Positions 1-58,927 are shown, counted from the first letter of the stretch. The stretch is DNA of 58,927 nucleotides from Candidatus Blackburnbacteria bacterium RIFCSPLOWO2_01_FULL_40_20 (GCA_001816475.1 MHCC01000026.1:1-58927), one strand, 5' to 3'. A program made the numbers and translations. Notes: generated from the sequence alone by a model not told the origin.

Positions 1-92
1 GTTGTCCCACCCATTATTCTTGACCGGGTATCTGTAGATTTAGGTCCCTGGAGTGGATACCATCTGCTGGCTCAGTACCCAAACGCCTTAAA

Positions 93-2258
93 TCAAGCTT
101 TTTGACCAACGCGCATGTTGCCACTTTTTTGGCCAACGATTTGTTGAGTAATGTTTACTGGTACTTCTTGATAATGGCTTGGCTCAACGTAAGAGCTTGC
201 ACGACCTTGCGACATTGAACGAAGGGACGTTGCATATCCTTGAAGCTCGGAAAGTGGAACAAGCGCATTGATAACTTGGAAAATCCCTCGGGTTTCTGTG
301 CCCAAAATTTGTGCACGACGAGAGGAAAGATCACCAATTACGTCTCCAACAAAATTGTCAGGTGTTGAAACGGCTACTTTCATAATTGGTTCTAGTAAGG
401 CCATATCAGCTCTTTTTACAGCATCTTGGACAGCCATCGATCCTGCAATTTTGAATGCAATTTCTGAGGAATCCACTTCGTGGAACGATCCGTCATAAAC
501 TGCAACTTTCAAGTCAACCATTGGAAAACCTGCCAAAATTCCGTTTTCCAAAGCCTCCCGAACTCCCTTTTCAATTGCAGGAATGTACTCTTGAGGAATT
601 GCTCCTCCTTTGATTTCTGAAACAAATTCGTAGCCCTCACCCCGTCCTTTTGGCTCAACCCGTAGTAAACAATGTCCATATTGTCCCCGGCCTCCAGTTT
701 GGCGAATATACTTTCCTTCTCCTTTTGCAATTTTTCTAACAGTTTCTTTGTAAGCAACTTGCGGAGCCCCAGTTGTTGCTTCAACATTAAACTCCCGTTT
801 CATGCGGTCAACCAAAACTTCAAGCTGCAGCTCGCCCATTCCTGAGATAATGGTTTGTCCCGTTTCTTGGTTAGTTTTAACTCTAAATGTCGGGTCTTCC
901 TCGCCCAGCCTGTTCATTGCATACCCCAACTTTTCTTGGTCTTGGCGGGTTTTAGGCTCAATTGCGAGTGATATAACTGGTTCTGGAAATTTAATGTTTT
1001 CAAGAATTATTGGTTTTGCCTCGTTGCAAACCGTATCTCCGGTTGTTGTTTCCTTGAGTCCTACAGCTGCAACAATTTCTCCGGCGTAAGCCTCTTCAAC
1101 CAATTCTCGTTGATCAGCATGAAGTAGTACCAAACGGCCAGCACGCTCACTTGTTCTCTTGTTGGTATTATAAATCACCGAGCCAGCCCGTAGAGTTCCT
1201 GAGTAAATACGAAGCCAGACAAGGCGTCCTATGTGGGGATCGACGTTTAGTTTGAAAGCCAACGCCGAGAAAGGTTCGTCGTTTGATGGTTTTCTTTCCT
1301 CTTCTTGTTCAGTATTTGGATTAACACCCTTTACAGGAGGAAGGTCAAGTGGTGAAGGCAAATACTCAACCACAGAGTCCAAAATCCTCTGAACTGTCGG
1401 CATTCTATTATCTCCTCCCAAAATCGGGAAGAATTTACCTTGGATTACTCCTTTTCTTATTGCTCTTTTAATCTCGGCTGGGGTTAGTTCCTGGCCATCA
1501 AGATATTTTGCCAAAACCCCATCATCGTATTCTGCTACTTTTTCCACAAGCTCATCGCGATACTTCTCTGCCTTTTCAACAAGGTCGGATGGAATTTCTT
1601 CTTCATTAAGCGTATTGTCTTGCGTTCCTTGGTAAGTGAAGGCTTTCATTTCAATTAGGTCCACGACGCCGTGCAACTCGTGTTCAATTCCGATTGGCAT
1701 ATCAACAGGTGCTGCGTTGGGATTTAAACGCTCTCTTATTGACAAAATTGACCCTTCCCAATCTGCACCAATCAAATTAAGCTTGTTTAGTGCGCAGATT
1801 CTTGGAACAGTGTATTTATCTGCTTGGCGCCAAACAGTCTCGGATTGGGGTTCAACGCCAGTTCTTCCGTCAAAGATCATAACCGCCCCATCCAAAACTC
1901 TTAAAGATCGCTCTACCTCAACTGTAAAATCAATATGGCCCGGAGTATCAATTATATTTACGCGGTGTGATTCTTGAGGAATATCGCCCTTTATTTTTGG
2001 AGTCCAAAAAGTTGTAATTGCAGCAGAAACGATTGTAATTCCACGCTCTCTTTCTTGTTCCATCCAATCAGTAACTGTCGTGCCCTCATCAACTGAGCCA
2101 TATTTGTACGTTTTTCCAGATTCAAACAAGATCCGCTCAGTTGTAGTGGTTTTCCCTGCGTCAATATGGGCAATTATCCCAATATTGCGAATCCGACTAA
2201 TCGGAAGTTGCCTGTTTTCAGTTGTAGTTGTTATTAACGCACCCTTTTTTGCAGCCAT
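93..2258 (-). CDS. fusA: Elongation factor G
   Basis: RNIGIIAHIDAGKTT, ERERGITI, DTPGHIDF, GMGELQLE, GGRGQYGH, SFHEVDSS motifs. Confidence 0.99.
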   Translation of the reverse strand: MAAKKGALITTTTENRQLPISRIRNIGIIAHIDAGKTTTTERILFESGKTYKYGSVDEGTTVTDWMEQERERGITIVSAAITTFWTPKIKGDIPQESHRVNIIDTPGHIDFTVEVERSLRVLDGAVMIFDGRTGVEPQSETVWRQADKYTVPRICALNKLNLIGADWEGSILSIRERLNPNAAPVDMPIGIEHELHGVVDLIEMKAFTYQGTQDNTLNEEEIPSDLVEKAEKYRDELVEKVAEYDDGVLAKYLDGQELTPAEIKRAIRKGVIQGKFFPILGGDNRMPTVQRILDSVVEYLPSPLDLPPVKGVNPNTEQEEERKPSNDEPFSALAFKLNVDPHIGRLVWLRIYSGTLRAGSVIYNTNKRTSERAGRLVLLHADQRELVEEAYAGEIVAAVGLKETTTGDTVCNEAKPIILENIKFPEPVISLAIEPKTRQDQEKLGYAMNRLGEEDPTFRVKTNQETGQTIISGMGELQLEVLVDRMKREFNVEATTGAPQVAYKETVRKIAKGEGKYIRQTGGRGQYGHCLLRVEPKGRGEGYEFVSEIKGGAIPQEYIPAIEKGVREALENGILAGFPMVDLKVAVYDGSFHEVDSSEIAFKIAGSMAVQDAVKRADMALLEPIMKVAVSTPDNFVGDVIGDLSSRRAQILGTETRGIFQVINALVPLSELQGYATSLRSMSQGRASSYVEPSHYQEVPVNITQQIVGQKSGNMRVGQKA

Positions 2259-2264
2259 AAAAAT

Positions 2265-2327
2265 TAGAGCTTAGAACATAAAGTATAGAGCAAAGAAAGA
2301 TCAAAAAGCTCTTCGCTCTATGCTCTA
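2265..2327. repeat. Period-7 inverted repeat (TAGAGCA family) in fusA 5' UTR
   Basis: TAGAGCT TAGAACA TAAAGTA TAGAGCA ... AGCTCTT CGCTCTA TGCTCTA; ends 6 nt from the fusA ATG. Confidence 0.85.
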
Positions 2328-2367
2328 TTCCTGACCCAAAAACGGAAGCTTCCGCTTCCTTTTCCCT

Positions 2368-2396
2368 ATTTTATCAAAATATCACATTTTGCGCAA
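2368..2396 (-). promoter_or_regulatory. Sigma70-type promoter for fusA
   Basis: Minus strand TTGCGC-N17-TAAAAT with TG extension. Confidence 0.65.
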
Positions 2397-2410
2397 TCGC
2401 AACATAAAAA

Positions 2411-2419
2411 TGGTATAAT
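2411..2419 (+). promoter_or_regulatory. Extended -10 promoter for erm
   Basis: TGGTATAAT (TGnTATAAT) upstream of AGAAAGG and the leader ATG. Confidence 0.7.
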
Positions 2420-2434
2420 ATAAGACAGAAAGGC

Positions 2435-2515
2435 ATGATGATACTCTTCATCAAGGTTCTCCGCTATGTTTCACAACAAGCGGAGCTACCGCAAACTATC
2501 TCAAAACTTTCTTAA
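2435..2515 (+). CDS. Putative erm leader peptide MMILFIKVLRYVSQQAELPQTISKLS
   Basis: ATG 2435 after AGAAAGG; 26 codons; overlaps the erm start out of frame. Confidence 0.45.
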   Translation: MMILFIKVLRYVSQQAELPQTISKLS

Positions 2516-3242
2516 AAGCCGCAAGCTTGCAAAAAAGCTTGTTGGCCTTTCTTCGGTTGGTAAACAAGACCTTGTTTACGAAATAGGCCCCGGGGAAGGA
2601 ACAATCACAGAGCAACTGGTACTAAAAGCAGGTAAGATTATTGCTGTTGAAATTGATTCCGACCTTGCTCGTCATCTTAAAGAAAAGTTTGATAGAAATG
2701 GACAGGTTGAAATAATAAACCAGGACTTTCTAAAATTCGAGATTTACGCAAAGAATTTCAAAATATTCTCCAATTTGCCTTTTTCCGTTGAAGGAAAGAT
2801 TATTCGCAAGCTGCTTGATAGGAAAAATCAACCGCAAGAAGCGTGCCTTATTATGCAAAAAGAAGTGGCGAAAAGACTTTCAGGGGCTTGGGGTAACGTG
2901 GAATTTTCTATACTTCACAAGCCGTGGTTTGATTTTGAGATAAAACATCATTTTTCAAAGTTTGATTTCCAACCGATATCTAGAGTTGATTCAGTTTTAT
3001 TAAAGATTACAAAAAAGACAGAGGCTTTATTGCCCTTGTCTCTAAAGAGTCAATATGAACATTTTGTAAAAACAGGTTTTAGAAGCGGAAGACGTTTGGA
3101 GGACAATTTAAGCGGGTTAATTAGTAAACCACTTTATATACAATACGCTCAACGATTAGGATTTTCGGGTAACGCTAAACCCACGAATTTAACTCTAGAA
3201 AAATGGATTAAACTTTTCAGATGTTTCGCAGAAATTTCTTAA
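2466..3242 (+). CDS. erm: Erm-family rRNA adenine N6-methyltransferase (Erm/KsgA superfamily)
   Basis: SQNFL, EIGPGEG, AVEID, FKIFSNLPF..IIRKLL, FQPISRVDS; SQNF and KIFxN motifs look more Erm-like than KsgA-like. Confidence 0.8.
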   Translation: MFHNKRSYRKLSQNFLKSRKLAKKLVGLSSVGKQDLVYEIGPGEGTITEQLVLKAGKIIAVEIDSDLARHLKEKFDRNGQVEIINQDFLKFEIYAKNFKIFSNLPFSVEGKIIRKLLDRKNQPQEACLIMQKEVAKRLSGAWGNVEFSILHKPWFDFEIKHHFSKFDFQPISRVDSVLLKITKKTEALLPLSLKSQYEHFVKTGFRSGRRLEDNLSGLISKPLYIQYAQRLGFSGNAKPTNLTLEKWIKLFRCFAEIS

Positions 3243-4074
3243 ATATTCCTCTGTTAATTTCTTGGCCGCTAAATCTGATAATTTTATACCCTTGATCCTT
3301 AAGAAATTCTTCCTTTCGCAAGTCTCTCTTTTTGATTTTTTCCTGGGCATGCCAATATTCGCCATCGCACTCAATAATCGTCTTTTTGTCGGGAAGATAA
3401 AAATCAGCGTGGAACCTTGCGAATTTGGCTTCTTGTATGAAAGGTATTTTAATTTTTTCCAGTTCGAGACGAACTGTTTTTTCAATATAAGTTTCACCGT
3501 CAAAGTGCTTATAACATTCCCAAGTGCAAAAGCTTCCTCTTCCACGATTTACGTCAGATCTTGGAAGTTTGAATTCTTTCTTGCAATTTCGACAAATTTT
3601 AGTAACATGATCTCTGTTAAAATCGTCCTTACATGTCTTGCTGCAATATTTCGGTCCTTTTTTAAACACAGCTTTAGTAACAATAAATGCTTTACCACAC
3701 TGTCTGCATATCAGTTTTTTCCTTGCATTTTCAAATAGCCCAAACCAACACTCTTTGCTACAATAAAAACCATACCCCTTCTTTATAAGGACTTGGGATA
3801 CCCTAAACTCTTGCCCACATCTTTTACATACCTTATATTCGCTTCTGTTCGTTCCTGTCCAATAACAATCCAAAGAACAGTAATTTGTTTTTCTAACAAG
3901 ACAGGGCATTTTAAAAAAAGGTTTGTTACAAAAATTACATTTTAGCAGCGCTCTGACTTTTAAACCGCATTTACATTTGTAAACAGACAATCCTTTGCAG
4001 ATTATTTTGTCATCTCCCAAAGTAGTTTTACATCTACCACAAAAAACGGAACCCAAAAATTGAGTATTGTTCAC
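3217..4074 (-). CDS. Cys-repeat protein with C-terminal DUF559/Vsr-like endonuclease domain
   Basis: Four CxxC-x-(K/Q)-x-F...(Y/F)C(S/T)xxC repeats, then ADFYLP..IIECDGEYWH..RD.RK..L..GYKIIRF. Confidence 0.85.
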   Translation of the reverse strand: MNNTQFLGSVFCGRCKTTLGDDKIICKGLSVYKCKCGLKVRALLKCNFCNKPFFKMPCLVRKTNYCSLDCYWTGTNRSEYKVCKRCGQEFRVSQVLIKKGYGFYCSKECWFGLFENARKKLICRQCGKAFIVTKAVFKKGPKYCSKTCKDDFNRDHVTKICRNCKKEFKLPRSDVNRGRGSFCTWECYKHFDGETYIEKTVRLELEKIKIPFIQEAKFARFHADFYLPDKKTIIECDGEYWHAQEKIKKRDLRKEEFLKDQGYKIIRFSGQEINRGIFKKFLRNI

Positions 4075-4133
4075 ATATAAATTATTACCGAAGAAAAGGC
4101 GTAAGTCAAGAAGTTTTTACTTTATCAAAAGAT

Positions 4134-4610
4134 TTACCAGCGAAAATGAGAAAATGCTTTATTGCTTTCTGCTACTCGTTCTACTTCTTTTCTTTTTGTC
4201 ATTGAACCACCTTCACCTTTGCGGGCATTCAGTATTTCTGTTTTTAGCTTTTCCGCATACGTGTGGAACTGAGAGTTAGGAAGAGAATTTGCAGCTTGGA
4301 TCATCCAACGAATGGCCAGCACTTCTTTCCGAGGTCCGCGTACAGGAGTAGGGACTTGATAGGCTGCTCCCCCAATTCTTCGTGGCCTAACCTCCATATT
4401 TGGCTTTATGTTCTCAATGGCTTGCAAAAAGATCTTCAGTGGTTCTTCGCCAGACTCTTGCTTAATTGCTTCAAACGCACGATATACCTCTTTTTGGGCA
4501 ACAGAACGTTTACCGTCCCTCATTGAGCGGTTTATCAATTTTGTTACCAGTTTATGCCTGTAAACTGGATCTTCTTTTACATCTCGTAAAACTGTTTGAC
4601 CTTTTCTCAT
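4134..4610 (-). CDS. rpsG: 30S ribosomal protein S7
   Basis: DGKRSVA, EVRPRRIGGAAYQVP, AESNKAFSHFRW. Confidence 0.99.
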   Translation of the reverse strand: MRKGQTVLRDVKEDPVYRHKLVTKLINRSMRDGKRSVAQKEVYRAFEAIKQESGEEPLKIFLQAIENIKPNMEVRPRRIGGAAYQVPTPVRGPRKEVLAIRWMIQAANSLPNSQFHTYAEKLKTEILNARKGEGGSMTKRKEVERVAESNKAFSHFRW

Positions 4611-4613
4611 TGC

Positions 4614-5036
4614 TTACTTTCTTGCTCCTTTACTCCTTTTTGCCCCATATTTTGATCTTGATGTTTGTCTTTTCTCAACGCCTCCAGTATCATATTTACC
4701 TCGAACTATATGATATTTTACACCAGGTAAGTCTTTAACACGCCCTCCTCGGACTAAAACAATGGCATGCTCTGCTAAATTATGTCCTTCGCCAGGAATG
4801 TAGGCTGTCACTTCCTGTTTGTTTGACAACCTAACCCTTGCAACCTTACGCAAAGCAGAATTTGGTTTCCTGGGAGTCATTGTACGAACTTGCAAAACTA
4901 CCCCACGCTTAAAAGGACTTGAGAACTGGGAAAATTTTCTGTCTTTATTGTTCCACCAGCGAACAAGCGCAGCAGACTTAGTCTTTTTTGAAAGACTTTT
5001 TCTTCCTTTTCGTATTAGTTGAGATACCGTTGGCAT
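4614..5036 (-). CDS. rpsL: 30S ribosomal protein S12
   Basis: [35 protein letters not shown]. Confidence 0.99.
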
Positions 5037-5123
5037 ACCTTAGAAAATTTGAAATTTTAAAACTTAAATTTCGCGTCCTATATTCTGACCGAAGGTCATA
5101 TGAAATCTTGCACAGCAAGATTG

Positions 5124-5132
5124 ATTATATCA
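5124..5132 (-). promoter_or_regulatory. Extended -10 promoter for rpsL, overlapping the rpoC stop
   Basis: Minus strand TGATATAAT; downstream GAC-CTTCGG-TC hairpin at 5086-5098. Confidence 0.6.
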
Positions 5133-8100
5133 CGATTTTGTCATTTGAGGAAGCTTAGCACGCTCGGGAGAGGTAGGAATTAGTCTTCCTATAATAACAT
5201 TTTCTTTAAGTCCAATCAGCTTGTCTTCTCTTCCCAAAAGCGATGAATCTGTAAGTACCGATGTGGTGTTTTGGAAAGACGCTGCTGACAACCATGAATC
5301 GGTAAACAAGGATGAGCGGGTAACTCCAAGAACTACAATTTGTGCAGTTGCAGGTTCTCCACCTTCCGACAAAACTCTTTCGTTTTCTTCTTCAAACACT
5401 GCTCTATCTATAATGTCTCGTGGCATAAGGTTTGTATCGCCTTGACTAATAACCTGTACCTTGTCCGCCATCTTCCTTATAATAACCTCAAAGTGCTTGT
5501 CGTTAATCTTAATTCCTTGAGATTCGTAAACAGATTGAATCTCGACCAACAAGTATTCTTGAGCTGCTCGCAAACCCTTTACAGCTAGAATTTCTTTGAC
5601 ATCCAGCGCACCACCTGCCAATTGCTTACCCGCCTCGATCAAATCTCCATCTTTAACAAGCAATGCATTGGTCAAAGGAATGATGTATTCTCGCTCTTCT
5701 GCTGGTTTGGTGGTAGTATTTCTAACTCTTACAATCCAACCATCTTCACTTTCTGTAACTTCAACTTTTCCAGGAATGGCAGAGATTGGAGAAAGCACTT
5801 TTGGAATCCTTGCTTCGAATAATTCTTCGACTCTTGGCAAACCTTGTGTAACATCAAGTCCAACAATACCTCCAGAGTGCTTAGTTCTCATTGTAAGTTG
5901 AGTTCCTGGTTCCCCGATGGATTGGGCCGCAACTACCCCAACTGGTGTCCCAATCTCAACAACTGCGCGCGTAGACAAGTCGGCTCCATAACACTTACTA
6001 CACATCCCATATCGGACGCTACACGTAAGCGGAGAACGAACAAAAACTTCTTCAATGCCTGACTTTTCAATTTGGTCCATAATCTCGGGAGTGATCAGGC
6101 CACCCTTAGCAACAATTACTTTATTGCCCGCCTTTACATCGCGAGCAACAATTCTTCCAATTAGGCGGGGAGCATAAAGCTTTTCGCGTTGTTTCTTCTC
6201 AATTAGAATTCCTTCTTCTGTATTACAATCCTCAAGTCTGATAATAACGTCATGGGCAACATCAACTAGCCTTCGAGTCAAATATCCTGCGTCGGCTGTC
6301 TTGATAGCAGAGTCGGTTAGTCCCTTTCTTGAACCACGAGCTGATGTAACATACTCGAAGATTGACAATCCTTCTCGGAAATTTGATTTGGTTGGAAGAT
6401 CAACGATCTTACCCAAGGGGTCAACAACCAATCCACGCATAGCAGCAAGCTGTTTAACCTGATCTCGAGAGGTCCTTCCAACGCCGGCCTCAATAATCAT
6501 CTTAATAGAATTGTTGCGTGGCAAATTATCCCAAGTTAGGTCTGCTAATTCTTCAGTTGTATCAAGCCAAAGTTGGTGGGTAAGCCGGCGGCGCTCTTCT
6601 GAAGTTGCAAAACCCATCTTGAAGCTTTCTTCAATCTTAACTAATTCTTCAGCTGCCTCTGAAATCATCTTGTCTTTTTCAGGGTAAATTAATGCGTCGG
6701 CCACTGAGAATGAAAGACCTGATGCTGTTCCTGCAATAAATCCAATATTTTTTATACTGTCAATCATCTTAACAACATCTTCTCGGGTTCCTTGTGCAAG
6801 CGCTTTGGCAAACAAGCCCTTGATAACACTAGCTGAGGCCGGCTCGTTAAAGAATTGGAGGTATTCTGGTAATGTCTCGTTAAACAGTATTCGTCCAACT
6901 GTTGTACTTACTCGCTCGCCGTTTACTCTAACTTGAACTTTTTCTCTCATACGTATCACTCCTTTTTGGTATGCTGAGATTGCGTCCTCTGAATCAGCAA
7001 AGACTTTTCCCTCAACTTCTTGTCCTGCGAGAATAATTTCATCTGAAGTCAGGTAGTAAACACCAAGCGCCATTTCTTTTGTCGCGGGGGCTGCGATAAA
7101 GCTTCCGTCTGCAGGTTTAAGCAAATTCTTAGCTGGGCTCATTAAAGCCATCGCTTCATCCTGTGCTTGCTTGGAAAGTGGAAGATGAACTGCCATCTGG
7201 TCTCCGTCAAAGTCGGCATTATACCCGGAACACACACAAGGGTGAACCCTAATTGCGCTTCCTTCAATCAAAACAGGGTAAAATGCTTGAATTCCCAATT
7301 TGTGCAAAGTTGGCGCACGATTTAACAAAACTGGATGGTCTTTAGTAATCTCTTCGAGAATATCAAAAACCTCGGGAGGTCGCCTGTCTAACATGTTTTT
7401 AGCACTCTTGACGTTTGGAGCAATACCACGAGCGATCATCTCGCGAAGAACAAACGGCTTGAACATCTCAAGAGCCATATCTTTTGGCAAACCACATTGA
7501 TTAAGCTCAAGATCAGGTCCAACAACGATAACTGACCGTCCTGAATAGTCAACACGCTTACCCAAAAGATTTTGCCTAAAACGACCTTGTTTACCTTTCA
7601 AAAGATCAGACAGTGACCTCATGTATTGTTTCTCACGGCCACGGCGTGCTGCTTGACGTTGTGAAGCGTCAATCAGAGTATCAACTGCCTCTTGTAACAT
7701 TCTCTTTTCATTTCTTAAGATTATTCCAGGTGCACCAAGCTCGAGTAAGTGCCGCAATCTGTTGTTTCTGTTGATAACTCTTCTGTAAAGATCGTTTAAG
7801 TCAGATGTCGCGAACCTTCCCCCCGAAAGCTGGACCATTGGACGAAGATCTGGCGGCAAAACTGGTAGAACTTTAAGCACCATCCAACGAGGGTCAACCG
7901 ATGCTCTCCTCATTCCATCAATTAATCTTAATCTCTTGGTTAACTTGATCTTTTTAACGTCTGAGACCTCCTCAAGTTCTTTTCGAATTTGAACTGCGAC
8001 CTCGTCTAGATTCAACTTGTTCAATACCTGGATAACAGCCTCAGCTCCCATTTCTACCTCAAAGAAGTCTGCTGCGTCGTAGGAGGCTAGTTCTGAATAC

Positions 8101-8846
8101 TCTTCGTCCGACATTAACGAATTTACTTTTACGCTCTTTGTTATATCAACGAGTTTGCCAAACAACTCCTCTGATCGTTGTTTTCTTGAGGCTATGTCTT
8201 CTCTGACTGCAACCAAGCTGTTTCTACTTTCAAGCTCAATTTCTTGCTCGGTTAGCGCAAGTTGCTCTTTGTCTTTTACCTTCTTTGATAGTTCCTTGAC
8301 CTTCTCGTCTTTTTCTTCTTTAATTCTCTTTACTGCCTCTTCCTCTTCGCGTGTTATATCTTGAACACGCATCTTTAGCGCTTCTTCGATGCTCTTTACA
8401 GCCCTAGTTCGTCCGTCTTCTTTTACTTCTGTAACTAAGTATCGTGCAAAGTAAATAACTTGCTCTAGTGCTTTAGGAGGAACATCCAAAACCAAAGACA
8501 GTTTAGAAGGCGCACCCTTGAAAAACCATACATGAGCAACTGGAACTGCCAAATTAATGTGACCCATTCTCTCACGTCTAACGCGAGATTGGGTAACTTC
8601 AACTCCGCACTTGTCACAAACTATACCCTTGTACCTGATTCTTTTGTATTTACCGCAGTAACATTCCCAGTCTTTTGTAGGTCCAAAAATTCTCTCATCA
8701 AAAAGCCCATCCTTTTCAGGTTTCAAAGTTCGGTAGTTTATTGTCTCAGGCTTGGTTATCTCACCGTGAGACCACTCCCTTATATTCTCAGGGGATGCAA
8801 GTTTTATTTTCAATTTGGAAAAATCTGCAAGTTGTCTTAAATCCAT
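5130..8846 (-). CDS. rpoC: RNA polymerase beta' subunit
   Basis: NADFDGD, N-terminal Zn site, [19 protein letters not shown]. Confidence 0.99.
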
Positions 8847-11800
8847 TATTGGGTAGCCTCCATTAAAACCTCAGCTTCGTTAACAATCTTTTGTTCATCT
8901 TTATCATCCGATGTCAAGCTTTGCTTATCGCGTAGCGTCAAGCTTTGCTTATCGCCTAGCGTCAAGCTTTGCTTATCGCCTAGCGTCAAGCTTTGCTTAT
9001 CGCCTAGCGTCAAGCTTTGCTTATCGCGTAGCGTCAAGCTTTGCTTATCTTTATCCATATCTATATCTTTTTTTTCTTCGACCTTCGCTAATATCTCACC
9101 TTTTGGCTCGATCGACAAGCCCAAGGAGTTAAGTTCTCTTACTAAAACCTTGAAAGATTCAGGTACTGTTGCTTCTGGGATTTCAGTCCCTTTAACAATT
9201 GCTTCAAACGCCCGTGCTCGCCCAACAACGTCGTCAGACTTTATAGTTAACATTTCTTGCAAAGTATGAGCTGCACGATGTGCCTCAAGTGCCCAAACTT
9301 CCATTTCTCCCAATCTTTGTCCACCCATTTGAGCTTTTCCTCCAAGAGGTTGTTGTGTAACTAATGAGTATGGTCCAGTTGAACGAGCATGAGTTTTGTC
9401 CTCGACCATGTGGGTAAGTTTCATAATGTAACTAACGCCAACAACTGTCTTTTCTTGAAAAGGCTCACCTGTTCGACCGTCGTATAGTTGGGACTTTGAA
9501 CTTACCGGCAAACCAGCTTTCTTCATAAGATCTTCAATCTCCTGTGGAGCTAACTCGTCAAAAACAGGCAAGGCAAACTTTTGTCCAGTTTTCGAAGCTA
9601 CCCAGGCAAGCTGTGCTTCCAAAAGCTGTCCTAAATTCATACGAGCAATAACAGAAAGTGGGGAAATTATGATATCTATTGGAGTTCCGTCCTCCAAATG
9701 AGGCATATCGTAGGCCGGAACAATCTTTGAGATGACTCCTTTGTTTCCGTGTCGCCCTGCAAGTTTGTCTCCTACAGAAACTTTCCTCATCTGAGCAACC
9801 CTAACAATTACTTTCTTTAGGGTTCCTGGGTCCAAGTCATCCCCTTTGTCGCGGTCTAGAATTTGAACATCAACAACTACTCCGTGTTCGCCATGCGGAA
9901 CGCGAAGTGATGTATCTCTTACCTCGCGTGCTTTCTCTCCAAATATTGCCCTAAGAAGTCGTTCCTCGGATGTCAGTTCTGTTTCACCTTTGGGTGCAAT
10001 TTTACCCACTAAAATATCGTTTGCCGAAACTTCGGCGCCAATAACTACAATTCCATCCTCTGCCAAATTTGCAAGGTCATTTTCGGCAACATTCGGAATA
10101 TCTCGAGTTAGCTCCTCTGGGCCAAGCTTTGTATCAACAACTTGGGCTTCATACTCTTCAATATGAATTGAACTTAATGCATCGTCTTTCACTAAGCGGT
10201 CTGAGACTGCAATTGCGTCCTCAAACCCTAATCCTTCAAACAAACAATAGGCAATAAGTAGGTTTTGTCCTAAGGCCAATTCTCCATCGTCTGTCGCAGG
10301 ACCGTCTGCAATAAGGTCACCCTTTTTAACAACATCGCCAACCGTTATTTTTGATCTTTGGTTAAAACACGTAGATTGTGCAGTACGCAAGAACTTGTTC
10401 AAAAAGTAAATTTCCTTTTTGCCTTCAATTTTAATTCTGTCGCTTTCCTTGTCGTCTATCTCAATTTTTCCTTCTACCTCAACTTCGATTCTTTCTGCGT
10501 CAGCGAAAACAACAGTTCCTGCATTTCTTGCCCTGATAACTCTTGCCATTGCAGATCCAACTTTCTCTTCCATCCCCGTACCCATCAAAGGCGCTTGAGG
10601 ATTAACCAAAGGCACAGCCTGACATTGCATGTTTGTTCCCATCAAAGCACGATTTGCCTCATCGTGCGACAAGAAAGGAATTAAGGACGCTGAGGTTCCA
10701 ACAACTTGACGTGGGGTAAGGTCTATTAAGTCAACTTGATCAGCGGGCCCCTCGTTAAATTGGCCCTGGAATCTTATCGGAACCCATTTGTCCGTAATAA
10801 ATCCATCTTCGTCAATTTTTATACCTGCGTGGGTTATCCGATATTGCTCTTCGTCGTCGGCCGCAAGGTAAATTATCTCGTTAGTAACCTTCATCCTTGT
10901 TTTCGATTCTTGCTTAACTTTTTCTACTTTTCTATAAGGAGCCTCTAAAAATCCAAACTCATTTACCCGAGAAAATAAAGCAAGGTAGGTAACAAGACCA
11001 ATACTTGGACCTTCAGGCGACCTAACAGGATCAATTCTTCCATATTGAGATGCGTTGATGTCACGAATTGAGAAGGACGCTCGTTCTTTTGTAATGCCCC
11101 CCGGTCCCATAACTGAAAGACGCCGAATGTTGTCAATTTCAGAAAGCGGGTTTGTTTGATCTAAAATTGCAGAGAGTTGGTTTGACCGGAAGAAATCATT
11201 TAAAGTTGCCATCAATGGCCTGGCATTAACCAATGCGCTTGGATTTACAACATCATCAGTGGACGTAAGGCTCATCTTTTCCTTAACAGAACGCTCTAGT
11301 CTTACCATTCCCGCTCTGAACGCTGAGGCTAACACAAGCTCGCCAACACACCGTACGCGGCGATTTGCCAAATGATCAATGTCGTCTACCTTCCCCTCAC
11401 CATTTTGAAGACCAATAAGGTAGCGCAATGCTGCAACAACATCTTCAAGCCTTAAAGTCCAATTTTCTGGCTCATTTTTGACATCCAAGCCAAGTTTTCT
11501 ATTAATCTTGTATCGTCCAACTTTGTCTAAGCCATAGCGTCTTGGATCCAAAAACAAACTCTTAAACAAAGTTTCTGCATTTTCCAAAACTACCAACTCT
11601 CCGGCTCGCATCTTCCTGTAAATTTCAAGAAGCGCTTCTTCTTTGTTTCGAGAAGCATCTTTTTGGATTGTAGAATTTATATATGAATGTTGTTCGTCTG
11701 TATCAATATCCCTAAACTTTGCTTGTATGTCCTCGTCGCGAGTCAGCCCCATTGCACGCAAAAGTGTGGTTGCTGCGACTTTTCTTCTTCTGTCGATTCG

Positions 11801-12331
11801 CGCAATAATCGTGTCATTTTTCGATACTTCAAACTCGAGCCATGATCCGCGAACAGGTCTTATTTCCGCCCGATACAACATGCGTCCGGTTGCTTGATCA
11901 ATTTCGCCTGAAAAATAAACCCCTGGAGCCCTCACAATTTGATTAACAACAGCTCGCTCAATTCCATTTACAACAAATGTAGCCTCTGAGGTCATTGTGG
12001 GTACGTCACCCAAAAAAACTTCTTGAGCAGTAACCTTACCACTCTTTTTATTCAATAACGATGCAATAACGTGCAAGCTAGAAGAATAGGTAATTCCTTT
12101 TTCTCGAGCTTTTTTAGGAGTAATTTCAGGAGGACTTATTCTATAATCACCAAATGACAGTTCCCAGTTTTTACCTGTAAAATCTGGAATAGGGGTTACC
12201 TCGCGAAGTGCTTCTCCAATACCATCTTTAAGAAATGTTTGCCATGACTGCTTTTGAATAGCCAACAAGTCAATTTGAGTTAGTGTGGGATCAGGTTTGG
12301 TTAAAAATTTTCGTTTGGTGGAAAGACCCAT
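8846..12331 (-). CDS. rpoB: RNA polymerase beta subunit with repeat-expanded C-tail (start reassigned to ATG 12331)
   Basis: [36 protein letters not shown]; the upstream ORF extension runs through a UTR hairpin. Confidence 0.98.
8913..9049. repeat. 24-bp tandem repeat GTCAAGCTTTGCTTATCGC(G/C)TAGC, 5 full + 1 partial, in frame in rpoB (DKQSLTL[R/G])
   Basis: Directly visible; no spacers. Confidence 0.97.
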
Positions 12332-12375
12332 TATTTTTTGTCCGCCGGTAAAACAAAAAAAGACTACAAATACGC

Positions 12376-12402
12376 AAAAATGTTCCGCCTTCGGGCGGAA
12401 CA
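12376..12402 (-). terminator. Intrinsic terminator or attenuator upstream of rpoB
   Basis: Minus strand TGTTCCGCC-CGAA-GGCGGAACA-TTTTT. Confidence 0.7.
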
Positions 12403-12433
12403 AACAATTACGTACTGTCGTACGCTTGAGGGT

Positions 12434-12462
12434 ATTTAATCATACTCTTAAGCCTTTGTCAA
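12434..12462 (-). promoter_or_regulatory. Putative rpoB promoter
   Basis: TTGACA-N17-TTAAAT with TG extension (non-consensus -10). Confidence 0.45.
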
Positions 12463-12469
12463 GGGTATT

Positions 12470-12946
12470 TCAGCCTACCGCAAATTCTATCGCAGAAACG
12501 TCTGAATTCTGAATTTCTTCTTCAATTGCTTTTTGCATGTTTTTAGCGTCCTCAAGGCTAGAATTTCGCAAAACTGTTCTTTGTCTTAAAAGTTCGTCAC
12601 TTATCTTCAGATAAATTACCAGATCGCAATCTACCAACACTGTGCCGAAAAGAGGCTTCCCTGCCTCGGCTTTTACTTTTTCCCTAACCAGCCTTTCCAT
12701 TGTTTCTCCAATTTCTGGAGTCCATGGAGTTTGACAAACATAATCTGCTTCTTCTTTTGTCAAAAGTGGAAAAACCTCCTCGTCCATGTCACGAGCGTTA
12801 GAGATTTTCCTCGTTAAAGTAGACTTGCCAGTGCAAGTTGTGCCTAATACCACAATGCGCTTATCTCTGTTTTTATCCAGGATTTCTTGTAACCTTTGTG
12901 AAGCTATATCTTCGTTGTTTTCTAGTCCTTCAATCAATGTGTCCAT
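12470..12946 (-). CDS. Small P-loop NTPase/kinase-like protein
   Basis: IVVLGTTCTGKST Walker A followed by DMD; VIYL...L..R lid-like segment. Confidence 0.7.
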   Translation of the reverse strand: MDTLIEGLENNEDIASQRLQEILDKNRDKRIVVLGTTCTGKSTLTRKISNARDMDEEVFPLLTKEEADYVCQTPWTPEIGETMERLVREKVKAEAGKPLFGTVLVDCDLVIYLKISDELLRQRTVLRNSSLEDAKNMQKAIEEEIQNSDVSAIEFAVG

Positions 12947-12951
12947 AAACG

Positions 12952-13962
12952 TTATCGAATATACTTCCTAATGTTTTCGTCGTGTGCATCCATTGTTTCT
13001 GCGTAATGAATTATTCCTTTGCCGTCATGAAGGTAGAACCAATACATTGACTCCTTGGGATAAATTACAGCCTTTATGGAAGATATGCCGGGATTTGAGA
13101 TCGGCCCCGGTGGCAATCCTTGATTTAAATATGTGTTGTAGGAAGATTTAATTTCTTTATCGGCTGCAACAGGCGGCTTCCACCATTCGCAATCTAGTGG
13201 CACATTAGCATCTTTACACCTTTGAGTAGCAGTAAAATACTGCAAAGTTGCATCAATTTGCAGAGGCCATCCAGCCCCAATTCGTTTAAGCAATATCCCG
13301 CCAACAACAGGCCTTTCCTCGTCAGTCCTTGTCTCCCTCTCAACAAGTGAAGCCAAAACTACAACTTGATCCAAAGTTAATCCTGCCTTTTTTGCATCTT
13401 CTTTCATTTGGGGTGTCACTTTACTGTTAAAAGTTGAATACAACTTTTCAACAACCGTTAAAGCTTTGGTATTTTGGGAAAAAAGATATGTGTCAGGATA
13501 TAAATACCCTTCTTTTTCAAATGAAGCTGCTATGAATTCTTTCCAAAAAACTTTAGCTTCATCTTGACCAATGTTAAGTGTTTTTATTGTGCGGATCGCG
13601 ATTTCTTCCCGTCTTAAACCCTCCGGATATGTAACCCAAAATTCTGTCGGCCCGGAAACAAGTGCACTCACTACTTGTACTAAAGACAAACTTGGAGAAA
13701 TTCTAAATTCCCCAGCTTGTATTTTTTTATCTTTGCCGGTTATTTTTGCATAAACTTTAAATGCCAAGTCGCTTTTAATAAGCCCCTGGTTTTTAAGCTT
13801 TAAGGCAACTTGACCTACACCTTGGCCTTTGACAATCAAGAAATCTTGTTGGGTCTTGTCTTTTGAGTTGGCTGGTAAAGTTGTAACTTTCCACCCAACA
13901 ACCAATCCACCTAAAATCAATACAATGGTAATTAGATAAAAGAGGAACCTGGTATTCCGCAT
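12952..13962 (-). CDS. mltG: Endolytic transglycosylase MltG
   Basis: N-terminal TM; EGYLYPDTY, LASLVERE, LQIDAT, YNTY..GLPPGPISNPG. Confidence 0.97.
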   Translation of the reverse strand: MRNTRFLFYLITIVLILGGLVVGWKVTTLPANSKDKTQQDFLIVKGQGVGQVALKLKNQGLIKSDLAFKVYAKITGKDKKIQAGEFRISPSLSLVQVVSALVSGPTEFWVTYPEGLRREEIAIRTIKTLNIGQDEAKVFWKEFIAASFEKEGYLYPDTYLFSQNTKALTVVEKLYSTFNSKVTPQMKEDAKKAGLTLDQVVVLASLVERETRTDEERPVVGGILLKRIGAGWPLQIDATLQYFTATQRCKDANVPLDCEWWKPPVAADKEIKSSYNTYLNQGLPPGPISNPGISSIKAVIYPKESMYWFYLHDGKGIIHYAETMDAHDENIRKYIR

Positions 13963-13974
13963 GAGGCAAATTCT

Positions 13975-14146
13975 TTATCGCGTAGCGTCAAGCTATGCTT
14001 ATCGCGTAGCGTCAAGCTTCGCTTATCGCGTAGCGTCAAGCTTTGCTTATCGCGTAGCGTCAAGCTTTGCTTATCGCGTAGCGTCAAGCTTTGCTTATCG
14101 CGTAGCGTCAAGCTTTGCTTATCGCGTAGCGTCAAGCTTTGCTTAT
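13975..14146. repeat. Second array of the same 24-bp unit, 6 full copies plus partial ends, upstream of mltG
   Basis: GTCAAGCTTTGCTTATCGCGTAGC copies start at 13987, 14011, 14035, 14059, 14083, 14107, 14131 (partial). Confidence 0.97.
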
Positions 14147-14158
14147 ATGTATCTTTAT

Positions 14159-14392
14159 CTATATCTGCACCTCTTCTAATAGTGCTCTTCTGTAAACCTT
14201 TCTCTTTAAGTCATGTATAAATAGTCTTCCACAACTGCAAACCACTTTTTCACTACCATCTTTTCTTTTACTTCGCGTTCCGCTTGCCAGTTCCCGACCA
14301 CACCCAACACACCTGCCTTGAGACAACAGCCAAACTTGAATTGGGGCAATTACATTTTTAAACAGACCTGGTATTCTAGCTTTCTGTTCCAT
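14159..14392 (-). CDS. Small Zn-ribbon protein (77 aa)
   Basis: ATG 14392 overlaps the ruvX end; CVGC...CSC. Confidence 0.75.
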   Translation of the reverse strand: MEQKARIPGLFKNVIAPIQVWLLSQGRCVGCGRELASGTRSKRKDGSEKVVCSCGRLFIHDLKRKVYRRALLEEVQI

Positions 14393-14777
14393 GCGCGTCC
14401 AAATAAGATTGTAGCACAAGTGTACTTGAGAATGCATCTTCCATCTCTTTTCTTCTTTTTTGGGGCAACTGTGCACTAAGCGAGAGTTCTTGCGCATCTT
14501 GAGTTGAAAGCGTTTCATCCCATGTTTCAACTTTAACCCCAAGTACTTTTTCTAAATCCTTACTAAACTTAATTTCCTCGTCAGCCATTTTTCCTTCAGA
14601 AATCCCAACCACAACCTTTTCAGCATTTTCTTCTTTAACTACTTTTTGAATTTCTTCAATAGCATTCTGTTGTGAGGAAACTCGAATCACCTTCAATGGA
14701 AAAGCTATGTTCCCACTAGATAACGACAATCCCATTTTCGATCTTCCATAATCAACGCCGAGTATGATCATAGTCAT
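14376..14777 (-). CDS. ruvX: YqgF/RuvX family nuclease
   Basis: ILGVDYG, VVVG, WDETLST, DAFSS.LVLQSYL; start at ATG 14777 or 14771. Confidence 0.92.
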   Translation of the reverse strand: MTMIILGVDYGRSKMGLSLSSGNIAFPLKVIRVSSQQNAIEEIQKVVKEENAEKVVVGISEGKMADEEIKFSKDLEKVLGVKVETWDETLSTQDAQELSLSAQLPQKRRKEMEDAFSSTLVLQSYLDAHGTES

Positions 14778-14800
14778 TACAAGCTCCACACCTTTACCAA

Positions 14801-15490
14801 CTAACGATTCCCACCTGGTGGCACCAGCCTTCCTCTCACCACAAGTCTTCGAAGGTACGTTCCAGGCGGTACGCAAGTTATCAAAGAAATATAACTATCA
14901 TCATACATTTGGTCCATAACTTCTACCTCTGTAGGTTTTACCTCAAACATATCCTCAACTTTATAAGTATAGTTTATACCATCATAATTTACTTTTATCA
15001 CGTCTCCTTTTTTAAGAGTAGACAATGTCGAAAAAATTGAAATATAATTATCAGGCTTGAATAATTGCGGCAGAGTTGAGTGTCCAAAAACTACAGTGTT
15101 TCCAGGTCTTCCCGGCACCGCCGTGCCTTTAAAATGAATAAGGCTTTTTTTTAAGTCTTCTCCGTCTATTTCAACTACTGCATCTTTTATTCCAAGTCTG
15201 GGAATCGAGAGATTATAATACTTAATTTGTGCTGTTGTTTCCTGGGAGACGCGAGGCAAACCAACAAACCAATTGGCAGGCTTAGTGTAATCAATAGGAG
15301 TGTTTTCTGTTTTTTCTGTACTTGATCCAGCAACCACACCTTGCCCAACAGGAGACAAAAGATCAATGCGTTGAAAATTGCCAGAGGTAAAAATTTCGTA
15401 ACTAATAATTGGCAGTAAAGCGTTAAAGACTAGTAGTAGCCCAATAAACATTAATCCCAAAGATAGAATTTTGAAGAGATATCTTGTCAC
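14801..15490 (-). CDS. Sortase
   Basis: N-terminal TM; LSIPRLGI, GNTVVFGHS, LITC..P....RLVVRG (His/Cys/Arg triad). Confidence 0.95.
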   Translation of the reverse strand: MTRYLFKILSLGLMFIGLLLVFNALLPIISYEIFTSGNFQRIDLLSPVGQGVVAGSSTEKTENTPIDYTKPANWFVGLPRVSQETTAQIKYYNLSIPRLGIKDAVVEIDGEDLKKSLIHFKGTAVPGRPGNTVVFGHSTLPQLFKPDNYISIFSTLSTLKKGDVIKVNYDGINYTYKVEDMFEVKPTEVEVMDQMYDDSYISLITCVPPGTYLRRLVVRGRLVPPGGNR

Positions 15491-17826
15491 CTTTCAGCGG
15501 AAACCTCGATACTTATATTCTTTGCGACTCGAGGCAGTGTGCCCAATTTTCCAGGGAAAAGGAAGCTAAATGAGATTTCTGCTCTTGTGTATCCTGGAAT
15601 TGTGGCCAAATAGTTTTTGGCAACAGTCGGATATTTACCTGTAATTTGTTTTGCAATGTCCACTGGGTCAACTTTTGGCAAGAAATTAGCCTTTATTGTT
15701 GCAACAAAAACTTTAGCTTGAGTTCCTGTCTTTGTATCTTTTGTGTCTTTACTTTTATCTTTGGTGGAAGTTTTGGTTTTGGACGCCTGGGTTTCTACTG
15801 GTTTATAACTTATTTCAACTTGGTCTTGAGCGATACTAAATCCTTGAGGAATTTCTTTTTCAAGCTTCTCATACACAAGCGAGTTAATATCGTTTTGTGA
15901 AATAACAAGTACTGTTACCTTTCCAGAAAGCGTAAGTTTCACAGTCGAGCTTTCCTCGCCTACTTTGTTGCTAAAAGTCTTTTCGCCAACTTGGAAATTT
16001 GATGAACCGTCAACAGGAGTTTCTTTTTCGTCTAATAGCCCTTTTATTTGATCCATACCTTTTTGCAATAATTCTGCCGTCAAATCTTTTTCCAGATCGG
16101 CTCTATCAGTTTCCGAGACTGCCGAGACGGAACGGCTTGTACCGCCAGAAAACGCTTCATCGTTTTGTGCAACAAATTCGGCCTTTGAAGAGGCACCAAC
16201 AGAAAACTCAGAATTGCTAGCCAAATTATATTGAGCGCCTATGTCTACCGCAGTGACAGTTGATTGCGCTTTTGAAGGATTAGTTATACTGCTTCCCGTT
16301 GCAATTTTTGTTTCGTCGTCTAGAGTAAACTTCAATCCACTTGGGCCTGATAAAACTGTACCAACTTTAAGCGTTACAGGAGTACCAACATGCAAAACAG
16401 TAACCTTACCCTTAGAGCGCTCGCCAACCGTTTTTGTACCAGTTGTCGAAATGGTCTTTTCGCTTGAAATCTGTGCTTCCTTCACAATTCCTGGTACTAC
16501 TTTGTTGTTGCTATCAATGCTTGAAAGTTGGGGATTAACAGTAAATTCAAAAGTTTTTTCTAGTTTTTTTGGAGCTACATAAACCGTAACTTGTGCTTTT
16601 GGTAAATACCAATACAACGCTCCTCCGCCAACCAAAATTAACAAAAGAACTATCCCTGGAATTAAAATTAAGCGCCCACCTTTCCCTCCGAATGAAAGTT
16701 TGGGATACGACAATCTCCCTAAAACGCCCAATATTGCCAGTGAGTTTGGTCTCTTTCTAACATGAACAGCACTCGCATGCTCTTCCTCCTCTGTATCTAT
16801 ATCCTTATCACGTACTTGCGGAAAATCTTTTGGCTCTGCAACATTCTTGTGGCTTTCAACATCTTCTGTTGTGTGAGCAACAAACTTACCTGTTTCTTCT
16901 GCGGCGATATCACTCTCCACAAAACCCAAATCTTGAGCCCTTGTTTCCTCTTCTTTATTTTCCTCATTCATCTCTTTCTCCCCATCTTCACCCTCGTGCT
17001 CTTCTTCTATCTTAGACTTGGTCTTAGACTCATATTCTGCGCCCAAATCTTCCTCTACCTCAACAACTTGTTTTACATTTCCAACCTCAGCACCCCCGGC
17101 TAGAGAAACTGAAATTACTCCAATGTTTTCTGGGAGTATTTGGACCTTTGGAGTATGTAAAAAACTAACTTTTTGTTCGTCCCAATTTGTTTCTAAAATG
17201 TTTTGTCTTGCATCGTCCAAGTTTCCCACTCTGTGGTCATAAAGAAGGATTCGGGATGGATATTGTTCAAGTTTTGCTAAACGTGCCAAACCTTCTGCAA
17301 CGTCTGATCCTAAAGATATACTTTTTGAAACGTCGGTTGTCCCTAAAATCTTTCCACTTTGAACTAAAGTTACCTCGATTGAGTCTTCAAGAAGTCCAAC
17401 TAAAATAGCGTTTAATGGGGCGCCTTCCTTAATTTTAATATAATGAACAATTGCCTCAGGTATTACTACAAATCCCGCAGGTGAAAGTTCAAGCTCCCCA
17501 GAAACTTTCTTTAAGATTCCTAAATACTCTTTTTTGATTAAACCTTCCTCAACCCAAGAAGACATAAGACCAAAAACAACTTTATTTGGTTCTTGAATTT
17601 CCTCTGTTATGTTTGAAGTTGCGCTTGACAGCGAACTATCCGCCGCAGCTACTAAAGTTTCATTGTCCCCCTCCTGCCAAGAAGTAGGAACTCCCTCTGC
17701 AACAATTTCTGCAATTTCGCCATTTACTCGCCAAATAGCAGCATCTGTCCAATTTTTGCCAATAACAAGACTCCAATAATGCTCTTGGCCTTCGCCTGTT
17801 TTTTTGAAAATACCACCTAAGACCAT
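15487..17826 (-). CDS. Bitopic protein: FtsA/PilM-like N-domain, acidic linker, TM, baseplate-J-like ectodomain
   Basis: TGTKTVGERSKGKVT, V.A.DIGAQYNL, FSGGTSR resemble baseplate J/gp47-like domains; the N-domain call is inference. Confidence 0.65.
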   Translation of the reverse strand: MVLGGIFKKTGEGQEHYWSLVIGKNWTDAAIWRVNGEIAEIVAEGVPTSWQEGDNETLVAAADSSLSSATSNITEEIQEPNKVVFGLMSSWVEEGLIKKEYLGILKKVSGELELSPAGFVVIPEAIVHYIKIKEGAPLNAILVGLLEDSIEVTLVQSGKILGTTDVSKSISLGSDVAEGLARLAKLEQYPSRILLYDHRVGNLDDARQNILETNWDEQKVSFLHTPKVQILPENIGVISVSLAGGAEVGNVKQVVEVEEDLGAEYESKTKSKIEEEHEGEDGEKEMNEENKEEETRAQDLGFVESDIAAEETGKFVAHTTEDVESHKNVAEPKDFPQVRDKDIDTEEEEHASAVHVRKRPNSLAILGVLGRLSYPKLSFGGKGGRLILIPGIVLLLILVGGGALYWYLPKAQVTVYVAPKKLEKTFEFTVNPQLSSIDSNNKVVPGIVKEAQISSEKTISTTGTKTVGERSKGKVTVLHVGTPVTLKVGTVLSGPSGLKFTLDDETKIATGSSITNPSKAQSTVTAVDIGAQYNLASNSEFSVGASSKAEFVAQNDEAFSGGTSRSVSAVSETDRADLEKDLTAELLQKGMDQIKGLLDEKETPVDGSSNFQVGEKTFSNKVGEESSTVKLTLSGKVTVLVISQNDINSLVYEKLEKEIPQGFSIAQDQVEISYKPVETQASKTKTSTKDKSKDTKDTKTGTQAKVFVATIKANFLPKVDPVDIAKQITGKYPTVAKNYLATIPGYTRAEISFSFLFPGKLGTLPRVAKNISIEVSAER

Positions 17827-17833
17827 ATAAAAT

Positions 17834-17970
17834 AATTTTCAATTTTCAATTTAAAATTTTCAATCAACTCCGATCTAATCGGAGTCAATTTTTAATGCTT
17901 AAATTTGAAAACGTTTTAAAATTTAGATAGTTGTATTTCATTTCAAATTGAAAATTGAAAATTGTAAATT
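17834..17970. repeat. Period-7 inverted repeat (AATTTTC family) with internal palindrome ACTCCGAT-CTA-ATCGGAGT
   Basis: AATTTTC x4 on the left, GAAAATT x3-4 on the right abutting the alaS stop. Confidence 0.85.
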
Positions 17971-19782
17971 TTAAAGTAATTTAATATATATCCTTCTTAT
18001 TCCTGCCCCTGCTGATTCTTCCTTTGTTATTGTAACACTCCCAATCTCTCCTGTGTGCTCAACATGTGGCCCTCCGCAGATCTCCCTTGAAAAGAGAGAC
18101 CCGCGAGTTTGACGAGTCGAAGGATCTCCAATTGTATAAACTGTTACCGTGTCCCTATATTTTTCTTTGAAAAATCCAAGGGCTCCCTCTTTTATTGCCT
18201 CGTCAAGCGTCACTGTTTTATAACTAACAGACAAATCCTCTTCAATTTTTTCGTTTATCAATTTTTCAACTTTTTCTATTTCTTCTTTTGACAAAGGCGA
18301 ATTGTGCGAAAAATCAAATCTCAAACGTTCTTCGGTTATATTTTGTCCCTTTTGCTGAACGTGTTCTCCCAAGATTTGGCGCAAAGAAGCTTGCAAAAGA
18401 TGTGCAGTTGTATGCAGCTTGCGAGTTTTTGGCGTGTCAGCAATCAATCCTCCCTTAAAAACCCCAATTCCTGCAGTTCTGGACAGTTCCTTGTGTTTTT
18501 CAAATTCTTTATAAAATTCTTCCCTTTTAATCTCTTGTCCCTTTTCGCGAAACAATTCTTCCGTTAGCTCAAGCGGAAAACCAAACGTTTGATATAAATC
18601 AAATGCAGCCTTCCCGTTAATTTTGTCTATTTTTTGCACTTCTTTAAGACCCTTGTCTAATGTTTTTCCAAATCGCTCAATTTCTGTGGTTATAACTTCA
18701 CCCACCAAACCAACTTGTTTTTCTTTCTCAACTCCAAACATCCCATCATAATTTTCCAAAACCTTTTTTGAAGTCTCAACTAATACTTTTACGATTTTGT
18801 CAGGATTTAGTTTCTGAATTTTCACAGCAGACCTTCGGAGCAACCTCCGGAGTACATATCCTTGCATTTTGTTTGAAGGGATAACTCCGTTGATTATCAA
18901 AAACGTCGAAGCTCGCATATGGTCTGCAATGATCCGCATTGTCTGTTTATTTTCTCCTGCGTATTCTCTATCTGTATCCGTTTCAATTTGCTTGATCAAA
19001 CCCTCAAACAAATCAACACCAAAAACATCAGGTTGGTCACCTACGGCCGCTGTTATTCTCTCGAGTCCACCACCAAAATCAACATTTTTTTGCGCCAATT
19101 CTTCTAGCGTTCCCTCTTCTTTTTTTACGTATTGAATAAAAACGCAATTCCCAATTTCCATGAATCGCCCACAATCGCAATTTGGGTGGCATTTTTCACC
19201 ATATTTCGGATCGTGTTTAACTTGAGTGAATTCATAGAAAACTTCCGAATCCGGTCCGCCAATCTCCCCAGGTGGCATCTTGTCTGGAGTCCCAGTACGC
19301 GACCACCAATTTTTCTTTACGCCATAGAAGTAAATGTGATCCTCGGGAACTTCTAAACTTTTCCAAATCTTTACCGTCTCTTCGTCTTTTCCAACTCCTG
19401 ATCCGCCTTCAAAAACTGAAACATAAAGTTTTTCCCTTTCAAGCTTCAATTCTTCAGTTAGAAACTCCCAAAAGTAGGAAAGTTGTTCTTTTTTGAAATA
19501 CTCCCCGAGTGACCAATTGCCAAGCATTTCGAAAAAAGTTGTGTGGCGCGAATCCCCAACCTCATCAATATCCTCAAGGCGCAAACAAGGTTGAGAATCA
19601 ACAAGTTTTGTTCCTTCCGGGTGGGATTGACCCTTAAGATAAGGAACTAAAGGTTGCATTCCAGAAGAAGTAAAAAGAGTAGTGGAATCATCCTCAAGCA
19701 CTAAAGGAACTGGGGCAATTTCCTTGTGCCCTTTTTTAACAAAAAATTCAATATACTTTTGGCGAATATCGCGCGATGTCAC
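17971..19782 (-). CDS. alaS: Alanine--tRNA ligase, short form without C-Ala domain
   Basis: TLFTSSGMQP, RHTTFFEMLGN, DFGGGLER, editing HTTAH and EICGGPH, GIRRI at the very end. Confidence 0.98.
   Translation of the reverse strand: MTSRDIRQKYIEFFVKKGHKEIAPVPLVLEDDSTTLFTSSGMQPLVPYLKGQSHPEGTKLVDSQPCLRLEDIDEVGDSRHTTFFEMLGNWSLGEYFKKEQLSYFWEFLTEELKLEREKLYVSVFEGGSGVGKDEETVKIWKSLEVPEDHIYFYGVKKNWWSRTGTPDKMPPGEIGGPDSEVFYEFTQVKHDPKYGEKCHPNCDCGRFMEIGNCVFIQYVKKEEGTLEELAQKNVDFGGGLERITAAVGDQPDVFGVDLFEGLIKQIETDTDREYAGENKQTMRIIADHMRASTFLIINGVIPSNKMQGYVLRRLLRRSAVKIQKLNPDKIVKVLVETSKKVLENYDGMFGVEKEKQVGLVGEVITTEIERFGKTLDKGLKEVQKIDKINGKAAFDLYQTFGFPLELTEELFREKGQEIKREEFYKEFEKHKELSRTAGIGVFKGGLIADTPKTRKLHTTAHLLQASLRQILGEHVQQKGQNITEERLRFDFSHNSPLSKEEIEKVEKLINEKIEEDLSVSYKTVTLDEAIKEGALGFFKEKYRDTVTVYTIGDPSTRQTRGSLFSREICGGPHVEHTGEIGSVTITKEESAGAGIRRIYIKLL
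18096..18128. repeat. 33-bp palindromic in-frame insert in alaS
   Basis: GAGACCC...GGATCTC arms; encodes DPSTRQTRGS between VYTIG and FSREICGG. Confidence 0.55.
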
Positions 19783-19847
19783 GACAAGCTTGATTTTACC
19801 AGATTTGAAGTCAAAAAAATACTGTTAAGCTCGAAACTGTGATTCAA

Positions 19848-19907
19848 TTAAAAGATTCGAAGTGATTTGAAAAATTCCGATGAATACTCAATCCTTTTGG
19901 GCTTCAT
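19848..19907 (-). pseudogene. Truncated RelE/YafQ-like toxin N-terminus
   Basis: MKPKRIEYSSEFFKSLRIF*, start overlapping the antitoxin 3' end. Confidence 0.55.
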
Positions 19908-20145
19908 GCCATAAATCTACTAAAGATCCCTTAAGTTCTTTGGTCTTGCCTTGTTTTGCTTCTTCAAAGCTTCGGAAGACAGCTTCGACTGCTTCAATTT
20001 CCTCAAGCCTTTTATAATCAATGATCGCAACTTCAGGCTTGTTGTTTTTCATAACAACAACTGGTTCCTTTGTTTTTTTGACGTGATCAAAAACCTTCCT
20101 GTAGTTGCGTTGTATCTCAGCCTACTCAGTAATGCTGTTTGGCAC
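19888..20145 (-). pseudogene. Phd/YefM-family antitoxin with in-frame TAG at codon 8
   Basis: VPNSITE*AEIQRNYRKVFDHVKKTKEPVVVMKNNKPEVAIIDY...EAKQGKTKEL; TAG at 20122-20124. Confidence 0.8.
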
Positions 20146-20167
20146 GCACCATGGGTTGGATTTGAGG

Positions 20168-20572
20168 TCAAGAAGTTAAAGGTTTCCCGCCCTTATGGAA
20201 AAAACGACGACCACGCTCTTGTATAGCGCGAATATGAGACCCAGTAGATTCTTGTTTGGGAGTGTAAACGTGAGTTGTCACCTCTACTTTTTCATCGCGG
20301 GGTAAGTCTACAATTTCCTTCTTTGCATTACTGTTGGAAACATACTCCACAAGGCGCTTTATGCCTTTAATATTCTCAATGATACTTGCAACTCCAGCAA
20401 CAGGGCGCGCAATGGACTTTGAAATTAAACCGGCATCCTCAAGAATGCCATCAAGTTTGCCTAGTGTTTTTTGTGCACCACGAATAATTAAAATCACCTG
20501 AATACCAACTGCAACTAAAATCACAGTTAAAACAATAGCAACAACAAAAAGAAGGATTTGGACAGGATCCAC
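20168..20572 (-). CDS. Single-TM hypothetical protein (DUF948-like)
   Basis: N-terminal TM, helical region, basic RRFF tail. Confidence 0.75.
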   Translation of the reverse strand: MDPVQILLFVVAIVLTVILVAVGIQVILIIRGAQKTLGKLDGILEDAGLISKSIARPVAGVASIIENIKGIKRLVEYVSNSNAKKEIVDLPRDEKVEVTTHVYTPKQESTGSHIRAIQERGRRFFHKGGKPLTS

Positions 20573-20614
20573 ACTTTTAAATTATCATAACCGCCACCCA
20601 GTAGTCAATTAAAT

Positions 20615-21226
20615 TTAATCAGGTATTTTTTCTTGTGTAACAGTTTTTTTACCGGTTCTTGACACTGCTTGTATCTCAATTATTGAGCTTATTAGCTCTT
20701 TTCGTTGAATTTCTGTTTCAAACTCCCCGTTGTCATTTACCAAAATTGGCTTACCATTAATTTGGACAATTGCGCCAGACGAAGTTTTCCCTGCAACGAC
20801 AATAATTTTTGAATCACCAACTATTCTTTCTAAATCAAGTACTGGAGGGGCCGAAAACAAAAAGTATTCTCGCGCTAAATATGCCGATAAAACCAATAAA
20901 GTAATTAAAACAACTGCGAATACAGTTGTTTTGGGGGTCCAGATGGATTTTGGCCTTAGATGTATCTCGGAGGTGGTCCTTTTTATTTTTGTCTGAGGAA
21001 AATCCCGTCTAAGAAGAGCAAGAACGTGAGCCGTACTCAAACCAACAGCTTGGGCATAGTTTCTTGCAAACCCTTGAGCAACTGCAAAGTTTGGCAAGCT
21101 TGTCCAATCGCACTTCTCCAAGGCCTCAAGAAATCTTTCTTTTATTCTTGTTTGACGCGCAATTTGAGAAACTGTTTTTTCCTGTTTCTCTCTTGCATCC
21201 TTCAAAATATCGCCAGCAGTTTTCAT
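20615..21226 (-). CDS. RodZ-like HTH membrane protein
   Basis: GDILKDARE..I..RFLEALE..LP...GF.RNYA, TM, small Ig-like domain; next to ftsK. Confidence 0.85.
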   Translation of the reverse strand: MKTAGDILKDAREKQEKTVSQIARQTRIKERFLEALEKCDWTSLPNFAVAQGFARNYAQAVGLSTAHVLALLRRDFPQTKIKRTTSEIHLRPKSIWTPKTTVFAVVLITLLVLSAYLAREYFLFSAPPVLDLERIVGDSKIIVVAGKTSSGAIVQINGKPILVNDNGEFETEIQRKELISSIIEIQAVSRTGKKTVTQEKIPD

Positions 21227-21234
21227 ACATTTAT

Positions 21235-21291
21235 TAGTTAATAGTTAATAGAAGATTTTTGTTTTTGTTAGCTTTCTACTATTTACTATTT
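21235..21291. repeat. Degenerate period-7 inverted repeat (TAGTTAA family)
   Basis: TAGTTAA TAGTTAA TAGAAGA ... CTATTTA CTATTT spanning the ftsK stop. Confidence 0.55.
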
Positions 21292-23360
21292 TCTTTTGCC
21301 TGATATTCTTCCAAACTTGAAATCAAAATTTCTCTAGGCTTGGAGCCGTCAGCTGCTCCGACTATCCCCCTTGCCTCCAATTGATCCAAAATCCGAGCAG
21401 CACGAGCATATCCTATTGCCAACCTTCTTTGCAAAAGTGAGGCTGATGCCCTGTCGTGTCCACAAACAACTCGAACAGCGTCATCAAATAACTCATCCTT
21501 CTCTCCGCCGGGAGAGGTTGTGTCTATGCCCGCGCGCACTGGTTGTGTCGTAACCTCTTCTGTGTATTGAGGAGCAATTCCGGTTTTGCGCAAGAACTCA
21601 ATAAGTTTTGTTGTGTCGTTGTCTGAGATATACGCCCCTTGGATTCGCCTTGGTTTTGCCTCGTCTGGAGGCAAGAAAAGCATATCCCCTCGTCCTAAAA
21701 GTTTTTCAGCCCCTGGGATATCCAAAATAACCCTTGAGTCAACCAAAGATGAGACCGCAAAAGCCATTCGACAAGGAATGTTTGCTTTAATTAGCCCTGT
21801 TAAAACATCGACAGATGGTCGCTGTGTTGCTAAAACCATATGAATTCCAGTTGCACGGCTCATTTGTGCAAGCCGGGTTACTGCATCCTCCACCTCAACA
21901 GGTGAAAACAACATGATATCTGCCAATTCATCAATCACCAAAACTATGTAAGGTAGCGCCTGAAACCCTGAAATTTCGTTATAACTTTCAACGTTTCTGG
22001 CACCAACTTGAGCAAACATTTTGTATCGTCTGTCCATTTCACTCATAAGATACTTAAGTGCTGAGATTACTTTTTCAGGTTCCGTTATAACCGGTGCTAA
22101 AAGATGAGGTACGCCGTTATATCCCGTTAGCTCGACACGCTTAGGGTCAACCAGAATAAACTTAACTTCATTAGGAGAAGCGCGGAAAAGAAGGGTTGAG
22201 ATGAAAGTATTAATGGCGATTGATTTACCGGAACCTGTCTGTCCGGCAATTAATGCGTGTGGCATCTTAGCCAAATTAGCAACAACCGGTTTGCCTGAAA
22301 CATCAAGACCCAAAGCAACAGTCAATTTGCTTTTCGATTCTCGCATTGCGTCAGACTCAAGTATCCGCTTAAGAGGTACAAACTCAGGAGATCCATTCGG
22401 CAGTTCAATTCCCACTAACGAGCGCCCAGGAATTGGTGCTTCAATTCTGATTTGGCCGGAAGGAGCAGCCAATGCTAAGGCTAAATCATTTGCAAGTCCA
22501 GTTATTTTTGAAAGTTTTGTTCCAAGGGCAACTTCTATTGCATACTGCGTAACTGCAGGCCCCAAGTTTACTTCAACAACTTTAGCTTGGACACCAAATG
22601 ACTCTAGGGTTTTCTCAATAATCGCAGCATTCGCTTTTATGTCTCCACGATCTGCTTTACCGGATACCGATTGGGATAAAAGCGAGAGTGGCGGATAATC
22701 CCAAATCTCACTTTCCCCAGGAAGATTTACAGCGGGATTAGCAATAGTCTCCTTCTTTTCTTTTTCAGGCTGAGTCTGTTTTGACTCAACAGGAGACTGG
22801 TGTTCTCCACCAGAAACTTTTATTCCACCGAGTTTTGTTGCATAAGCAAGTTTGGAAGTTCCTAAGATGTGGTGGCGCAAACGGACCAAAAGTGATAAGA
22901 ACAAGGCAACTATTTGGTCGAGGGACGCATTAAAAAGAACAAGTACGCCAATTAGCGCTCCACCAAAAAAGATAACTGCAGCGCCAGGAGTGGTGACCAA
23001 GGCAGCAATTGCAAGCCAGGCTTCCTGCCCCATAATTCCGCCTTGAGTTAGACCAGCTGCTGAAACTGCAAACAAAATTCCCCCCACCAACACATTTGGT
23101 TGGTTAAGTGGAGTGTGAAACTTGGAGAACATTAATCCCGAAACCAAACAAACAAAGGGAATGAAAATTGCTGTCCAGGAAAAATAATCAAGCAATATAG
23201 AGTTTAGCTTAAGAAGTAAAACTCCTTGGCGGGAAAATGAAATTATTATTAATCCGCCAACTAAAAAGAAGATAACCTGAGCAATCGAAAAAAGTGTGTG
23301 TTTTTTTAGTTTTATATCAAAAGCTCGCCGCCACAACGGACCCCTTCTGTGTCTGGACAT
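21279..23360 (-). CDS. ftsK: DNA translocase FtsK/SpoIIIE
   Basis: 4 TM; RIEAPIPG, AGQTGSGKS, DPKRVEL, IDELAD, ATQRPS, gamma domain IGYARAAR. Confidence 0.98.
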   Translation of the reverse strand: MSRHRRGPLWRRAFDIKLKKHTLFSIAQVIFFLVGGLIIISFSRQGVLLLKLNSILLDYFSWTAIFIPFVCLVSGLMFSKFHTPLNQPNVLVGGILFAVSAAGLTQGGIMGQEAWLAIAALVTTPGAAVIFFGGALIGVLVLFNASLDQIVALFLSLLVRLRHHILGTSKLAYATKLGGIKVSGGEHQSPVESKQTQPEKEKKETIANPAVNLPGESEIWDYPPLSLLSQSVSGKADRGDIKANAAIIEKTLESFGVQAKVVEVNLGPAVTQYAIEVALGTKLSKITGLANDLALALAAPSGQIRIEAPIPGRSLVGIELPNGSPEFVPLKRILESDAMRESKSKLTVALGLDVSGKPVVANLAKMPHALIAGQTGSGKSIAINTFISTLLFRASPNEVKFILVDPKRVELTGYNGVPHLLAPVITEPEKVISALKYLMSEMDRRYKMFAQVGARNVESYNEISGFQALPYIVLVIDELADIMLFSPVEVEDAVTRLAQMSRATGIHMVLATQRPSVDVLTGLIKANIPCRMAFAVSSLVDSRVILDIPGAEKLLGRGDMLFLPPDEAKPRRIQGAYISDNDTTKLIEFLRKTGIAPQYTEEVTTQPVRAGIDTTSPGGEKDELFDDAVRVVCGHDRASASLLQRRLAIGYARAARILDQLEARGIVGAADGSKPREILISSLEEYQAKENSK

Positions 23361-23367
23361 TAATGCG

Positions 23368-23376
23368 ATTATAACA
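23368..23376 (-). promoter_or_regulatory. Extended -10 predicting leaderless ftsK mRNA
   Basis: TGTTATAAT-N7-ATG. Confidence 0.7.
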
Positions 23377-23407
23377 CAGCTGGAAGCAATTTAAGTAGAA
23401 GCTAGAA

Positions 23408-24019
23408 CTATTTAACTTCAAGTGTTTGTAGGATCGTGTAAAATTCGTCCTTTTTAAGTTGTTTAAAATCCAAGGCTAAAACTGATTTGCCGCTTTGGAC
23501 TCCAAAATAAGTATCTGTAGACACATCAAAAACCCTGCCTCGATCTGCTATAACTTGCAAATAGTTCTTGCTGTTTGCAAGATTAATATCATAAAAGGTC
23601 AATCTCACTTTCTCTCCTGCATTTTTACTAAACTGTTTTTCAAACCAAACCCTCCGCGAACCATCTTTGTATTCCTCTTGAAAATAATAAGGTGAAAGCA
23701 AACCAATTTCTGCAATTCTTGCACCTTTTGAAATCAAAGTTATATTTCCAGAAGATTCGTCACCGTCATTAATCGTAATCCCAGTTGGATACCTAAAAGA
23801 AAACGCTCTCCCTTTAAACTTTTTCTTGTAAGTCTGCCAATTTATTGGCACGTTGTATATTTTAACTGTAGATGGAGAAGGTGAAACTGTTGCGGCCACA
23901 CTTGGCAAAGAAGAAGGGATAATAGTTTTTTGATTTATTGTTCCTAAATAGTAGTTTACTCCAACAAGTAAAACAAAAACTACTAACGCCAAAACTAACA
24001 ATTGACTAAAATGTTTCAT
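23408..24019 (-). CDS. Membrane-anchored hypothetical protein (PsbP-like ectodomain)
   Basis: TM, S/P linker, WQTY..FSFRYP, F..IL.TL end. Confidence 0.7.
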   Translation of the reverse strand: MKHFSQLLVLALVVFVLLVGVNYYLGTINQKTIIPSSLPSVAATVSPSPSTVKIYNVPINWQTYKKKFKGRAFSFRYPTGITINDGDESSGNITLISKGARIAEIGLLSPYYFQEEYKDGSRRVWFEKQFSKNAGEKVRLTFYDINLANSKNYLQVIADRGRVFDVSTDTYFGVQSGKSVLALDFKQLKKDEFYTILQTLEVK

Positions 24020-24021
24020 TG

Positions 24022-24747
24022 CTAAATTGTAAATTTAAACGATGACAAGATTGTATCAAATTGTTTTTTCATACTTTCAATCTTTGTAGAGTCTTGGATC
24101 GAAAAATAAATTGCAAGCGTTCCTGTTAAAGTTTTTGATTTATTTGAAACATTTCCCACAAAAACATCAATTTCGTATTGTCCTGAAGTTATACTTGTTT
24201 CCTGCCTTACTGAACTGTGTTTACCAACTGTCATACTGTTCTTAGAAACTAGGCTTGATAAACTCGATCCGATTGCACGCTCGGCCATTAGAGCAGGCGT
24301 ATCGTCAGCGTTTGCATTCAATCCACATACTGTGAGAGAAGTTTTATCTGTGTCTTGTGGGTAAAAGACAGGACCGCAGGCAGTACTCCCTTCGACAACT
24401 GTCCAGCCAAAAGGATATTTAAAACTATATCCGGCCTCTGAACTGCTATATGTAAGCGTTGTTGCATCTGGAGTTGGAACGGGTGACGGTAGTGGAGAGG
24501 GAACGGGTGATTCAACAGGAACTTGAGCATCCTGTGATTGTTGGACTAGCGGTTGAGATGGCTGCTCTTGTTGTCCAGCAGGTGTTGGGATAGTAAATCC
24601 AACAGGTCTTGTGGCAGTTTTTGTACTTGCCTCGGAGGGACTATAAACTGAAACGTAGTAGACTGCCCCACCAACAGACACCAAAGCTAAAACGGCACCT
24701 ACGATCAATATTGGAATTGGTATAAATCCACGCGAGACGGGCAGCAT
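24022..24747 (-). CDS. Membrane-anchored hypothetical protein (PsbP-like) with pilin-like N-terminus
   Basis: RG|FIPIPILIV, P/S/T linker, GYSFKYP.GW, FDTILSSFKF. Confidence 0.72.
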   Translation of the reverse strand: MLPVSRGFIPIPILIVGAVLALVSVGGAVYYVSVYSPSEASTKTATRPVGFTIPTPAGQQEQPSQPLVQQSQDAQVPVESPVPSPLPSPVPTPDATTLTYSSSEAGYSFKYPFGWTVVEGSTACGPVFYPQDTDKTSLTVCGLNANADDTPALMAERAIGSSLSSLVSKNSMTVGKHSSVRQETSITSGQYEIDVFVGNVSNKSKTLTGTLAIYFSIQDSTKIESMKKQFDTILSSFKFTI

Positions 24748-24774
24748 TTGATTTAGTATACATTAAAACGACGT

Positions 24775-24824
24775 CTACAGACTACCGTCTACCGTACTTA
24801 TCGTCTTAGTCTGTAGTCTGTAGT
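24775..24824. repeat. Period-7 inverted repeat (CTACAGA family) just after the rnj stop
   Basis: CTACAGA CTACCGT CTACCGT ... TAGTCTG TAGTCTG TAGT. Confidence 0.7.
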
Positions 24825-24828
24825 TTTC

Positions 24829-26478
24829 CTACACTTCCACCACTACCGGGAGAATCATGGGCCGTCTGCCTGTTTGCTCAAAAAAGTATTGTTCCAAAAA
24901 AACAACTGTAGTTTCTTTTGAAGATTGCACATTTACCCTATCGTGCTTTGCTAGTTTTCTTGTTAATTCAAGGGACGCTTGATCCAAAAGATCTTGGTGC
25001 TCTTTTGCAAAAACAAATCCTCGGCTTACTAAATCAGGTTTTTCAACAATCCTACCTTGATTTTTATCAAGCTCTAAGATTGCAACAACCACTCCTTCTT
25101 TGGCCAATGTTTGCCGGTCACGCAAAACAACATTTCCAACATCCCCAACGCCTAATCCATCAACAAGAACACTTCGAGACGGAACCTTGTTACCCTTCTT
25201 GGCAATTTTGTTGTCAAATTCTACAGACTCCCCAGCTCTTAACTCAAAAACGTCCTCTGGTCTCCAACCCATTCTTCCAACCAATTTTGAAAAAGCTTTC
25301 ATGTGCCGAATCGTTCCACCGATCGGCGTCATATATTTCGGGCGAATCAAAGCAAGAAGCATTTCAATATCTTTTTGTGAACCGTGGCCAGAAACATGTA
25401 AATCCTCTTGGGTGTCGTAATAGTGAACCTCCGCACCTTTCTCGATAAGGTTATCGACCACATAGTTTACCGACTCATCAGTTCCAGGAGGCGCAGGGTC
25501 AGCAGAAAATACCACAAGGTCACTGGGCTCTATGTTCAAAAGCGTATGCTCTCCCATTGCAACCCTGTAAAGTGCAGATCCGATTTGGCCATAACTTCCA
25601 GAAATAATGTATGTGACCTTGTCAACTGGCATTTTTTCTGCAACACGCGGCGCAACAACCGTACCTTGCGACCAGTTGATAAAACCCAGTTTTTTTGCAA
25701 TTTCCGCCTTCTTTTCAATTGACCTTCCAATAAAAACAACTTTTCTTCCCAAACGCTCCGAAACTCTTATCGCTTGCTGCATCCGGGATATATTTGACGA
25801 AATTGTAGTAAAGAAAATCCTCCTTTGTGCGGTCTGAAAAATTGAATCAATCGTTTTCTCAATCTCATACTCCGATTTTGTATAGCCGTCCGATGTGCTA
25901 CCTAAACAATCAGAGGCTACGTTAATTACGCCATCTGCAGCCAAGCGCGCGACTTTAGCAACATCAAAAGGCTTTTGGTCAACTGGAGTCCAGTCAAATT
26001 TATAGTCTGGAACATGGAAAAACTTTCCTTGAGGAACTTTAATACAAAAACCAACCCCGTCGGGAACTGAGTGAGATACTCGGAATGCATCAATTGTAAA
26101 GTTGCCAATTTTTAAAGTGTCGCGTTCTGGATCAAAAACATTAATCTTTGGAACTTGACCGTAATCGGAAAATTTATCTTTGATAAATTCTGCAACTAAA
26201 CCCGTTGCATAAATTGGAACTTGCATTTCCCTAAACAGGAAGGGCAGGGATCCTATATGATCCTCGTGCCCATGAGAAATCAAGATAGCTTTAATTTTAT
26301 TTTTGTTTTGTACAAGATATGTAAAATCGGGGATCACCAAATCAACGCCATATGCAGCCTCCTCAGGAAAGCCAACACCACAATCGACAACAACAGCCTC
26401 GTTGCCGTATTCATAAACGTACATATTCTCGGTAACTCCGGTTGTACCGGATATTGCAATAAACCTTAGTTTGTCCAT
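24829..26478 (-). CDS. rnj: Ribonuclease J
   Basis: SHGHEDHIG, HSVPD, DYKFD, HVSGHG, RRPMILPV. Confidence 0.98.
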   Translation of the reverse strand: MDKLRFIAISGTTGVTENMYVYEYGNEAVVVDCGVGFPEEAAYGVDLVIPDFTYLVQNKNKIKAILISHGHEDHIGSLPFLFREMQVPIYATGLVAEFIKDKFSDYGQVPKINVFDPERDTLKIGNFTIDAFRVSHSVPDGVGFCIKVPQGKFFHVPDYKFDWTPVDQKPFDVAKVARLAADGVINVASDCLGSTSDGYTKSEYEIEKTIDSIFQTAQRRIFFTTISSNISRMQQAIRVSERLGRKVVFIGRSIEKKAEIAKKLGFINWSQGTVVAPRVAEKMPVDKVTYIISGSYGQIGSALYRVAMGEHTLLNIEPSDLVVFSADPAPPGTDESVNYVVDNLIEKGAEVHYYDTQEDLHVSGHGSQKDIEMLLALIRPKYMTPIGGTIRHMKAFSKLVGRMGWRPEDVFELRAGESVEFDNKIAKKGNKVPSRSVLVDGLGVGDVGNVVLRDRQTLAKEGVVVAILELDKNQGRIVEKPDLVSRGFVFAKEHQDLLDQASLELTRKLAKHDRVNVQSSKETTVVFLEQYFFEQTGRRPMILPVVVEV

Positions 26479-26483
26479 GAAAC

Positions 26484-26572
26484 AAATTTGAAATGAATTT
26501 GAAAATTTAAATTTTTAAACATTTTGATTTGATCGGAATTGATTGAAAATTAAAAATTGTAAATTGAAAATT
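26484..26572. repeat. AATTTTC-family element, inverted homologue of 17834-17970
   Basis: Minus strand AATTTTC AATTTAC AATTTTT AATTTTC AATCAATTCCGATCAAATC...TTCATTTCAAATT. Confidence 0.8.
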
Positions 26573-27197
26573 AGAGTAGTTTCATTTGTTCTCCACTATT
26601 ATCCTCTTTTTTATTCTCTTCTTCCAGCTCTTTAATCACTTCTGGAATAATTTTAAAATCCTCTCGGATTTGCTGCATTATTGCACCAGCCCTTAACGCT
26701 GCGGCAGGATGGTACATTGGTATTATTACCATCTCGCGGCCGTGCCAGGATATTTTTCTTGGCTTGCCATGTACTTGGGAAATCTTAACGTTTGGTAAAA
26801 ACTTACCCATAGAAAAACGCCCTAGAGTTACAATTATTTTTGGATCGATTATCTCAATTTCGCGATCAACATATGGCCTGAAGGCCTCTATCTCCTCTGG
26901 TAACGGGTCGCGGTTCTCCGGGGGGCGGAAACGAACAATATTTGAGATATAAACATCCTCACGCTTCAAATTAACACTCTGCAAAAGATTGTCCAACAAT
27001 TTTCCTGCTTGCCCAACAAACGGCCTGCCAAGCCTGTCTTCATTAAATCCTGGCCCCTCACCTATAAAATAAACTTTTGTGTTGGGATTTCCTTCCCCGA
27101 AAACAAGTTGTGTGGCCCCTGCTCTAAGAGGAAGGGAATTATCTCCCTGCATCTCTTTTTTTAACTTTTCAAGTTCTTCCCTTTTATTTATACTCAT
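26571..27197 (-). CDS. Uracil-DNA glycosylase, family 4-like
   Basis: GEGPG..ED..GRPFVG.AG, RPPENRDP, YHPAA; the usual Fe-S cysteines are absent. Confidence 0.93.
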   Translation of the reverse strand: MSINKREELEKLKKEMQGDNSLPLRAGATQLVFGEGNPNTKVYFIGEGPGFNEDRLGRPFVGQAGKLLDNLLQSVNLKREDVYISNIVRFRPPENRDPLPEEIEAFRPYVDREIEIIDPKIIVTLGRFSMGKFLPNVKISQVHGKPRKISWHGREMVIIPMYHPAAALRAGAIMQQIREDFKIIPEVIKELEEENKKEDNSGEQMKLL

Positions 27198-27685
27198 ACT
27201 TTAACATCAATGAATTGTACATTATCGAGTTTCGTGTCGTAAACAACAAAACTTGGCTGGTCTGTTCTTGCCAGTGCACCTGGATTCACCAATCTAGTTT
27301 TACCAGCCCACGAGCCCTTGCTCTTGTGTGTATGTCCGTAAAAAATAATGCCCCTTTCATGTTCTGTGTCTTTATCTATATCTTTTATCCTATCAGGAAA
27401 ATGGCATACACCTATCTTTTTTCCATCAAGTTCAAACTCTAAAAAATCTTCGTCGCTTTTTTCGCAAAATTCGCGAACTGCATCAACCATTTGTGGGCTA
27501 ATGTCTGCATTTCCCAATACTCCATACAGTGGAATGCCGAATGAGGCTACTGTTTTTATAGCTAAGGTATTGTCCCAATCTCCACAATGAACAATCGCTC
27601 CAGCTTTAATTTCCTTCGCGAATCTCAAAACGTGCTTTATTCGTTCTATGTTGCCGTGGGTGTCGGAAATAACAACAACTCTCAT
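27194..27685 (-). CDS. YfcE-like metallophosphoesterase
   Basis: SDTHG, HCGD, GNAD, GHTH, NPG. Confidence 0.92.
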   Translation of the reverse strand: MRVVVISDTHGNIERIKHVLRFAKEIKAGAIVHCGDWDNTLAIKTVASFGIPLYGVLGNADISPQMVDAVREFCEKSDEDFLEFELDGKKIGVCHFPDRIKDIDKDTEHERGIIFYGHTHKSKGSWAGKTRLVNPGALARTDQPSFVVYDTKLDNVQFIDVKV

Positions 27686-27718
27686 AGAAAAATACGACAT
27701 ATGTTGTTCGTCGTGCAT

Positions 27719-28762
27719 CTATCTTGGCAGATACTGCTTTATATTCTGATCAGTTAAGTGAATACCAGTCAATTTTCCCTCAACCACTTCTCTTGCAACT
27801 TTTCTAACAATTCCATCAATTGTCCGCTCCAGTGTTCTCATTCCCGCGTCAAACCCCAACGGCCGAACAATATTGATCCAAACATTGTCGTCTAATATAA
27901 CCGCTTCTTTCGGCAAACCAGACTGGGCAATTACTTTGGGCAACATATAGTTTTTACCAATATTAATTTTTTGATCATCGGTGTATGAAGGCATATGAAT
28001 TACCTCTAGCCTGTCCAAGACTGCGGTTGCAATATTGGTCGTGTTGTTTCCTGTTGTAATAAACAAAACCTCGGACAAATCAAAGGGATAATCGATATAA
28101 TGATCGACAAAGTTAACGTTTTGCTCTGGATCCAAAAGCTCAACTAATACTCCCATGATTGTAGCCCTCTTTTCCTCGTCAACTCGATCAATCTCGTCAA
28201 GTAGGATTACCGGATTTTTTACGTTTACACTTTTAAGAGCCTTCATAACTCTGCCGGGCTCTGCCTCAGGAACAACTTTTGATTGCCCTCTTAGCTCTTG
28301 TGGATCACCCATCCCCCCGAAGGGTATTCTGTAAAACTTTTTGCCGAGTGCCTCGGCAACCGAGTACGCAACTGTTGTTTTTCCAGTACCTGCCAAACCT
28401 ACGAATGAGAGTATAGGAGACTTTGTCCGATTTCCTTTTTCTTTATTGAGTTTAATTACTGAAATAAACTCTAAAATTCTGTCTTTCATGTCTTCAAGTC
28501 CAAAGTGGTTTTTGTCTAAGATTTTTTTGGCATATTCCAAATCTAAAATGTCGTCTCCCGGCTTTGTCCAAGGCAAAGAAACTGTCCAGTCAATATAGTT
28601 TGCCGTTCTGTCAAGCTCTTCAAAGGCAAGTGGGGTGCCAACAATTCGCTCCAGCCTCTCAAGGCGAACAATTAACCTGCCTTTAAGTTCGGGCGGTAAA
28701 CTAACACCGTTTACCTGCTCTCGAAGATTTGAAATAATTTTTAAAGTATCTTGTCCTTCCAT
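27719..28762 (-). CDS. Lon-like AAA+ ATPase lacking N-domain and protease domain
   Basis: YIDW..LPW, L...HFGL..K.RILE, GLAGTGKT, LLDEID, LLDPEQN..F.DHY..PFDLS, LDRLEVI. Confidence 0.9.
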   Translation of the reverse strand: MEGQDTLKIISNLREQVNGVSLPPELKGRLIVRLERLERIVGTPLAFEELDRTANYIDWTVSLPWTKPGDDILDLEYAKKILDKNHFGLEDMKDRILEFISVIKLNKEKGNRTKSPILSFVGLAGTGKTTVAYSVAEALGKKFYRIPFGGMGDPQELRGQSKVVPEAEPGRVMKALKSVNVKNPVILLDEIDRVDEEKRATIMGVLVELLDPEQNVNFVDHYIDYPFDLSEVLFITTGNNTTNIATAVLDRLEVIHMPSYTDDQKINIGKNYMLPKVIAQSGLPKEAVILDDNVWINIVRPLGFDAGMRTLERTIDGIVRKVAREVVEGKLTGIHLTDQNIKQYLPR

Positions 28763-28767
28763 ATTGA

Positions 28768-29430
28768 CTATCCAATTATTTCACTTTTGCGCCTAAACTT
28801 TCGAGTTGCCAAAAGTGGAACAACAAAAAGCCCTGAAAATATAAAACCAATAATGAACGTTAGCGCCATAAATTCCAAAGAACTTTTAACTCGCAGTGAG
28901 AGTAAATACCACAGTATGGTTCCTGGAATCATTGCAAGCGAGGAAACTATAAAATAAGGCGTGAATCTAATCGATGTTAGTCCTAACGCATAAGAAACAA
29001 GCTCGTGAATTCCGCCTTGAAACATTCTTATAAAAAATAAAGTTAATAGTCCTGTATGGCGCACCAAATCATCCATCTTTTCAATATTTTTCTCGCCCAC
29101 CAAACTACCCACAACAGATTTTCCCCAAATTCGCGCAATCCAAAAGTTGGTAACAGTTGCCAAGAAACCAGCAGCGGCTGCATAAAATACGACCGTGCTG
29201 CCAAAGATATAATATCCCACAAGAAGTAAAGGGCTACCACTTAATGGAGCTAAAATATATGAAACCAGCATAAAAACAATAAATACAAAAGGTCCTAACT
29301 TGCCTGTTCCAAGAATCAACTCTCGAAGTTTATCCTCAGGTATTGCTCTACTTAAAAAAAATATTAAAACAAAAAGAGTAATCGTTAGTGCAACAGAAAG
29401 ATTGTGGTTGTCTCTTAACTTAGAAATCAT
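28768..29430 (-). CDS. TVP38/VTT (DedA superfamily) membrane protein
   Basis: Multi-TM; NFWIAR.WG, R...SYALGLT.I. Confidence 0.88.
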   Translation of the reverse strand: MISKLRDNHNLSVALTITLFVLIFFLSRAIPEDKLRELILGTGKLGPFVFIVFMLVSYILAPLSGSPLLLVGYYIFGSTVVFYAAAAGFLATVTNFWIARIWGKSVVGSLVGEKNIEKMDDLVRHTGLLTLFFIRMFQGGIHELVSYALGLTSIRFTPYFIVSSLAMIPGTILWYLLSLRVKSSLEFMALTFIIGFIFSGLFVVPLLATRKFRRKSEIIG

Positions 29431-29524
29431 CTTCAAACAGGGCACTTACCCTTACCTGTACAAAATTATACCAAGGAAAATATAAAATTAGTGAAGTAGT
29501 TTTTGGAGAACGTTTGATGTGCCT

Positions 29525-31765
29525 CTACCTACCAAATCGGGACTTTTGTTCTCGTGTCATGAAGCGGCTTGCTGGAAAGTGAGGGCCACCACTCTCTCCT
29601 TGTCCTCGCCTTCCGCCGGAATCTCTTCGTCTACTGTCGCCACGTCCTCCAAATCTTCTTTCACCAAACTCTTGTTCTCCTCTTGGTTCTCTTGGCTCTC
29701 TTTTTTTGCCACCTTCAATCATGGTCAAGTTAAGTCTTCCCAAATCATCTTTTTGTTTTACCCAAACTTTAACTTTGTCTCCCAACTTAACAATATCTTG
29801 GGGATCTTTAACAAACTCTTCTGCCATGTCTGAAACATGCACCAACCCTTCTTTTCCTGGCAAAATTTCAACAAATGCACCAAATGGTTGGATTCTTTTA
29901 ACTGTACCCTCGTAAAGCTCCCCGGGGATAACTTCTTTAACAATACCTTCAACAGTTTTAACAGCTTTTTCTACTGAATCCTGATCAATCCCTGAAACTG
30001 TTACCGATCCATCATCCTCAACATCAATTTGCACACCAGTCTCGGCCATTATTTTTTTAATTATTTTTCCTCCTGGGCCGATTATTTCTCCAATTCTCTC
30101 AACTGGAACCTTTATTACAACAATTTTTGGCGCATATTCAGAAATCTTTGCACGAGACTCACCAATCACCTCAAGCATCTTTCCTAAAATAAATGCTCTG
30201 CCCTCTTGGGCTTGTTTTAGAGCTTTTTCTAAAATTTCCAAAGTTAGCTTATCTGTTTTTACGTCAAGTTGCATTGCTGTTACACCTACTGAGGTTCCAG
30301 TTACCTTAAAGTCCATATCTCCCATCCCATCCTCAATTCCCGTAATGTCAGATAAAATTGCTACATTTTCATCGCTGATTATCAACCCCATTGCAATTCC
30401 GGAAACAGGTGCAGTAATAGGAACTCCGGCGTCCATCAAAGACATCGTTGATCCGCATGTTGAAGCCATGCTAGTCGAGCCATTAGACGACATTACTTCT
30501 GACACTACCCTTATTGTGTAAGGAAACTTGTCTTCACCTGGAACAACTGGCAAAAGTGCTCGCTCGGCTAGTGCTCCGTGTCCAATCTCGCGCCGGGACG
30601 GAGATCCGACTCTTCCAGTTTCGCCTGACGAATAAGGCGGCATAGAGTACTGATGCATATATCGTTTTGACTCCTCACCCGAGGCCGATTCTATAAGTTG
30701 TTCCATGCTTGGAGAACCTAGGGTTGTCGCAGAAAGTGCTTGTGTTTGACCTCTTGTGAAGATTGCAGAACCGTGAGTTCTTGGTAGAACTCCAACTTCT
30801 CCTGTAATTTCTCTTATTTGGTCGTGTTTTCTACCGTCAAGTCTTTTTCCGGAAAGCATCAAAGCTCTGACTCTCTTTTTCATAACTTCTTCAAAGGCTG
30901 AGGACACCAGTGAAGCTTTCTGGTCACCTACTTCTGCAATTATCGCCTGCCTAATTTCTGAAGTGTTGGCCGCCCCTTCTTTGGAAGCATTGTTCCGGCT
31001 AAATTCAAGAATTTGCTCTCCAAATTTTTTGTCAATTAAAGACACTAATTCTGAATCTTCTTGAACTTCAAACGTTTCTTTCTCTTTTCCTACCTTCTTG
31101 GCAAGTTCTTCAATTCCAGAAATAATTTTTTGCGCTTCTTTTTGGCCAAATGTAATTGCGCCAAGTATCTTTTCTTCTGGTACTTGTTGAGCCCCTGCTT
31201 CAAGCATCAAAACATTTTCTCCTTTAACAGTTAAAACTAGCTCAAGCTCTGAAAAATCAAGTTCAGTTGAGGTTGGATTTGCAAAAAAGTCACCATTCTT
31301 TGCTCCAATTTTCAATGATCCAACTGGACCGTTCCAAGGAATATTTGATGTTGCGATAGCTGCTGATGCAGCAACCATAGAAAGTATTGCTGCATCATTT
31401 TCTGCGTCAACTGACAAAACTGTTGCTATAACTTGAACATCCTTTTTGTAACCTTTGGGGAATAGTGGTCTGATTGATCGATCAATTAGCCGTGCAGAAA
31501 GTATTTCTTCGTCGGATGGTCTACCTTCTCTTTTTACCCAACGACTTCCTTTAATTTTTCCTCCTGCATAAAGTCTTTCCATATAGTCAACAGTAAGAGG
31601 GAAATAATCTAAGTCTTGCTTTAATGGAGCACTAACTACAGTTACTAAAACCATCGTATCGCCATATCGCGCAACGATTGCGGAGTTTGCCTGTTGTGCA
31701 AGTCGACCGTGCTCTAAAGAAAGCGTGCGACTACCAATTTCAATTTCTTGACTAAGTATTTTCAT
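29525..31765 (-). CDS. pnp: Polyribonucleotide nucleotidyltransferase
   Basis: RLIDRSIRPLF, RREIGHG, SNGSTSMAS, GDMDFK, KH and S1 domains. Confidence 0.99.
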   Translation of the reverse strand: MKILSQEIEIGSRTLSLEHGRLAQQANSAIVARYGDTMVLVTVVSAPLKQDLDYFPLTVDYMERLYAGGKIKGSRWVKREGRPSDEEILSARLIDRSIRPLFPKGYKKDVQVIATVLSVDAENDAAILSMVAASAAIATSNIPWNGPVGSLKIGAKNGDFFANPTSTELDFSELELVLTVKGENVLMLEAGAQQVPEEKILGAITFGQKEAQKIISGIEELAKKVGKEKETFEVQEDSELVSLIDKKFGEQILEFSRNNASKEGAANTSEIRQAIIAEVGDQKASLVSSAFEEVMKKRVRALMLSGKRLDGRKHDQIREITGEVGVLPRTHGSAIFTRGQTQALSATTLGSPSMEQLIESASGEESKRYMHQYSMPPYSSGETGRVGSPSRREIGHGALAERALLPVVPGEDKFPYTIRVVSEVMSSNGSTSMASTCGSTMSLMDAGVPITAPVSGIAMGLIISDENVAILSDITGIEDGMGDMDFKVTGTSVGVTAMQLDVKTDKLTLEILEKALKQAQEGRAFILGKMLEVIGESRAKISEYAPKIVVIKVPVERIGEIIGPGGKIIKKIMAETGVQIDVEDDGSVTVSGIDQDSVEKAVKTVEGIVKEVIPGELYEGTVKRIQPFGAFVEILPGKEGLVHVSDMAEEFVKDPQDIVKLGDKVKVWVKQKDDLGRLNLTMIEGGKKREPREPRGEQEFGERRFGGRGDSRRRDSGGRRGQGESGGPHFPASRFMTREQKSRFGR

Positions 31766-31770
31766 AAAAA

Positions 31771-31866
31771 TAGAATTTCAAGCTTAGAGTCTAGAACAGA
31801 GGAAAAAGGAGCAATGAAGTTTCTTTATTTTCAACCTATGCTCTTTGCTCTATGTTCTTTGCTCTT
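31771..31866. repeat. Period-7 inverted repeat (TAGAGCA family) filling the rpsO-pnp spacer
   Basis: TAGAATT TCAAGCT TAGAGTC TAGAACA ... TGCTCTT TGCTCTA TGTTCTT TGCTCTT. Confidence 0.85.
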
Positions 31867-32134
31867 ATTTTGAGAGTCCCAATCTTCCTATTAATTCAGC
31901 ATAACGCTTTTCGTCTTTTCTCTGCAAGTAGGCTAAAAGCCTTCTTCTTTTTGCAACCATAGACAAAAGTCCACGTCGAGAGTGAGAATCTTTCTTATGT
32001 TCTTGTAGATGTTTTGCAAGGCGGTTTATTTGTTCTGTAAGAAGAGCAACCTGAACCTCGGGACTACCTGTGTCTCCCGAACCTTGAGAAAACTTCTCAA
32101 TTATTTTTTTCTTGTCCTGTGTGGCTAATGCCAT
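31865..32134 (-). CDS. rpsO: 30S ribosomal protein S15
   Basis: [20 protein letters not shown]; start ATG 32134. Confidence 0.99.
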
Positions 32135-32212
32135 ATTGCGTCGTGTTATTCCAAGCAAGTCTTTTAGGACATTTAGGATAAGCCTAGGATCACACCAAAA
32201 GTTATTGTATCA
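32135..32212 (-). promoter_or_regulatory. rpsO promoter and structured leader
   Basis: TGATACAAT at 32204-32212; GTGT..TCCTAGGC / GCTTGGA..ACAC pairing in the leader. Confidence 0.5.
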
Positions 32213-32242
32213 CAAAAGACTTCTTTAAATCCACTCGATCTT

Positions 32243-33088
32243 TTACAAAATCGTTGTGTCTTTAAATTTAGGTTCCAAATTCTGAGGATTATTTTGTTGG
32301 TCTACTTGTCGAGACCTTTGGTTTGACTTAAATGTTTGCTCAATAATTTGTCCCCGTTTTGCTCCGTTTTCCAAAAGCTTTGCTGCCAAGGCGAAAGTGT
32401 TTGCTCCAACCCCCACAACTGTAAAGTTTTTACTTCCTGCCTCAAGCCCTAAAAATAAGTTTGTTGAAATATCCTGGTTTTGCGGAAGCTTGAGTTGATC
32501 GATAATTTGATAAACCACTTCAGACGTTGAAGTTGATTTAACATCTATCAATTCAACCGATTTTGGCCACCCTGCAAGTGGTTTGTTGCCAACGAGAGTC
32601 AAATTTTGTCTTGCTTGCCCTTCCAGGATATCCTTTATTAACGTTTGAGAAAATGCACCAAGATCATTAGGATAATTTGCGCCAATTATAATTACTAAAT
32701 CTGAGGCAACACCAGCATAAGAAGCAGTTATTTGATTTTGGGTCGGTGTGTCAAATCCTGGTTTAGGAATAATAGTTAGGGCAAAAACGTTATTTTCAAT
32801 GTTGTAGGAAACTCTCTCAATATTTTCTGCCGGGTATTCAGCAAATGAGATAACCATATTTTTGTCGCCAGCATCTGCTCGTACCTGATTAACGCCTACC
32901 AACCTTGAAAACTCAACGGTCATTGGGGATGGACAAGATACGGCAACGGGGAAATTGCTAGCTTTTAAGGAAAGCATCAAAGCAAGACCTGAGGCAACCT
33001 CGTCAGTCGAGGGGTTATCAGGCAAAACAATAAGTGCAGACTTTGCACTCGTTAGTATTTGTTGAAATCTTGAAATATCAGCGACCAT
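32243..33088 (-). CDS. Degenerate DHH/NrnA-like protein
   Basis: LIVLP.NP..D..ASGLAL, STSEVV, T.LF.GL...S.NF; no DHH motif. Confidence 0.8.
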   Translation of the reverse strand: MVADISRFQQILTSAKSALIVLPDNPSTDEVASGLALMLSLKASNFPVAVSCPSPMTVEFSRLVGVNQVRADAGDKNMVISFAEYPAENIERVSYNIENNVFALTIIPKPGFDTPTQNQITASYAGVASDLVIIIGANYPNDLGAFSQTLIKDILEGQARQNLTLVGNKPLAGWPKSVELIDVKSTSTSEVVYQIIDQLKLPQNQDISTNLFLGLEAGSKNFTVVGVGANTFALAAKLLENGAKRGQIIEQTFKSNQRSRQVDQQNNPQNLEPKFKDTTIL

Positions 33089-33094
33089 AAAATA

Positions 33095-33179
33095 TAGAGC
33101 TTAGAACAAAGAGCTAAGAGCTTAGAAAAACAAGTAAATTACTTCGACAAAATACCAATGCTCTTTGTTGTATGCTCTA
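33095..33179. repeat. Period-7 inverted repeat (TAGAGCA family)
   Basis: TAGAGCT TAGAACA AAGAGCT AAGAGCT TAGAAAA ... TGCTCTT TGTTGTA TGCTCTA. Confidence 0.85.
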
Positions 33180-33213
33180 ACTATGAGGCAGTTGCAGGCG
33201 TGGAACGTGCGCC

Positions 33214-34686
33214 TTAGGCGCTTTGACGTTCTTGAAATGATTCTATCACATCCTTAACTTGAAAATCAAACTGCGGCTCAAACAACATTCCAAATTCTTC
33301 TCCGCCAACCACCTTATCAACTTCTTCCTTTTGCTTTTTTAAAGAAATTAAGCGTATATTTCCAAGTACCTTTTCTCCTCTAATCAACCTTAGCCTATCT
33401 GACTTTGCAATCCTTCCTTCAACCAGCTTACATCCTGCAATCCTTAGTTTGTCGTGTGGAAAATGAGCAATTATTTCAGCTTTCCCGAGTATCTTGTCTT
33501 TTGAATGTTCTATTTCTCCTTTGGCCATTTTATCCAAATCCTGCAGAAGTTCATAGATAATTCTATAGGTATAAATCTTTACATGCTCCCCTTCCGAGAG
33601 ACGCTCTATTTCTTTACCTGCCCTAACGTTAAACCCAATTATTGCCGCACCAGCTGTCGACGCGTTTAAAACATCAGATTCGCTAATATCTCCAACTGCG
33701 CAGTATAATATTCCTACATCCGGCGGTAGCTGACCCAAAATTGCTTCAAGGCTTCCAGACGAGTCTACTTTCAAGACAATCGGAAACCCTTCAACCTTCG
33801 GGATTATTGACCGAGGCTTCTCTTCTACAACAGCCTGTCCACTTTTTTCAACTCGTGAACCAACAGCTGGGATTCCGGAAAAACCAATTATTTCAACCGG
33901 CATTCCAGGCAATACTTTCGATACTGACTTTTCGAATTCATCAAAAAGTCCTCGAGCCTTACCTCTAACTTTGTCAGTATAAAGCTCATCACCCGACTTT
34001 ATAGAACCATTCTTGATCACCAAACTCGCAACAACTCCTTTTCTTCGATCGTGACGCGATTCAATCACATAAGCTTCAAGGCTGCCTTCTGGGTCACCTG
34101 AGACTTCGTTGACTTCAGCCATCAGAATAATCATCTCAAGAAGGTCTTCTACTCCCTGCCCTGTTTTTGCCGACACCTCAATAATAGGGACATCTCCTCC
34201 ATACCCTTCCAATAAAATCCCCTCGCTCATAAGTTGATTTTTTGCCCTTTCAATTTGAGCGGTGGGTAAGTCTACCTTAGTAATGGCTACTAAAAAAGGA
34301 GTTTGAGATTCATTTATATACTTTAAAGACTCTTTAGTTTGAGGCATCACGCCGTCGTCTGCGGCAACCACCAAAATTACAATGTCTGCAACTTTTGCTC
34401 CCCTTTCCCGCATTGCCTTGAAAGCCTCGTGTCCCGGAGTGTCAATAAAAGTTACTGTTTCGTTTTTGGGAGTTTTTACGCTCCATGCACCAATTGATTG
34501 TGTAATTCCACCTACTTCACGAGAGGCTACCGAAGTTTTTCGAATTCTATCAAGGAGTGTTGTTTTTCCATGGTCAACATGACCCAATACTGCTACGATC
34601 GGGGGCCTGCCCGCAACGCTCTCGCTTGCGAGGCGGGCGGGACGAGGTTTAATCTCACTTGTTGATTGTGAATTGTTATTTGCCAT
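33214..34686 (-). CDS. infB: Translation initiation factor IF-2, short form
   Basis: [38 protein letters not shown]. Confidence 0.98.
34606..34641. repeat. 36-bp palindromic in-frame insert in infB
   Basis: CCTGCCCGC..CTCGC-TT-GCGAG-GCGGGCGGG; removal restores KPRPPIV. Confidence 0.75.
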
Positions 34687-34704
34687 TTGTTTTCGGACGA
34701 ATTA

Positions 34705-35883
34705 TTACTTAACATCTTTGTTAGGCTGCCCTGGGCGAGCCTCGCTCGCCTCGCTGGGTCGAAGTGGGCCTTCGGCGGGTTCTTCAATGGGAACACTTAC
34801 TTCCTCTTTAACCTCAGGCTCTTTCATTGCCTTAGTCTTTGACTTAGTTTTAGACTTAGGCTCAGACTCATTTGACTCTGTCTCTATCTCTGTCTTCTTC
34901 TCCCCCTCAAGTTTGACTATCTCTATTCTCCACCCACTCAAGCGTGAAGCTAATCGCACATTTTGTCCTTCTTTTCCAATTGCCAAAGATAATTGTTCTT
35001 CTGGTACTTTTACAGTTGCTTCTTTTTCTTTTTGATTAAGTTCAATACTTACGCTTGTAGCAGGAGACAGGGAAGACGCAATTAACTTATCAGGATCCTC
35101 GGACCAAGGAATGACGTCAACCTTTTCTCCTGAAAGTTCGTTTATAACTGCTTGAACTCGAACTCCCTTCTGCCCAACACAAGACCCCACTGGATCAACT
35201 CCAGGTTGTGTGGACACGACTGCAATTTTTGTTCTTCCTCCTGATTCCCGTGCTATAGCTTTTATTTCAACTGCTCCTGAGGCAATCTCTGGAACTTCTC
35301 GAGCAAATAGCTTTTTAACAATTTCCGGGTCTGCACGAGACAAAATTACATCTTTCCCTCTTTCTGTTTCTTTAATTTCCTTTAGAAGAAAGGTTAAACG
35401 TTGATTAAGACTCAGTCTCTCGTTGGGAACACGCTCGGAGGGGGGCATCGTGCCCTCAGTTCGTCCAATGTCAACTCGAACATTTGGTCCATCAAACCTT
35501 AAGACAATACCCGAGATCAAAGACCCTAATCGATTTTGGTATTGAGACATTATTGCGTCTTTTTCGGCCTCTCTTATTTTTTGAAGAATAACTTGTTTTG
35601 CAGTTTGTGCAGCAATTCGGCCAAATCCTGGAGGAGTTATATCTTGTTTTTTGTCTTCTTTACCCTCGGTCCAAGTTAAAATTCTAGCTTCACCCGTTTG
35701 GGAATCAACTTCAGCCTCTAAAAGTTGCTCGGTCGCGTCTTCTCCACGTTCTCTTGCGTCGCGGCGGTATGCAGCAATAATGGCTTGTTTTATCGTATCC
35801 AAAACCACAGCAGGATCAAGCCCCCGCTCGGTAGCTATAGCGTTAAGTGCTGATGAAAATTCAGTTCGTGCTGATGTTGCCAT
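34705..35883 (-). CDS. nusA: Transcription factor NusA
   Basis: FGRIAAQTAKQ, EVPEI, R.KIAV, GSCVG.KG.R, LAIGKEGQNVRLA; start ATG 35883. Confidence 0.98.
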   Translation of the reverse strand: MATSARTEFSSALNAIATERGLDPAVVLDTIKQAIIAAYRRDARERGEDATEQLLEAEVDSQTGEARILTWTEGKEDKKQDITPPGFGRIAAQTAKQVILQKIREAEKDAIMSQYQNRLGSLISGIVLRFDGPNVRVDIGRTEGTMPPSERVPNERLSLNQRLTFLLKEIKETERGKDVILSRADPEIVKKLFAREVPEIASGAVEIKAIARESGGRTKIAVVSTQPGVDPVGSCVGQKGVRVQAVINELSGEKVDVIPWSEDPDKLIASSLSPATSVSIELNQKEKEATVKVPEEQLSLAIGKEGQNVRLASRLSGWRIEIVKLEGEKKTEIETESNESEPKSKTKSKTKAMKEPEVKEEVSVPIEEPAEGPLRPSEASEARPGQPNKDVK

Positions 35884-35935
35884 AATAAACGAGTTTGTTG
35901 CTTCGCAATAAACAAGTTTGTTGCTTCGCAATAAA
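35884..35935. repeat. 23-bp tandem duplication of a GCGAAGC hairpin directly before the nusA ATG
   Basis: AATAAAC(G/A)AGTTTGTTGCTTCGC x2.3. Confidence 0.85.
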
Positions 35936-35959
35936 AACGGCGGGATTCTTACCCACCGT
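35933..35959 (-). terminator. Attenuator-like terminator in the nusA leader
   Basis: ACGGTGGG-TAAGAAT-CCCGCCGT-TTTT, downstream of the promoter. Confidence 0.65.
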
Positions 35960-35977
35960 CCCATACAAACTATATAA

Positions 35978-36006
35978 AGTTTACACCTGATAACTTATAA
36001 AGTCAA
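35978..36006 (-). promoter_or_regulatory. nusA promoter
   Basis: TTGACT-N17-TAAACT. Confidence 0.7.
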
Positions 36007-36012
36007 CGAAAG

Positions 36013-37080
36013 TTAGTGATCCCGCGTCAAAATAAAGTCAATTCCTGCGCGAATTTGGGATCGAGCCGGTTCTTCTTTTAAAAACCCCAGGTTATTATCA
36101 AAAACCTTGAAAGCTTTTGATGCCAAATCTGTTGCTACATCTTGCCCATACTCAATGCTTCGGTGTTTTTTCATTGCCTCAATTACCCAATCAACTTCAT
36201 CTTGGGTTTTCTCATCTCTTGATTTGGCTAAAATACCTTCAAGTATCTTTAGATCTCCACCTTTAACAAATCTTAACAAATGTAACAACATCAAAGTTCT
36301 TTTACCCTCATAAATATCATTTCCCTGTTGCTTTTTAAGTCCTTTAAAGTCTGACGTAAGATCTAAAATATCATCTTTAATTTGAAAACATCGCCCGGCA
36401 TGTGTTCCAAACTCATACAAAGCATCAAGTTGTTTTTTGTTTGCACCCGCAATTATTGCACCAAGTCGCATTGGACCTGCAATTGTGTAGTAAACTGTTT
36501 TGCCGTCAACTATAAAAAAGAAGTCTTCGTCGGCTAAATCAACTCTGTTTTCCCGGGTCCATTTTATTTCAACGGTCTGCCCCAAAGTTGCCCGAGAGAG
36601 CATTTGGTAAAACTCCTCAAACAACTTTGTGGTAATCTGTTGTCCTAATAACTTCATGTTATCGTACAGAACCTTCCACATCAAAATATGTAGGGAATCT
36701 CCTGCGTTTACTGCAAGCTCGGAGCCATACATCCTGTGTAATGTTGGTTTTCCACGCCGTTCAAGTGAATCATCTTCGAAATCATCGTGAATCAAAATCC
36801 AGTCCTCGGAAATTTGCATTGCAGCAGCAGTTTTTACAGTCTTTTTAGGCTCAATACCCATTGCCTCACATGTAAGCATTACTAAAGAAGGACGAAGGTA
36901 TTTCCCTTTTCTCTCCGGATATTCTCGTACCATTTTTTTGTGGAAGTCTCCACTTTCTTTATATCCATTAGAAAATTTATCAATAATTGGACCAAAATCA
37001 TGATCCAAATATTTTTCAATTTCCTTCCAAACAACGCCCCTCTTTTGCTCCAAAACTTCCAAAAAATTTACATTTTTCAT
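36013..37080 (-). CDS. Trans-polyprenyl diphosphate synthase (IdsA/GGPPS-like)
   Basis: GKYLRP, LIHDDFED...RRG, FQIKDDILD, GND..EGK.T. Confidence 0.95.
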   Translation of the reverse strand: MKNVNFLEVLEQKRGVVWKEIEKYLDHDFGPIIDKFSNGYKESGDFHKKMVREYPERKGKYLRPSLVMLTCEAMGIEPKKTVKTAAAMQISEDWILIHDDFEDDSLERRGKPTLHRMYGSELAVNAGDSLHILMWKVLYDNMKLLGQQITTKLFEEFYQMLSRATLGQTVEIKWTRENRVDLADEDFFFIVDGKTVYYTIAGPMRLGAIIAGANKKQLDALYEFGTHAGRCFQIKDDILDLTSDFKGLKKQQGNDIYEGKRTLMLLHLLRFVKGGDLKILEGILAKSRDEKTQDEVDWVIEAMKKHRSIEYGQDVATDLASKAFKVFDNNLGFLKEEPARSQIRAGIDFILTRDH

Positions 37081-37133
37081 TGACTAAATACTATCACACT
37101 TAACAAAACCATCTGGTATTATTGATTAACCAA

Positions 37134-37721
37134 ATGCAAAAAAGGCAAGGAACTGCTTCCCAAACTGTAATTCTCGTTGATGAAAATGATAATTTTCAAG
37201 GTTATGCGCCACGGCACGATGCGCATACCGGAAATGGTCTTCGCCATAGAGCTTTTGTTTGCTTTCTAATCAACAGTCAAGGCGAAATATTACTTCAAAA
37301 AAGAAAACATTGGCTTTGGAACAATCTTTGGGATTTAACAGCAATCAGCCACACCTTACACCTTGAAAACCACGATGAATCATACGAAGGAGCAACTTTA
37401 AGAACTTTAAAAAAAGAAATGGGTATAGCGGAAAAAGTAGCCTTAGAAAAAATTGGGGCGTTCAACTATTTTGCAAAACACGAAAAAGATGATGGTTGCG
37501 AAAATGAATATTGTGCAATTATGTTTGGAAAATATAACGGAGAAGCAAATCCAGATAGCGAGGATGTTTACGGATATAAATGGCTAGTGTTTGAAGAATT
37601 TGTTGAAGATACAAGAAAGAATCCCGATATTTATACACCTTGGGCAATTTTAACCTTGGAAACTATAAAAAAGGGGCGTTTAAGAGTTTCGTCGAAGGTT
37701 AGTAAAATACATTTGATATAA
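37134..37721 (+). CDS. idi: Type 1 isopentenyl-diphosphate isomerase-like Nudix protein
   Basis: H..G.RHRAF, LLQKR, FNY, ENEYC, TPW; divergent from the prenyl synthase. Confidence 0.8.
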   Translation: MQKRQGTASQTVILVDENDNFQGYAPRHDAHTGNGLRHRAFVCFLINSQGEILLQKRKHWLWNNLWDLTAISHTLHLENHDESYEGATLRTLKKEMGIAEKVALEKIGAFNYFAKHEKDDGCENEYCAIMFGKYNGEANPDSEDVYGYKWLVFEEFVEDTRKNPDIYTPWAILTLETIKKGRLRVSSKVSKIHLI

Positions 37722-37723
37722 TA

Positions 37724-37800
37724 GGCGCCTGGTGGTCAACTTCATCACGTTAAACGTGACTTCAGTTGCCAACAGGCGCCATATCAGCCAATGGGGCTGA
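37724..37800. other. Long GC-rich hairpin plus a short hairpin
   Basis: GGCGCCTGGTGGTCAAC..TCACGTTAAACGTGA..GTTGCCAACAGGCGCC; TCAGCC-AATGG-GGCTGA. Confidence 0.6.
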
Positions 37801-37924
37801 GGAAATTTTGGGAGCCCTTTCTCGCCGGATTATCCGCCTGGCCGCGCGATGGCTAACCGAAGCGAGTTCCCGGGAATCACTCCCTTACGAAGAAGACTTT
37901 CTTCTATCTTTGTGGATTCGCTCC

Positions 37925-38266
37925 TTAATTAAGGAGACCTCTCCTCCACATTGACTTCAAGAACGTCTTCTCCGAAGCGGTTGGTTCTTCCGTCTCTGGG
38001 TTTCGGCCCAAAAGCGTCTGAACGTCACCGCCTACCCTGGCGACCATTCCTCTAGACTTGGGTCCGTCGTAGTATGACCACGAGTTAACCCACGCCCATC
38101 GGCCCGACGACAGAAATACGATGTACACAGTTGTGTCAACGCATCTCAAGCCGTCGTCTTCGTTATAAACGAAGATACGGTCACCAGGAGACTTCATGGA
38201 CTCTCGGGACCAGGTTAATATCCGATCATCCGAGTTCCATGTCAGATCTCCCGACAATGCTCTCAC
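37925..38266 (-). CDS. Orphan hypothetical protein, start uncertain, possibly a gene fragment
   Basis: 113-aa ORF in a visibly GC-richer patch; frame stays open about 25 codons upstream with no ATG. Confidence 0.45.
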   Translation of the reverse strand: MRALSGDLTWNSDDRILTWSRESMKSPGDRIFVYNEDDGLRCVDTTVYIVFLSSGRWAWVNSWSYYDGPKSRGMVARVGGDVQTLLGRNPETEEPTASEKTFLKSMWRRGLLN

Positions 38267-38409
38267 CCCCTCTTTTTCCTTCAGGGTTACTCTGTGCTGA
38301 TTTGGGAAAACCAGAGTCCACAGAGACCGTGATGGATCCTGTCATTTGGGAGACGAGAGCTTGTGTATTCTACCCCCCTTTTTTTTGTCAAATTGCTAGC
38401 AGAACGACC

Positions 38410-38438
38410 AGTGTATCATAGAAAAAAAGGAAAGTCAA
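38410..38438 (-). promoter_or_regulatory. Sigma70-type promoter
   Basis: TTGACT-N17-TACACT with TG extension. Confidence 0.6.
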
Positions 38439-38456
38439 ATGTTATGAGACATTGTG

Positions 38457-38497
38457 CATTCGGAATCTGTGTGGATTCCGGCCTTCGCCGGAATGAC
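38457..38497. repeat. REP-like palindrome downstream of dnaJ
   Basis: TGGATTCCGGC-CTTC-GCCGGAATGAC; same family as 57899-57981. Confidence 0.75.
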
Positions 38498-38512
38498 GTT
38501 TTAAAATAGGCT

Positions 38513-39373
38513 CTATTTTCTCTTCCCAAGTTCTTCCAAAACTTGGCGCTGTTGAGAAGTGAGGTCTTTATAATTTGGTATCTCAACATGAAGCCTAATG
38601 TATAAGTCTCCTCGGCCGCGAGAATTTAGCCGAGGCATTCCCCGGCCTGAAAGGCGAAGAATTGTTTCATGTTGGGTTCCTGGCTTAATTCTAATTTGCT
38701 CGTCCTCCTCCGGTGTTGGAACTTCTATTAGGCCACCTGTAACTGCTACAAATAGAGGAACTTGAACGTCAACATATAAGTCTGTTCCATCCCGCTGAAA
38801 AGTTTTGCTTGGCCGAACGTTTATTGTCGCATAAAAGTCAGAAAACCGAATTCGCGAGCCATCGTCTACTCCTGGAGGAATTTTAATTTTTCGTTTCTTG
38901 CCGTCAAAGCTAACTTCGCGCTCTGTTCCCTCTAACGCCTCTTTGAAGTCTATTGATATTGATGCGTGAGGCATGCGAGAGGCTCTTCCAAAAGGGGACG
39001 CTCCGCCAAAAAATTGTTCAAATATTTCAAACGGATCTGAAAAATCAAACCCTTCAAAAGGCGATTGGCCGCCACGTGAGGTGTAAGTATACGTAAACGG
39101 ACCTTGTCCAAAACCTCCAAAAGGACCTTGTGCCCCTTGCCCGCCTTGAGAAAATGCAGCATGCCCGAATTGATCATAGGCTTGCTTTTTCTTTGGATCT
39201 CTTAAGACCTCATAAGCCTCATTTATTTCTTTAAACTTTTTTTCAGCTTCAGCAGTTTTGTTTCGATCTGGATGCCAATCCAAAGCAAGCTTGCGATACG
39301 CAGCCTTAATTTCGCGGTCTGATGCGCCTTTTGGAACACCTAATACTTCGTAAAAATCACGTTGTGAAGCCAT
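38513..39373 (-). CDS. dnaJ: Class B J-domain chaperone (DnaJ/CbpA-like, no Zn finger)
   Basis: HPD motif, G/F region, C-terminal domain; follows dnaK. Confidence 0.93.
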
Positions 39374-39433
39374 AAATTCTTACTAAAAAACCTCGTTACC
39401 CGAGGCTAATTTTATTTGATTAACAGTTAAATA

Positions 39434-41323
39434 TTACTCAACCACTTCCCCCTCTTCAACTTTTCCCCCTTTATCCTCCTTTTTATCCTCTGTTTCCTTT
39501 TTTGTCTCTGTGTCCCCTTGTCCCTGTTGGTACATACTTGCCCCTACGCTTTGTAACACCTCTGAGAGTTTCTTTGTTGCTTCCTCAATCTCTTCCTTTG
39601 TTGATTCTTCCTTGCCTATTATCTCTTTTACATTCTTAATCTCAATCTCAACTTTTTCTTTAATATCTCCGGAAACTTTATCACCTGCGTCCTTAAGACT
39701 TTTTTCAGCAGTAAAGACTAAGGAGTCGGCCAAATTACGTGCTTCAATTTTTTCCTTCTTGGTTTTGTCTTCTGAGGCATGCTTTTCTGCTTCTTCTTGG
39801 GCTTTTTTTACCTCGTCTTCAGACAGACCAACAGCACCAGTTATTTTAATCGATTGAGCCTTACCGGTTGCTTTGTCTTTTGCAGAAACTGATAAGATTC
39901 CGTTAGCATCCATATCAAAAGCAACCTCAACCTGAGGGACGCCGCGAGGTGCGGGAGGGATCCCGTCTAAAATAAACTTACCTAAAGACTTATTGTCCGT
40001 GGCCATAGGACGCTCGCCCTGTAGGATGTTAATTTCAACTTGTGTTTGATTATCAGCAGCGGTTGAGAAAACTTGAGACTTTGAAGTTGGAACAGTTGTG
40101 TTCCGCTCAATCATTGAAGTTGCAACACCCCCCATTGTTTCAATTGAAAGGGTAAGCGGGGTAACATCCAAGAGTAAAACGTCCTTCACTTCTCCGCCCA
40201 AGACTCCTCCTTGAATTGCTGCGCCGATCGCAACAACTTCGTCTGGGTTTACGCCCTTGTGAGGATCTTTGCCGAAGAACTTTTTAACTTCTTCTTGCAC
40301 TTTTGGCATTCGAGTCATTCCGCCCACCAGAACGATCTCGTCAATTCCTTTTGCCTCTATTTTTGCGTCTTTTAAGGCAGCTGCAACTGGCTTTAGAGTA
40401 TCTTCAATCAAATCTCCAACCAATCCTTCCAATTTTGCACGAGACAATCTCATTGTTAAATGGAGCGGTTGGCCGTCATGTTGGGTAATGTATGGTTGGT
40501 TTATCTCGGTCTCAGTCGAAGAGGACAACTCGATTTTTGCTTTTTCTGCTGCATCTCGAAGTCTTTGGAGAGCTTGTTTATCTCCTCGCAAATCAACGCT
40601 ATTGTCTTTCTTGAACTCGTCCGCAATCCAGTCAACAATTCGGGCATCAAAGTCATCTCCCCCCAAATGTGTGTCCCCATTGGTCGCCTTAACTTCAAAA
40701 ACCCCTTCTCCTAACTCAAGAATTGAAATATCAAAAGTTCCTCCTCCAAGGTCGTAGACTGCGATGGTGTGGGCATTCTTTTTATCAAGACCGTAAGCCA
40801 AAGCTGCGGCGGTGGGCTCGTTAATTATTCTTTCGACCTTTAAACCTGCCACCTCACCAGCTTGTTTTGTTGCAGCTCTTTGATTGTCGTCAAAATAAGC
40901 GGGAACTGTTATGACAGCACCCTCAACTTTCTCGCCCAAATATTCCTCTGCATCTTTTTTTAATTTCCTTAAAATGTATGCCGAAACTTCTTGGGGCGTG
41001 TATTCTTTGCCTTCTACCACAACTACTGCCATCCCGCCCTTGCCACATTTGATCTCGTATGGAACCATTTTAATTGTCTTTTGGACTTCTGCATCTTCAC
41101 AACGCCTACCCATTAAACGCTTTACTGAATAAATAGTATTCTTGGAGTTTAGAATCATTTGACGCTTTGCAACGTCACCAACCAAGTTTTTGGTGGGTTC
41201 AACAACAGAAGGAGTAATATTACGTCCTGTATCGGAGGCCGGAATAACCTTAGGTTGTCCACCCTCCATTACAGCAACAACTGAATTTGTAGTTCCTAAA
41301 TCGATTCCAATTATTTTACTCAT
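39434..41323 (-). CDS. dnaK: Chaperone DnaK
   Basis: [31 protein letters not shown]. Confidence 0.99.
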
Positions 41324-41813
41324 GGTTTTCTTTATCCTCCAAGCTCTCTTTGCTAAAAGCCTGCACTTTTGTTGGTCTTATTACCCCGCCATCATTCCAC
41401 TGATATCCTTTTGATATAACCTTTGTAACTTTTCCTTTATCCTTTCCCTCTATTATATCCAAAACTTCATGAATTTCAGCATCTACCTCATCCCCCGTTT
41501 TTGTCGGAATTTCTCTGACTCCATACCGCTCAAATACTTGCGCAAGTTGTGCGATTGCTATTTCTAGCCCCTGGTCCTTCAAGTGAGTTTGTGCACGCTC
41601 TAAATTATCTATCACCGGCAACAAATCTTCAATAAGAGTTTTTGTTGCCCTGAAAACTATCTCTTGCCTTTCTTTGTTTGTCCGCTTAAGTAAGTTATCA
41701 TAATCAGCAAGGGCTCTTGCAAGCCTCTGTTTCAATTCTTCTTCTTGCCCCTCAGTAGCCCCGATTAAATCGGGACGAAGGGGGGTTTGCTTATCTTTTT
41801 TTATTTTTGCCAT
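41316..41813 (-). CDS. grpE: Nucleotide exchange factor GrpE
   Basis: [24 protein letters not shown]...VIRP.KV. Confidence 0.96.
41748..41785. repeat. Palindromic in-frame insert in grpE
   Basis: CCCCTC..CCCGATT-A-AATCGGG..GAAGGGG; encodes [12 protein letters not shown]. Confidence 0.7.
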
Positions 41814-42532
41814 GCTGATTCAGATATTAAATCTCCAAAATAACGAACTATTGGTATGATTGTTGGATAGTTACACCTGGCAGGACCTATCACACCAAGT
41901 GAACCGTCGCCACGAGACGTTTTAAAGCGGCTTGCAATTATACCAACGCATTCAAGATTTGGCCACCCCAATTCTTCACCTAGGAAAATTTCAACAGGTC
42001 CGTCCCAGTCTTCTTGTTTAAAAAAGATCTCTTGAAGGCGGCTGACCTCCTCAAGCAAACTTAAAACTCGGGATGTTACATCAATGTTGTAAAATTCCGG
42101 ACTCTCAAGGATATTTGAATATCCTGCGTGCCAGACATCTCCGTTCTCAGTTGCTGCGACTGCTACAGAATGAGTTGTTTGTGCAAGGCTTCGAGTAACT
42201 TCATGCATCATCTTGTCAAAGTCATTCTTGACACCCCAAACCTTCTCTTTTGCAGCAACTTCCTCGGCTACCGACAACTTCTTTTCTTCCATTAACTGGC
42301 TGATGTAAAACTTTAATCCCTTTGAGGTTGGAGTTCTTCCTGCAGAAGTGTGGGGTTGTCTCAAATAACCCTTTTGCACCAATGAGGACATTTCGTTTCT
42401 AATAGTAGCAGGGGATACGCCAACATTGTATTTTTTCTCAATTACGTCCGACCCAACTGGTTCTGCAGACTTTATATATTCCTCAACAACGCTTTTTAAA
42501 ATTTGGATTTGCCGTTGTGTTAACTCGTCCAT
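41801..42532 (-). CDS. hrcA: Heat-inducible repressor HrcA, short form
   Basis: EPVGS, SPATIRNEM, QPHTSAGRTPT, GVIGP.R.NY. Confidence 0.97.
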   Translation of the reverse strand: MDELTQRQIQILKSVVEEYIKSAEPVGSDVIEKKYNVGVSPATIRNEMSSLVQKGYLRQPHTSAGRTPTSKGLKFYISQLMEEKKLSVAEEVAAKEKVWGVKNDFDKMMHEVTRSLAQTTHSVAVAATENGDVWHAGYSNILESPEFYNIDVTSRVLSLLEEVSRLQEIFFKQEDWDGPVEIFLGEELGWPNLECVGIIASRFKTSRGDGSLGVIGPARCNYPTIIPIVRYFGDLISESAWQK

Positions 42533-42562
42533 AACTTTCCTAACACGTCCCGCTTAGCGAGA

Positions 42563-42589
42563 CTAGCACTATTTAAACATGAGTGCTAA
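42563..42589. promoter_or_regulatory. CIRCE operator
   Basis: Minus strand TTAGCACTC-N9-TAGTGCTAG versus consensus TTAGCACTC-N9-GAGTGCTAA; TTGACA at 42594-42599. Confidence 0.95.
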
Positions 42590-42617
42590 AACTTGTCAAG
42601 GGGTGGAAAAAAGAAGT

Positions 42618-44363
42618 TTACACCCCATTTGTAGGTTGAGTTGCCACAATTTCTGCTTCTTTGAGCTCGGGCTCTGCCTTCGGTCCCTGCATGAACCTTG
42701 ACAAGGAAAGCTTTTTGAAAGCTTTAATTATCAGGTTCAGTTCTTCAACTTTTAGCAAGTAGGAAATAAGTAAATATATTGCTGCGCCCACAAACGCTAC
42801 AAACGCAGTAATTAAAATAAGGTTTAGCGTATAGCGAGTATCTAAAACAAACTTATCAAAAGTTGTTGGTAATCCCAAACCAATTTGACCCAAGAAGCTA
42901 AGCTTCTTGTCCCAAACAGATCTGTCTAGAATCTTGAGAAGAATAAACATTGAAGCGCCAGAAGAAGATGCTGCGACAAAAACCTTAGAAAGAGTCCCGC
43001 CAATTCCAAGTTTTCCCAATCCTCCTACTTTTTTCCCGAGAAGAACAAACAGGATAATAAGCTGAACTGTCCCTGCAACAGAATAAGACAGTGCTAATCC
43101 CCAAATTGGCAATTTAAAAACTAAAATAAATAAAGCCCCAAAACCAGAGTTTAAAAGAATATTTAAAATCGAAACTTTTACAGGTGTTGTTGTGTCTTGA
43201 AGTGCATAAAATGCACGACTAATTAAAAGAGACAGTGCGTATGAGACCGCTCCAATTGTAAAAGCTGAAAGTACGTATCCAGTTTGAACTGTATCTAACC
43301 AATCAAATTGATCCGCTCCAAATGCAAGCCGAACAATCGGAACACGAAGAACAGTTAAAAATACACTAATGGGCAAGACCAAAAACAATATTTCGCGGAA
43401 AGATGATGCAAACATTACTTTAAAACCTTCCATGTCTTTTGTTGAGGCAAGACGGGAAAGCTGTGGAAAAGAAGCCTTGGCGATTGACAAACCAAAAAGT
43501 CCAACGGGCAATGCGGCCAGGGAATCTCCGAATTTAAAGTAAGTTAATCCTCCCACAACAAGGGACGCAATAAACAAATCTGTAAAACGTTTAATTTGTA
43601 AGAAAGAAAGCTCAACAATCCGAGGCAGAGCAAGTTTCATTATTGAACGAACTCCGGGGTTGGCAAAATTCAGAGAAAAAATTGGTTTAAAGCCCAAAGA
43701 TAGGGCGAGTGGGAGTTGAATCAATAAATGCATTGCGCTTCCGATAACAACACCTAATACTGGTGCAAAAAGACCGAGGGTTGGTGCAAGAAAATATGTA
43801 GACACGATTATTCCAAGGTTGTAAAAAAGTGGAGCAAACGAAGAAATCAAAAAACGTTGATTTGACTCAAGAACAGCTGTTAGGTGATAACTTGCTATAA
43901 AAAACATCTGAGCAATAAGAAGAATTCTTGTAAAACTTACAGTTTGGGTAATTTGTTCAGGAGTAAATCCCTTGGCAATTATTGAATAAATTGGATGGGC
44001 AAAAACAAAAATAACGGCTGAAAAAATTAAGAAGAACAAAAACATTGCGTTTAATGTCATTCCTGCCACATTCCAAGCTTCTTTATCTTCCCCTTTTGCT
44101 AAATACTTGGTAAACACAGGAATAAAAGCAGAAGACATTGCACCCAAAATTAATATTTCAAAAATCATATCCGGGAGCTGAAAAGCAGCCAAAAAGGTAT
44201 CAAGTTGTTCAGGGGGGAAGAAATGAACAAAAGTTCTATAACGAATAAGTCCTAAAACACGAGAAGCAGCTACCATAATCATTATAATTACTGCTGCTGA
44301 TAAAATATTTGCCTGTTTGCTGTAGAGAAGTTTTCGACCGTTCTCGAATAGTGCCTTTACCAT
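42618..44363 (-). CDS. murJ: Lipid II flippase MurJ
   Basis: SRVLGLIR, AAFQLPD, SAFIPVF, P.FYNLGII, RAFYALQDT.TP. Confidence 0.96.
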   Translation of the reverse strand: MVKALFENGRKLLYSKQANILSAAVIIMIMVAASRVLGLIRYRTFVHFFPPEQLDTFLAAFQLPDMIFEILILGAMSSAFIPVFTKYLAKGEDKEAWNVAGMTLNAMFLFFLIFSAVIFVFAHPIYSIIAKGFTPEQITQTVSFTRILLIAQMFFIASYHLTAVLESNQRFLISSFAPLFYNLGIIVSTYFLAPTLGLFAPVLGVVIGSAMHLLIQLPLALSLGFKPIFSLNFANPGVRSIMKLALPRIVELSFLQIKRFTDLFIASLVVGGLTYFKFGDSLAALPVGLFGLSIAKASFPQLSRLASTKDMEGFKVMFASSFREILFLVLPISVFLTVLRVPIVRLAFGADQFDWLDTVQTGYVLSAFTIGAVSYALSLLISRAFYALQDTTTPVKVSILNILLNSGFGALFILVFKLPIWGLALSYSVAGTVQLIILFVLLGKKVGGLGKLGIGGTLSKVFVAASSSGASMFILLKILDRSVWDKKLSFLGQIGLGLPTTFDKFVLDTRYTLNLILITAFVAFVGAAIYLLISYLLKVEELNLIIKAFKKLSLSRFMQGPKAEPELKEAEIVATQPTNGV

Positions 44364-44401
44364 AAACTAACTGCGACCACCACGAACAAAGTTGTACATG
44401 G

Positions 44402-44430
44402 TTGCACATTTCCTGTCTACTTAGTATAAT
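44402..44430 (+). promoter_or_regulatory. rpsT promoter
   Basis: TTGCAC-N17-TATAAT. Confidence 0.7.
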
Positions 44431-44489
44431 TGCGCTTGGTAAGAAGGACAATAGGAACTTAATAATAAAATCTTAAGCTTGCAAAAACT

Positions 44490-44756
44490 ATGCCAGTACT
44501 AAAATCAGCAAAAAAAGCGCAAAGACAATCAATATATAAAAAATCTTTAAACGAAAGAACAAAGAAAGTAATGAGAGACACAATTAGGTTCTTTCGCTCG
44601 AACCCGACTCTGGAAAATCTAAAAAAGGCCCAATCGGTAGTTGATCGTGCCGCAAAAAAGCATGTAATCCACAAAAATCGTGCAGCCAGACTTAAAAAAG
44701 GGTTTGCAAAACTTGCTTCTCAACCAGCTCCTAAAAAAGCAGCAAAAAAGAAGTAA
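44490..44756 (+). CDS. rpsT: 30S ribosomal protein S20
   Basis: KSAKK..RQS, DRAAKKHVIHKNRAAR. Confidence 0.97.
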   Translation: MPVLKSAKKAQRQSIYKKSLNERTKKVMRDTIRFFRSNPTLENLKKAQSVVDRAAKKHVIHKNRAARLKKGFAKLASQPAPKKAAKKK

Positions 44757-44809
44757 AAATCATTAGATTTCCCACTCTTCTATACCCCATTTTTATATGC
44801 TAATATTAA

Positions 44810-44884
44810 TAGAGCGTAGAGCACAGAACATAGAGCATAGGTGTGAAATCCAAATATTTCCTTAGTTCTTAGCTCTTAGCTTTA
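44810..44884. repeat. Period-7 inverted repeat (TAGAGCA family) in the pilN-like leader
   Basis: TAGAGCG TAGAGCA CAGAACA TAGAGCA ... AGTTCTT AGCTCTT AGCTTTA, 5 nt before ATG; TGCTAATAT just upstream. Confidence 0.88.
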
Positions 44885-44889
44885 GATGT

Positions 44890-45453
44890 ATGTCTGCCAC
44901 CAAAAGAAAAAACGTTAATCTTTTACCTTCTACGGGCTTTGAACATTCCCAAACCGGAAAATTACTTAATTGGCTTCTTACCGGGGGACGCGTTATTGTT
45001 ATTTGCACAGAAATAGTTGTAATAGGTGCATTTTTTTCTCGTTTTTGGCTTGATAAAACACTTACTGATCTTTATGAACAAAATAACTTAAAAAAAGCTC
45101 AAATTGAAGCTTCGTCAGTTTTTGAGTCTGAGTTTAAGGCACTCCAAACAAGAATTAATATAATCAAAAGCTCGGATGCGACTAAGTTGGACGCTTCAAT
45201 AGTAACAAAAAACATCGCATCTGTTTTGCCACCAGGGGTAGTCTTGACCAACATATCAATTGCAAATGGCGAAGTGATATTAAAAGGAAACTCTCTTTCT
45301 GAAGGAGGATTGGTCGGACTAATGAAAGCTTTGGAAGGAAGAAAGGATTTTAAAAACCCTATATTGTCTAACATTGGTCTGGAAACTCTCGGGCAACAAT
45401 TGATCGGCTTTACAATCAAATTTAACACAGAAAAGGAAGGTAAAAGTAAATGA
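44890..45453 (+). CDS. PilN-like protein
   Basis: VNLLP, TM, coiled coil, LP.GV.L..I....L.G. Confidence 0.85.
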   Translation: MSATKRKNVNLLPSTGFEHSQTGKLLNWLLTGGRVIVICTEIVVIGAFFSRFWLDKTLTDLYEQNNLKKAQIEASSVFESEFKALQTRINIIKSSDATKLDASIVTKNIASVLPPGVVLTNISIANGEVILKGNSLSEGGLVGLMKALEGRKDFKNPILSNIGLETLGQQLIGFTIKFNTEKEGKSK

Positions 45454-46106
45454 CAGTAAACTATCGAGAACAATACGCAAAGTACAACAAATATTTTACA
45501 AGCCTTAGACTTGTTTATACAAAAAAGCCTGAAGTTAGGGTGAGTCTTAATTTATTAATGACTCTCTTGGCTATTTCCTTCTTTGGTCTTTTTGCACTTA
45601 GATCAACTATTTCAACAATTGCCGAACTTTTATCAAACGTCAAATCACAAGAGGAAATCTCAAATAAGCTTGATGAAAAAATTCAAGCACTGCAAAAGGC
45701 ACATGCAAATTGGACACAAGAAGCTCAAAGGGAATTCTTAATTGACCAAGCACTGCCAAAAGGACCTCAACCTGATGACTATTTAAGACAGATTGAGGGC
45801 CTTTCTGCTCAAACAAGTGTTACGCTTATCGCGCTTACGTTGCAAGATGTCTTGATTTATGGAAAGGGAGGCATAAGTGCTGACCAGAATGCAGATAAAG
45901 ATAGCTCCGGACCAGTCAAATACATGAATGTAACATTCACAGTTGAAGGACAATATTCTCAAGTTATTTCTTTCGAGAACGGTCTAGAAAATCTAAGAAG
46001 GACCATTAAGATTGACACACTTTCTTTAGGGCAGGCAAAAAAACAAACAAACAATATTACACTAACAATCGCAGGAAAAGTTCCTTACTTGGATAGTCAA
46101 AAATAA
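45450..46106 (+). CDS. PilO-like protein
   Basis: TM, coiled coil, ALP, G.Y..V..F...LENL.R.I.I; ATGA-coupled to the pilN-like gene. Confidence 0.82.
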   Translation: MTVNYREQYAKYNKYFTSLRLVYTKKPEVRVSLNLLMTLLAISFFGLFALRSTISTIAELLSNVKSQEEISNKLDEKIQALQKAHANWTQEAQREFLIDQALPKGPQPDDYLRQIEGLSAQTSVTLIALTLQDVLIYGKGGISADQNADKDSSGPVKYMNVTFTVEGQYSQVISFENGLENLRRTIKIDTLSLGQAKKQTNNITLTIAGKVPYLDSQK

Positions 46107-46111
46107 GCAAT

Positions 46112-46423
46112 ATGGACAAGAAAAAAGGCTCGTTTTTAACTATATTTGCCATTATTACAACCATCACAATTATTATGTGGATTTCTGTATCTGCTTACTT
46201 AAATTTCAAAAAAGTAGATTTATCCTCAGTCCCTCCTAACGTACTATCGCCCCTTAACCCTAACTTAGATAAAGAAGTCTTCACGCTGCTTGAAAAAAAG
46301 AGGCTCATGAGCGAAGAAGAAATCTCAAGCTTTAAGCCAGCTTTTAAATCGCAAAAAAATGGTATCAAAATTAATGAATCGTCGAAAAGCGCTGAAGCTA
46401 CAAGCTCGCCAACAAGAGAATAA
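46112..46423 (+). CDS. Small single-TM protein (PilP position)
   Basis: TM then PLNPNLD; operonic spacing. Confidence 0.75.
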   Translation: MDKKKGSFLTIFAIITTITIIMWISVSAYLNFKKVDLSSVPPNVLSPLNPNLDKEVFTLLEKKRLMSEEEISSFKPAFKSQKNGIKINESSKSAEATSSPTRE

Positions 46424-46428
46424 CTAGC

Positions 46429-47763
46429 ATGGGTCAGTATAAAATTCCAACCTTTCTGGGTTTATTTACAATTGCACTTGCAACAGGCATAGGAGTACTA
46501 CTTGTTCAAAATCAAAAAAACTATAAAACATCCGCCTCCCCTGATGAAATTCCTGATCAAGTAAAAATAACCAACATCTCAGATAGGAATATTACTATTT
46601 CTTGGACAACCGATAAACAAACTTCAGGTTTTATTGCTTATGGCAAATCCGACAACCTAGGTGCAACGGTGAATCAACCAAATCCTTCATTAATCCACTA
46701 CATTACTCTAGACAACTTAACTCCTGAAACCAAATACTATTTTAAAATTGGATCGGGGAAGAATTTGTATGACAATAACGGTCTGCCTTACGAGGTTAAA
46801 ACCGCACCAAGCCTCAAGCAAGTACAAAACACTGATATTATTTTTGGAAACATTAAACTTTCCTCTAGTAGTTCAAGTTCCCAAGCCATCGTATATGTGA
46901 GCATCCCAGGCACAAGCCAACTTTCTGCTCTAACAGATTCCCAAGGAAAGTGGACGGTTCTCCTTTCCACTGCAAGAAGTAGCAGTCTTGTTTCTTATAC
47001 TGTGTATGACAAAGAAAGAACTCCAATAGAAATATACGTTCAAGGAGAAAATGGAAAATTTGCCACTGCAAAAACTACCACAAAACTTTCACGCCCTGTA
47101 CCAATAATTACATTGGGCCAGAACCATGACTTTTCCTCAAGCCTCACAAGCACTATTCAAACAAACATAAATCCTCAGAAGGAAGACCAAAGCCCAACAT
47201 CTCAATTAAGTCTGCCAGATGACACATCTTCAGCGCCATCTCCCACACCATCGGCTACGCCAGGAGTAAAAAAATCTCCACCGCCGGTCAAAAAAGTCAC
47301 TATAGAAATCTTAAGTCCAAAAAAAGGGGAGCAGTTAGAAAAGCAAAAGCCAGTGTTTGAGGGAGTAGGTACTCCTGATTCAGACTTTACCATAAAAGTA
47401 CAGTCAACAAAAACTTACACTGATTCCGTGTCGGTAGGTCAAAACGGAAAGTGGAGTTGGGAGCCCCCGAATTCCCTGAATGCTGGCAACCACACAGTTA
47501 CAGTAAGTTGGATCGACGAAAACGGGCAAGCTAAAACAACCGAGCAAAATTTTGTTATTTTAGCAGCAGTGGGATCAAATGTTGTTTCAACATCTCCGGT
47601 TCCTACACCAAAACCAAGTCCAAACGCTAGCGTTGCTCCTTCAAAGGAGACATCTTTCCTTTTAAAATCAGGAAATTTGACACAAACATTTATGGCGTTC
47701 ATAATAGGCATAGTAGTGTTTGCAATAGGATTGTTTTTACCTAAAACAAGTCCAAGAAATTAA
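46429..47763 (+). CDS. FN3/Ig-like surface protein with C-terminal sorting-signal-like tail
   Basis: ITNI....TISW.T..H...L.NL.P.T.YYF; Ig-like domain; LLKSG + TM. Confidence 0.85.
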   Translation: MGQYKIPTFLGLFTIALATGIGVLLVQNQKNYKTSASPDEIPDQVKITNISDRNITISWTTDKQTSGFIAYGKSDNLGATVNQPNPSLIHYITLDNLTPETKYYFKIGSGKNLYDNNGLPYEVKTAPSLKQVQNTDIIFGNIKLSSSSSSSQAIVYVSIPGTSQLSALTDSQGKWTVLLSTARSSSLVSYTVYDKERTPIEIYVQGENGKFATAKTTTKLSRPVPIITLGQNHDFSSSLTSTIQTNINPQKEDQSPTSQLSLPDDTSSAPSPTPSATPGVKKSPPPVKKVTIEILSPKKGEQLEKQKPVFEGVGTPDSDFTIKVQSTKTYTDSVSVGQNGKWSWEPPNSLNAGNHTVTVSWIDENGQAKTTEQNFVILAAVGSNVVSTSPVPTPKPSPNASVAPSKETSFLLKSGNLTQTFMAFIIGIVVFAIGLFLPKTSPRN

Positions 47764-47774
47764 AAAAATAATAG

Positions 47775-47815
47775 ACCTGCCTACAAAAGCCGATTAAATT
47801 CGGATTTTGGCAGGT
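47775..47815. repeat. Intergenic palindrome
   Basis: ACCTGCC..CCGATTAAATTCGG..GGCAGGT; core shared with the grpE insert. Confidence 0.7.
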
Positions 47816-47832
47816 ATACAAAAAATCCTGCC

Positions 47833-49548
47833 ATGGACGATAAACTAAACGGAAACCAAGAACCCGCGCGAGACGCAATCAACCTTGTTCAACCAACTGT
47901 CAACCCTTCCAACATCGCACAAAATCCCCAAGGCCAAACACCTCTAAATCCTCCATCGCCAATTAATCTTGAGACACCTATTTCAAAACCTGTTTCCGAT
48001 TCTCCAACCCCACCGGCTGATCCACCCACCCCATCACCCGCAACACCTCCTGCCCCAGGAAACATAAGTGAACCTCTCCAGTCGCCTGCACCTGGACAAC
48101 CAACTCCCGGCTCGACTCCTTCTTTTGAAAGTGTTAGTGTTGCAGCTCAAGAAACAGCCATGGCAATGGACGCGGGAGAAAACTCCTCAAACATGGATCT
48201 TTCTCCTGTTATTTCTCCCCCACCTTCAGGAAAATCAAAGACAGGGCTAATTGGAACATTGGCAGCTGTTGCTTTTTTAACGGTTACACTCTTTAGCGGA
48301 CTTGCCCTTGTTGGCCAAAAGCAACTTTTCCAAAACAAGGCGTTTGAGGCAAGTGAGTGTGATGCCCATGGGGGGTTTGCAGGTTTTGATAGGGCTGCAG
48401 ACTGCGGACGTATGCAGCCAAACGGAGAATGGGTAAATATTGCCAGATGTAATGACGGATCAACTATTACCCTTGAGCCAACTGGTGAAGCAGCCAATTG
48501 CAATACAGAACCTCAATGTACCAACTCAGACACAGGCCAAACATACCACTCAGGAAGCAGAATATTTAATTGCACTGGAAATAAAGCAGCTTGCCGCGGA
48601 GAAGCAGGGGAAGGTATTCCTAGTGTTTGTGGAACTGACGGGAATTGGAGTGACGGAGGTCCGGAATGTACAAATGAATGCCCTGTTGCAGATAAATCAG
48701 ATTGCGAATATCCAGAAAAGTGCACAACAACTGACAACAAAGAAGGGACCAAAATATGTTCCGGGGAAAAAGATTCTGCAGACAATAACAAGTGTAAATG
48801 GGACGCTGCTGTTTCAAGTTGTAGCGCATGTACTGTAAATCCAGTTCAGTCTTGTCAATACAACAGAAATTACCAAGCCGGACTTCTTGACGGCAAAGTA
48901 AATCCAGATTCAAACTGTGGAACAAACGGAGGAGTTTACTGTAATGACGGCGGAAACTTTAATGTTTGTTGTTATTCAGACGGAAACTGCTATCAAGGTC
49001 AACAACGCAACGCCTGCGAAAATTTAGGTAACGGTTCGATAAAAACCAATCAAACGGCGCAAGTTAACGAGTACTACTGTCCAGACCAAACCTCGGCTGG
49101 TAGTTCTTGTTCTTCAAACATTAGATCTTTGGGGACAAAAGGCCCTGGAACATATTCGGTGGGACAAGATAGAGGTTGTGGAGGATATCAAATTGATGCA
49201 GTCGGGCTTTGCGGAAGCTATACGTTTAAGGAATGCCCTGCACCACCCGCTGGCGGACCATCATACACATCCCAATGTCTTGATGTTCGTTTCTATAGCG
49301 CCGCAGGTACTCGAATTACAAATCCAGCGTCCGAAGTTAAAGCAGGTGACAGGATAAAAATTGCAGTTTCCGGATCAACAAACGAGCCAGGAGGTCTTTC
49401 TAAAGCAAGATTCCGCATAAATAGTGGAGAATGGGAAGAGGTAACAACTAAAAATTCTCAAAACGAATACTTTGTTGAAAGAACAATAGCAGCTGGTGCA
49501 TTTAGAGTAGAAGCTCAAGTTTATAACCCGAATCTGGGTTGGAAGTAA
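47833..49548 (+). CDS. Type II membrane protein: Pro-rich N-tail, Cys-rich ectodomain, C-terminal beta domain
   Basis: TM near residues 139-161; about 29 Cys, all after the TM. Confidence 0.88.
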   Translation: MDDKLNGNQEPARDAINLVQPTVNPSNIAQNPQGQTPLNPPSPINLETPISKPVSDSPTPPADPPTPSPATPPAPGNISEPLQSPAPGQPTPGSTPSFESVSVAAQETAMAMDAGENSSNMDLSPVISPPPSGKSKTGLIGTLAAVAFLTVTLFSGLALVGQKQLFQNKAFEASECDAHGGFAGFDRAADCGRMQPNGEWVNIARCNDGSTITLEPTGEAANCNTEPQCTNSDTGQTYHSGSRIFNCTGNKAACRGEAGEGIPSVCGTDGNWSDGGPECTNECPVADKSDCEYPEKCTTTDNKEGTKICSGEKDSADNNKCKWDAAVSSCSACTVNPVQSCQYNRNYQAGLLDGKVNPDSNCGTNGGVYCNDGGNFNVCCYSDGNCYQGQQRNACENLGNGSIKTNQTAQVNEYYCPDQTSAGSSCSSNIRSLGTKGPGTYSVGQDRGCGGYQIDAVGLCGSYTFKECPAPPAGGPSYTSQCLDVRFYSAAGTRITNPASEVKAGDRIKIAVSGSTNEPGGLSKARFRINSGEWEEVTTKNSQNEYFVERTIAAGAFRVEAQVYNPNLGWK

Positions 49549-49551
49549 TTT

Positions 49552-50169
49552 ATGAAGCTCGATAAAAAAACAGTTTTAATGATCGTTTCAACAATAATTA
49601 TCTCTCTTGCCGCGGCTTTCGGTGGTTGGAAATTATATTTTTCACGAAACCAAGCGATTGCACCAACCGCTCCAAAACCGGGTTCCGCTCAAGAAGTCGC
49701 GACAACATGCACAGCTTCTTTTACAGTTGCCGCTTTGCCCGTTACCCCTAGCCCTACGTCACCATCGCCAAGCGTAAGACCAACTCCATCACCTAGCCCA
49801 TCACCGTCCTCAAGACCATCTCCTGCAGCCTCACCATCCCCCACACCTGAGGGTGGTCCTGTTATTCAATCACCAAGCCCATCACCAAGAATTTCTCCGT
49901 CCCCATCACCTAGCCCATCACCATCCTCAAACCCATCCCCTGCTGCCTCACCTACCCCCACCCCTGAGGGTGGTCCTGTTATTCAATCACCAAGCCCAAG
50001 TCCATCTTCATCACCCAAGGTTGTTGCACAGGCCAGTCCAAAAGCGTCTCCTAATGTATCACCAAGTCCTGTACCCCAACTTCCAGTTGCCGGGGTAAGT
50101 ATTCCAAGCATAGCAGCGATTGGAAGTGGAATAATTCTTCTTGTGGTTGGCGCACTTCTTGCTTTTTAA
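49552..50169 (+). CDS. Ser/Pro-rich mucin-like protein with LPxAG sorting signal
   Basis: N-terminal TM, (SP)n tracts, LPVAG + hydrophobic C-terminus. Confidence 0.88.
   Translation: MKLDKKTVLMIVSTIIISLAAAFGGWKLYFSRNQAIAPTAPKPGSAQEVATTCTASFTVAALPVTPSPTSPSPSVRPTPSPSPSPSSRPSPAASPSPTPEGGPVIQSPSPSPRISPSPSPSPSPSSNPSPAASPTPTPEGGPVIQSPSPSPSSSPKVVAQASPKASPNVSPSPVPQLPVAGVSIPSIAAIGSGIILLVVGALLAF
49786..49998 (+). repeat. Internal duplication, period 117 bp (39 aa)
   Basis: PSPSPSPSS.PSPAASP.PTPEGGPVIQSPSP twice (49786-49881 and 49903-49998). Confidence 0.85.
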
Positions 50170-50171
50170 TC

Positions 50172-52580
50172 TCAAATCAAAAACGTTGACCAAAACTTGG
50201 GAAGTGGAAGTCCCGTCCAGAGAGGATAGTAAAGTACAAAGGCTACAGCGGCCAATAAAAAGTAAACATACACCAACACCTTCTTATTAGTATCCCAAAA
50301 TCTCGCAAGCAACCAAGCCAAAAGCATCAACATGAAAGGCGTGGCGGGCAAATAGTGGTATAGAAACATAATTCGGGGGGAAATTGACCAAGGTAAGAAC
50401 AGACCTAAATAACATACTAAGGCAAACAAAAGATTTTTATTAAACTTCTTTATCAAAAATATTACGGACGTAAAAATTGCAGAAAGACCACCCCAAAAAA
50501 GAATTGGGTTCCCGGACAAATAAATGTTTGATACATTTTTTGCGTGATCTTCAACAAAAAGCCAAACAGGCTTTGCCATTATTGGCCAAGACCACCAAGG
50601 CGAGGAATATGGGTGAGTTGCTTTAAGCCCTGTGTGGTACCACCACATTTGTTGTTGAGTATCCCACCACTCTTTTAAGTTGTGACCGGAAGTGAAAAAT
50701 ATTGTGTAGGAAGCAAAATACAACAATGGCGGAAGAATAAGGAAAAAAATAAATTGCCAATCAAACCTTCTCTTATAAAAAATCCAAGCAACAACAAGAA
50801 TTGGTATTACAAAAAAAGAAGTCCATTTCGAAGACAACGCCAACCCTAAAAATAAAGCACTTAAAAAGTATTTGTCTTTTAAGAAAAATAATATTGTCCC
50901 AAGCGTAAAGGACAAAAAGTAGATGTCATTCATTCCGATTCGAGACAAAACAAGCGGCAATCCTTCAAGAAGATAAAGTAGCAATGTAATAAAAGCAGGT
51001 AGTTCTCTTTTAAATATTTGCCTTGTTAGGGAATACAAAAGATATCCTGATAAAACACCAAAAATAGCACCTGGCAATCTCCACCCTACTTGGTTTTGCC
51101 CAAACAAAAGCATGCTTGCACTCATTGCAAGTTTGGCAAAAGGCGGATGAGTCCACTCGTAAGCCAGCCCTTCTGGTGGTGTTGCCCAAAATTCCCAAGC
51201 TTGCGGATTTCCTTTGACAATTTCAACAGCAGTGAAGGCGTGGTAGACTTCATCAAAATAAAAAGTGTTCGGATACCATAAAAGAAATATACGGGACGCA
51301 AAAATGAACAAAATAATCGCCCAAAATATAACTTTGGGAGTTTTCCACTTTTCCTTAATAGGACTGGCGTCCTCCACATAAGACGAAAATTTTGCAAATG
51401 TCAGCTTTGGCAAGAGCGAGGTATTTCTCAAAATAAAGAGCAAAACAAAACTTGCCAAAAATGATATTGCGATAAATGGAATTAGCGTTTGAATCAAGTC
51501 AAGCAGCAGCTTGGATCTTAAAAAATTATCAGTGTAATAGGCGTATGCATAATAAATATTCAGAAAAGCTCCCAAAGAAACAAAAAAATAGATAGCGAGC
51601 AAGTCGCGGGATTTTTTCAAGCTAGCACTGGTTAGCAAGAAAGCAAAAACAGGAAAAATATATCTTTCGTGAACGCGGGTTGGAAACAAGAAAAAAGCAA
51701 AAAGGAACATTGCTCCAATTAAATATCCAACATTTTTTTGTTTTTTCAATAAATAATATGAAACTATTGACACTGTTGATATAAGATACAAAATTATCCC
51801 CCAAGCACGATAACTCAAAGAAAGCAAGGTTGTTGCGTCTGACTGCCACATTCCAACAAGTGACCAAAAATTAAACGCAAAAAGAGAAGTCAAGGCATAA
51901 AAGATATCCATTTTAAGGATTAAATTCACGAGTCCTTGGACAAAATTTCCCGGAAAGAAAGGTATTGCAGGTAATATACCTACAAACACACCCAAAAACA
52001 TGTTGAGAATGCCTCTAAACGACTTCTCTTTTGCCAAGTAAAGCATCAGAAGTGGCGCAATTGCCAATGCTTGTGGTTTGATCAGAATTCCTAAACCCAA
52101 AAGAACTCCAGATAAAAATGCTTTTTTATAACCAACGAGTGCTGTAAAAGAAGAAAAAACAAAAAAAGTAAGAATTCCGTCTATTTGTCCCCAAACCGAT
52201 CCATCAAAAATTACAACTGGATTAAAAACATAAAGAAAAAAAGATAACAAACCTAATTTTTTATCTTTTTTGCCAACAAGGTGAAAAATTAATAAGCCTG
52301 TTGCAATATCCGCAACAACAACCAGTAATTTTACCCAAAGTTCTCCAAGTAATCCCGCTCCAGCTCCCAACCATAGCCAATATAAAAAACCGGGAGTGTA
52401 CTCTGTCCAAACTGAATCACTGTAAAAGTGTGCTGGGCCTAAGGCCAAGACCCTTTGTCCCCAGGAAATCCAAGTTCCCATGTCTATCGTAAAACTTGGT
52501 AAAAAGGACAGGTAAATTTTAACAATAAAAGCAAAAAATATTAGTAAAATCGGCTGACTCGACAAACTTTTTATTTTCAT
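50172..52580 (-). CDS. GT-C fusion: N-terminal mannosyltransferase-like domain + protein O-mannosyltransferase (PMT) domain
   Basis: N-half YTPG, WGQID, IKPQ, VHERY; C-half FDEVY, HPP..K, GWR, HPYSS.WW.WP, FLYHY. Confidence 0.88.
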   Translation of the reverse strand: MKIKSLSSQPILLIFFAFIVKIYLSFLPSFTIDMGTWISWGQRVLALGPAHFYSDSVWTEYTPGFLYWLWLGAGAGLLGELWVKLLVVVADIATGLLIFHLVGKKDKKLGLLSFFLYVFNPVVIFDGSVWGQIDGILTFFVFSSFTALVGYKKAFLSGVLLGLGILIKPQALAIAPLLMLYLAKEKSFRGILNMFLGVFVGILPAIPFFPGNFVQGLVNLILKMDIFYALTSLFAFNFWSLVGMWQSDATTLLSLSYRAWGIILYLISTVSIVSYYLLKKQKNVGYLIGAMFLFAFFLFPTRVHERYIFPVFAFLLTSASLKKSRDLLAIYFFVSLGAFLNIYYAYAYYTDNFLRSKLLLDLIQTLIPFIAISFLASFVLLFILRNTSLLPKLTFAKFSSYVEDASPIKEKWKTPKVIFWAIILFIFASRIFLLWYPNTFYFDEVYHAFTAVEIVKGNPQAWEFWATPPEGLAYEWTHPPFAKLAMSASMLLFGQNQVGWRLPGAIFGVLSGYLLYSLTRQIFKRELPAFITLLLYLLEGLPLVLSRIGMNDIYFLSFTLGTILFFLKDKYFLSALFLGLALSSKWTSFFVIPILVVAWIFYKRRFDWQFIFFLILPPLLYFASYTIFFTSGHNLKEWWDTQQQMWWYHTGLKATHPYSSPWWSWPIMAKPVWLFVEDHAKNVSNIYLSGNPILFWGGLSAIFTSVIFLIKKFNKNLLFALVCYLGLFLPWSISPRIMFLYHYLPATPFMLMLLAWLLARFWDTNKKVLVYVYFLLAAVAFVLYYPLWTGLPLPKFWSTFLI

Positions 52581-52661
52581 TGGACTACAAAATATTAATC
52601 TTACTTCACTCCAAAATGCAATCGGTTGTATTAAATTTGAATTAGTGGAATACTTAAAAAC

Positions 52662-53903
52662 ATGAACAAACTATTGATTGGATATCTTTTTTTATTCTTG
52701 TCAGTTGTTTTAATAACACTGCTCGCGTTTGACTCGTCCTACTTTCCACATCTCCAAGTTGATATTGTTGTTTTTTACAACCGTGCAAACTTTTTTTTAC
52801 AAAATTTAAGCCTTGAACATCTCGCAAACAATGAATACCAACCTGGAGCACTACTGTTTTTTATACTTTTGTCTCCCATACTTTCAATTAACAATTCTTT
52901 TGACACATTCAAGCTCGCCTTTTTCGCTGCAAACATATTACTATTGTTTTTGGCGTCTATTATTCCGGCTAAAACAGTTGGGTGGATGGGAATTGCTGTT
53001 TTTGGCCTGATTTTGTTGTTTACTGGTCCAATAATATTGTTTCGTTTTGATTTGTTGGCTGCGCTTGTTGTTAATCTCTCTTTTTATTTTTGGTTAAAAG
53101 ATAAAAAAATCCTTTCATTTGTTATTTTGAGCATCGCTACGCAAATAAAGGTTTACCCAATAATTTTTCTGCCCTATTTACTATTTTTAAGTTTTAAAAA
53201 CAAAGGTATAAAAGTAGCTTTTGGCCATCTCCTTTGTTTTTTAGGAAGTTTAATAATATTTTTATCGCTCTTTATCCTAATATTCGACGCTCGCCTGGCT
53301 GACATTATCAACGCCTTGGATTTCCACGCAAAAAAACCGTTGGGGATTGAAAGTGTTTATGCAACAGTTTTGTTATTGTTGAATACCCCTCACTTACCAC
53401 AACCTGTTGGCGCCTACGGTATATGGGGATTTAGCCCAAAAGATATTGTCCTGCCTCTCCAAGTTTACAATTACTTATGGTTAATCCCGTTTATTATTCT
53501 TCATATTGTGTTATTTTTTCAGGCCCGTAGGCCAAACTTTGACTTAAGGTTTTGTCTTGTAAACATCCTTTCCTTCCTTATCTTTTCAAAAGTTTTTGCG
53601 CACCAATATCTAATTTGGTTTTTGTTAATAATCCCATTGTTTTTTAAAAACCATCTTAAAAAAACTATCTGGAAGATCAATTTATTATTGATTTTGCTTA
53701 CAAGCCTACTTTCACAATTCATTTATCCTTTAAACTACACAGAATTTTTAGAAGAGCTGATGGGCAAAAACAATTTTTCGTTTGTTTTTTATGCAAGTAT
53801 TGTTAGGAATATTTTGCTTGTAGTTTTGTTGGTAAGCCTGATATTTGACTGGTTAAAATCATCTGACAAATCCACATTAGTCAAAACGACATCTATTTCT
53901 TGA
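52662..53903 (+). CDS. GT87/DUF2029-like membrane glycosyltransferase
   Basis: EYQPGA, RFD, KVYP, IES, KVF..QYLIW. Confidence 0.82.
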   Translation: MNKLLIGYLFLFLSVVLITLLAFDSSYFPHLQVDIVVFYNRANFFLQNLSLEHLANNEYQPGALLFFILLSPILSINNSFDTFKLAFFAANILLLFLASIIPAKTVGWMGIAVFGLILLFTGPIILFRFDLLAALVVNLSFYFWLKDKKILSFVILSIATQIKVYPIIFLPYLLFLSFKNKGIKVAFGHLLCFLGSLIIFLSLFILIFDARLADIINALDFHAKKPLGIESVYATVLLLLNTPHLPQPVGAYGIWGFSPKDIVLPLQVYNYLWLIPFIILHIVLFFQARRPNFDLRFCLVNILSFLIFSKVFAHQYLIWFLLIIPLFFKNHLKKTIWKINLLLILLTSLLSQFIYPLNYTEFLEELMGKNNFSFVFYASIVRNILLVVLLVSLIFDWLKSSDKSTLVKTTSIS

Positions 53904-54969
53904 CAGACGTAAAATCTCCAACTTTGCAATCATTATTTTGAAGTAAACATGCAACCCAAGAATGAGCTGCATCCCAGTTCCCACCTCGAGGAACAAGGAC
54001 CCATTGTTTATTATACTTTTGATTATCTTTTGGATGGTCCAAAAATCCATCGTTTAAACTCAATTGGTCGGGAGTTTCCAATACTTGATTTCTTATTGTT
54101 GCGCTTTTTAATTTGAACGCAAGCTTTGCCAATGGTCCAAAGTGAGATTGTGGTATATCTGTATCGATCGCATTGTTAACGATGTCTAACACCTGACCAA
54201 TTTTTGTGGGATTAGACAAAAAATCAAATGCTAAAACTTTGCCACGTATCGCTGAAATAATTTTTTGTTGTCGCTGGCTTCTTGAAAAGTCTGTCCCTTC
54301 CGCGCCTTGCGCATGGCGAGAACGTGCATATTTGAGAGCTGTTTCTCCGTCAAAATGATGTAATCCAGTTTCAAAAGTTACTGTTTGATAACGACATTGA
54401 GTTTCAGGATCCCCACTGCAAAGATCGTCTTCCTTTCCAAAAATTGGATACTGGTCATCCGTAAAACTTTTCTCGACATTAACGTCCACTCCTCCTAATA
54501 AATTAACAAACTCCCTGAAGTTATCAAAGGAAACAACGACTTCGTAATCTATTGGCTGTCCAACAATCTCAGAAACGTATTTACGAGTCCAATCAAGCCC
54601 CGTTCCCTCTTCACTGTTTCCATAATAGTAAGCAGTGTTTATTTTTGCTTGCATTTGGGGAACCCAAATATCCCGAGGAATAGAAAGAAGCAAAACATCC
54701 TTGCCTTTTAGGTCGGCTGAAGCGAAAATAATTGTATCGGTCAGCCCTGATGGTTCATTTTTTGGTTCTCCCAATCCCAAAATTAGAAAGTTTATTCTAC
54801 CGTTATTGGTGCGCAATACATTCTCTTGCGTCACAACCAAATCCTTTGCAAAAGTAAGAGCATAACCAAAATATGGGTATAAAGGTTGCAAATAGATCAC
54901 CAAGTAGACAACTATTCCTGCAATAACCACTAACAACGAATATTTAAGTATGTGGTAAAATTTCTCCAT
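53893..54969 (-). CDS. LytR-CpsA-Psr (LCP) family protein
   Basis: TDTI, SIPRD, KIN.AY, AL.YARSRH, DF.R..RQ; start probably ATG 54969. Confidence 0.95.
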   Translation of the reverse strand: MEKFYHILKYSLLVVIAGIVVYLVIYLQPLYPYFGYALTFAKDLVVTQENVLRTNNGRINFLILGLGEPKNEPSGLTDTIIFASADLKGKDVLLLSIPRDIWVPQMQAKINTAYYYGNSEEGTGLDWTRKYVSEIVGQPIDYEVVVSFDNFREFVNLLGGVDVNVEKSFTDDQYPIFGKEDDLCSGDPETQCRYQTVTFETGLHHFDGETALKYARSRHAQGAEGTDFSRSQRQQKIISAIRGKVLAFDFLSNPTKIGQVLDIVNNAIDTDIPQSHFGPLAKLAFKLKSATIRNQVLETPDQLSLNDGFLDHPKDNQKYNKQWVLVPRGGNWDAAHSWVACLLQNNDCKVGDFTSVKK

Positions 54970-56860
54970 GGCTTCTAAAGCTGGCGATGCTGCAATTTTA
55001 TCCAATTTAAACCCTGCTCAACAAGAGGCAGTTACTTTTTGGGGCAGGCCTTTGCTAATTCTGGCAGGCGCTGGGTCTGGTAAGACTAAAACGCTTACAA
55101 CACGAGCCGCGTGGCTAATTTCTGAAAAAGGAATTCCACCCCAAAGTATTTTATTGCTTACTTTCACTAATAAAGCAGCTGGGGAAATGAAGGATCGAAT
55201 TGCAAAGTTGATGGATCCAAAAGATGCCTACCCGCCTTTTGCTGGCACTTTTCATTCTTTTTGTGCAAAAGTGCTGCGCCGTGACGGAAAATTTATAGGA
55301 CTTTCTTCAAATTTTGCAATATACGACACAAGCGACCAACAAGATATTGTTAAAACAATTATTGCCAACTTGGGTCTTGATAAATCACTTAAAGCGCCCG
55401 TTGCCCTTTCTATGATTTCTCAATGCAAAAACGAGTTAGTCAGTGCCTTGGAGTATGCAGAGTTTACCCGAGGAGAATTTCAAAAGAAAATTGCTAAGGT
55501 TTATCTTGAATACCAACGGCTTCTAAAAGAAAGCAGCGCACTTGATTTTGATGACCTTTTAACCGAAACAGTCAAGCTGTTCAAGACGGAGAAGGACGTA
55601 CTTAATAAATACAGAAACCTGTTCCAACATATCCTGGTTGACGAGTGGCAAGATACGAACAAGGCTCAATATCAAATCATAAAGCTACTTACCGGCCGAG
55701 ACCACAATTTAACAGTAGTTGGAGATGCTGCACAAAGCATTTATAAATGGCGTGGCGCAGATTATAGAAATATTAACTACCTACAAGTTGACTTTCCAGA
55801 CTTAAAAACTATCAACCTCGAACAAAACTATCGCTCAACTCAAACGATTTTAGACGCAGCGCACGGAGTAATCAAAAAAAACCGTTCACATCCGATTTTG
55901 CAACTTTGGACAAATAATAAAAAAGGGGAAAAAATAAAACTCTACCAAGCCCGATCAGAGTTAGATGAGGCAAGTTTTGTTACCGAAGAAATCGTTAAAC
56001 TGACATCTAAAAATAAACAATCTAAAGAATATTCAGATATCGCAGTACTGTATAGAACAAACGCACAGTCGCGTGTAATTGAAGAGGCTTTTTTGCATCG
56101 GGGAATACCCTATACCCTAGTCGGAGGTGTAAAATTTTATGAACGCAAAGAAATAAAAGATATTCTTGCATACTTGCGGCTTGTTGCAAATCCGAAAGAT
56201 TCGGTATCTAACAAACGTGCAGAAAAGCTTGGTAAAACACGCTTTGCAAATTTTTGCCAATTAGCAGAAAAAATTATGAGTGATGAGGGTAGGGTCCTTA
56301 TGGACAAAAAAGAATTAACAACTCTAGATCTTTTGGACAAAGTAGTGCAAACGACAAAGTATTTAGAATTTTTCGATCAAAAAAATGAAGATGACCTGGC
56401 TCGCCTTGAAAACATTAAAGAGTTGCGTTCTGTTGCGACAGAATTTCCAAATCTTTTTGAATTTCTAGAGCAAGTTGCACTAGTTGAAGCAGCCCAAAGC
56501 CCTAAAAATAGCGAATCGAGCAACAACGGAAAAGTTACTTTAATGACTGCCCATTCAGCTAAAGGTTTGGAATTTGAGGTAGTTTTTATAGTTGGACTTG
56601 AAGAAGGACTTCTTCCCCACTCACGCTCTTTAATGAACCAAGAGGAGTTGGAAGAAGAGCGAAGACTTGTTTATGTGGGAATCACCCGCGCTAAATGCTT
56701 ACTTTACTTGTCATATGCACAAAAGCGTTTAATTTTTGGACAGCGGGGATCTAGCATGCCATCAAGATTTTTAGGTGAAATCCCCAATCATCTATTTGAA
56801 AGTAGTGCATTAGTGGGAATCAAAAAAAACAACTACGAACTTTACGATATTGATTTTTAA
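54968..56860 (+). CDS. pcrA: UvrD/PcrA helicase
   Basis: AGAGSGKT, TFTNKAA, VDEWQDTN, LEQNYRS, HSAKGLEF, YVGITRA. Confidence 0.96.
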   Translation: MASKAGDAAILSNLNPAQQEAVTFWGRPLLILAGAGSGKTKTLTTRAAWLISEKGIPPQSILLLTFTNKAAGEMKDRIAKLMDPKDAYPPFAGTFHSFCAKVLRRDGKFIGLSSNFAIYDTSDQQDIVKTIIANLGLDKSLKAPVALSMISQCKNELVSALEYAEFTRGEFQKKIAKVYLEYQRLLKESSALDFDDLLTETVKLFKTEKDVLNKYRNLFQHILVDEWQDTNKAQYQIIKLLTGRDHNLTVVGDAAQSIYKWRGADYRNINYLQVDFPDLKTINLEQNYRSTQTILDAAHGVIKKNRSHPILQLWTNNKKGEKIKLYQARSELDEASFVTEEIVKLTSKNKQSKEYSDIAVLYRTNAQSRVIEEAFLHRGIPYTLVGGVKFYERKEIKDILAYLRLVANPKDSVSNKRAEKLGKTRFANFCQLAEKIMSDEGRVLMDKKELTTLDLLDKVVQTTKYLEFFDQKNEDDLARLENIKELRSVATEFPNLFEFLEQVALVEAAQSPKNSESSNNGKVTLMTAHSAKGLEFEVVFIVGLEEGLLPHSRSLMNQEELEEERRLVYVGITRAKCLLYLSYAQKRLIFGQRGSSMPSRFLGEIPNHLFESSALVGIKKNNYELYDIDF

Positions 56861-56862
56861 AA

Positions 56863-57876
56863 ATGGAAATTAGAGAAATAAAAGAACAAGAGAAGGAAAA
56901 GTTCAATAAAACAGTCGGACATCCTGTTCAATCCTGGGAATGGGGAGAATTTCGTCAAACCCATGGTAACAAAATCTTACGATTAGGATTATTCGACAAA
57001 GGTAGGCTGAAAGAAGGCTTTCAACTTACAATCCATGGAATCCCTAAAACTAATTTTCGTGTTGCAATGTTTACTCAAGGACCCGAACCGTCAGCTGCAA
57101 CGTTAAAGGGATTAAAAGAGTTTGCACAAAAAGAAAATTTAGTTTTTGTAAGGATAGAGCCCGCTGTTGTGTCCAGTCCAAAGCTTGAATCGCTTATTAC
57201 TAAAAACAATTTAAAACCAAGTCGACCTTTCTTCAACAAAAGCACTTATCTTATTGATCTAACAAAATCTGAAAAGGAACTGCTCTTTAGCATGCACTCA
57301 AAGACTCGCTACAACATCCGGCTTGCTGAGCGTCACGGGGTTGAAGTAATTGAGGACAATTCAACAAAAGCTTTTGGAAAATATTTGGAGCTAATGGACC
57401 AAACTACAACCCGTCAAAAATATTACGCCCATACAGAAAAATACCATCGCTTAATGTGGCAAACACTCAACCCTGCCGGGATTGCTCATCTGTTAGTAAC
57501 GAAATATAAGGGCAAAATATTAAACACGTGGATTCTATTCATTTGGCACAACCATCTCTACTATCCCTATGGTGCATCAAGTGAAGAACACAGAGAAGTC
57601 ATGGCCTCCTACGCTGCAATGTGGGGAGCAATAAAATTTGGAAAAGCAAACAACTTGAAAACTTTTGATCTTTGGGGAGCAGATGACACAAAAGGTTATA
57701 CAAGATTTAAAGAAGGTTTCGGAGGGAAAAAAGTTGAGTTTGCGGGGACATGGGACCTTATCATAAATCCTACGGTTTACTTGCTTTACAGAATTGCTGA
57801 AGAACTTCGCTGGAAAGCTCTCAAACTTAAGACTCGAATTTTCCCCTTTCATTCATCTTTTCGTGCCCAGGATTGA
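56863..57876 (+). CDS. FemABX family peptidyltransferase
   Basis: QSWEWGEF, IDL...E..L..M..KTRYNIRLA..GV, Y.YGAS, FD.WG, FKEGFGG. Confidence 0.93.
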   Translation: MEIREIKEQEKEKFNKTVGHPVQSWEWGEFRQTHGNKILRLGLFDKGRLKEGFQLTIHGIPKTNFRVAMFTQGPEPSAATLKGLKEFAQKENLVFVRIEPAVVSSPKLESLITKNNLKPSRPFFNKSTYLIDLTKSEKELLFSMHSKTRYNIRLAERHGVEVIEDNSTKAFGKYLELMDQTTTRQKYYAHTEKYHRLMWQTLNPAGIAHLLVTKYKGKILNTWILFIWHNHLYYPYGASSEEHREVMASYAAMWGAIKFGKANNLKTFDLWGADDTKGYTRFKEGFGGKKVEFAGTWDLIINPTVYLLYRIAEELRWKALKLKTRIFPFHSSFRAQD

Positions 57877-57898
57877 AGGAAAGCAACCTTGCCGTTCA

Positions 57899-57981
57899 GT
57901 CATTCCCGCGAAAGTCTTCGACCCTGAGCTCAGACCGAAGGGCGGGAATCTATATGGATTCCGCATCAAGTGCGGAATAAC
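57899..57981. repeat. Bipartite REP-like element with nested palindrome
   Basis: GTCATTCCCGC[..CTTCG..TGAGCTCA..CGAAG]GCGGGAATC TATA TGGATTCCGCA-TCAAG-TGCGGAATAAC. Confidence 0.85.
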
Positions 57982-57988
57982 AAAAACT

Positions 57989-58837
57989 ATGATTGATCTT
58001 CGCCAAACAAAAGAATACGCCAAGTATATGAGGATGGTTGGATGGGAGGTAGTCAATTTTCAATTTTCAATTTTCAATTTTCAAATGTTCATTAAAAAGA
58101 TTCCACTGTTGGGAAAAGTTGTAAAAATTCAACGACCACAGTTTATTTCGAAAGAAACTATTGACGAAATTCTAATTTCTCAAAAACCCATTGCTCTTTA
58201 TGTTGAGCCCCCCTTGCTTCCCTTATTTTCCCCACTTTCCCAATTTTCCCACTCCAGTTCTTGCTTTTTGCCTCCAAAAACAATTCACATTGACTTAAAA
58301 AAAACTGAAAAAGAACTCTTGGCAGGAATGAAAATAAAAACCCGTTACAACATCAAGATTGCAAAGAAACGGGGAGTGGTTGTAATTAAATCCATGGACA
58401 TCGATAAGTTTTGTAATCTTTGGAAATCGGCAGCAAGAAAACGTGGAATGTGGTTACCTTTGGGAAAAGAAATAACATCATTGTTTGAGTCGTTTGGGTT
58501 AAATGCTCACATCCTACTTGCCTATCATGACGACCAACCGCTGGGTGGCATTTTGCTAATTTGCACTAAGGATATTTGTTATTACATGTATGCTTGTTCA
58601 ACTCCAGAAGGTAAAAAACTTTTTGCTCCAACCTTGCTTGCCTGGGAAGCTATAAAACTTGCAAAAAAAAAGGGCTGTAAAATTTTTGATTTTGAAGGAG
58701 TGTACGACGAACGCTATTCCCAAACAAAATCGTGGAAAGGTTTTACAAAGTTTAAAGAAGGGTTTGGGGGAGAAATAGCAACTTACCCTGAAACACTTGT
58801 TAAATATTCAAATCCAATAGTCAAACTGCTTCTTTGA
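57989..58837 (+). CDS. Second FemABX family protein (start reassigned to ATG 57989)
   Basis: DLRQT, IDL...E..L..MK.KTRYNI, FDFEG, G.TKFKEGFGG. Confidence 0.9.
   Translation: MIDLRQTKEYAKYMRMVGWEVVNFQFSIFNFQMFIKKIPLLGKVVKIQRPQFISKETIDEILISQKPIALYVEPPLLPLFSPLSQFSHSSSCFLPPKTIHIDLKKTEKELLAGMKIKTRYNIKIAKKRGVVVIKSMDIDKFCNLWKSAARKRGMWLPLGKEITSLFESFGLNAHILLAYHDDQPLGGILLICTKDICYYMYACSTPEGKKLFAPTLLAWEAIKLAKKKGCKIFDFEGVYDERYSQTKSWKGFTKFKEGFGGEIATYPETLVKYSNPIVKLLL
58055..58082 (+). repeat. (AATTTTC)4 inside the femABX coding region
   Basis: Four perfect heptamers encoding NFQFSIFNFQ. Confidence 0.92.
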
Positions 58838-58927
58838 TTAAGAATGCGCCTCACAAAACAATTTATACTCACAATTCTTGCACCAAAAGCCACCTTTGCA
58901 AGAAAAGTCGGATTTTTCAATTTCTTC
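58838..58927 (-). CDS. 3' end of a probable PD-(D/E)XK nuclease or helicase-nuclease with Fe-S motif (partial)
   Basis: EEIEKSDFSCKGGFWCKNCEYKLFCEAHS*; CxxC-x5-C as in AddB/Cas4-like C-termini. Confidence 0.7.
   Translation of the reverse strand, partial: EEIEKSDFSCKGGFWCKNCEYKLFCEAHS

Follow-up and report, generated by a model that had tools for sequence, protein, structure and literature searches.

In the 58,927-nt stretch of DNA analyzed here (the window), several intergenic spacers hold runs of 7-base units that are repeated in inverted orientation on either side of a loop. Reading of the sequence at each site confirmed that these heptamer-repeat hairpins are real. All seven listed in a first-pass annotation exist, and two more were found (5045–5071 and 26486–26572). 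The gene names given around them were confirmed by Pfam, with the exception of a DHH-like gene, which has no Pfam match at 1e-5. No Rfam family matched at its gathering score within the window.

Hairpins at gene junctions

Four elements belong to the TAGAGCA family. The first (2265–2327, minus strand) lies in the 5′ region of fusA, in the divergent spacer shared with an rRNA adenine dimethylase gene. Five TAGAGCN-like units on the ATG side are followed by a 7-nt loop and three inverted units, and 6 nt separate the end of the array from the fusA ATG (2258–2256, minus strand). No other ATG is available, an in-frame stop precedes it, and the identity of the gene is confirmed by Pfam. The second (31771–31866, minus strand) occupies the rpsO–pnp spacer. 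On the rpsO side, four clean inverted units abut the stop; on the ATG side, the arm is degenerate. Between the array and the pnp ATG lie 5 nt, but the paired foot of the minimum free energy fold is ∼20 nt from that ATG. The third (33095–33179, minus strand), in the spacer between infB and the DHH-like gene, has a 20 bp stem with 90% complementarity and ends 6 nt before the ATG at 33088. The fourth (44810–44885, plus strand) begins 53 nt past the rpsT stop and ends 4–5 nt before the ATG at 44890 of a pilN-like gene, whose PilN identity is confirmed by Pfam.

The same architecture recurs on the minus strand with other units. An AATTTTC/GAAAATT hairpin (17834–17970) fills the entire spacer from the alaS stop to a 779-aa ORF, leaves 7 nt to the ATG at 17826, and contains a nested G+C-rich palindrome (17867–17885). 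A small TAGTTAA-type hairpin at the junction of ftsK and an HTH_25 gene (21231–21291; two to three units per arm) leaves 8 nt to the HTH_25 gene ATG at 21226; the far arm reaches into ftsK and overlaps its stop and final codons. The CTACAGA/GACTACC-family hairpin (24775–24824), with an inverted repeat of 17 nt (88%), lies 4 nt past the RNase J stop, with 27 nt left to the following ATG. The two additional elements are a weak hairpin formed by AATTTGA/ATTGAAA-type inverted arrays, running from the UDG stop to the RNase J start (26486–26572), and a short AAATTTG-type array or palindrome in the spacer that runs from the rpoC stop to the rpsL start (5045–5071), 8 nt from the ATG, which was matched by the period-7 detector and has an inverted-repeat score of 30.

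The stability of the hairpins is uneven. Six of eight window elements folded better than their shuffles (z of −2 or below): 17834–17970 (z = −7.05, −38.4 kcal/mol; 0 of 200 shuffles as good), 33095–33179 (−2.94), 44810–44885 (−2.50, −24.1 kcal/mol), 2265–2327 (−2.44, −22.2 kcal/mol), 24775–24824 (−2.10), and 21231–21291 (−2.08, −8.0 kcal/mol). The other two, 31771–31866 (−0.71) and 26486–26572 (+0.14), did not. In a set of 23 elements flanked by co-directional genes, folding was better on the sense strand in 11 and on the antisense strand in 12 (Wilcoxon P 0.37); given this lack of asymmetry, selection for RNA structure on the mRNA strand is not visible.

Hairpins of this kind could be intrinsic terminators or attenuators that, together with the T-rich stretch before the ATG, end or throttle transcription between genes. 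Elements do abut stop codons, and three of the four TAGAGCA-type elements have four or five T's on the mRNA strand directly followed by the ATG. However, the stems are long and A/T-rich with large loops; an intrinsic terminator has a short G+C-rich stem, a small loop, and a U-tract. A terminator scan flagged no heptamer stem on the gene strand; the only match within an element is the nested palindrome at 17867–17885, on the opposite strand. Matches were not enriched (23 versus 16.7 ± 4.8), a comparison that is uninformative in A/T-rich arrays. Stopping transcription before the essential genes pnp and fusA, with no later promoter, would silence both. We consider this explanation highly improbable.

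Abundance and placement across the genome

Arrays with a period of seven are in large excess. Tandem Repeats Finder (TRF) detected 154 in the genome and 27 in one Markov-1 shuffle, and with a stricter detector the counts were 61 and 1. Less than 50% coding content was seen for 74/154 period-7 arrays versus 6/64 period-6 and 9/112 period-9 arrays. About half of the period-7 arrays are intergenic, compared with roughly 10–20% for other periods, in a genome of which ∼10% is non-coding. By unit length (7 nt), copy number (at least two), excess over chance, and strong intergenic bias near the stops and starts of co-directional genes, the arrays belong to the class of heptamer tandem repeats. AATTTTC dimers have 36 matches in the genome and the TAGARC pattern has eight, with no control matches for either; the CTACAGA type occurs at three loci or more. 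Nested palindromes in the arms are common to several copies. When 139 genomes were scanned, AATTTTC dimers were present in 51 and TAGARC in 18, and heptamer families are common to several genera.

For a null model of placement, each element was re-placed at random within its own spacer (5000 simulations). Gene boundaries came from a crude longest-ORF caller, and the first in-frame ATG, GTG, or TTG past the element was taken as the start, which favors short distances. Stop-facing flanks of ≤3 nt numbered 28, versus 17.1 ± 2.4 expected, a value reached in none of the 5000 simulations. Start-facing flanks of ≤3 nt were depleted (5 versus 10.5 ± 2.5, P 0.018) and those of 4–9 nt enriched (19 versus 11.0 ± 2.7, P 0.004). 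Placement is shown to be non-random: elements lie flush with or overlap the upstream stop, and are rarely ≤3 nt and mostly 4–9 nt from the start. The fixed distance before the start that had been claimed survives in part. Its mode of 4–9 nt is enriched over random re-placement, but distances run from 0 to >100 nt, and the near-constant spacing is a tendency, not a rule. Anchoring is tighter to stops, the start-side distance exceeding the stop-side distance in 18/23 cases. An ancestral spacer kept whole was considered as the source of the 6–8 nt distance and fits only partly; co-directional ATG spacers have maxima at −4 and at 0–6 nt, and 14 are found at 6–8 nt.

No GGAG-like motif was found 4–8 nt upstream of the ATGs that follow window elements. 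The lack of a Shine-Dalgarno sequence is not specific to these sites: AGGAG is present in 27 of 676 upstream regions, so that such sites are rare genome-wide. T occupies position −1 at 16 of 19 element-adjacent ATGs, versus 40% of 463 background ATGs.

These observations bear on the proposal, also made in the first-pass annotation, that the hairpins signal translation initiation. An array or hairpin before the ATG would recruit or position ribosomes, for example via S1 or another RNA-binding protein. The excess of 4–9 nt flanks and the T at −1 speak for such a signal, and each of the genome's five TAGAGCA-type hairpins stops 5–8 nt short of an ATG. Heptamer repeats within several nucleotides of starts that lack a ribosome-binding site (RBS) are on record, and a ribosome-loading or initiation role has been proposed for the TAACTGA repeats of Beggiatoaceae (PMC4679880). 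However, 34 of 58 start-facing flanks measure ≥10 nt, stops anchor the elements more tightly than starts do, and some elements lie between convergent stops and others inside rRNA. Given known ribosome footprints, a stable stem ending at −5 should, if anything, impede binding of the 30S subunit. The same genes in most relatives, pnp and the DHH-like gene included, have spacers of 0–20 nt, too short for a hairpin. Together with the genome-wide scarcity of Shine-Dalgarno sites and the variable distances, these points make an initiation signal unlikely.

The T at −1 could instead mark transcription start sites. Transcription starts prefer a pyrimidine followed by a purine, and T at −1 with A at +1 (16/19) fits that preference. 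The elements would then be promoter cassettes, with A/T-rich terminal units supplying −35-like and −10-like hexamers and transcription beginning at or just before the ATG, giving leaderless or very short-leader mRNAs. Within 17834–17970, TTGAAA-17-GAAAAT is found on the gene strand, and 8 nt separate the end of its −10-like hexamer from the ATG. Against this, the TAGAGCA-type arms, on reading of their sequence, contain no hexamers at a suitable spacing; many elements directly follow a stop within an operon, and the same elements occur inside an rRNA gene. Promoter-like sites in 17000–35000 were not enriched (40 versus 32.1 ± 6.4), in a scan that is uninformative within A/T-rich arrays. Promoter cassettes are, in our judgment, very unlikely.

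PF05635 genes, rRNA copies, and relatives

The genome has a single match to PF05635 (23S rRNA intervening sequence [IVS] protein, S23p, Avd-like), at C1:95145–95426, outside the window; there is none within it. That gene is flanked by AATTTTC and GAAAATT arrays. We compared 31 PF05635 loci, namely the 30 best in the taxonomic order and the one in this genome. A period-7 array was present in at least one flank at 24/31 and in both flanks at 14/31, whereas control periods of 5, 6, 8, and 9 gave any array at 0, 1, 2, and 0 loci. Inverted complementarity between the flanks beat 20 shuffles at 26/31. In one relative (G036), TAGAGCT/TAGAGCC arms enclose a PF05635 gene, starting 2 nt past the upstream stop and ending 5 nt before the pth ATG, the same stop-to-ATG geometry as in the window. 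Full elements in other genera, judged by eye, end 0–11 nt before the next ATG. Genomes of ∼1 Mb have up to 16 PF05635 matches, a remarkable number for reduced genomes, which suggests that the gene is more than a passenger.

Sister copies interrupt hairpin loops of the 23S rRNA in this genome. Its 23S rRNA gene contains two ORF-less copies, an insert of 114 nt near model position 165 and, within a hairpin loop, an AATTTTC-type hairpin at model position 583/584. The CTACAGA/GACTACC family is found in the 23S rRNA gene at C1:12073–12179. An RNase III gene is present. In Coxiella, three tandem copies of a heptameric repeat precede the S23p start in the IVS, and the first of them is the site of RNase III cleavage (PMC4990558); rRNA insertions of CPR bacteria carry 23S_rRNA_IVP ORFs (PMC11270868). 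In the literature searched, the Coxiella repeats within the IVS were the only published link found between heptamer hairpins, IVSs, and PF05635 (PMC4990558).

Comparison of orthologous spacers, a check proposed at the outset, found the elements mostly absent from the same junctions and different heptamers in some relatives. The rpsO–pnp spacer is 99 nt here and ≤20 nt in 17/29 relatives; three others have different heptamers, judged by eye. The infB-to-DHH-like spacer measures 125 nt here and is ≤8 nt or overlapping in 12/17 relatives, while in relative G007 it holds a hairpin of a different heptamer that ends ∼5 nt before the ATG. Because the orthologous junctions are 0–20 nt long in most relatives, this comparison shows the window elements to be gains in this lineage.

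No target-site duplication was recognized at element borders; the closest relative is 80% identical in S15, too distant for filled and empty sites to be compared base by base. The genome (98.3% complete) has no match to reverse transcriptase (RVT_1) or Y1 transposase (Y1_Tnp), the two families searched. Mobility is therefore deduced from distribution. Contigs of the same strain from four other metagenome DNA runs, covering 17001–35000, revealed no array indels, empty sites, presence/absence differences, or copy-number variation; one spans 29729–33267 with zero differences. The sole additional signal in this comparison was the heavy recruitment of foreign contigs by AATTTTC arrays. Contigs from other places or organisms part from the window exactly at 17833/17834, and foreign contigs also do so at 26572/26573.

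Alternatively, slippage or repair could build up the 7-base units locally at the two sides of a spacer, or the arrays could serve as DNA-level binding sites (iterons) for a factor such as the PF05635 protein. The constant period with unit sequences that vary by locus and lineage, the lack of a target duplication or of either transposition enzyme searched for, and the strand symmetry of folding are all compatible with local generation. Heptameric repeat number also varies among Coxiella strains (PMC4990558). However, unit families recur at many unlinked loci (36 AATTTTC dimers, eight TAGARC matches, at least three CTACAGA loci) and across genera, copies have nested palindromes in common, and no indels in multiples of 7 nt were seen among the four metagenome runs. 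Local generation is distinctly unlikely.

Interpretation and comparison with known systems

A selfish hairpin element is known from rRNA genes, and the window hairpins look like copies of it that lack a gene, not like a new start signal. We favor, with a probability of about 0.6, the reading that they are IVS-type hairpin elements without an ORF, which operon junctions tolerate and RNase III possibly cuts. Their two arms, mirror-image runs of 7-base units, would make them elements of the same kind as the 23S IVSs that carry PF05635. Transcribed within operon mRNA, they would fold into long imperfect stems, and RNase III may cut these stems, as it does in IVSs, to separate the cistrons. A stem that closes on itself would keep the stop within a few nucleotides of the following start, which would explain why insertions are tolerated in a genome that initiates without Shine-Dalgarno sites. 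The distance to the ATG would then reflect a limit of tolerance, with an A/T-rich stretch kept before the ATG, and not a signal borne by the element. The T at −1 bias is left unexplained by the IVS-type reading. The suggestion that the window holds empty sites of four-helix-bundle cassettes gains support from the arrays bracketing C1:95145–95426, the G036 locus, and the 24/31 loci with flanking arrays. The label of a candidate new system fares less well: the same arms bracket a PF05635 gene, and both heptamer repeats before RBS-less starts (PMC4679880) and heptamers inside IVSs (PMC4990558) are already in print.

A single small genome carries the same repeat arms in three contexts: flanking an IVS protein gene, inside 23S rRNA, and gene-less at operon junctions, including sites before the core genes fusA, pnp, and rpsL. 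This makes the idea of a single class of element testable. Bacterial heptamer repeats and rRNA intervening sequences have both been on record for decades, and neither, to our knowledge, has been given a mechanism. A bolder reading, which we regard as doubtful, is that the heptamer-armed hairpins are the footprint of an unrecognized mobile element whose only gene is the Avd-like PF05635 gene and which, though it encodes neither transposase nor reverse transcriptase, homes to transcribed sites that tolerate structure, namely the stop side of operon junctions and rRNA hairpin loops. Shine-Dalgarno-free CPR genomes may also use the hairpin, for re-initiation across a close stop and start or as RNase III operon punctuation. 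If true, such an element would bring three long-standing puzzles together, namely those of heptamer repeats, of rRNA intervening sequences, and of orphan Avd-like proteins. For annotation of CPR genomes there is a warning that long structured "leaders" before starts may be selfish insertions and not regulators.

Co-transcribed bacterial MITEs such as Correia/NEMIS are small palindromic repeats that carry no gene, sit at gene junctions, and fold in mRNA; some are RNase III substrates. The window elements share the small size, palindromic form, and gene-junction location. Unlike MITEs, they have arms of tandem 7-mers in place of unique terminal inverted repeats, their sole associated gene encodes a four-helix-bundle protein, and no transposase-bearing parent (RVT_1 and Y1_Tnp searched) or target-site duplication was seen.

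The cyanobacterial STRRs are heptamer tandem repeats. Among published heptamer repeats are TAACTGA in Beggiatoaceae, cyanobacteria, and Bacteroidetes (PMC4679880) and GGGNATC in Xanthomonas and Nostoc (PMC4692102). These have the same 7-base unit and strong intergenic bias, prefer spacers between co-directional ORFs, near stops and a few nucleotides from RBS-less starts, and have no assigned function in the accessible text of the two reports (PMC4679880, PMC4692102). That text describes direct arrays, with one inverted set among 170 in the BOGUAY genome, and proposes G-quadruplexes or regulator binding. Here, in contrast, the arrays are inverted pairs that form hairpins, with several unit families in one genome and ties to PF05635 cassettes.

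The accessible accounts of IVSs (PMC4990558, PMC11270868) do not describe intergenic ORF-less hairpin copies or docking at stops and starts. The window copies differ from 23S rRNA IVSs in lying in mRNA spacers between protein genes and not in a 23S rRNA hairpin loop, in enclosing no PF05635 ORF, and in that excision by RNase III is here only presumed. Sister copies whose arms belong to the same families do enclose such an ORF, copies are present in the 23S rRNA gene of this genome, and the gene for RNase III is there. In both cases inverted flanks form a long stem, as in the six of eight window elements that fold better than shuffles, and tandem heptameric repeats lie in the stem region (PMC4990558).

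Heptamer hairpins in the window and the genome

The genome that contains this contig (958 kb in 27 contigs, ~39% G+C, 98.3% complete) carries inverted arrays of 7-base units in spacers between genes. A hairpin architecture had been claimed for seven sites in the window, and on reading the sequence it was seen at all seven. Four belong to the TAGAGCA family. In the first (2265–2327), a 7-nt loop separates five TAGAGCN-like units from three inverted ones, and the array lies 6 nt from the fusA ATG. The stem at 33095–33179 (20 bp, 90% complementary) is also 6 nt from an ATG, that of the "DHH-like" ORF following infB, and the element at 44810–44885 ends 4–5 nt upstream of a pilN-like ATG. The fourth (31771–31866) occupies the rpsO–pnp spacer from the stop codon onward; the arm nearer the pnp ATG is degenerate, and in the predicted fold base pairing stops ~20 nt short of that ATG. 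An AATTTTC-unit element (17834–17970) reaches from the alaS stop to within 7 nt of the following ATG, the element at 21231–21291 lies 8 nt from an ATG with its far arm overlapping the ftsK stop, and that at 24775–24824 starts 4 nt past the RNase J stop. Two additional elements, at 26486–26572 and 5045–5071, were absent from the first-pass annotation. The identities of fusA, pnp, rpsO, infB, pilN, alaS, ftsK and RNase J were confirmed with Pfam, whereas the "DHH-like" ORF had no Pfam match at 1e-5. The element-adjacent ATGs of fusA and pnp are plausibly true starts.

The predicted fold of 17827–17975 is very strong (z −7.05 versus shuffles); the pnp element (z −0.71) and 26476–26575 (z +0.14) folded no better than shuffles. 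Runs of T follow three elements, as a terminator would require, but a scan flagged no heptamer stem on the gene strand as terminator-like and we regard this function as most improbable.

A genome-wide scan, proposed in the first-pass annotation, revealed a clear excess of such arrays. Tandem Repeats Finder (TRF) returned 154 period-7 arrays versus 27 in one Markov-1 shuffle, and a stricter self-match detector returned 61 versus 1. Judged against a crude gene map from longest-ORF calling (1033 ORFs, 90% coding), 74 of the 154 period-7 arrays are mostly non-coding; the corresponding counts are 6/64 for period 6, 11/59 for period 8 and 9/112 for period 9. TRF alone found ~25 inverted array pairs. 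AATTTTC/GAAAATT is the main unit family in the genome, and TAGAGCA and CTACAGA are smaller ones. Growth of repeats in situ, or a role of the arrays as DNA iterons, is quite unlikely given how many loci and genera share the same unit families.

Several other features of the window were recorded. A G+C-rich palindrome of the TCCGAT-N3-ATCGGA type is nested within several AATTTTC-type hairpins (17867–17885 and, on other contigs, approximately C1:35808, C1:42895, C2:5340 and C24:18490); the window has one copy against 0.01 expected. At AATTTTC arrays (17601–18200 and 26001–26600), contig depth in four metagenome runs was ~30–75-fold higher, and many metagenome contigs part from the window sequence precisely at the edges of the arrays, so this unit family is common elsewhere in the same communities. 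At 58053–58084, 4.5 perfect TCAATTT/AATTTTC units forming one arm only lie within a FemAB-like ORF and read in frame as VNFQFSIFNFQ, amid conserved-looking N-terminal residues; this is a translated heptamer array. A 24-nt tandem repeat is present at 8913–9049 and 13975–14146, and the flanks beyond the two arrays are also alike. The ~5.7 copies in the 3′ end of rpoB encode DKQSLTLG/R six times in frame in the RpoB tail, and the ~7.2 copies in a spacer end ~12 nt before a yceG-like ATG. A similar ~24-nt periodic motif is found in the infB–DHH spacer of a relative (G005, L004). An ORF with a DUF559/REase_MTES_1575-like C-terminal domain (3217–4074, minus strand) lies between an rRNA dimethylase gene and rpsG.

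Placement relative to stop and start codons

The genome is poor in Shine-Dalgarno motifs, as the first-pass annotation had stated: of 676 upstream regions, 27 contain AGGAG, and the share with GGAG is 6.8% (4.5% for random windows). Since these motifs are rare everywhere, their absence is not special to element-adjacent genes.

Distances to neighboring gene ends were taken for 60 intergenic array loci. A crude caller of our own supplied the gene ends, and the first in-frame start codon beyond an element was taken as the gene start. Among 61 stop-facing flanks, 28 were at ≤3 nt; nine of these lay at −2, with the array beginning inside the stop codon. The 58 start-facing flanks comprised five at 0–3 nt, 19 at 4–9 nt (eight at exactly 8 nt) and 34 at ≥10 nt. 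For 59 loci, the element was then moved to random positions inside its spacer in 5000 trials. The 28 stop-facing flanks at ≤3 nt compare with 17.1 ± 2.4 expected, a count of 28 being reached in 0/5000 trials. Start-facing flanks at ≤3 nt were depleted (5 versus 10.5 ± 2.5, P = 0.018) and those at 4–9 nt were enriched (19 versus 11.0 ± 2.7, P = 0.004). Of 23 stop-to-start spacers in which the element leaves ≤40 nt uncovered, 18 have the greater distance on the start side, and the bases remaining between element and ATG vary from locus to locus. The positional order is real and its anchor is the stop codon; before the ATG, the elements respect an exclusion zone and then cluster at a modal distance, with no fixed spacing. 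Of the fixed distance to the ATG proposed earlier, the 4–9 nt mode survives, but more than half of the start-facing flanks lie beyond it.

The base at −1 is T in 16 of the 19 ATGs located 4–12 nt from an element, versus 40% of 463 ATG genes. This bias and one suggestive TTGAAA-17-GAAAAT arrangement would suit promoter cassettes, a reading that we consider very unlikely because promoter-like sites are not enriched and the TAGAGCA arms do not fit it.

Orthologous spacers and PF05635 cassettes

The rpsO–pnp synteny is kept in all 29 relatives fetched. With spacer lengths estimated by projection of alignments, this spacer is 99 nt in the Blackburnbacteria genome and ≤20 nt in 17/29 relatives. In the closest relative (80% identity in S15) it is 10 nt; inspection by eye showed different heptamers in three relatives whose spacers are long. 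The infB-to-DHH-like spacer is 125 nt, versus ≤8 nt or overlapping genes in 12 of 17 relatives. In one relative, G007, a hairpin built from another heptamer occupies it and ends ~5 nt before the ATG; thus this junction was filled independently with different units. The elements are lineage-specific gains, not conserved signals. The translation-initiation signal put forward in the first-pass annotation is unlikely, because orthologous spacers are mostly short and docking to stops is tighter than to starts.

PF05635 (23S_rRNA_IVP; S23p) is a four-helix-bundle family described as Avd-like (PMC10053308). Its single match in the genome, at C1:95145–95426, has AATTTTC-type arrays immediately before it and GAAAATT-type arrays immediately after. 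Of 139 genomes in the order, 88 have the family, and single genomes of ~1 Mb have as many as 16 matches. It is strongly multi-copy across these ~1-Mb genomes; among 14 control genomes, one had matches. We examined 31 loci, the 30 best in the order and the genome's own. Period-7 arrays were found within 200 nt of 24/31, at 14 of them on both sides, whereas any array of period 5, 6, 8 or 9 was found at 0, 1, 2 and 0 loci, respectively. The link between heptamer arrays and small four-helix-bundle genes suggested in the first-pass annotation is thereby supported. Complementarity between flanks exceeded 20 shuffles at 26/31 loci, and each genus has its own 7-mer. A PF05635 element in the relative G036 has TAGAGCT/TAGAGCC arms, of the same family as the four TAGAGCA elements in the window; the full element begins 2 nt past the upstream stop and finishes 5 nt short of the pth ATG. 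On this evidence, the window hairpins are best seen as PF05635 cassettes minus their gene.

Proposed mechanism and relation to intervening sequences

The 23S rRNA gene (C1:8574–12343, minus strand) exceeds the Rfam model in length by ~845 nt. Alignment to the model places a 114-nt insert near position 165 and an AATTTTC-type heptamer hairpin at position 583/584, a hairpin tip. We take the latter site to be helix 25 in E. coli numbering, a classical site of intervening sequences (IVS).

The anatomy of the elements, their kinship with PF05635 cassettes and with inserts in rRNA, their gain in this lineage and the rules of their placement are shown by the sequence data. We suggest that the elements would be transcribed together with their operons and then fold, and that RNase III, whose gene is present in the genome, may cleave them as in IVS. 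A self-closing stem could keep the stop and the next start near each other, which would make insertions tolerable at tightly coupled junctions. Several results temper this proposal, the two weak folds among them, and the elements may be neutral passengers. Folding showed no sense–antisense asymmetry (11 versus 12, n = 23), and no strain variation was seen across four metagenome runs. Searches of the genome for a reverse transcriptase (RVT_1) and a Y1 transposase gave no matches, and no target-site duplication was visible at the element borders.

A search of the literature, supplements excluded, returned no description of inverted heptamer hairpins that lack an ORF and sit at operon junctions, and none of a general tie between such hairpins and PF05635. 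Related arrangements have been published: heptamer arrays close to start codons without a ribosome-binding site (PMC4679880), intergenic heptamer repeats close to stops and starts (PMC4692102), and IVP ORFs in CPR rRNA insertions (PMC11270868). An IVS carrying both S23p and heptameric repeats is also on record; as that report states, the Coxiella IVS has three tandem heptameric repeats upstream of the S23p start, their number differs between strains, and RNase III excises the IVS, making its 5′ cut at the first heptameric repeat (PMC4990558).
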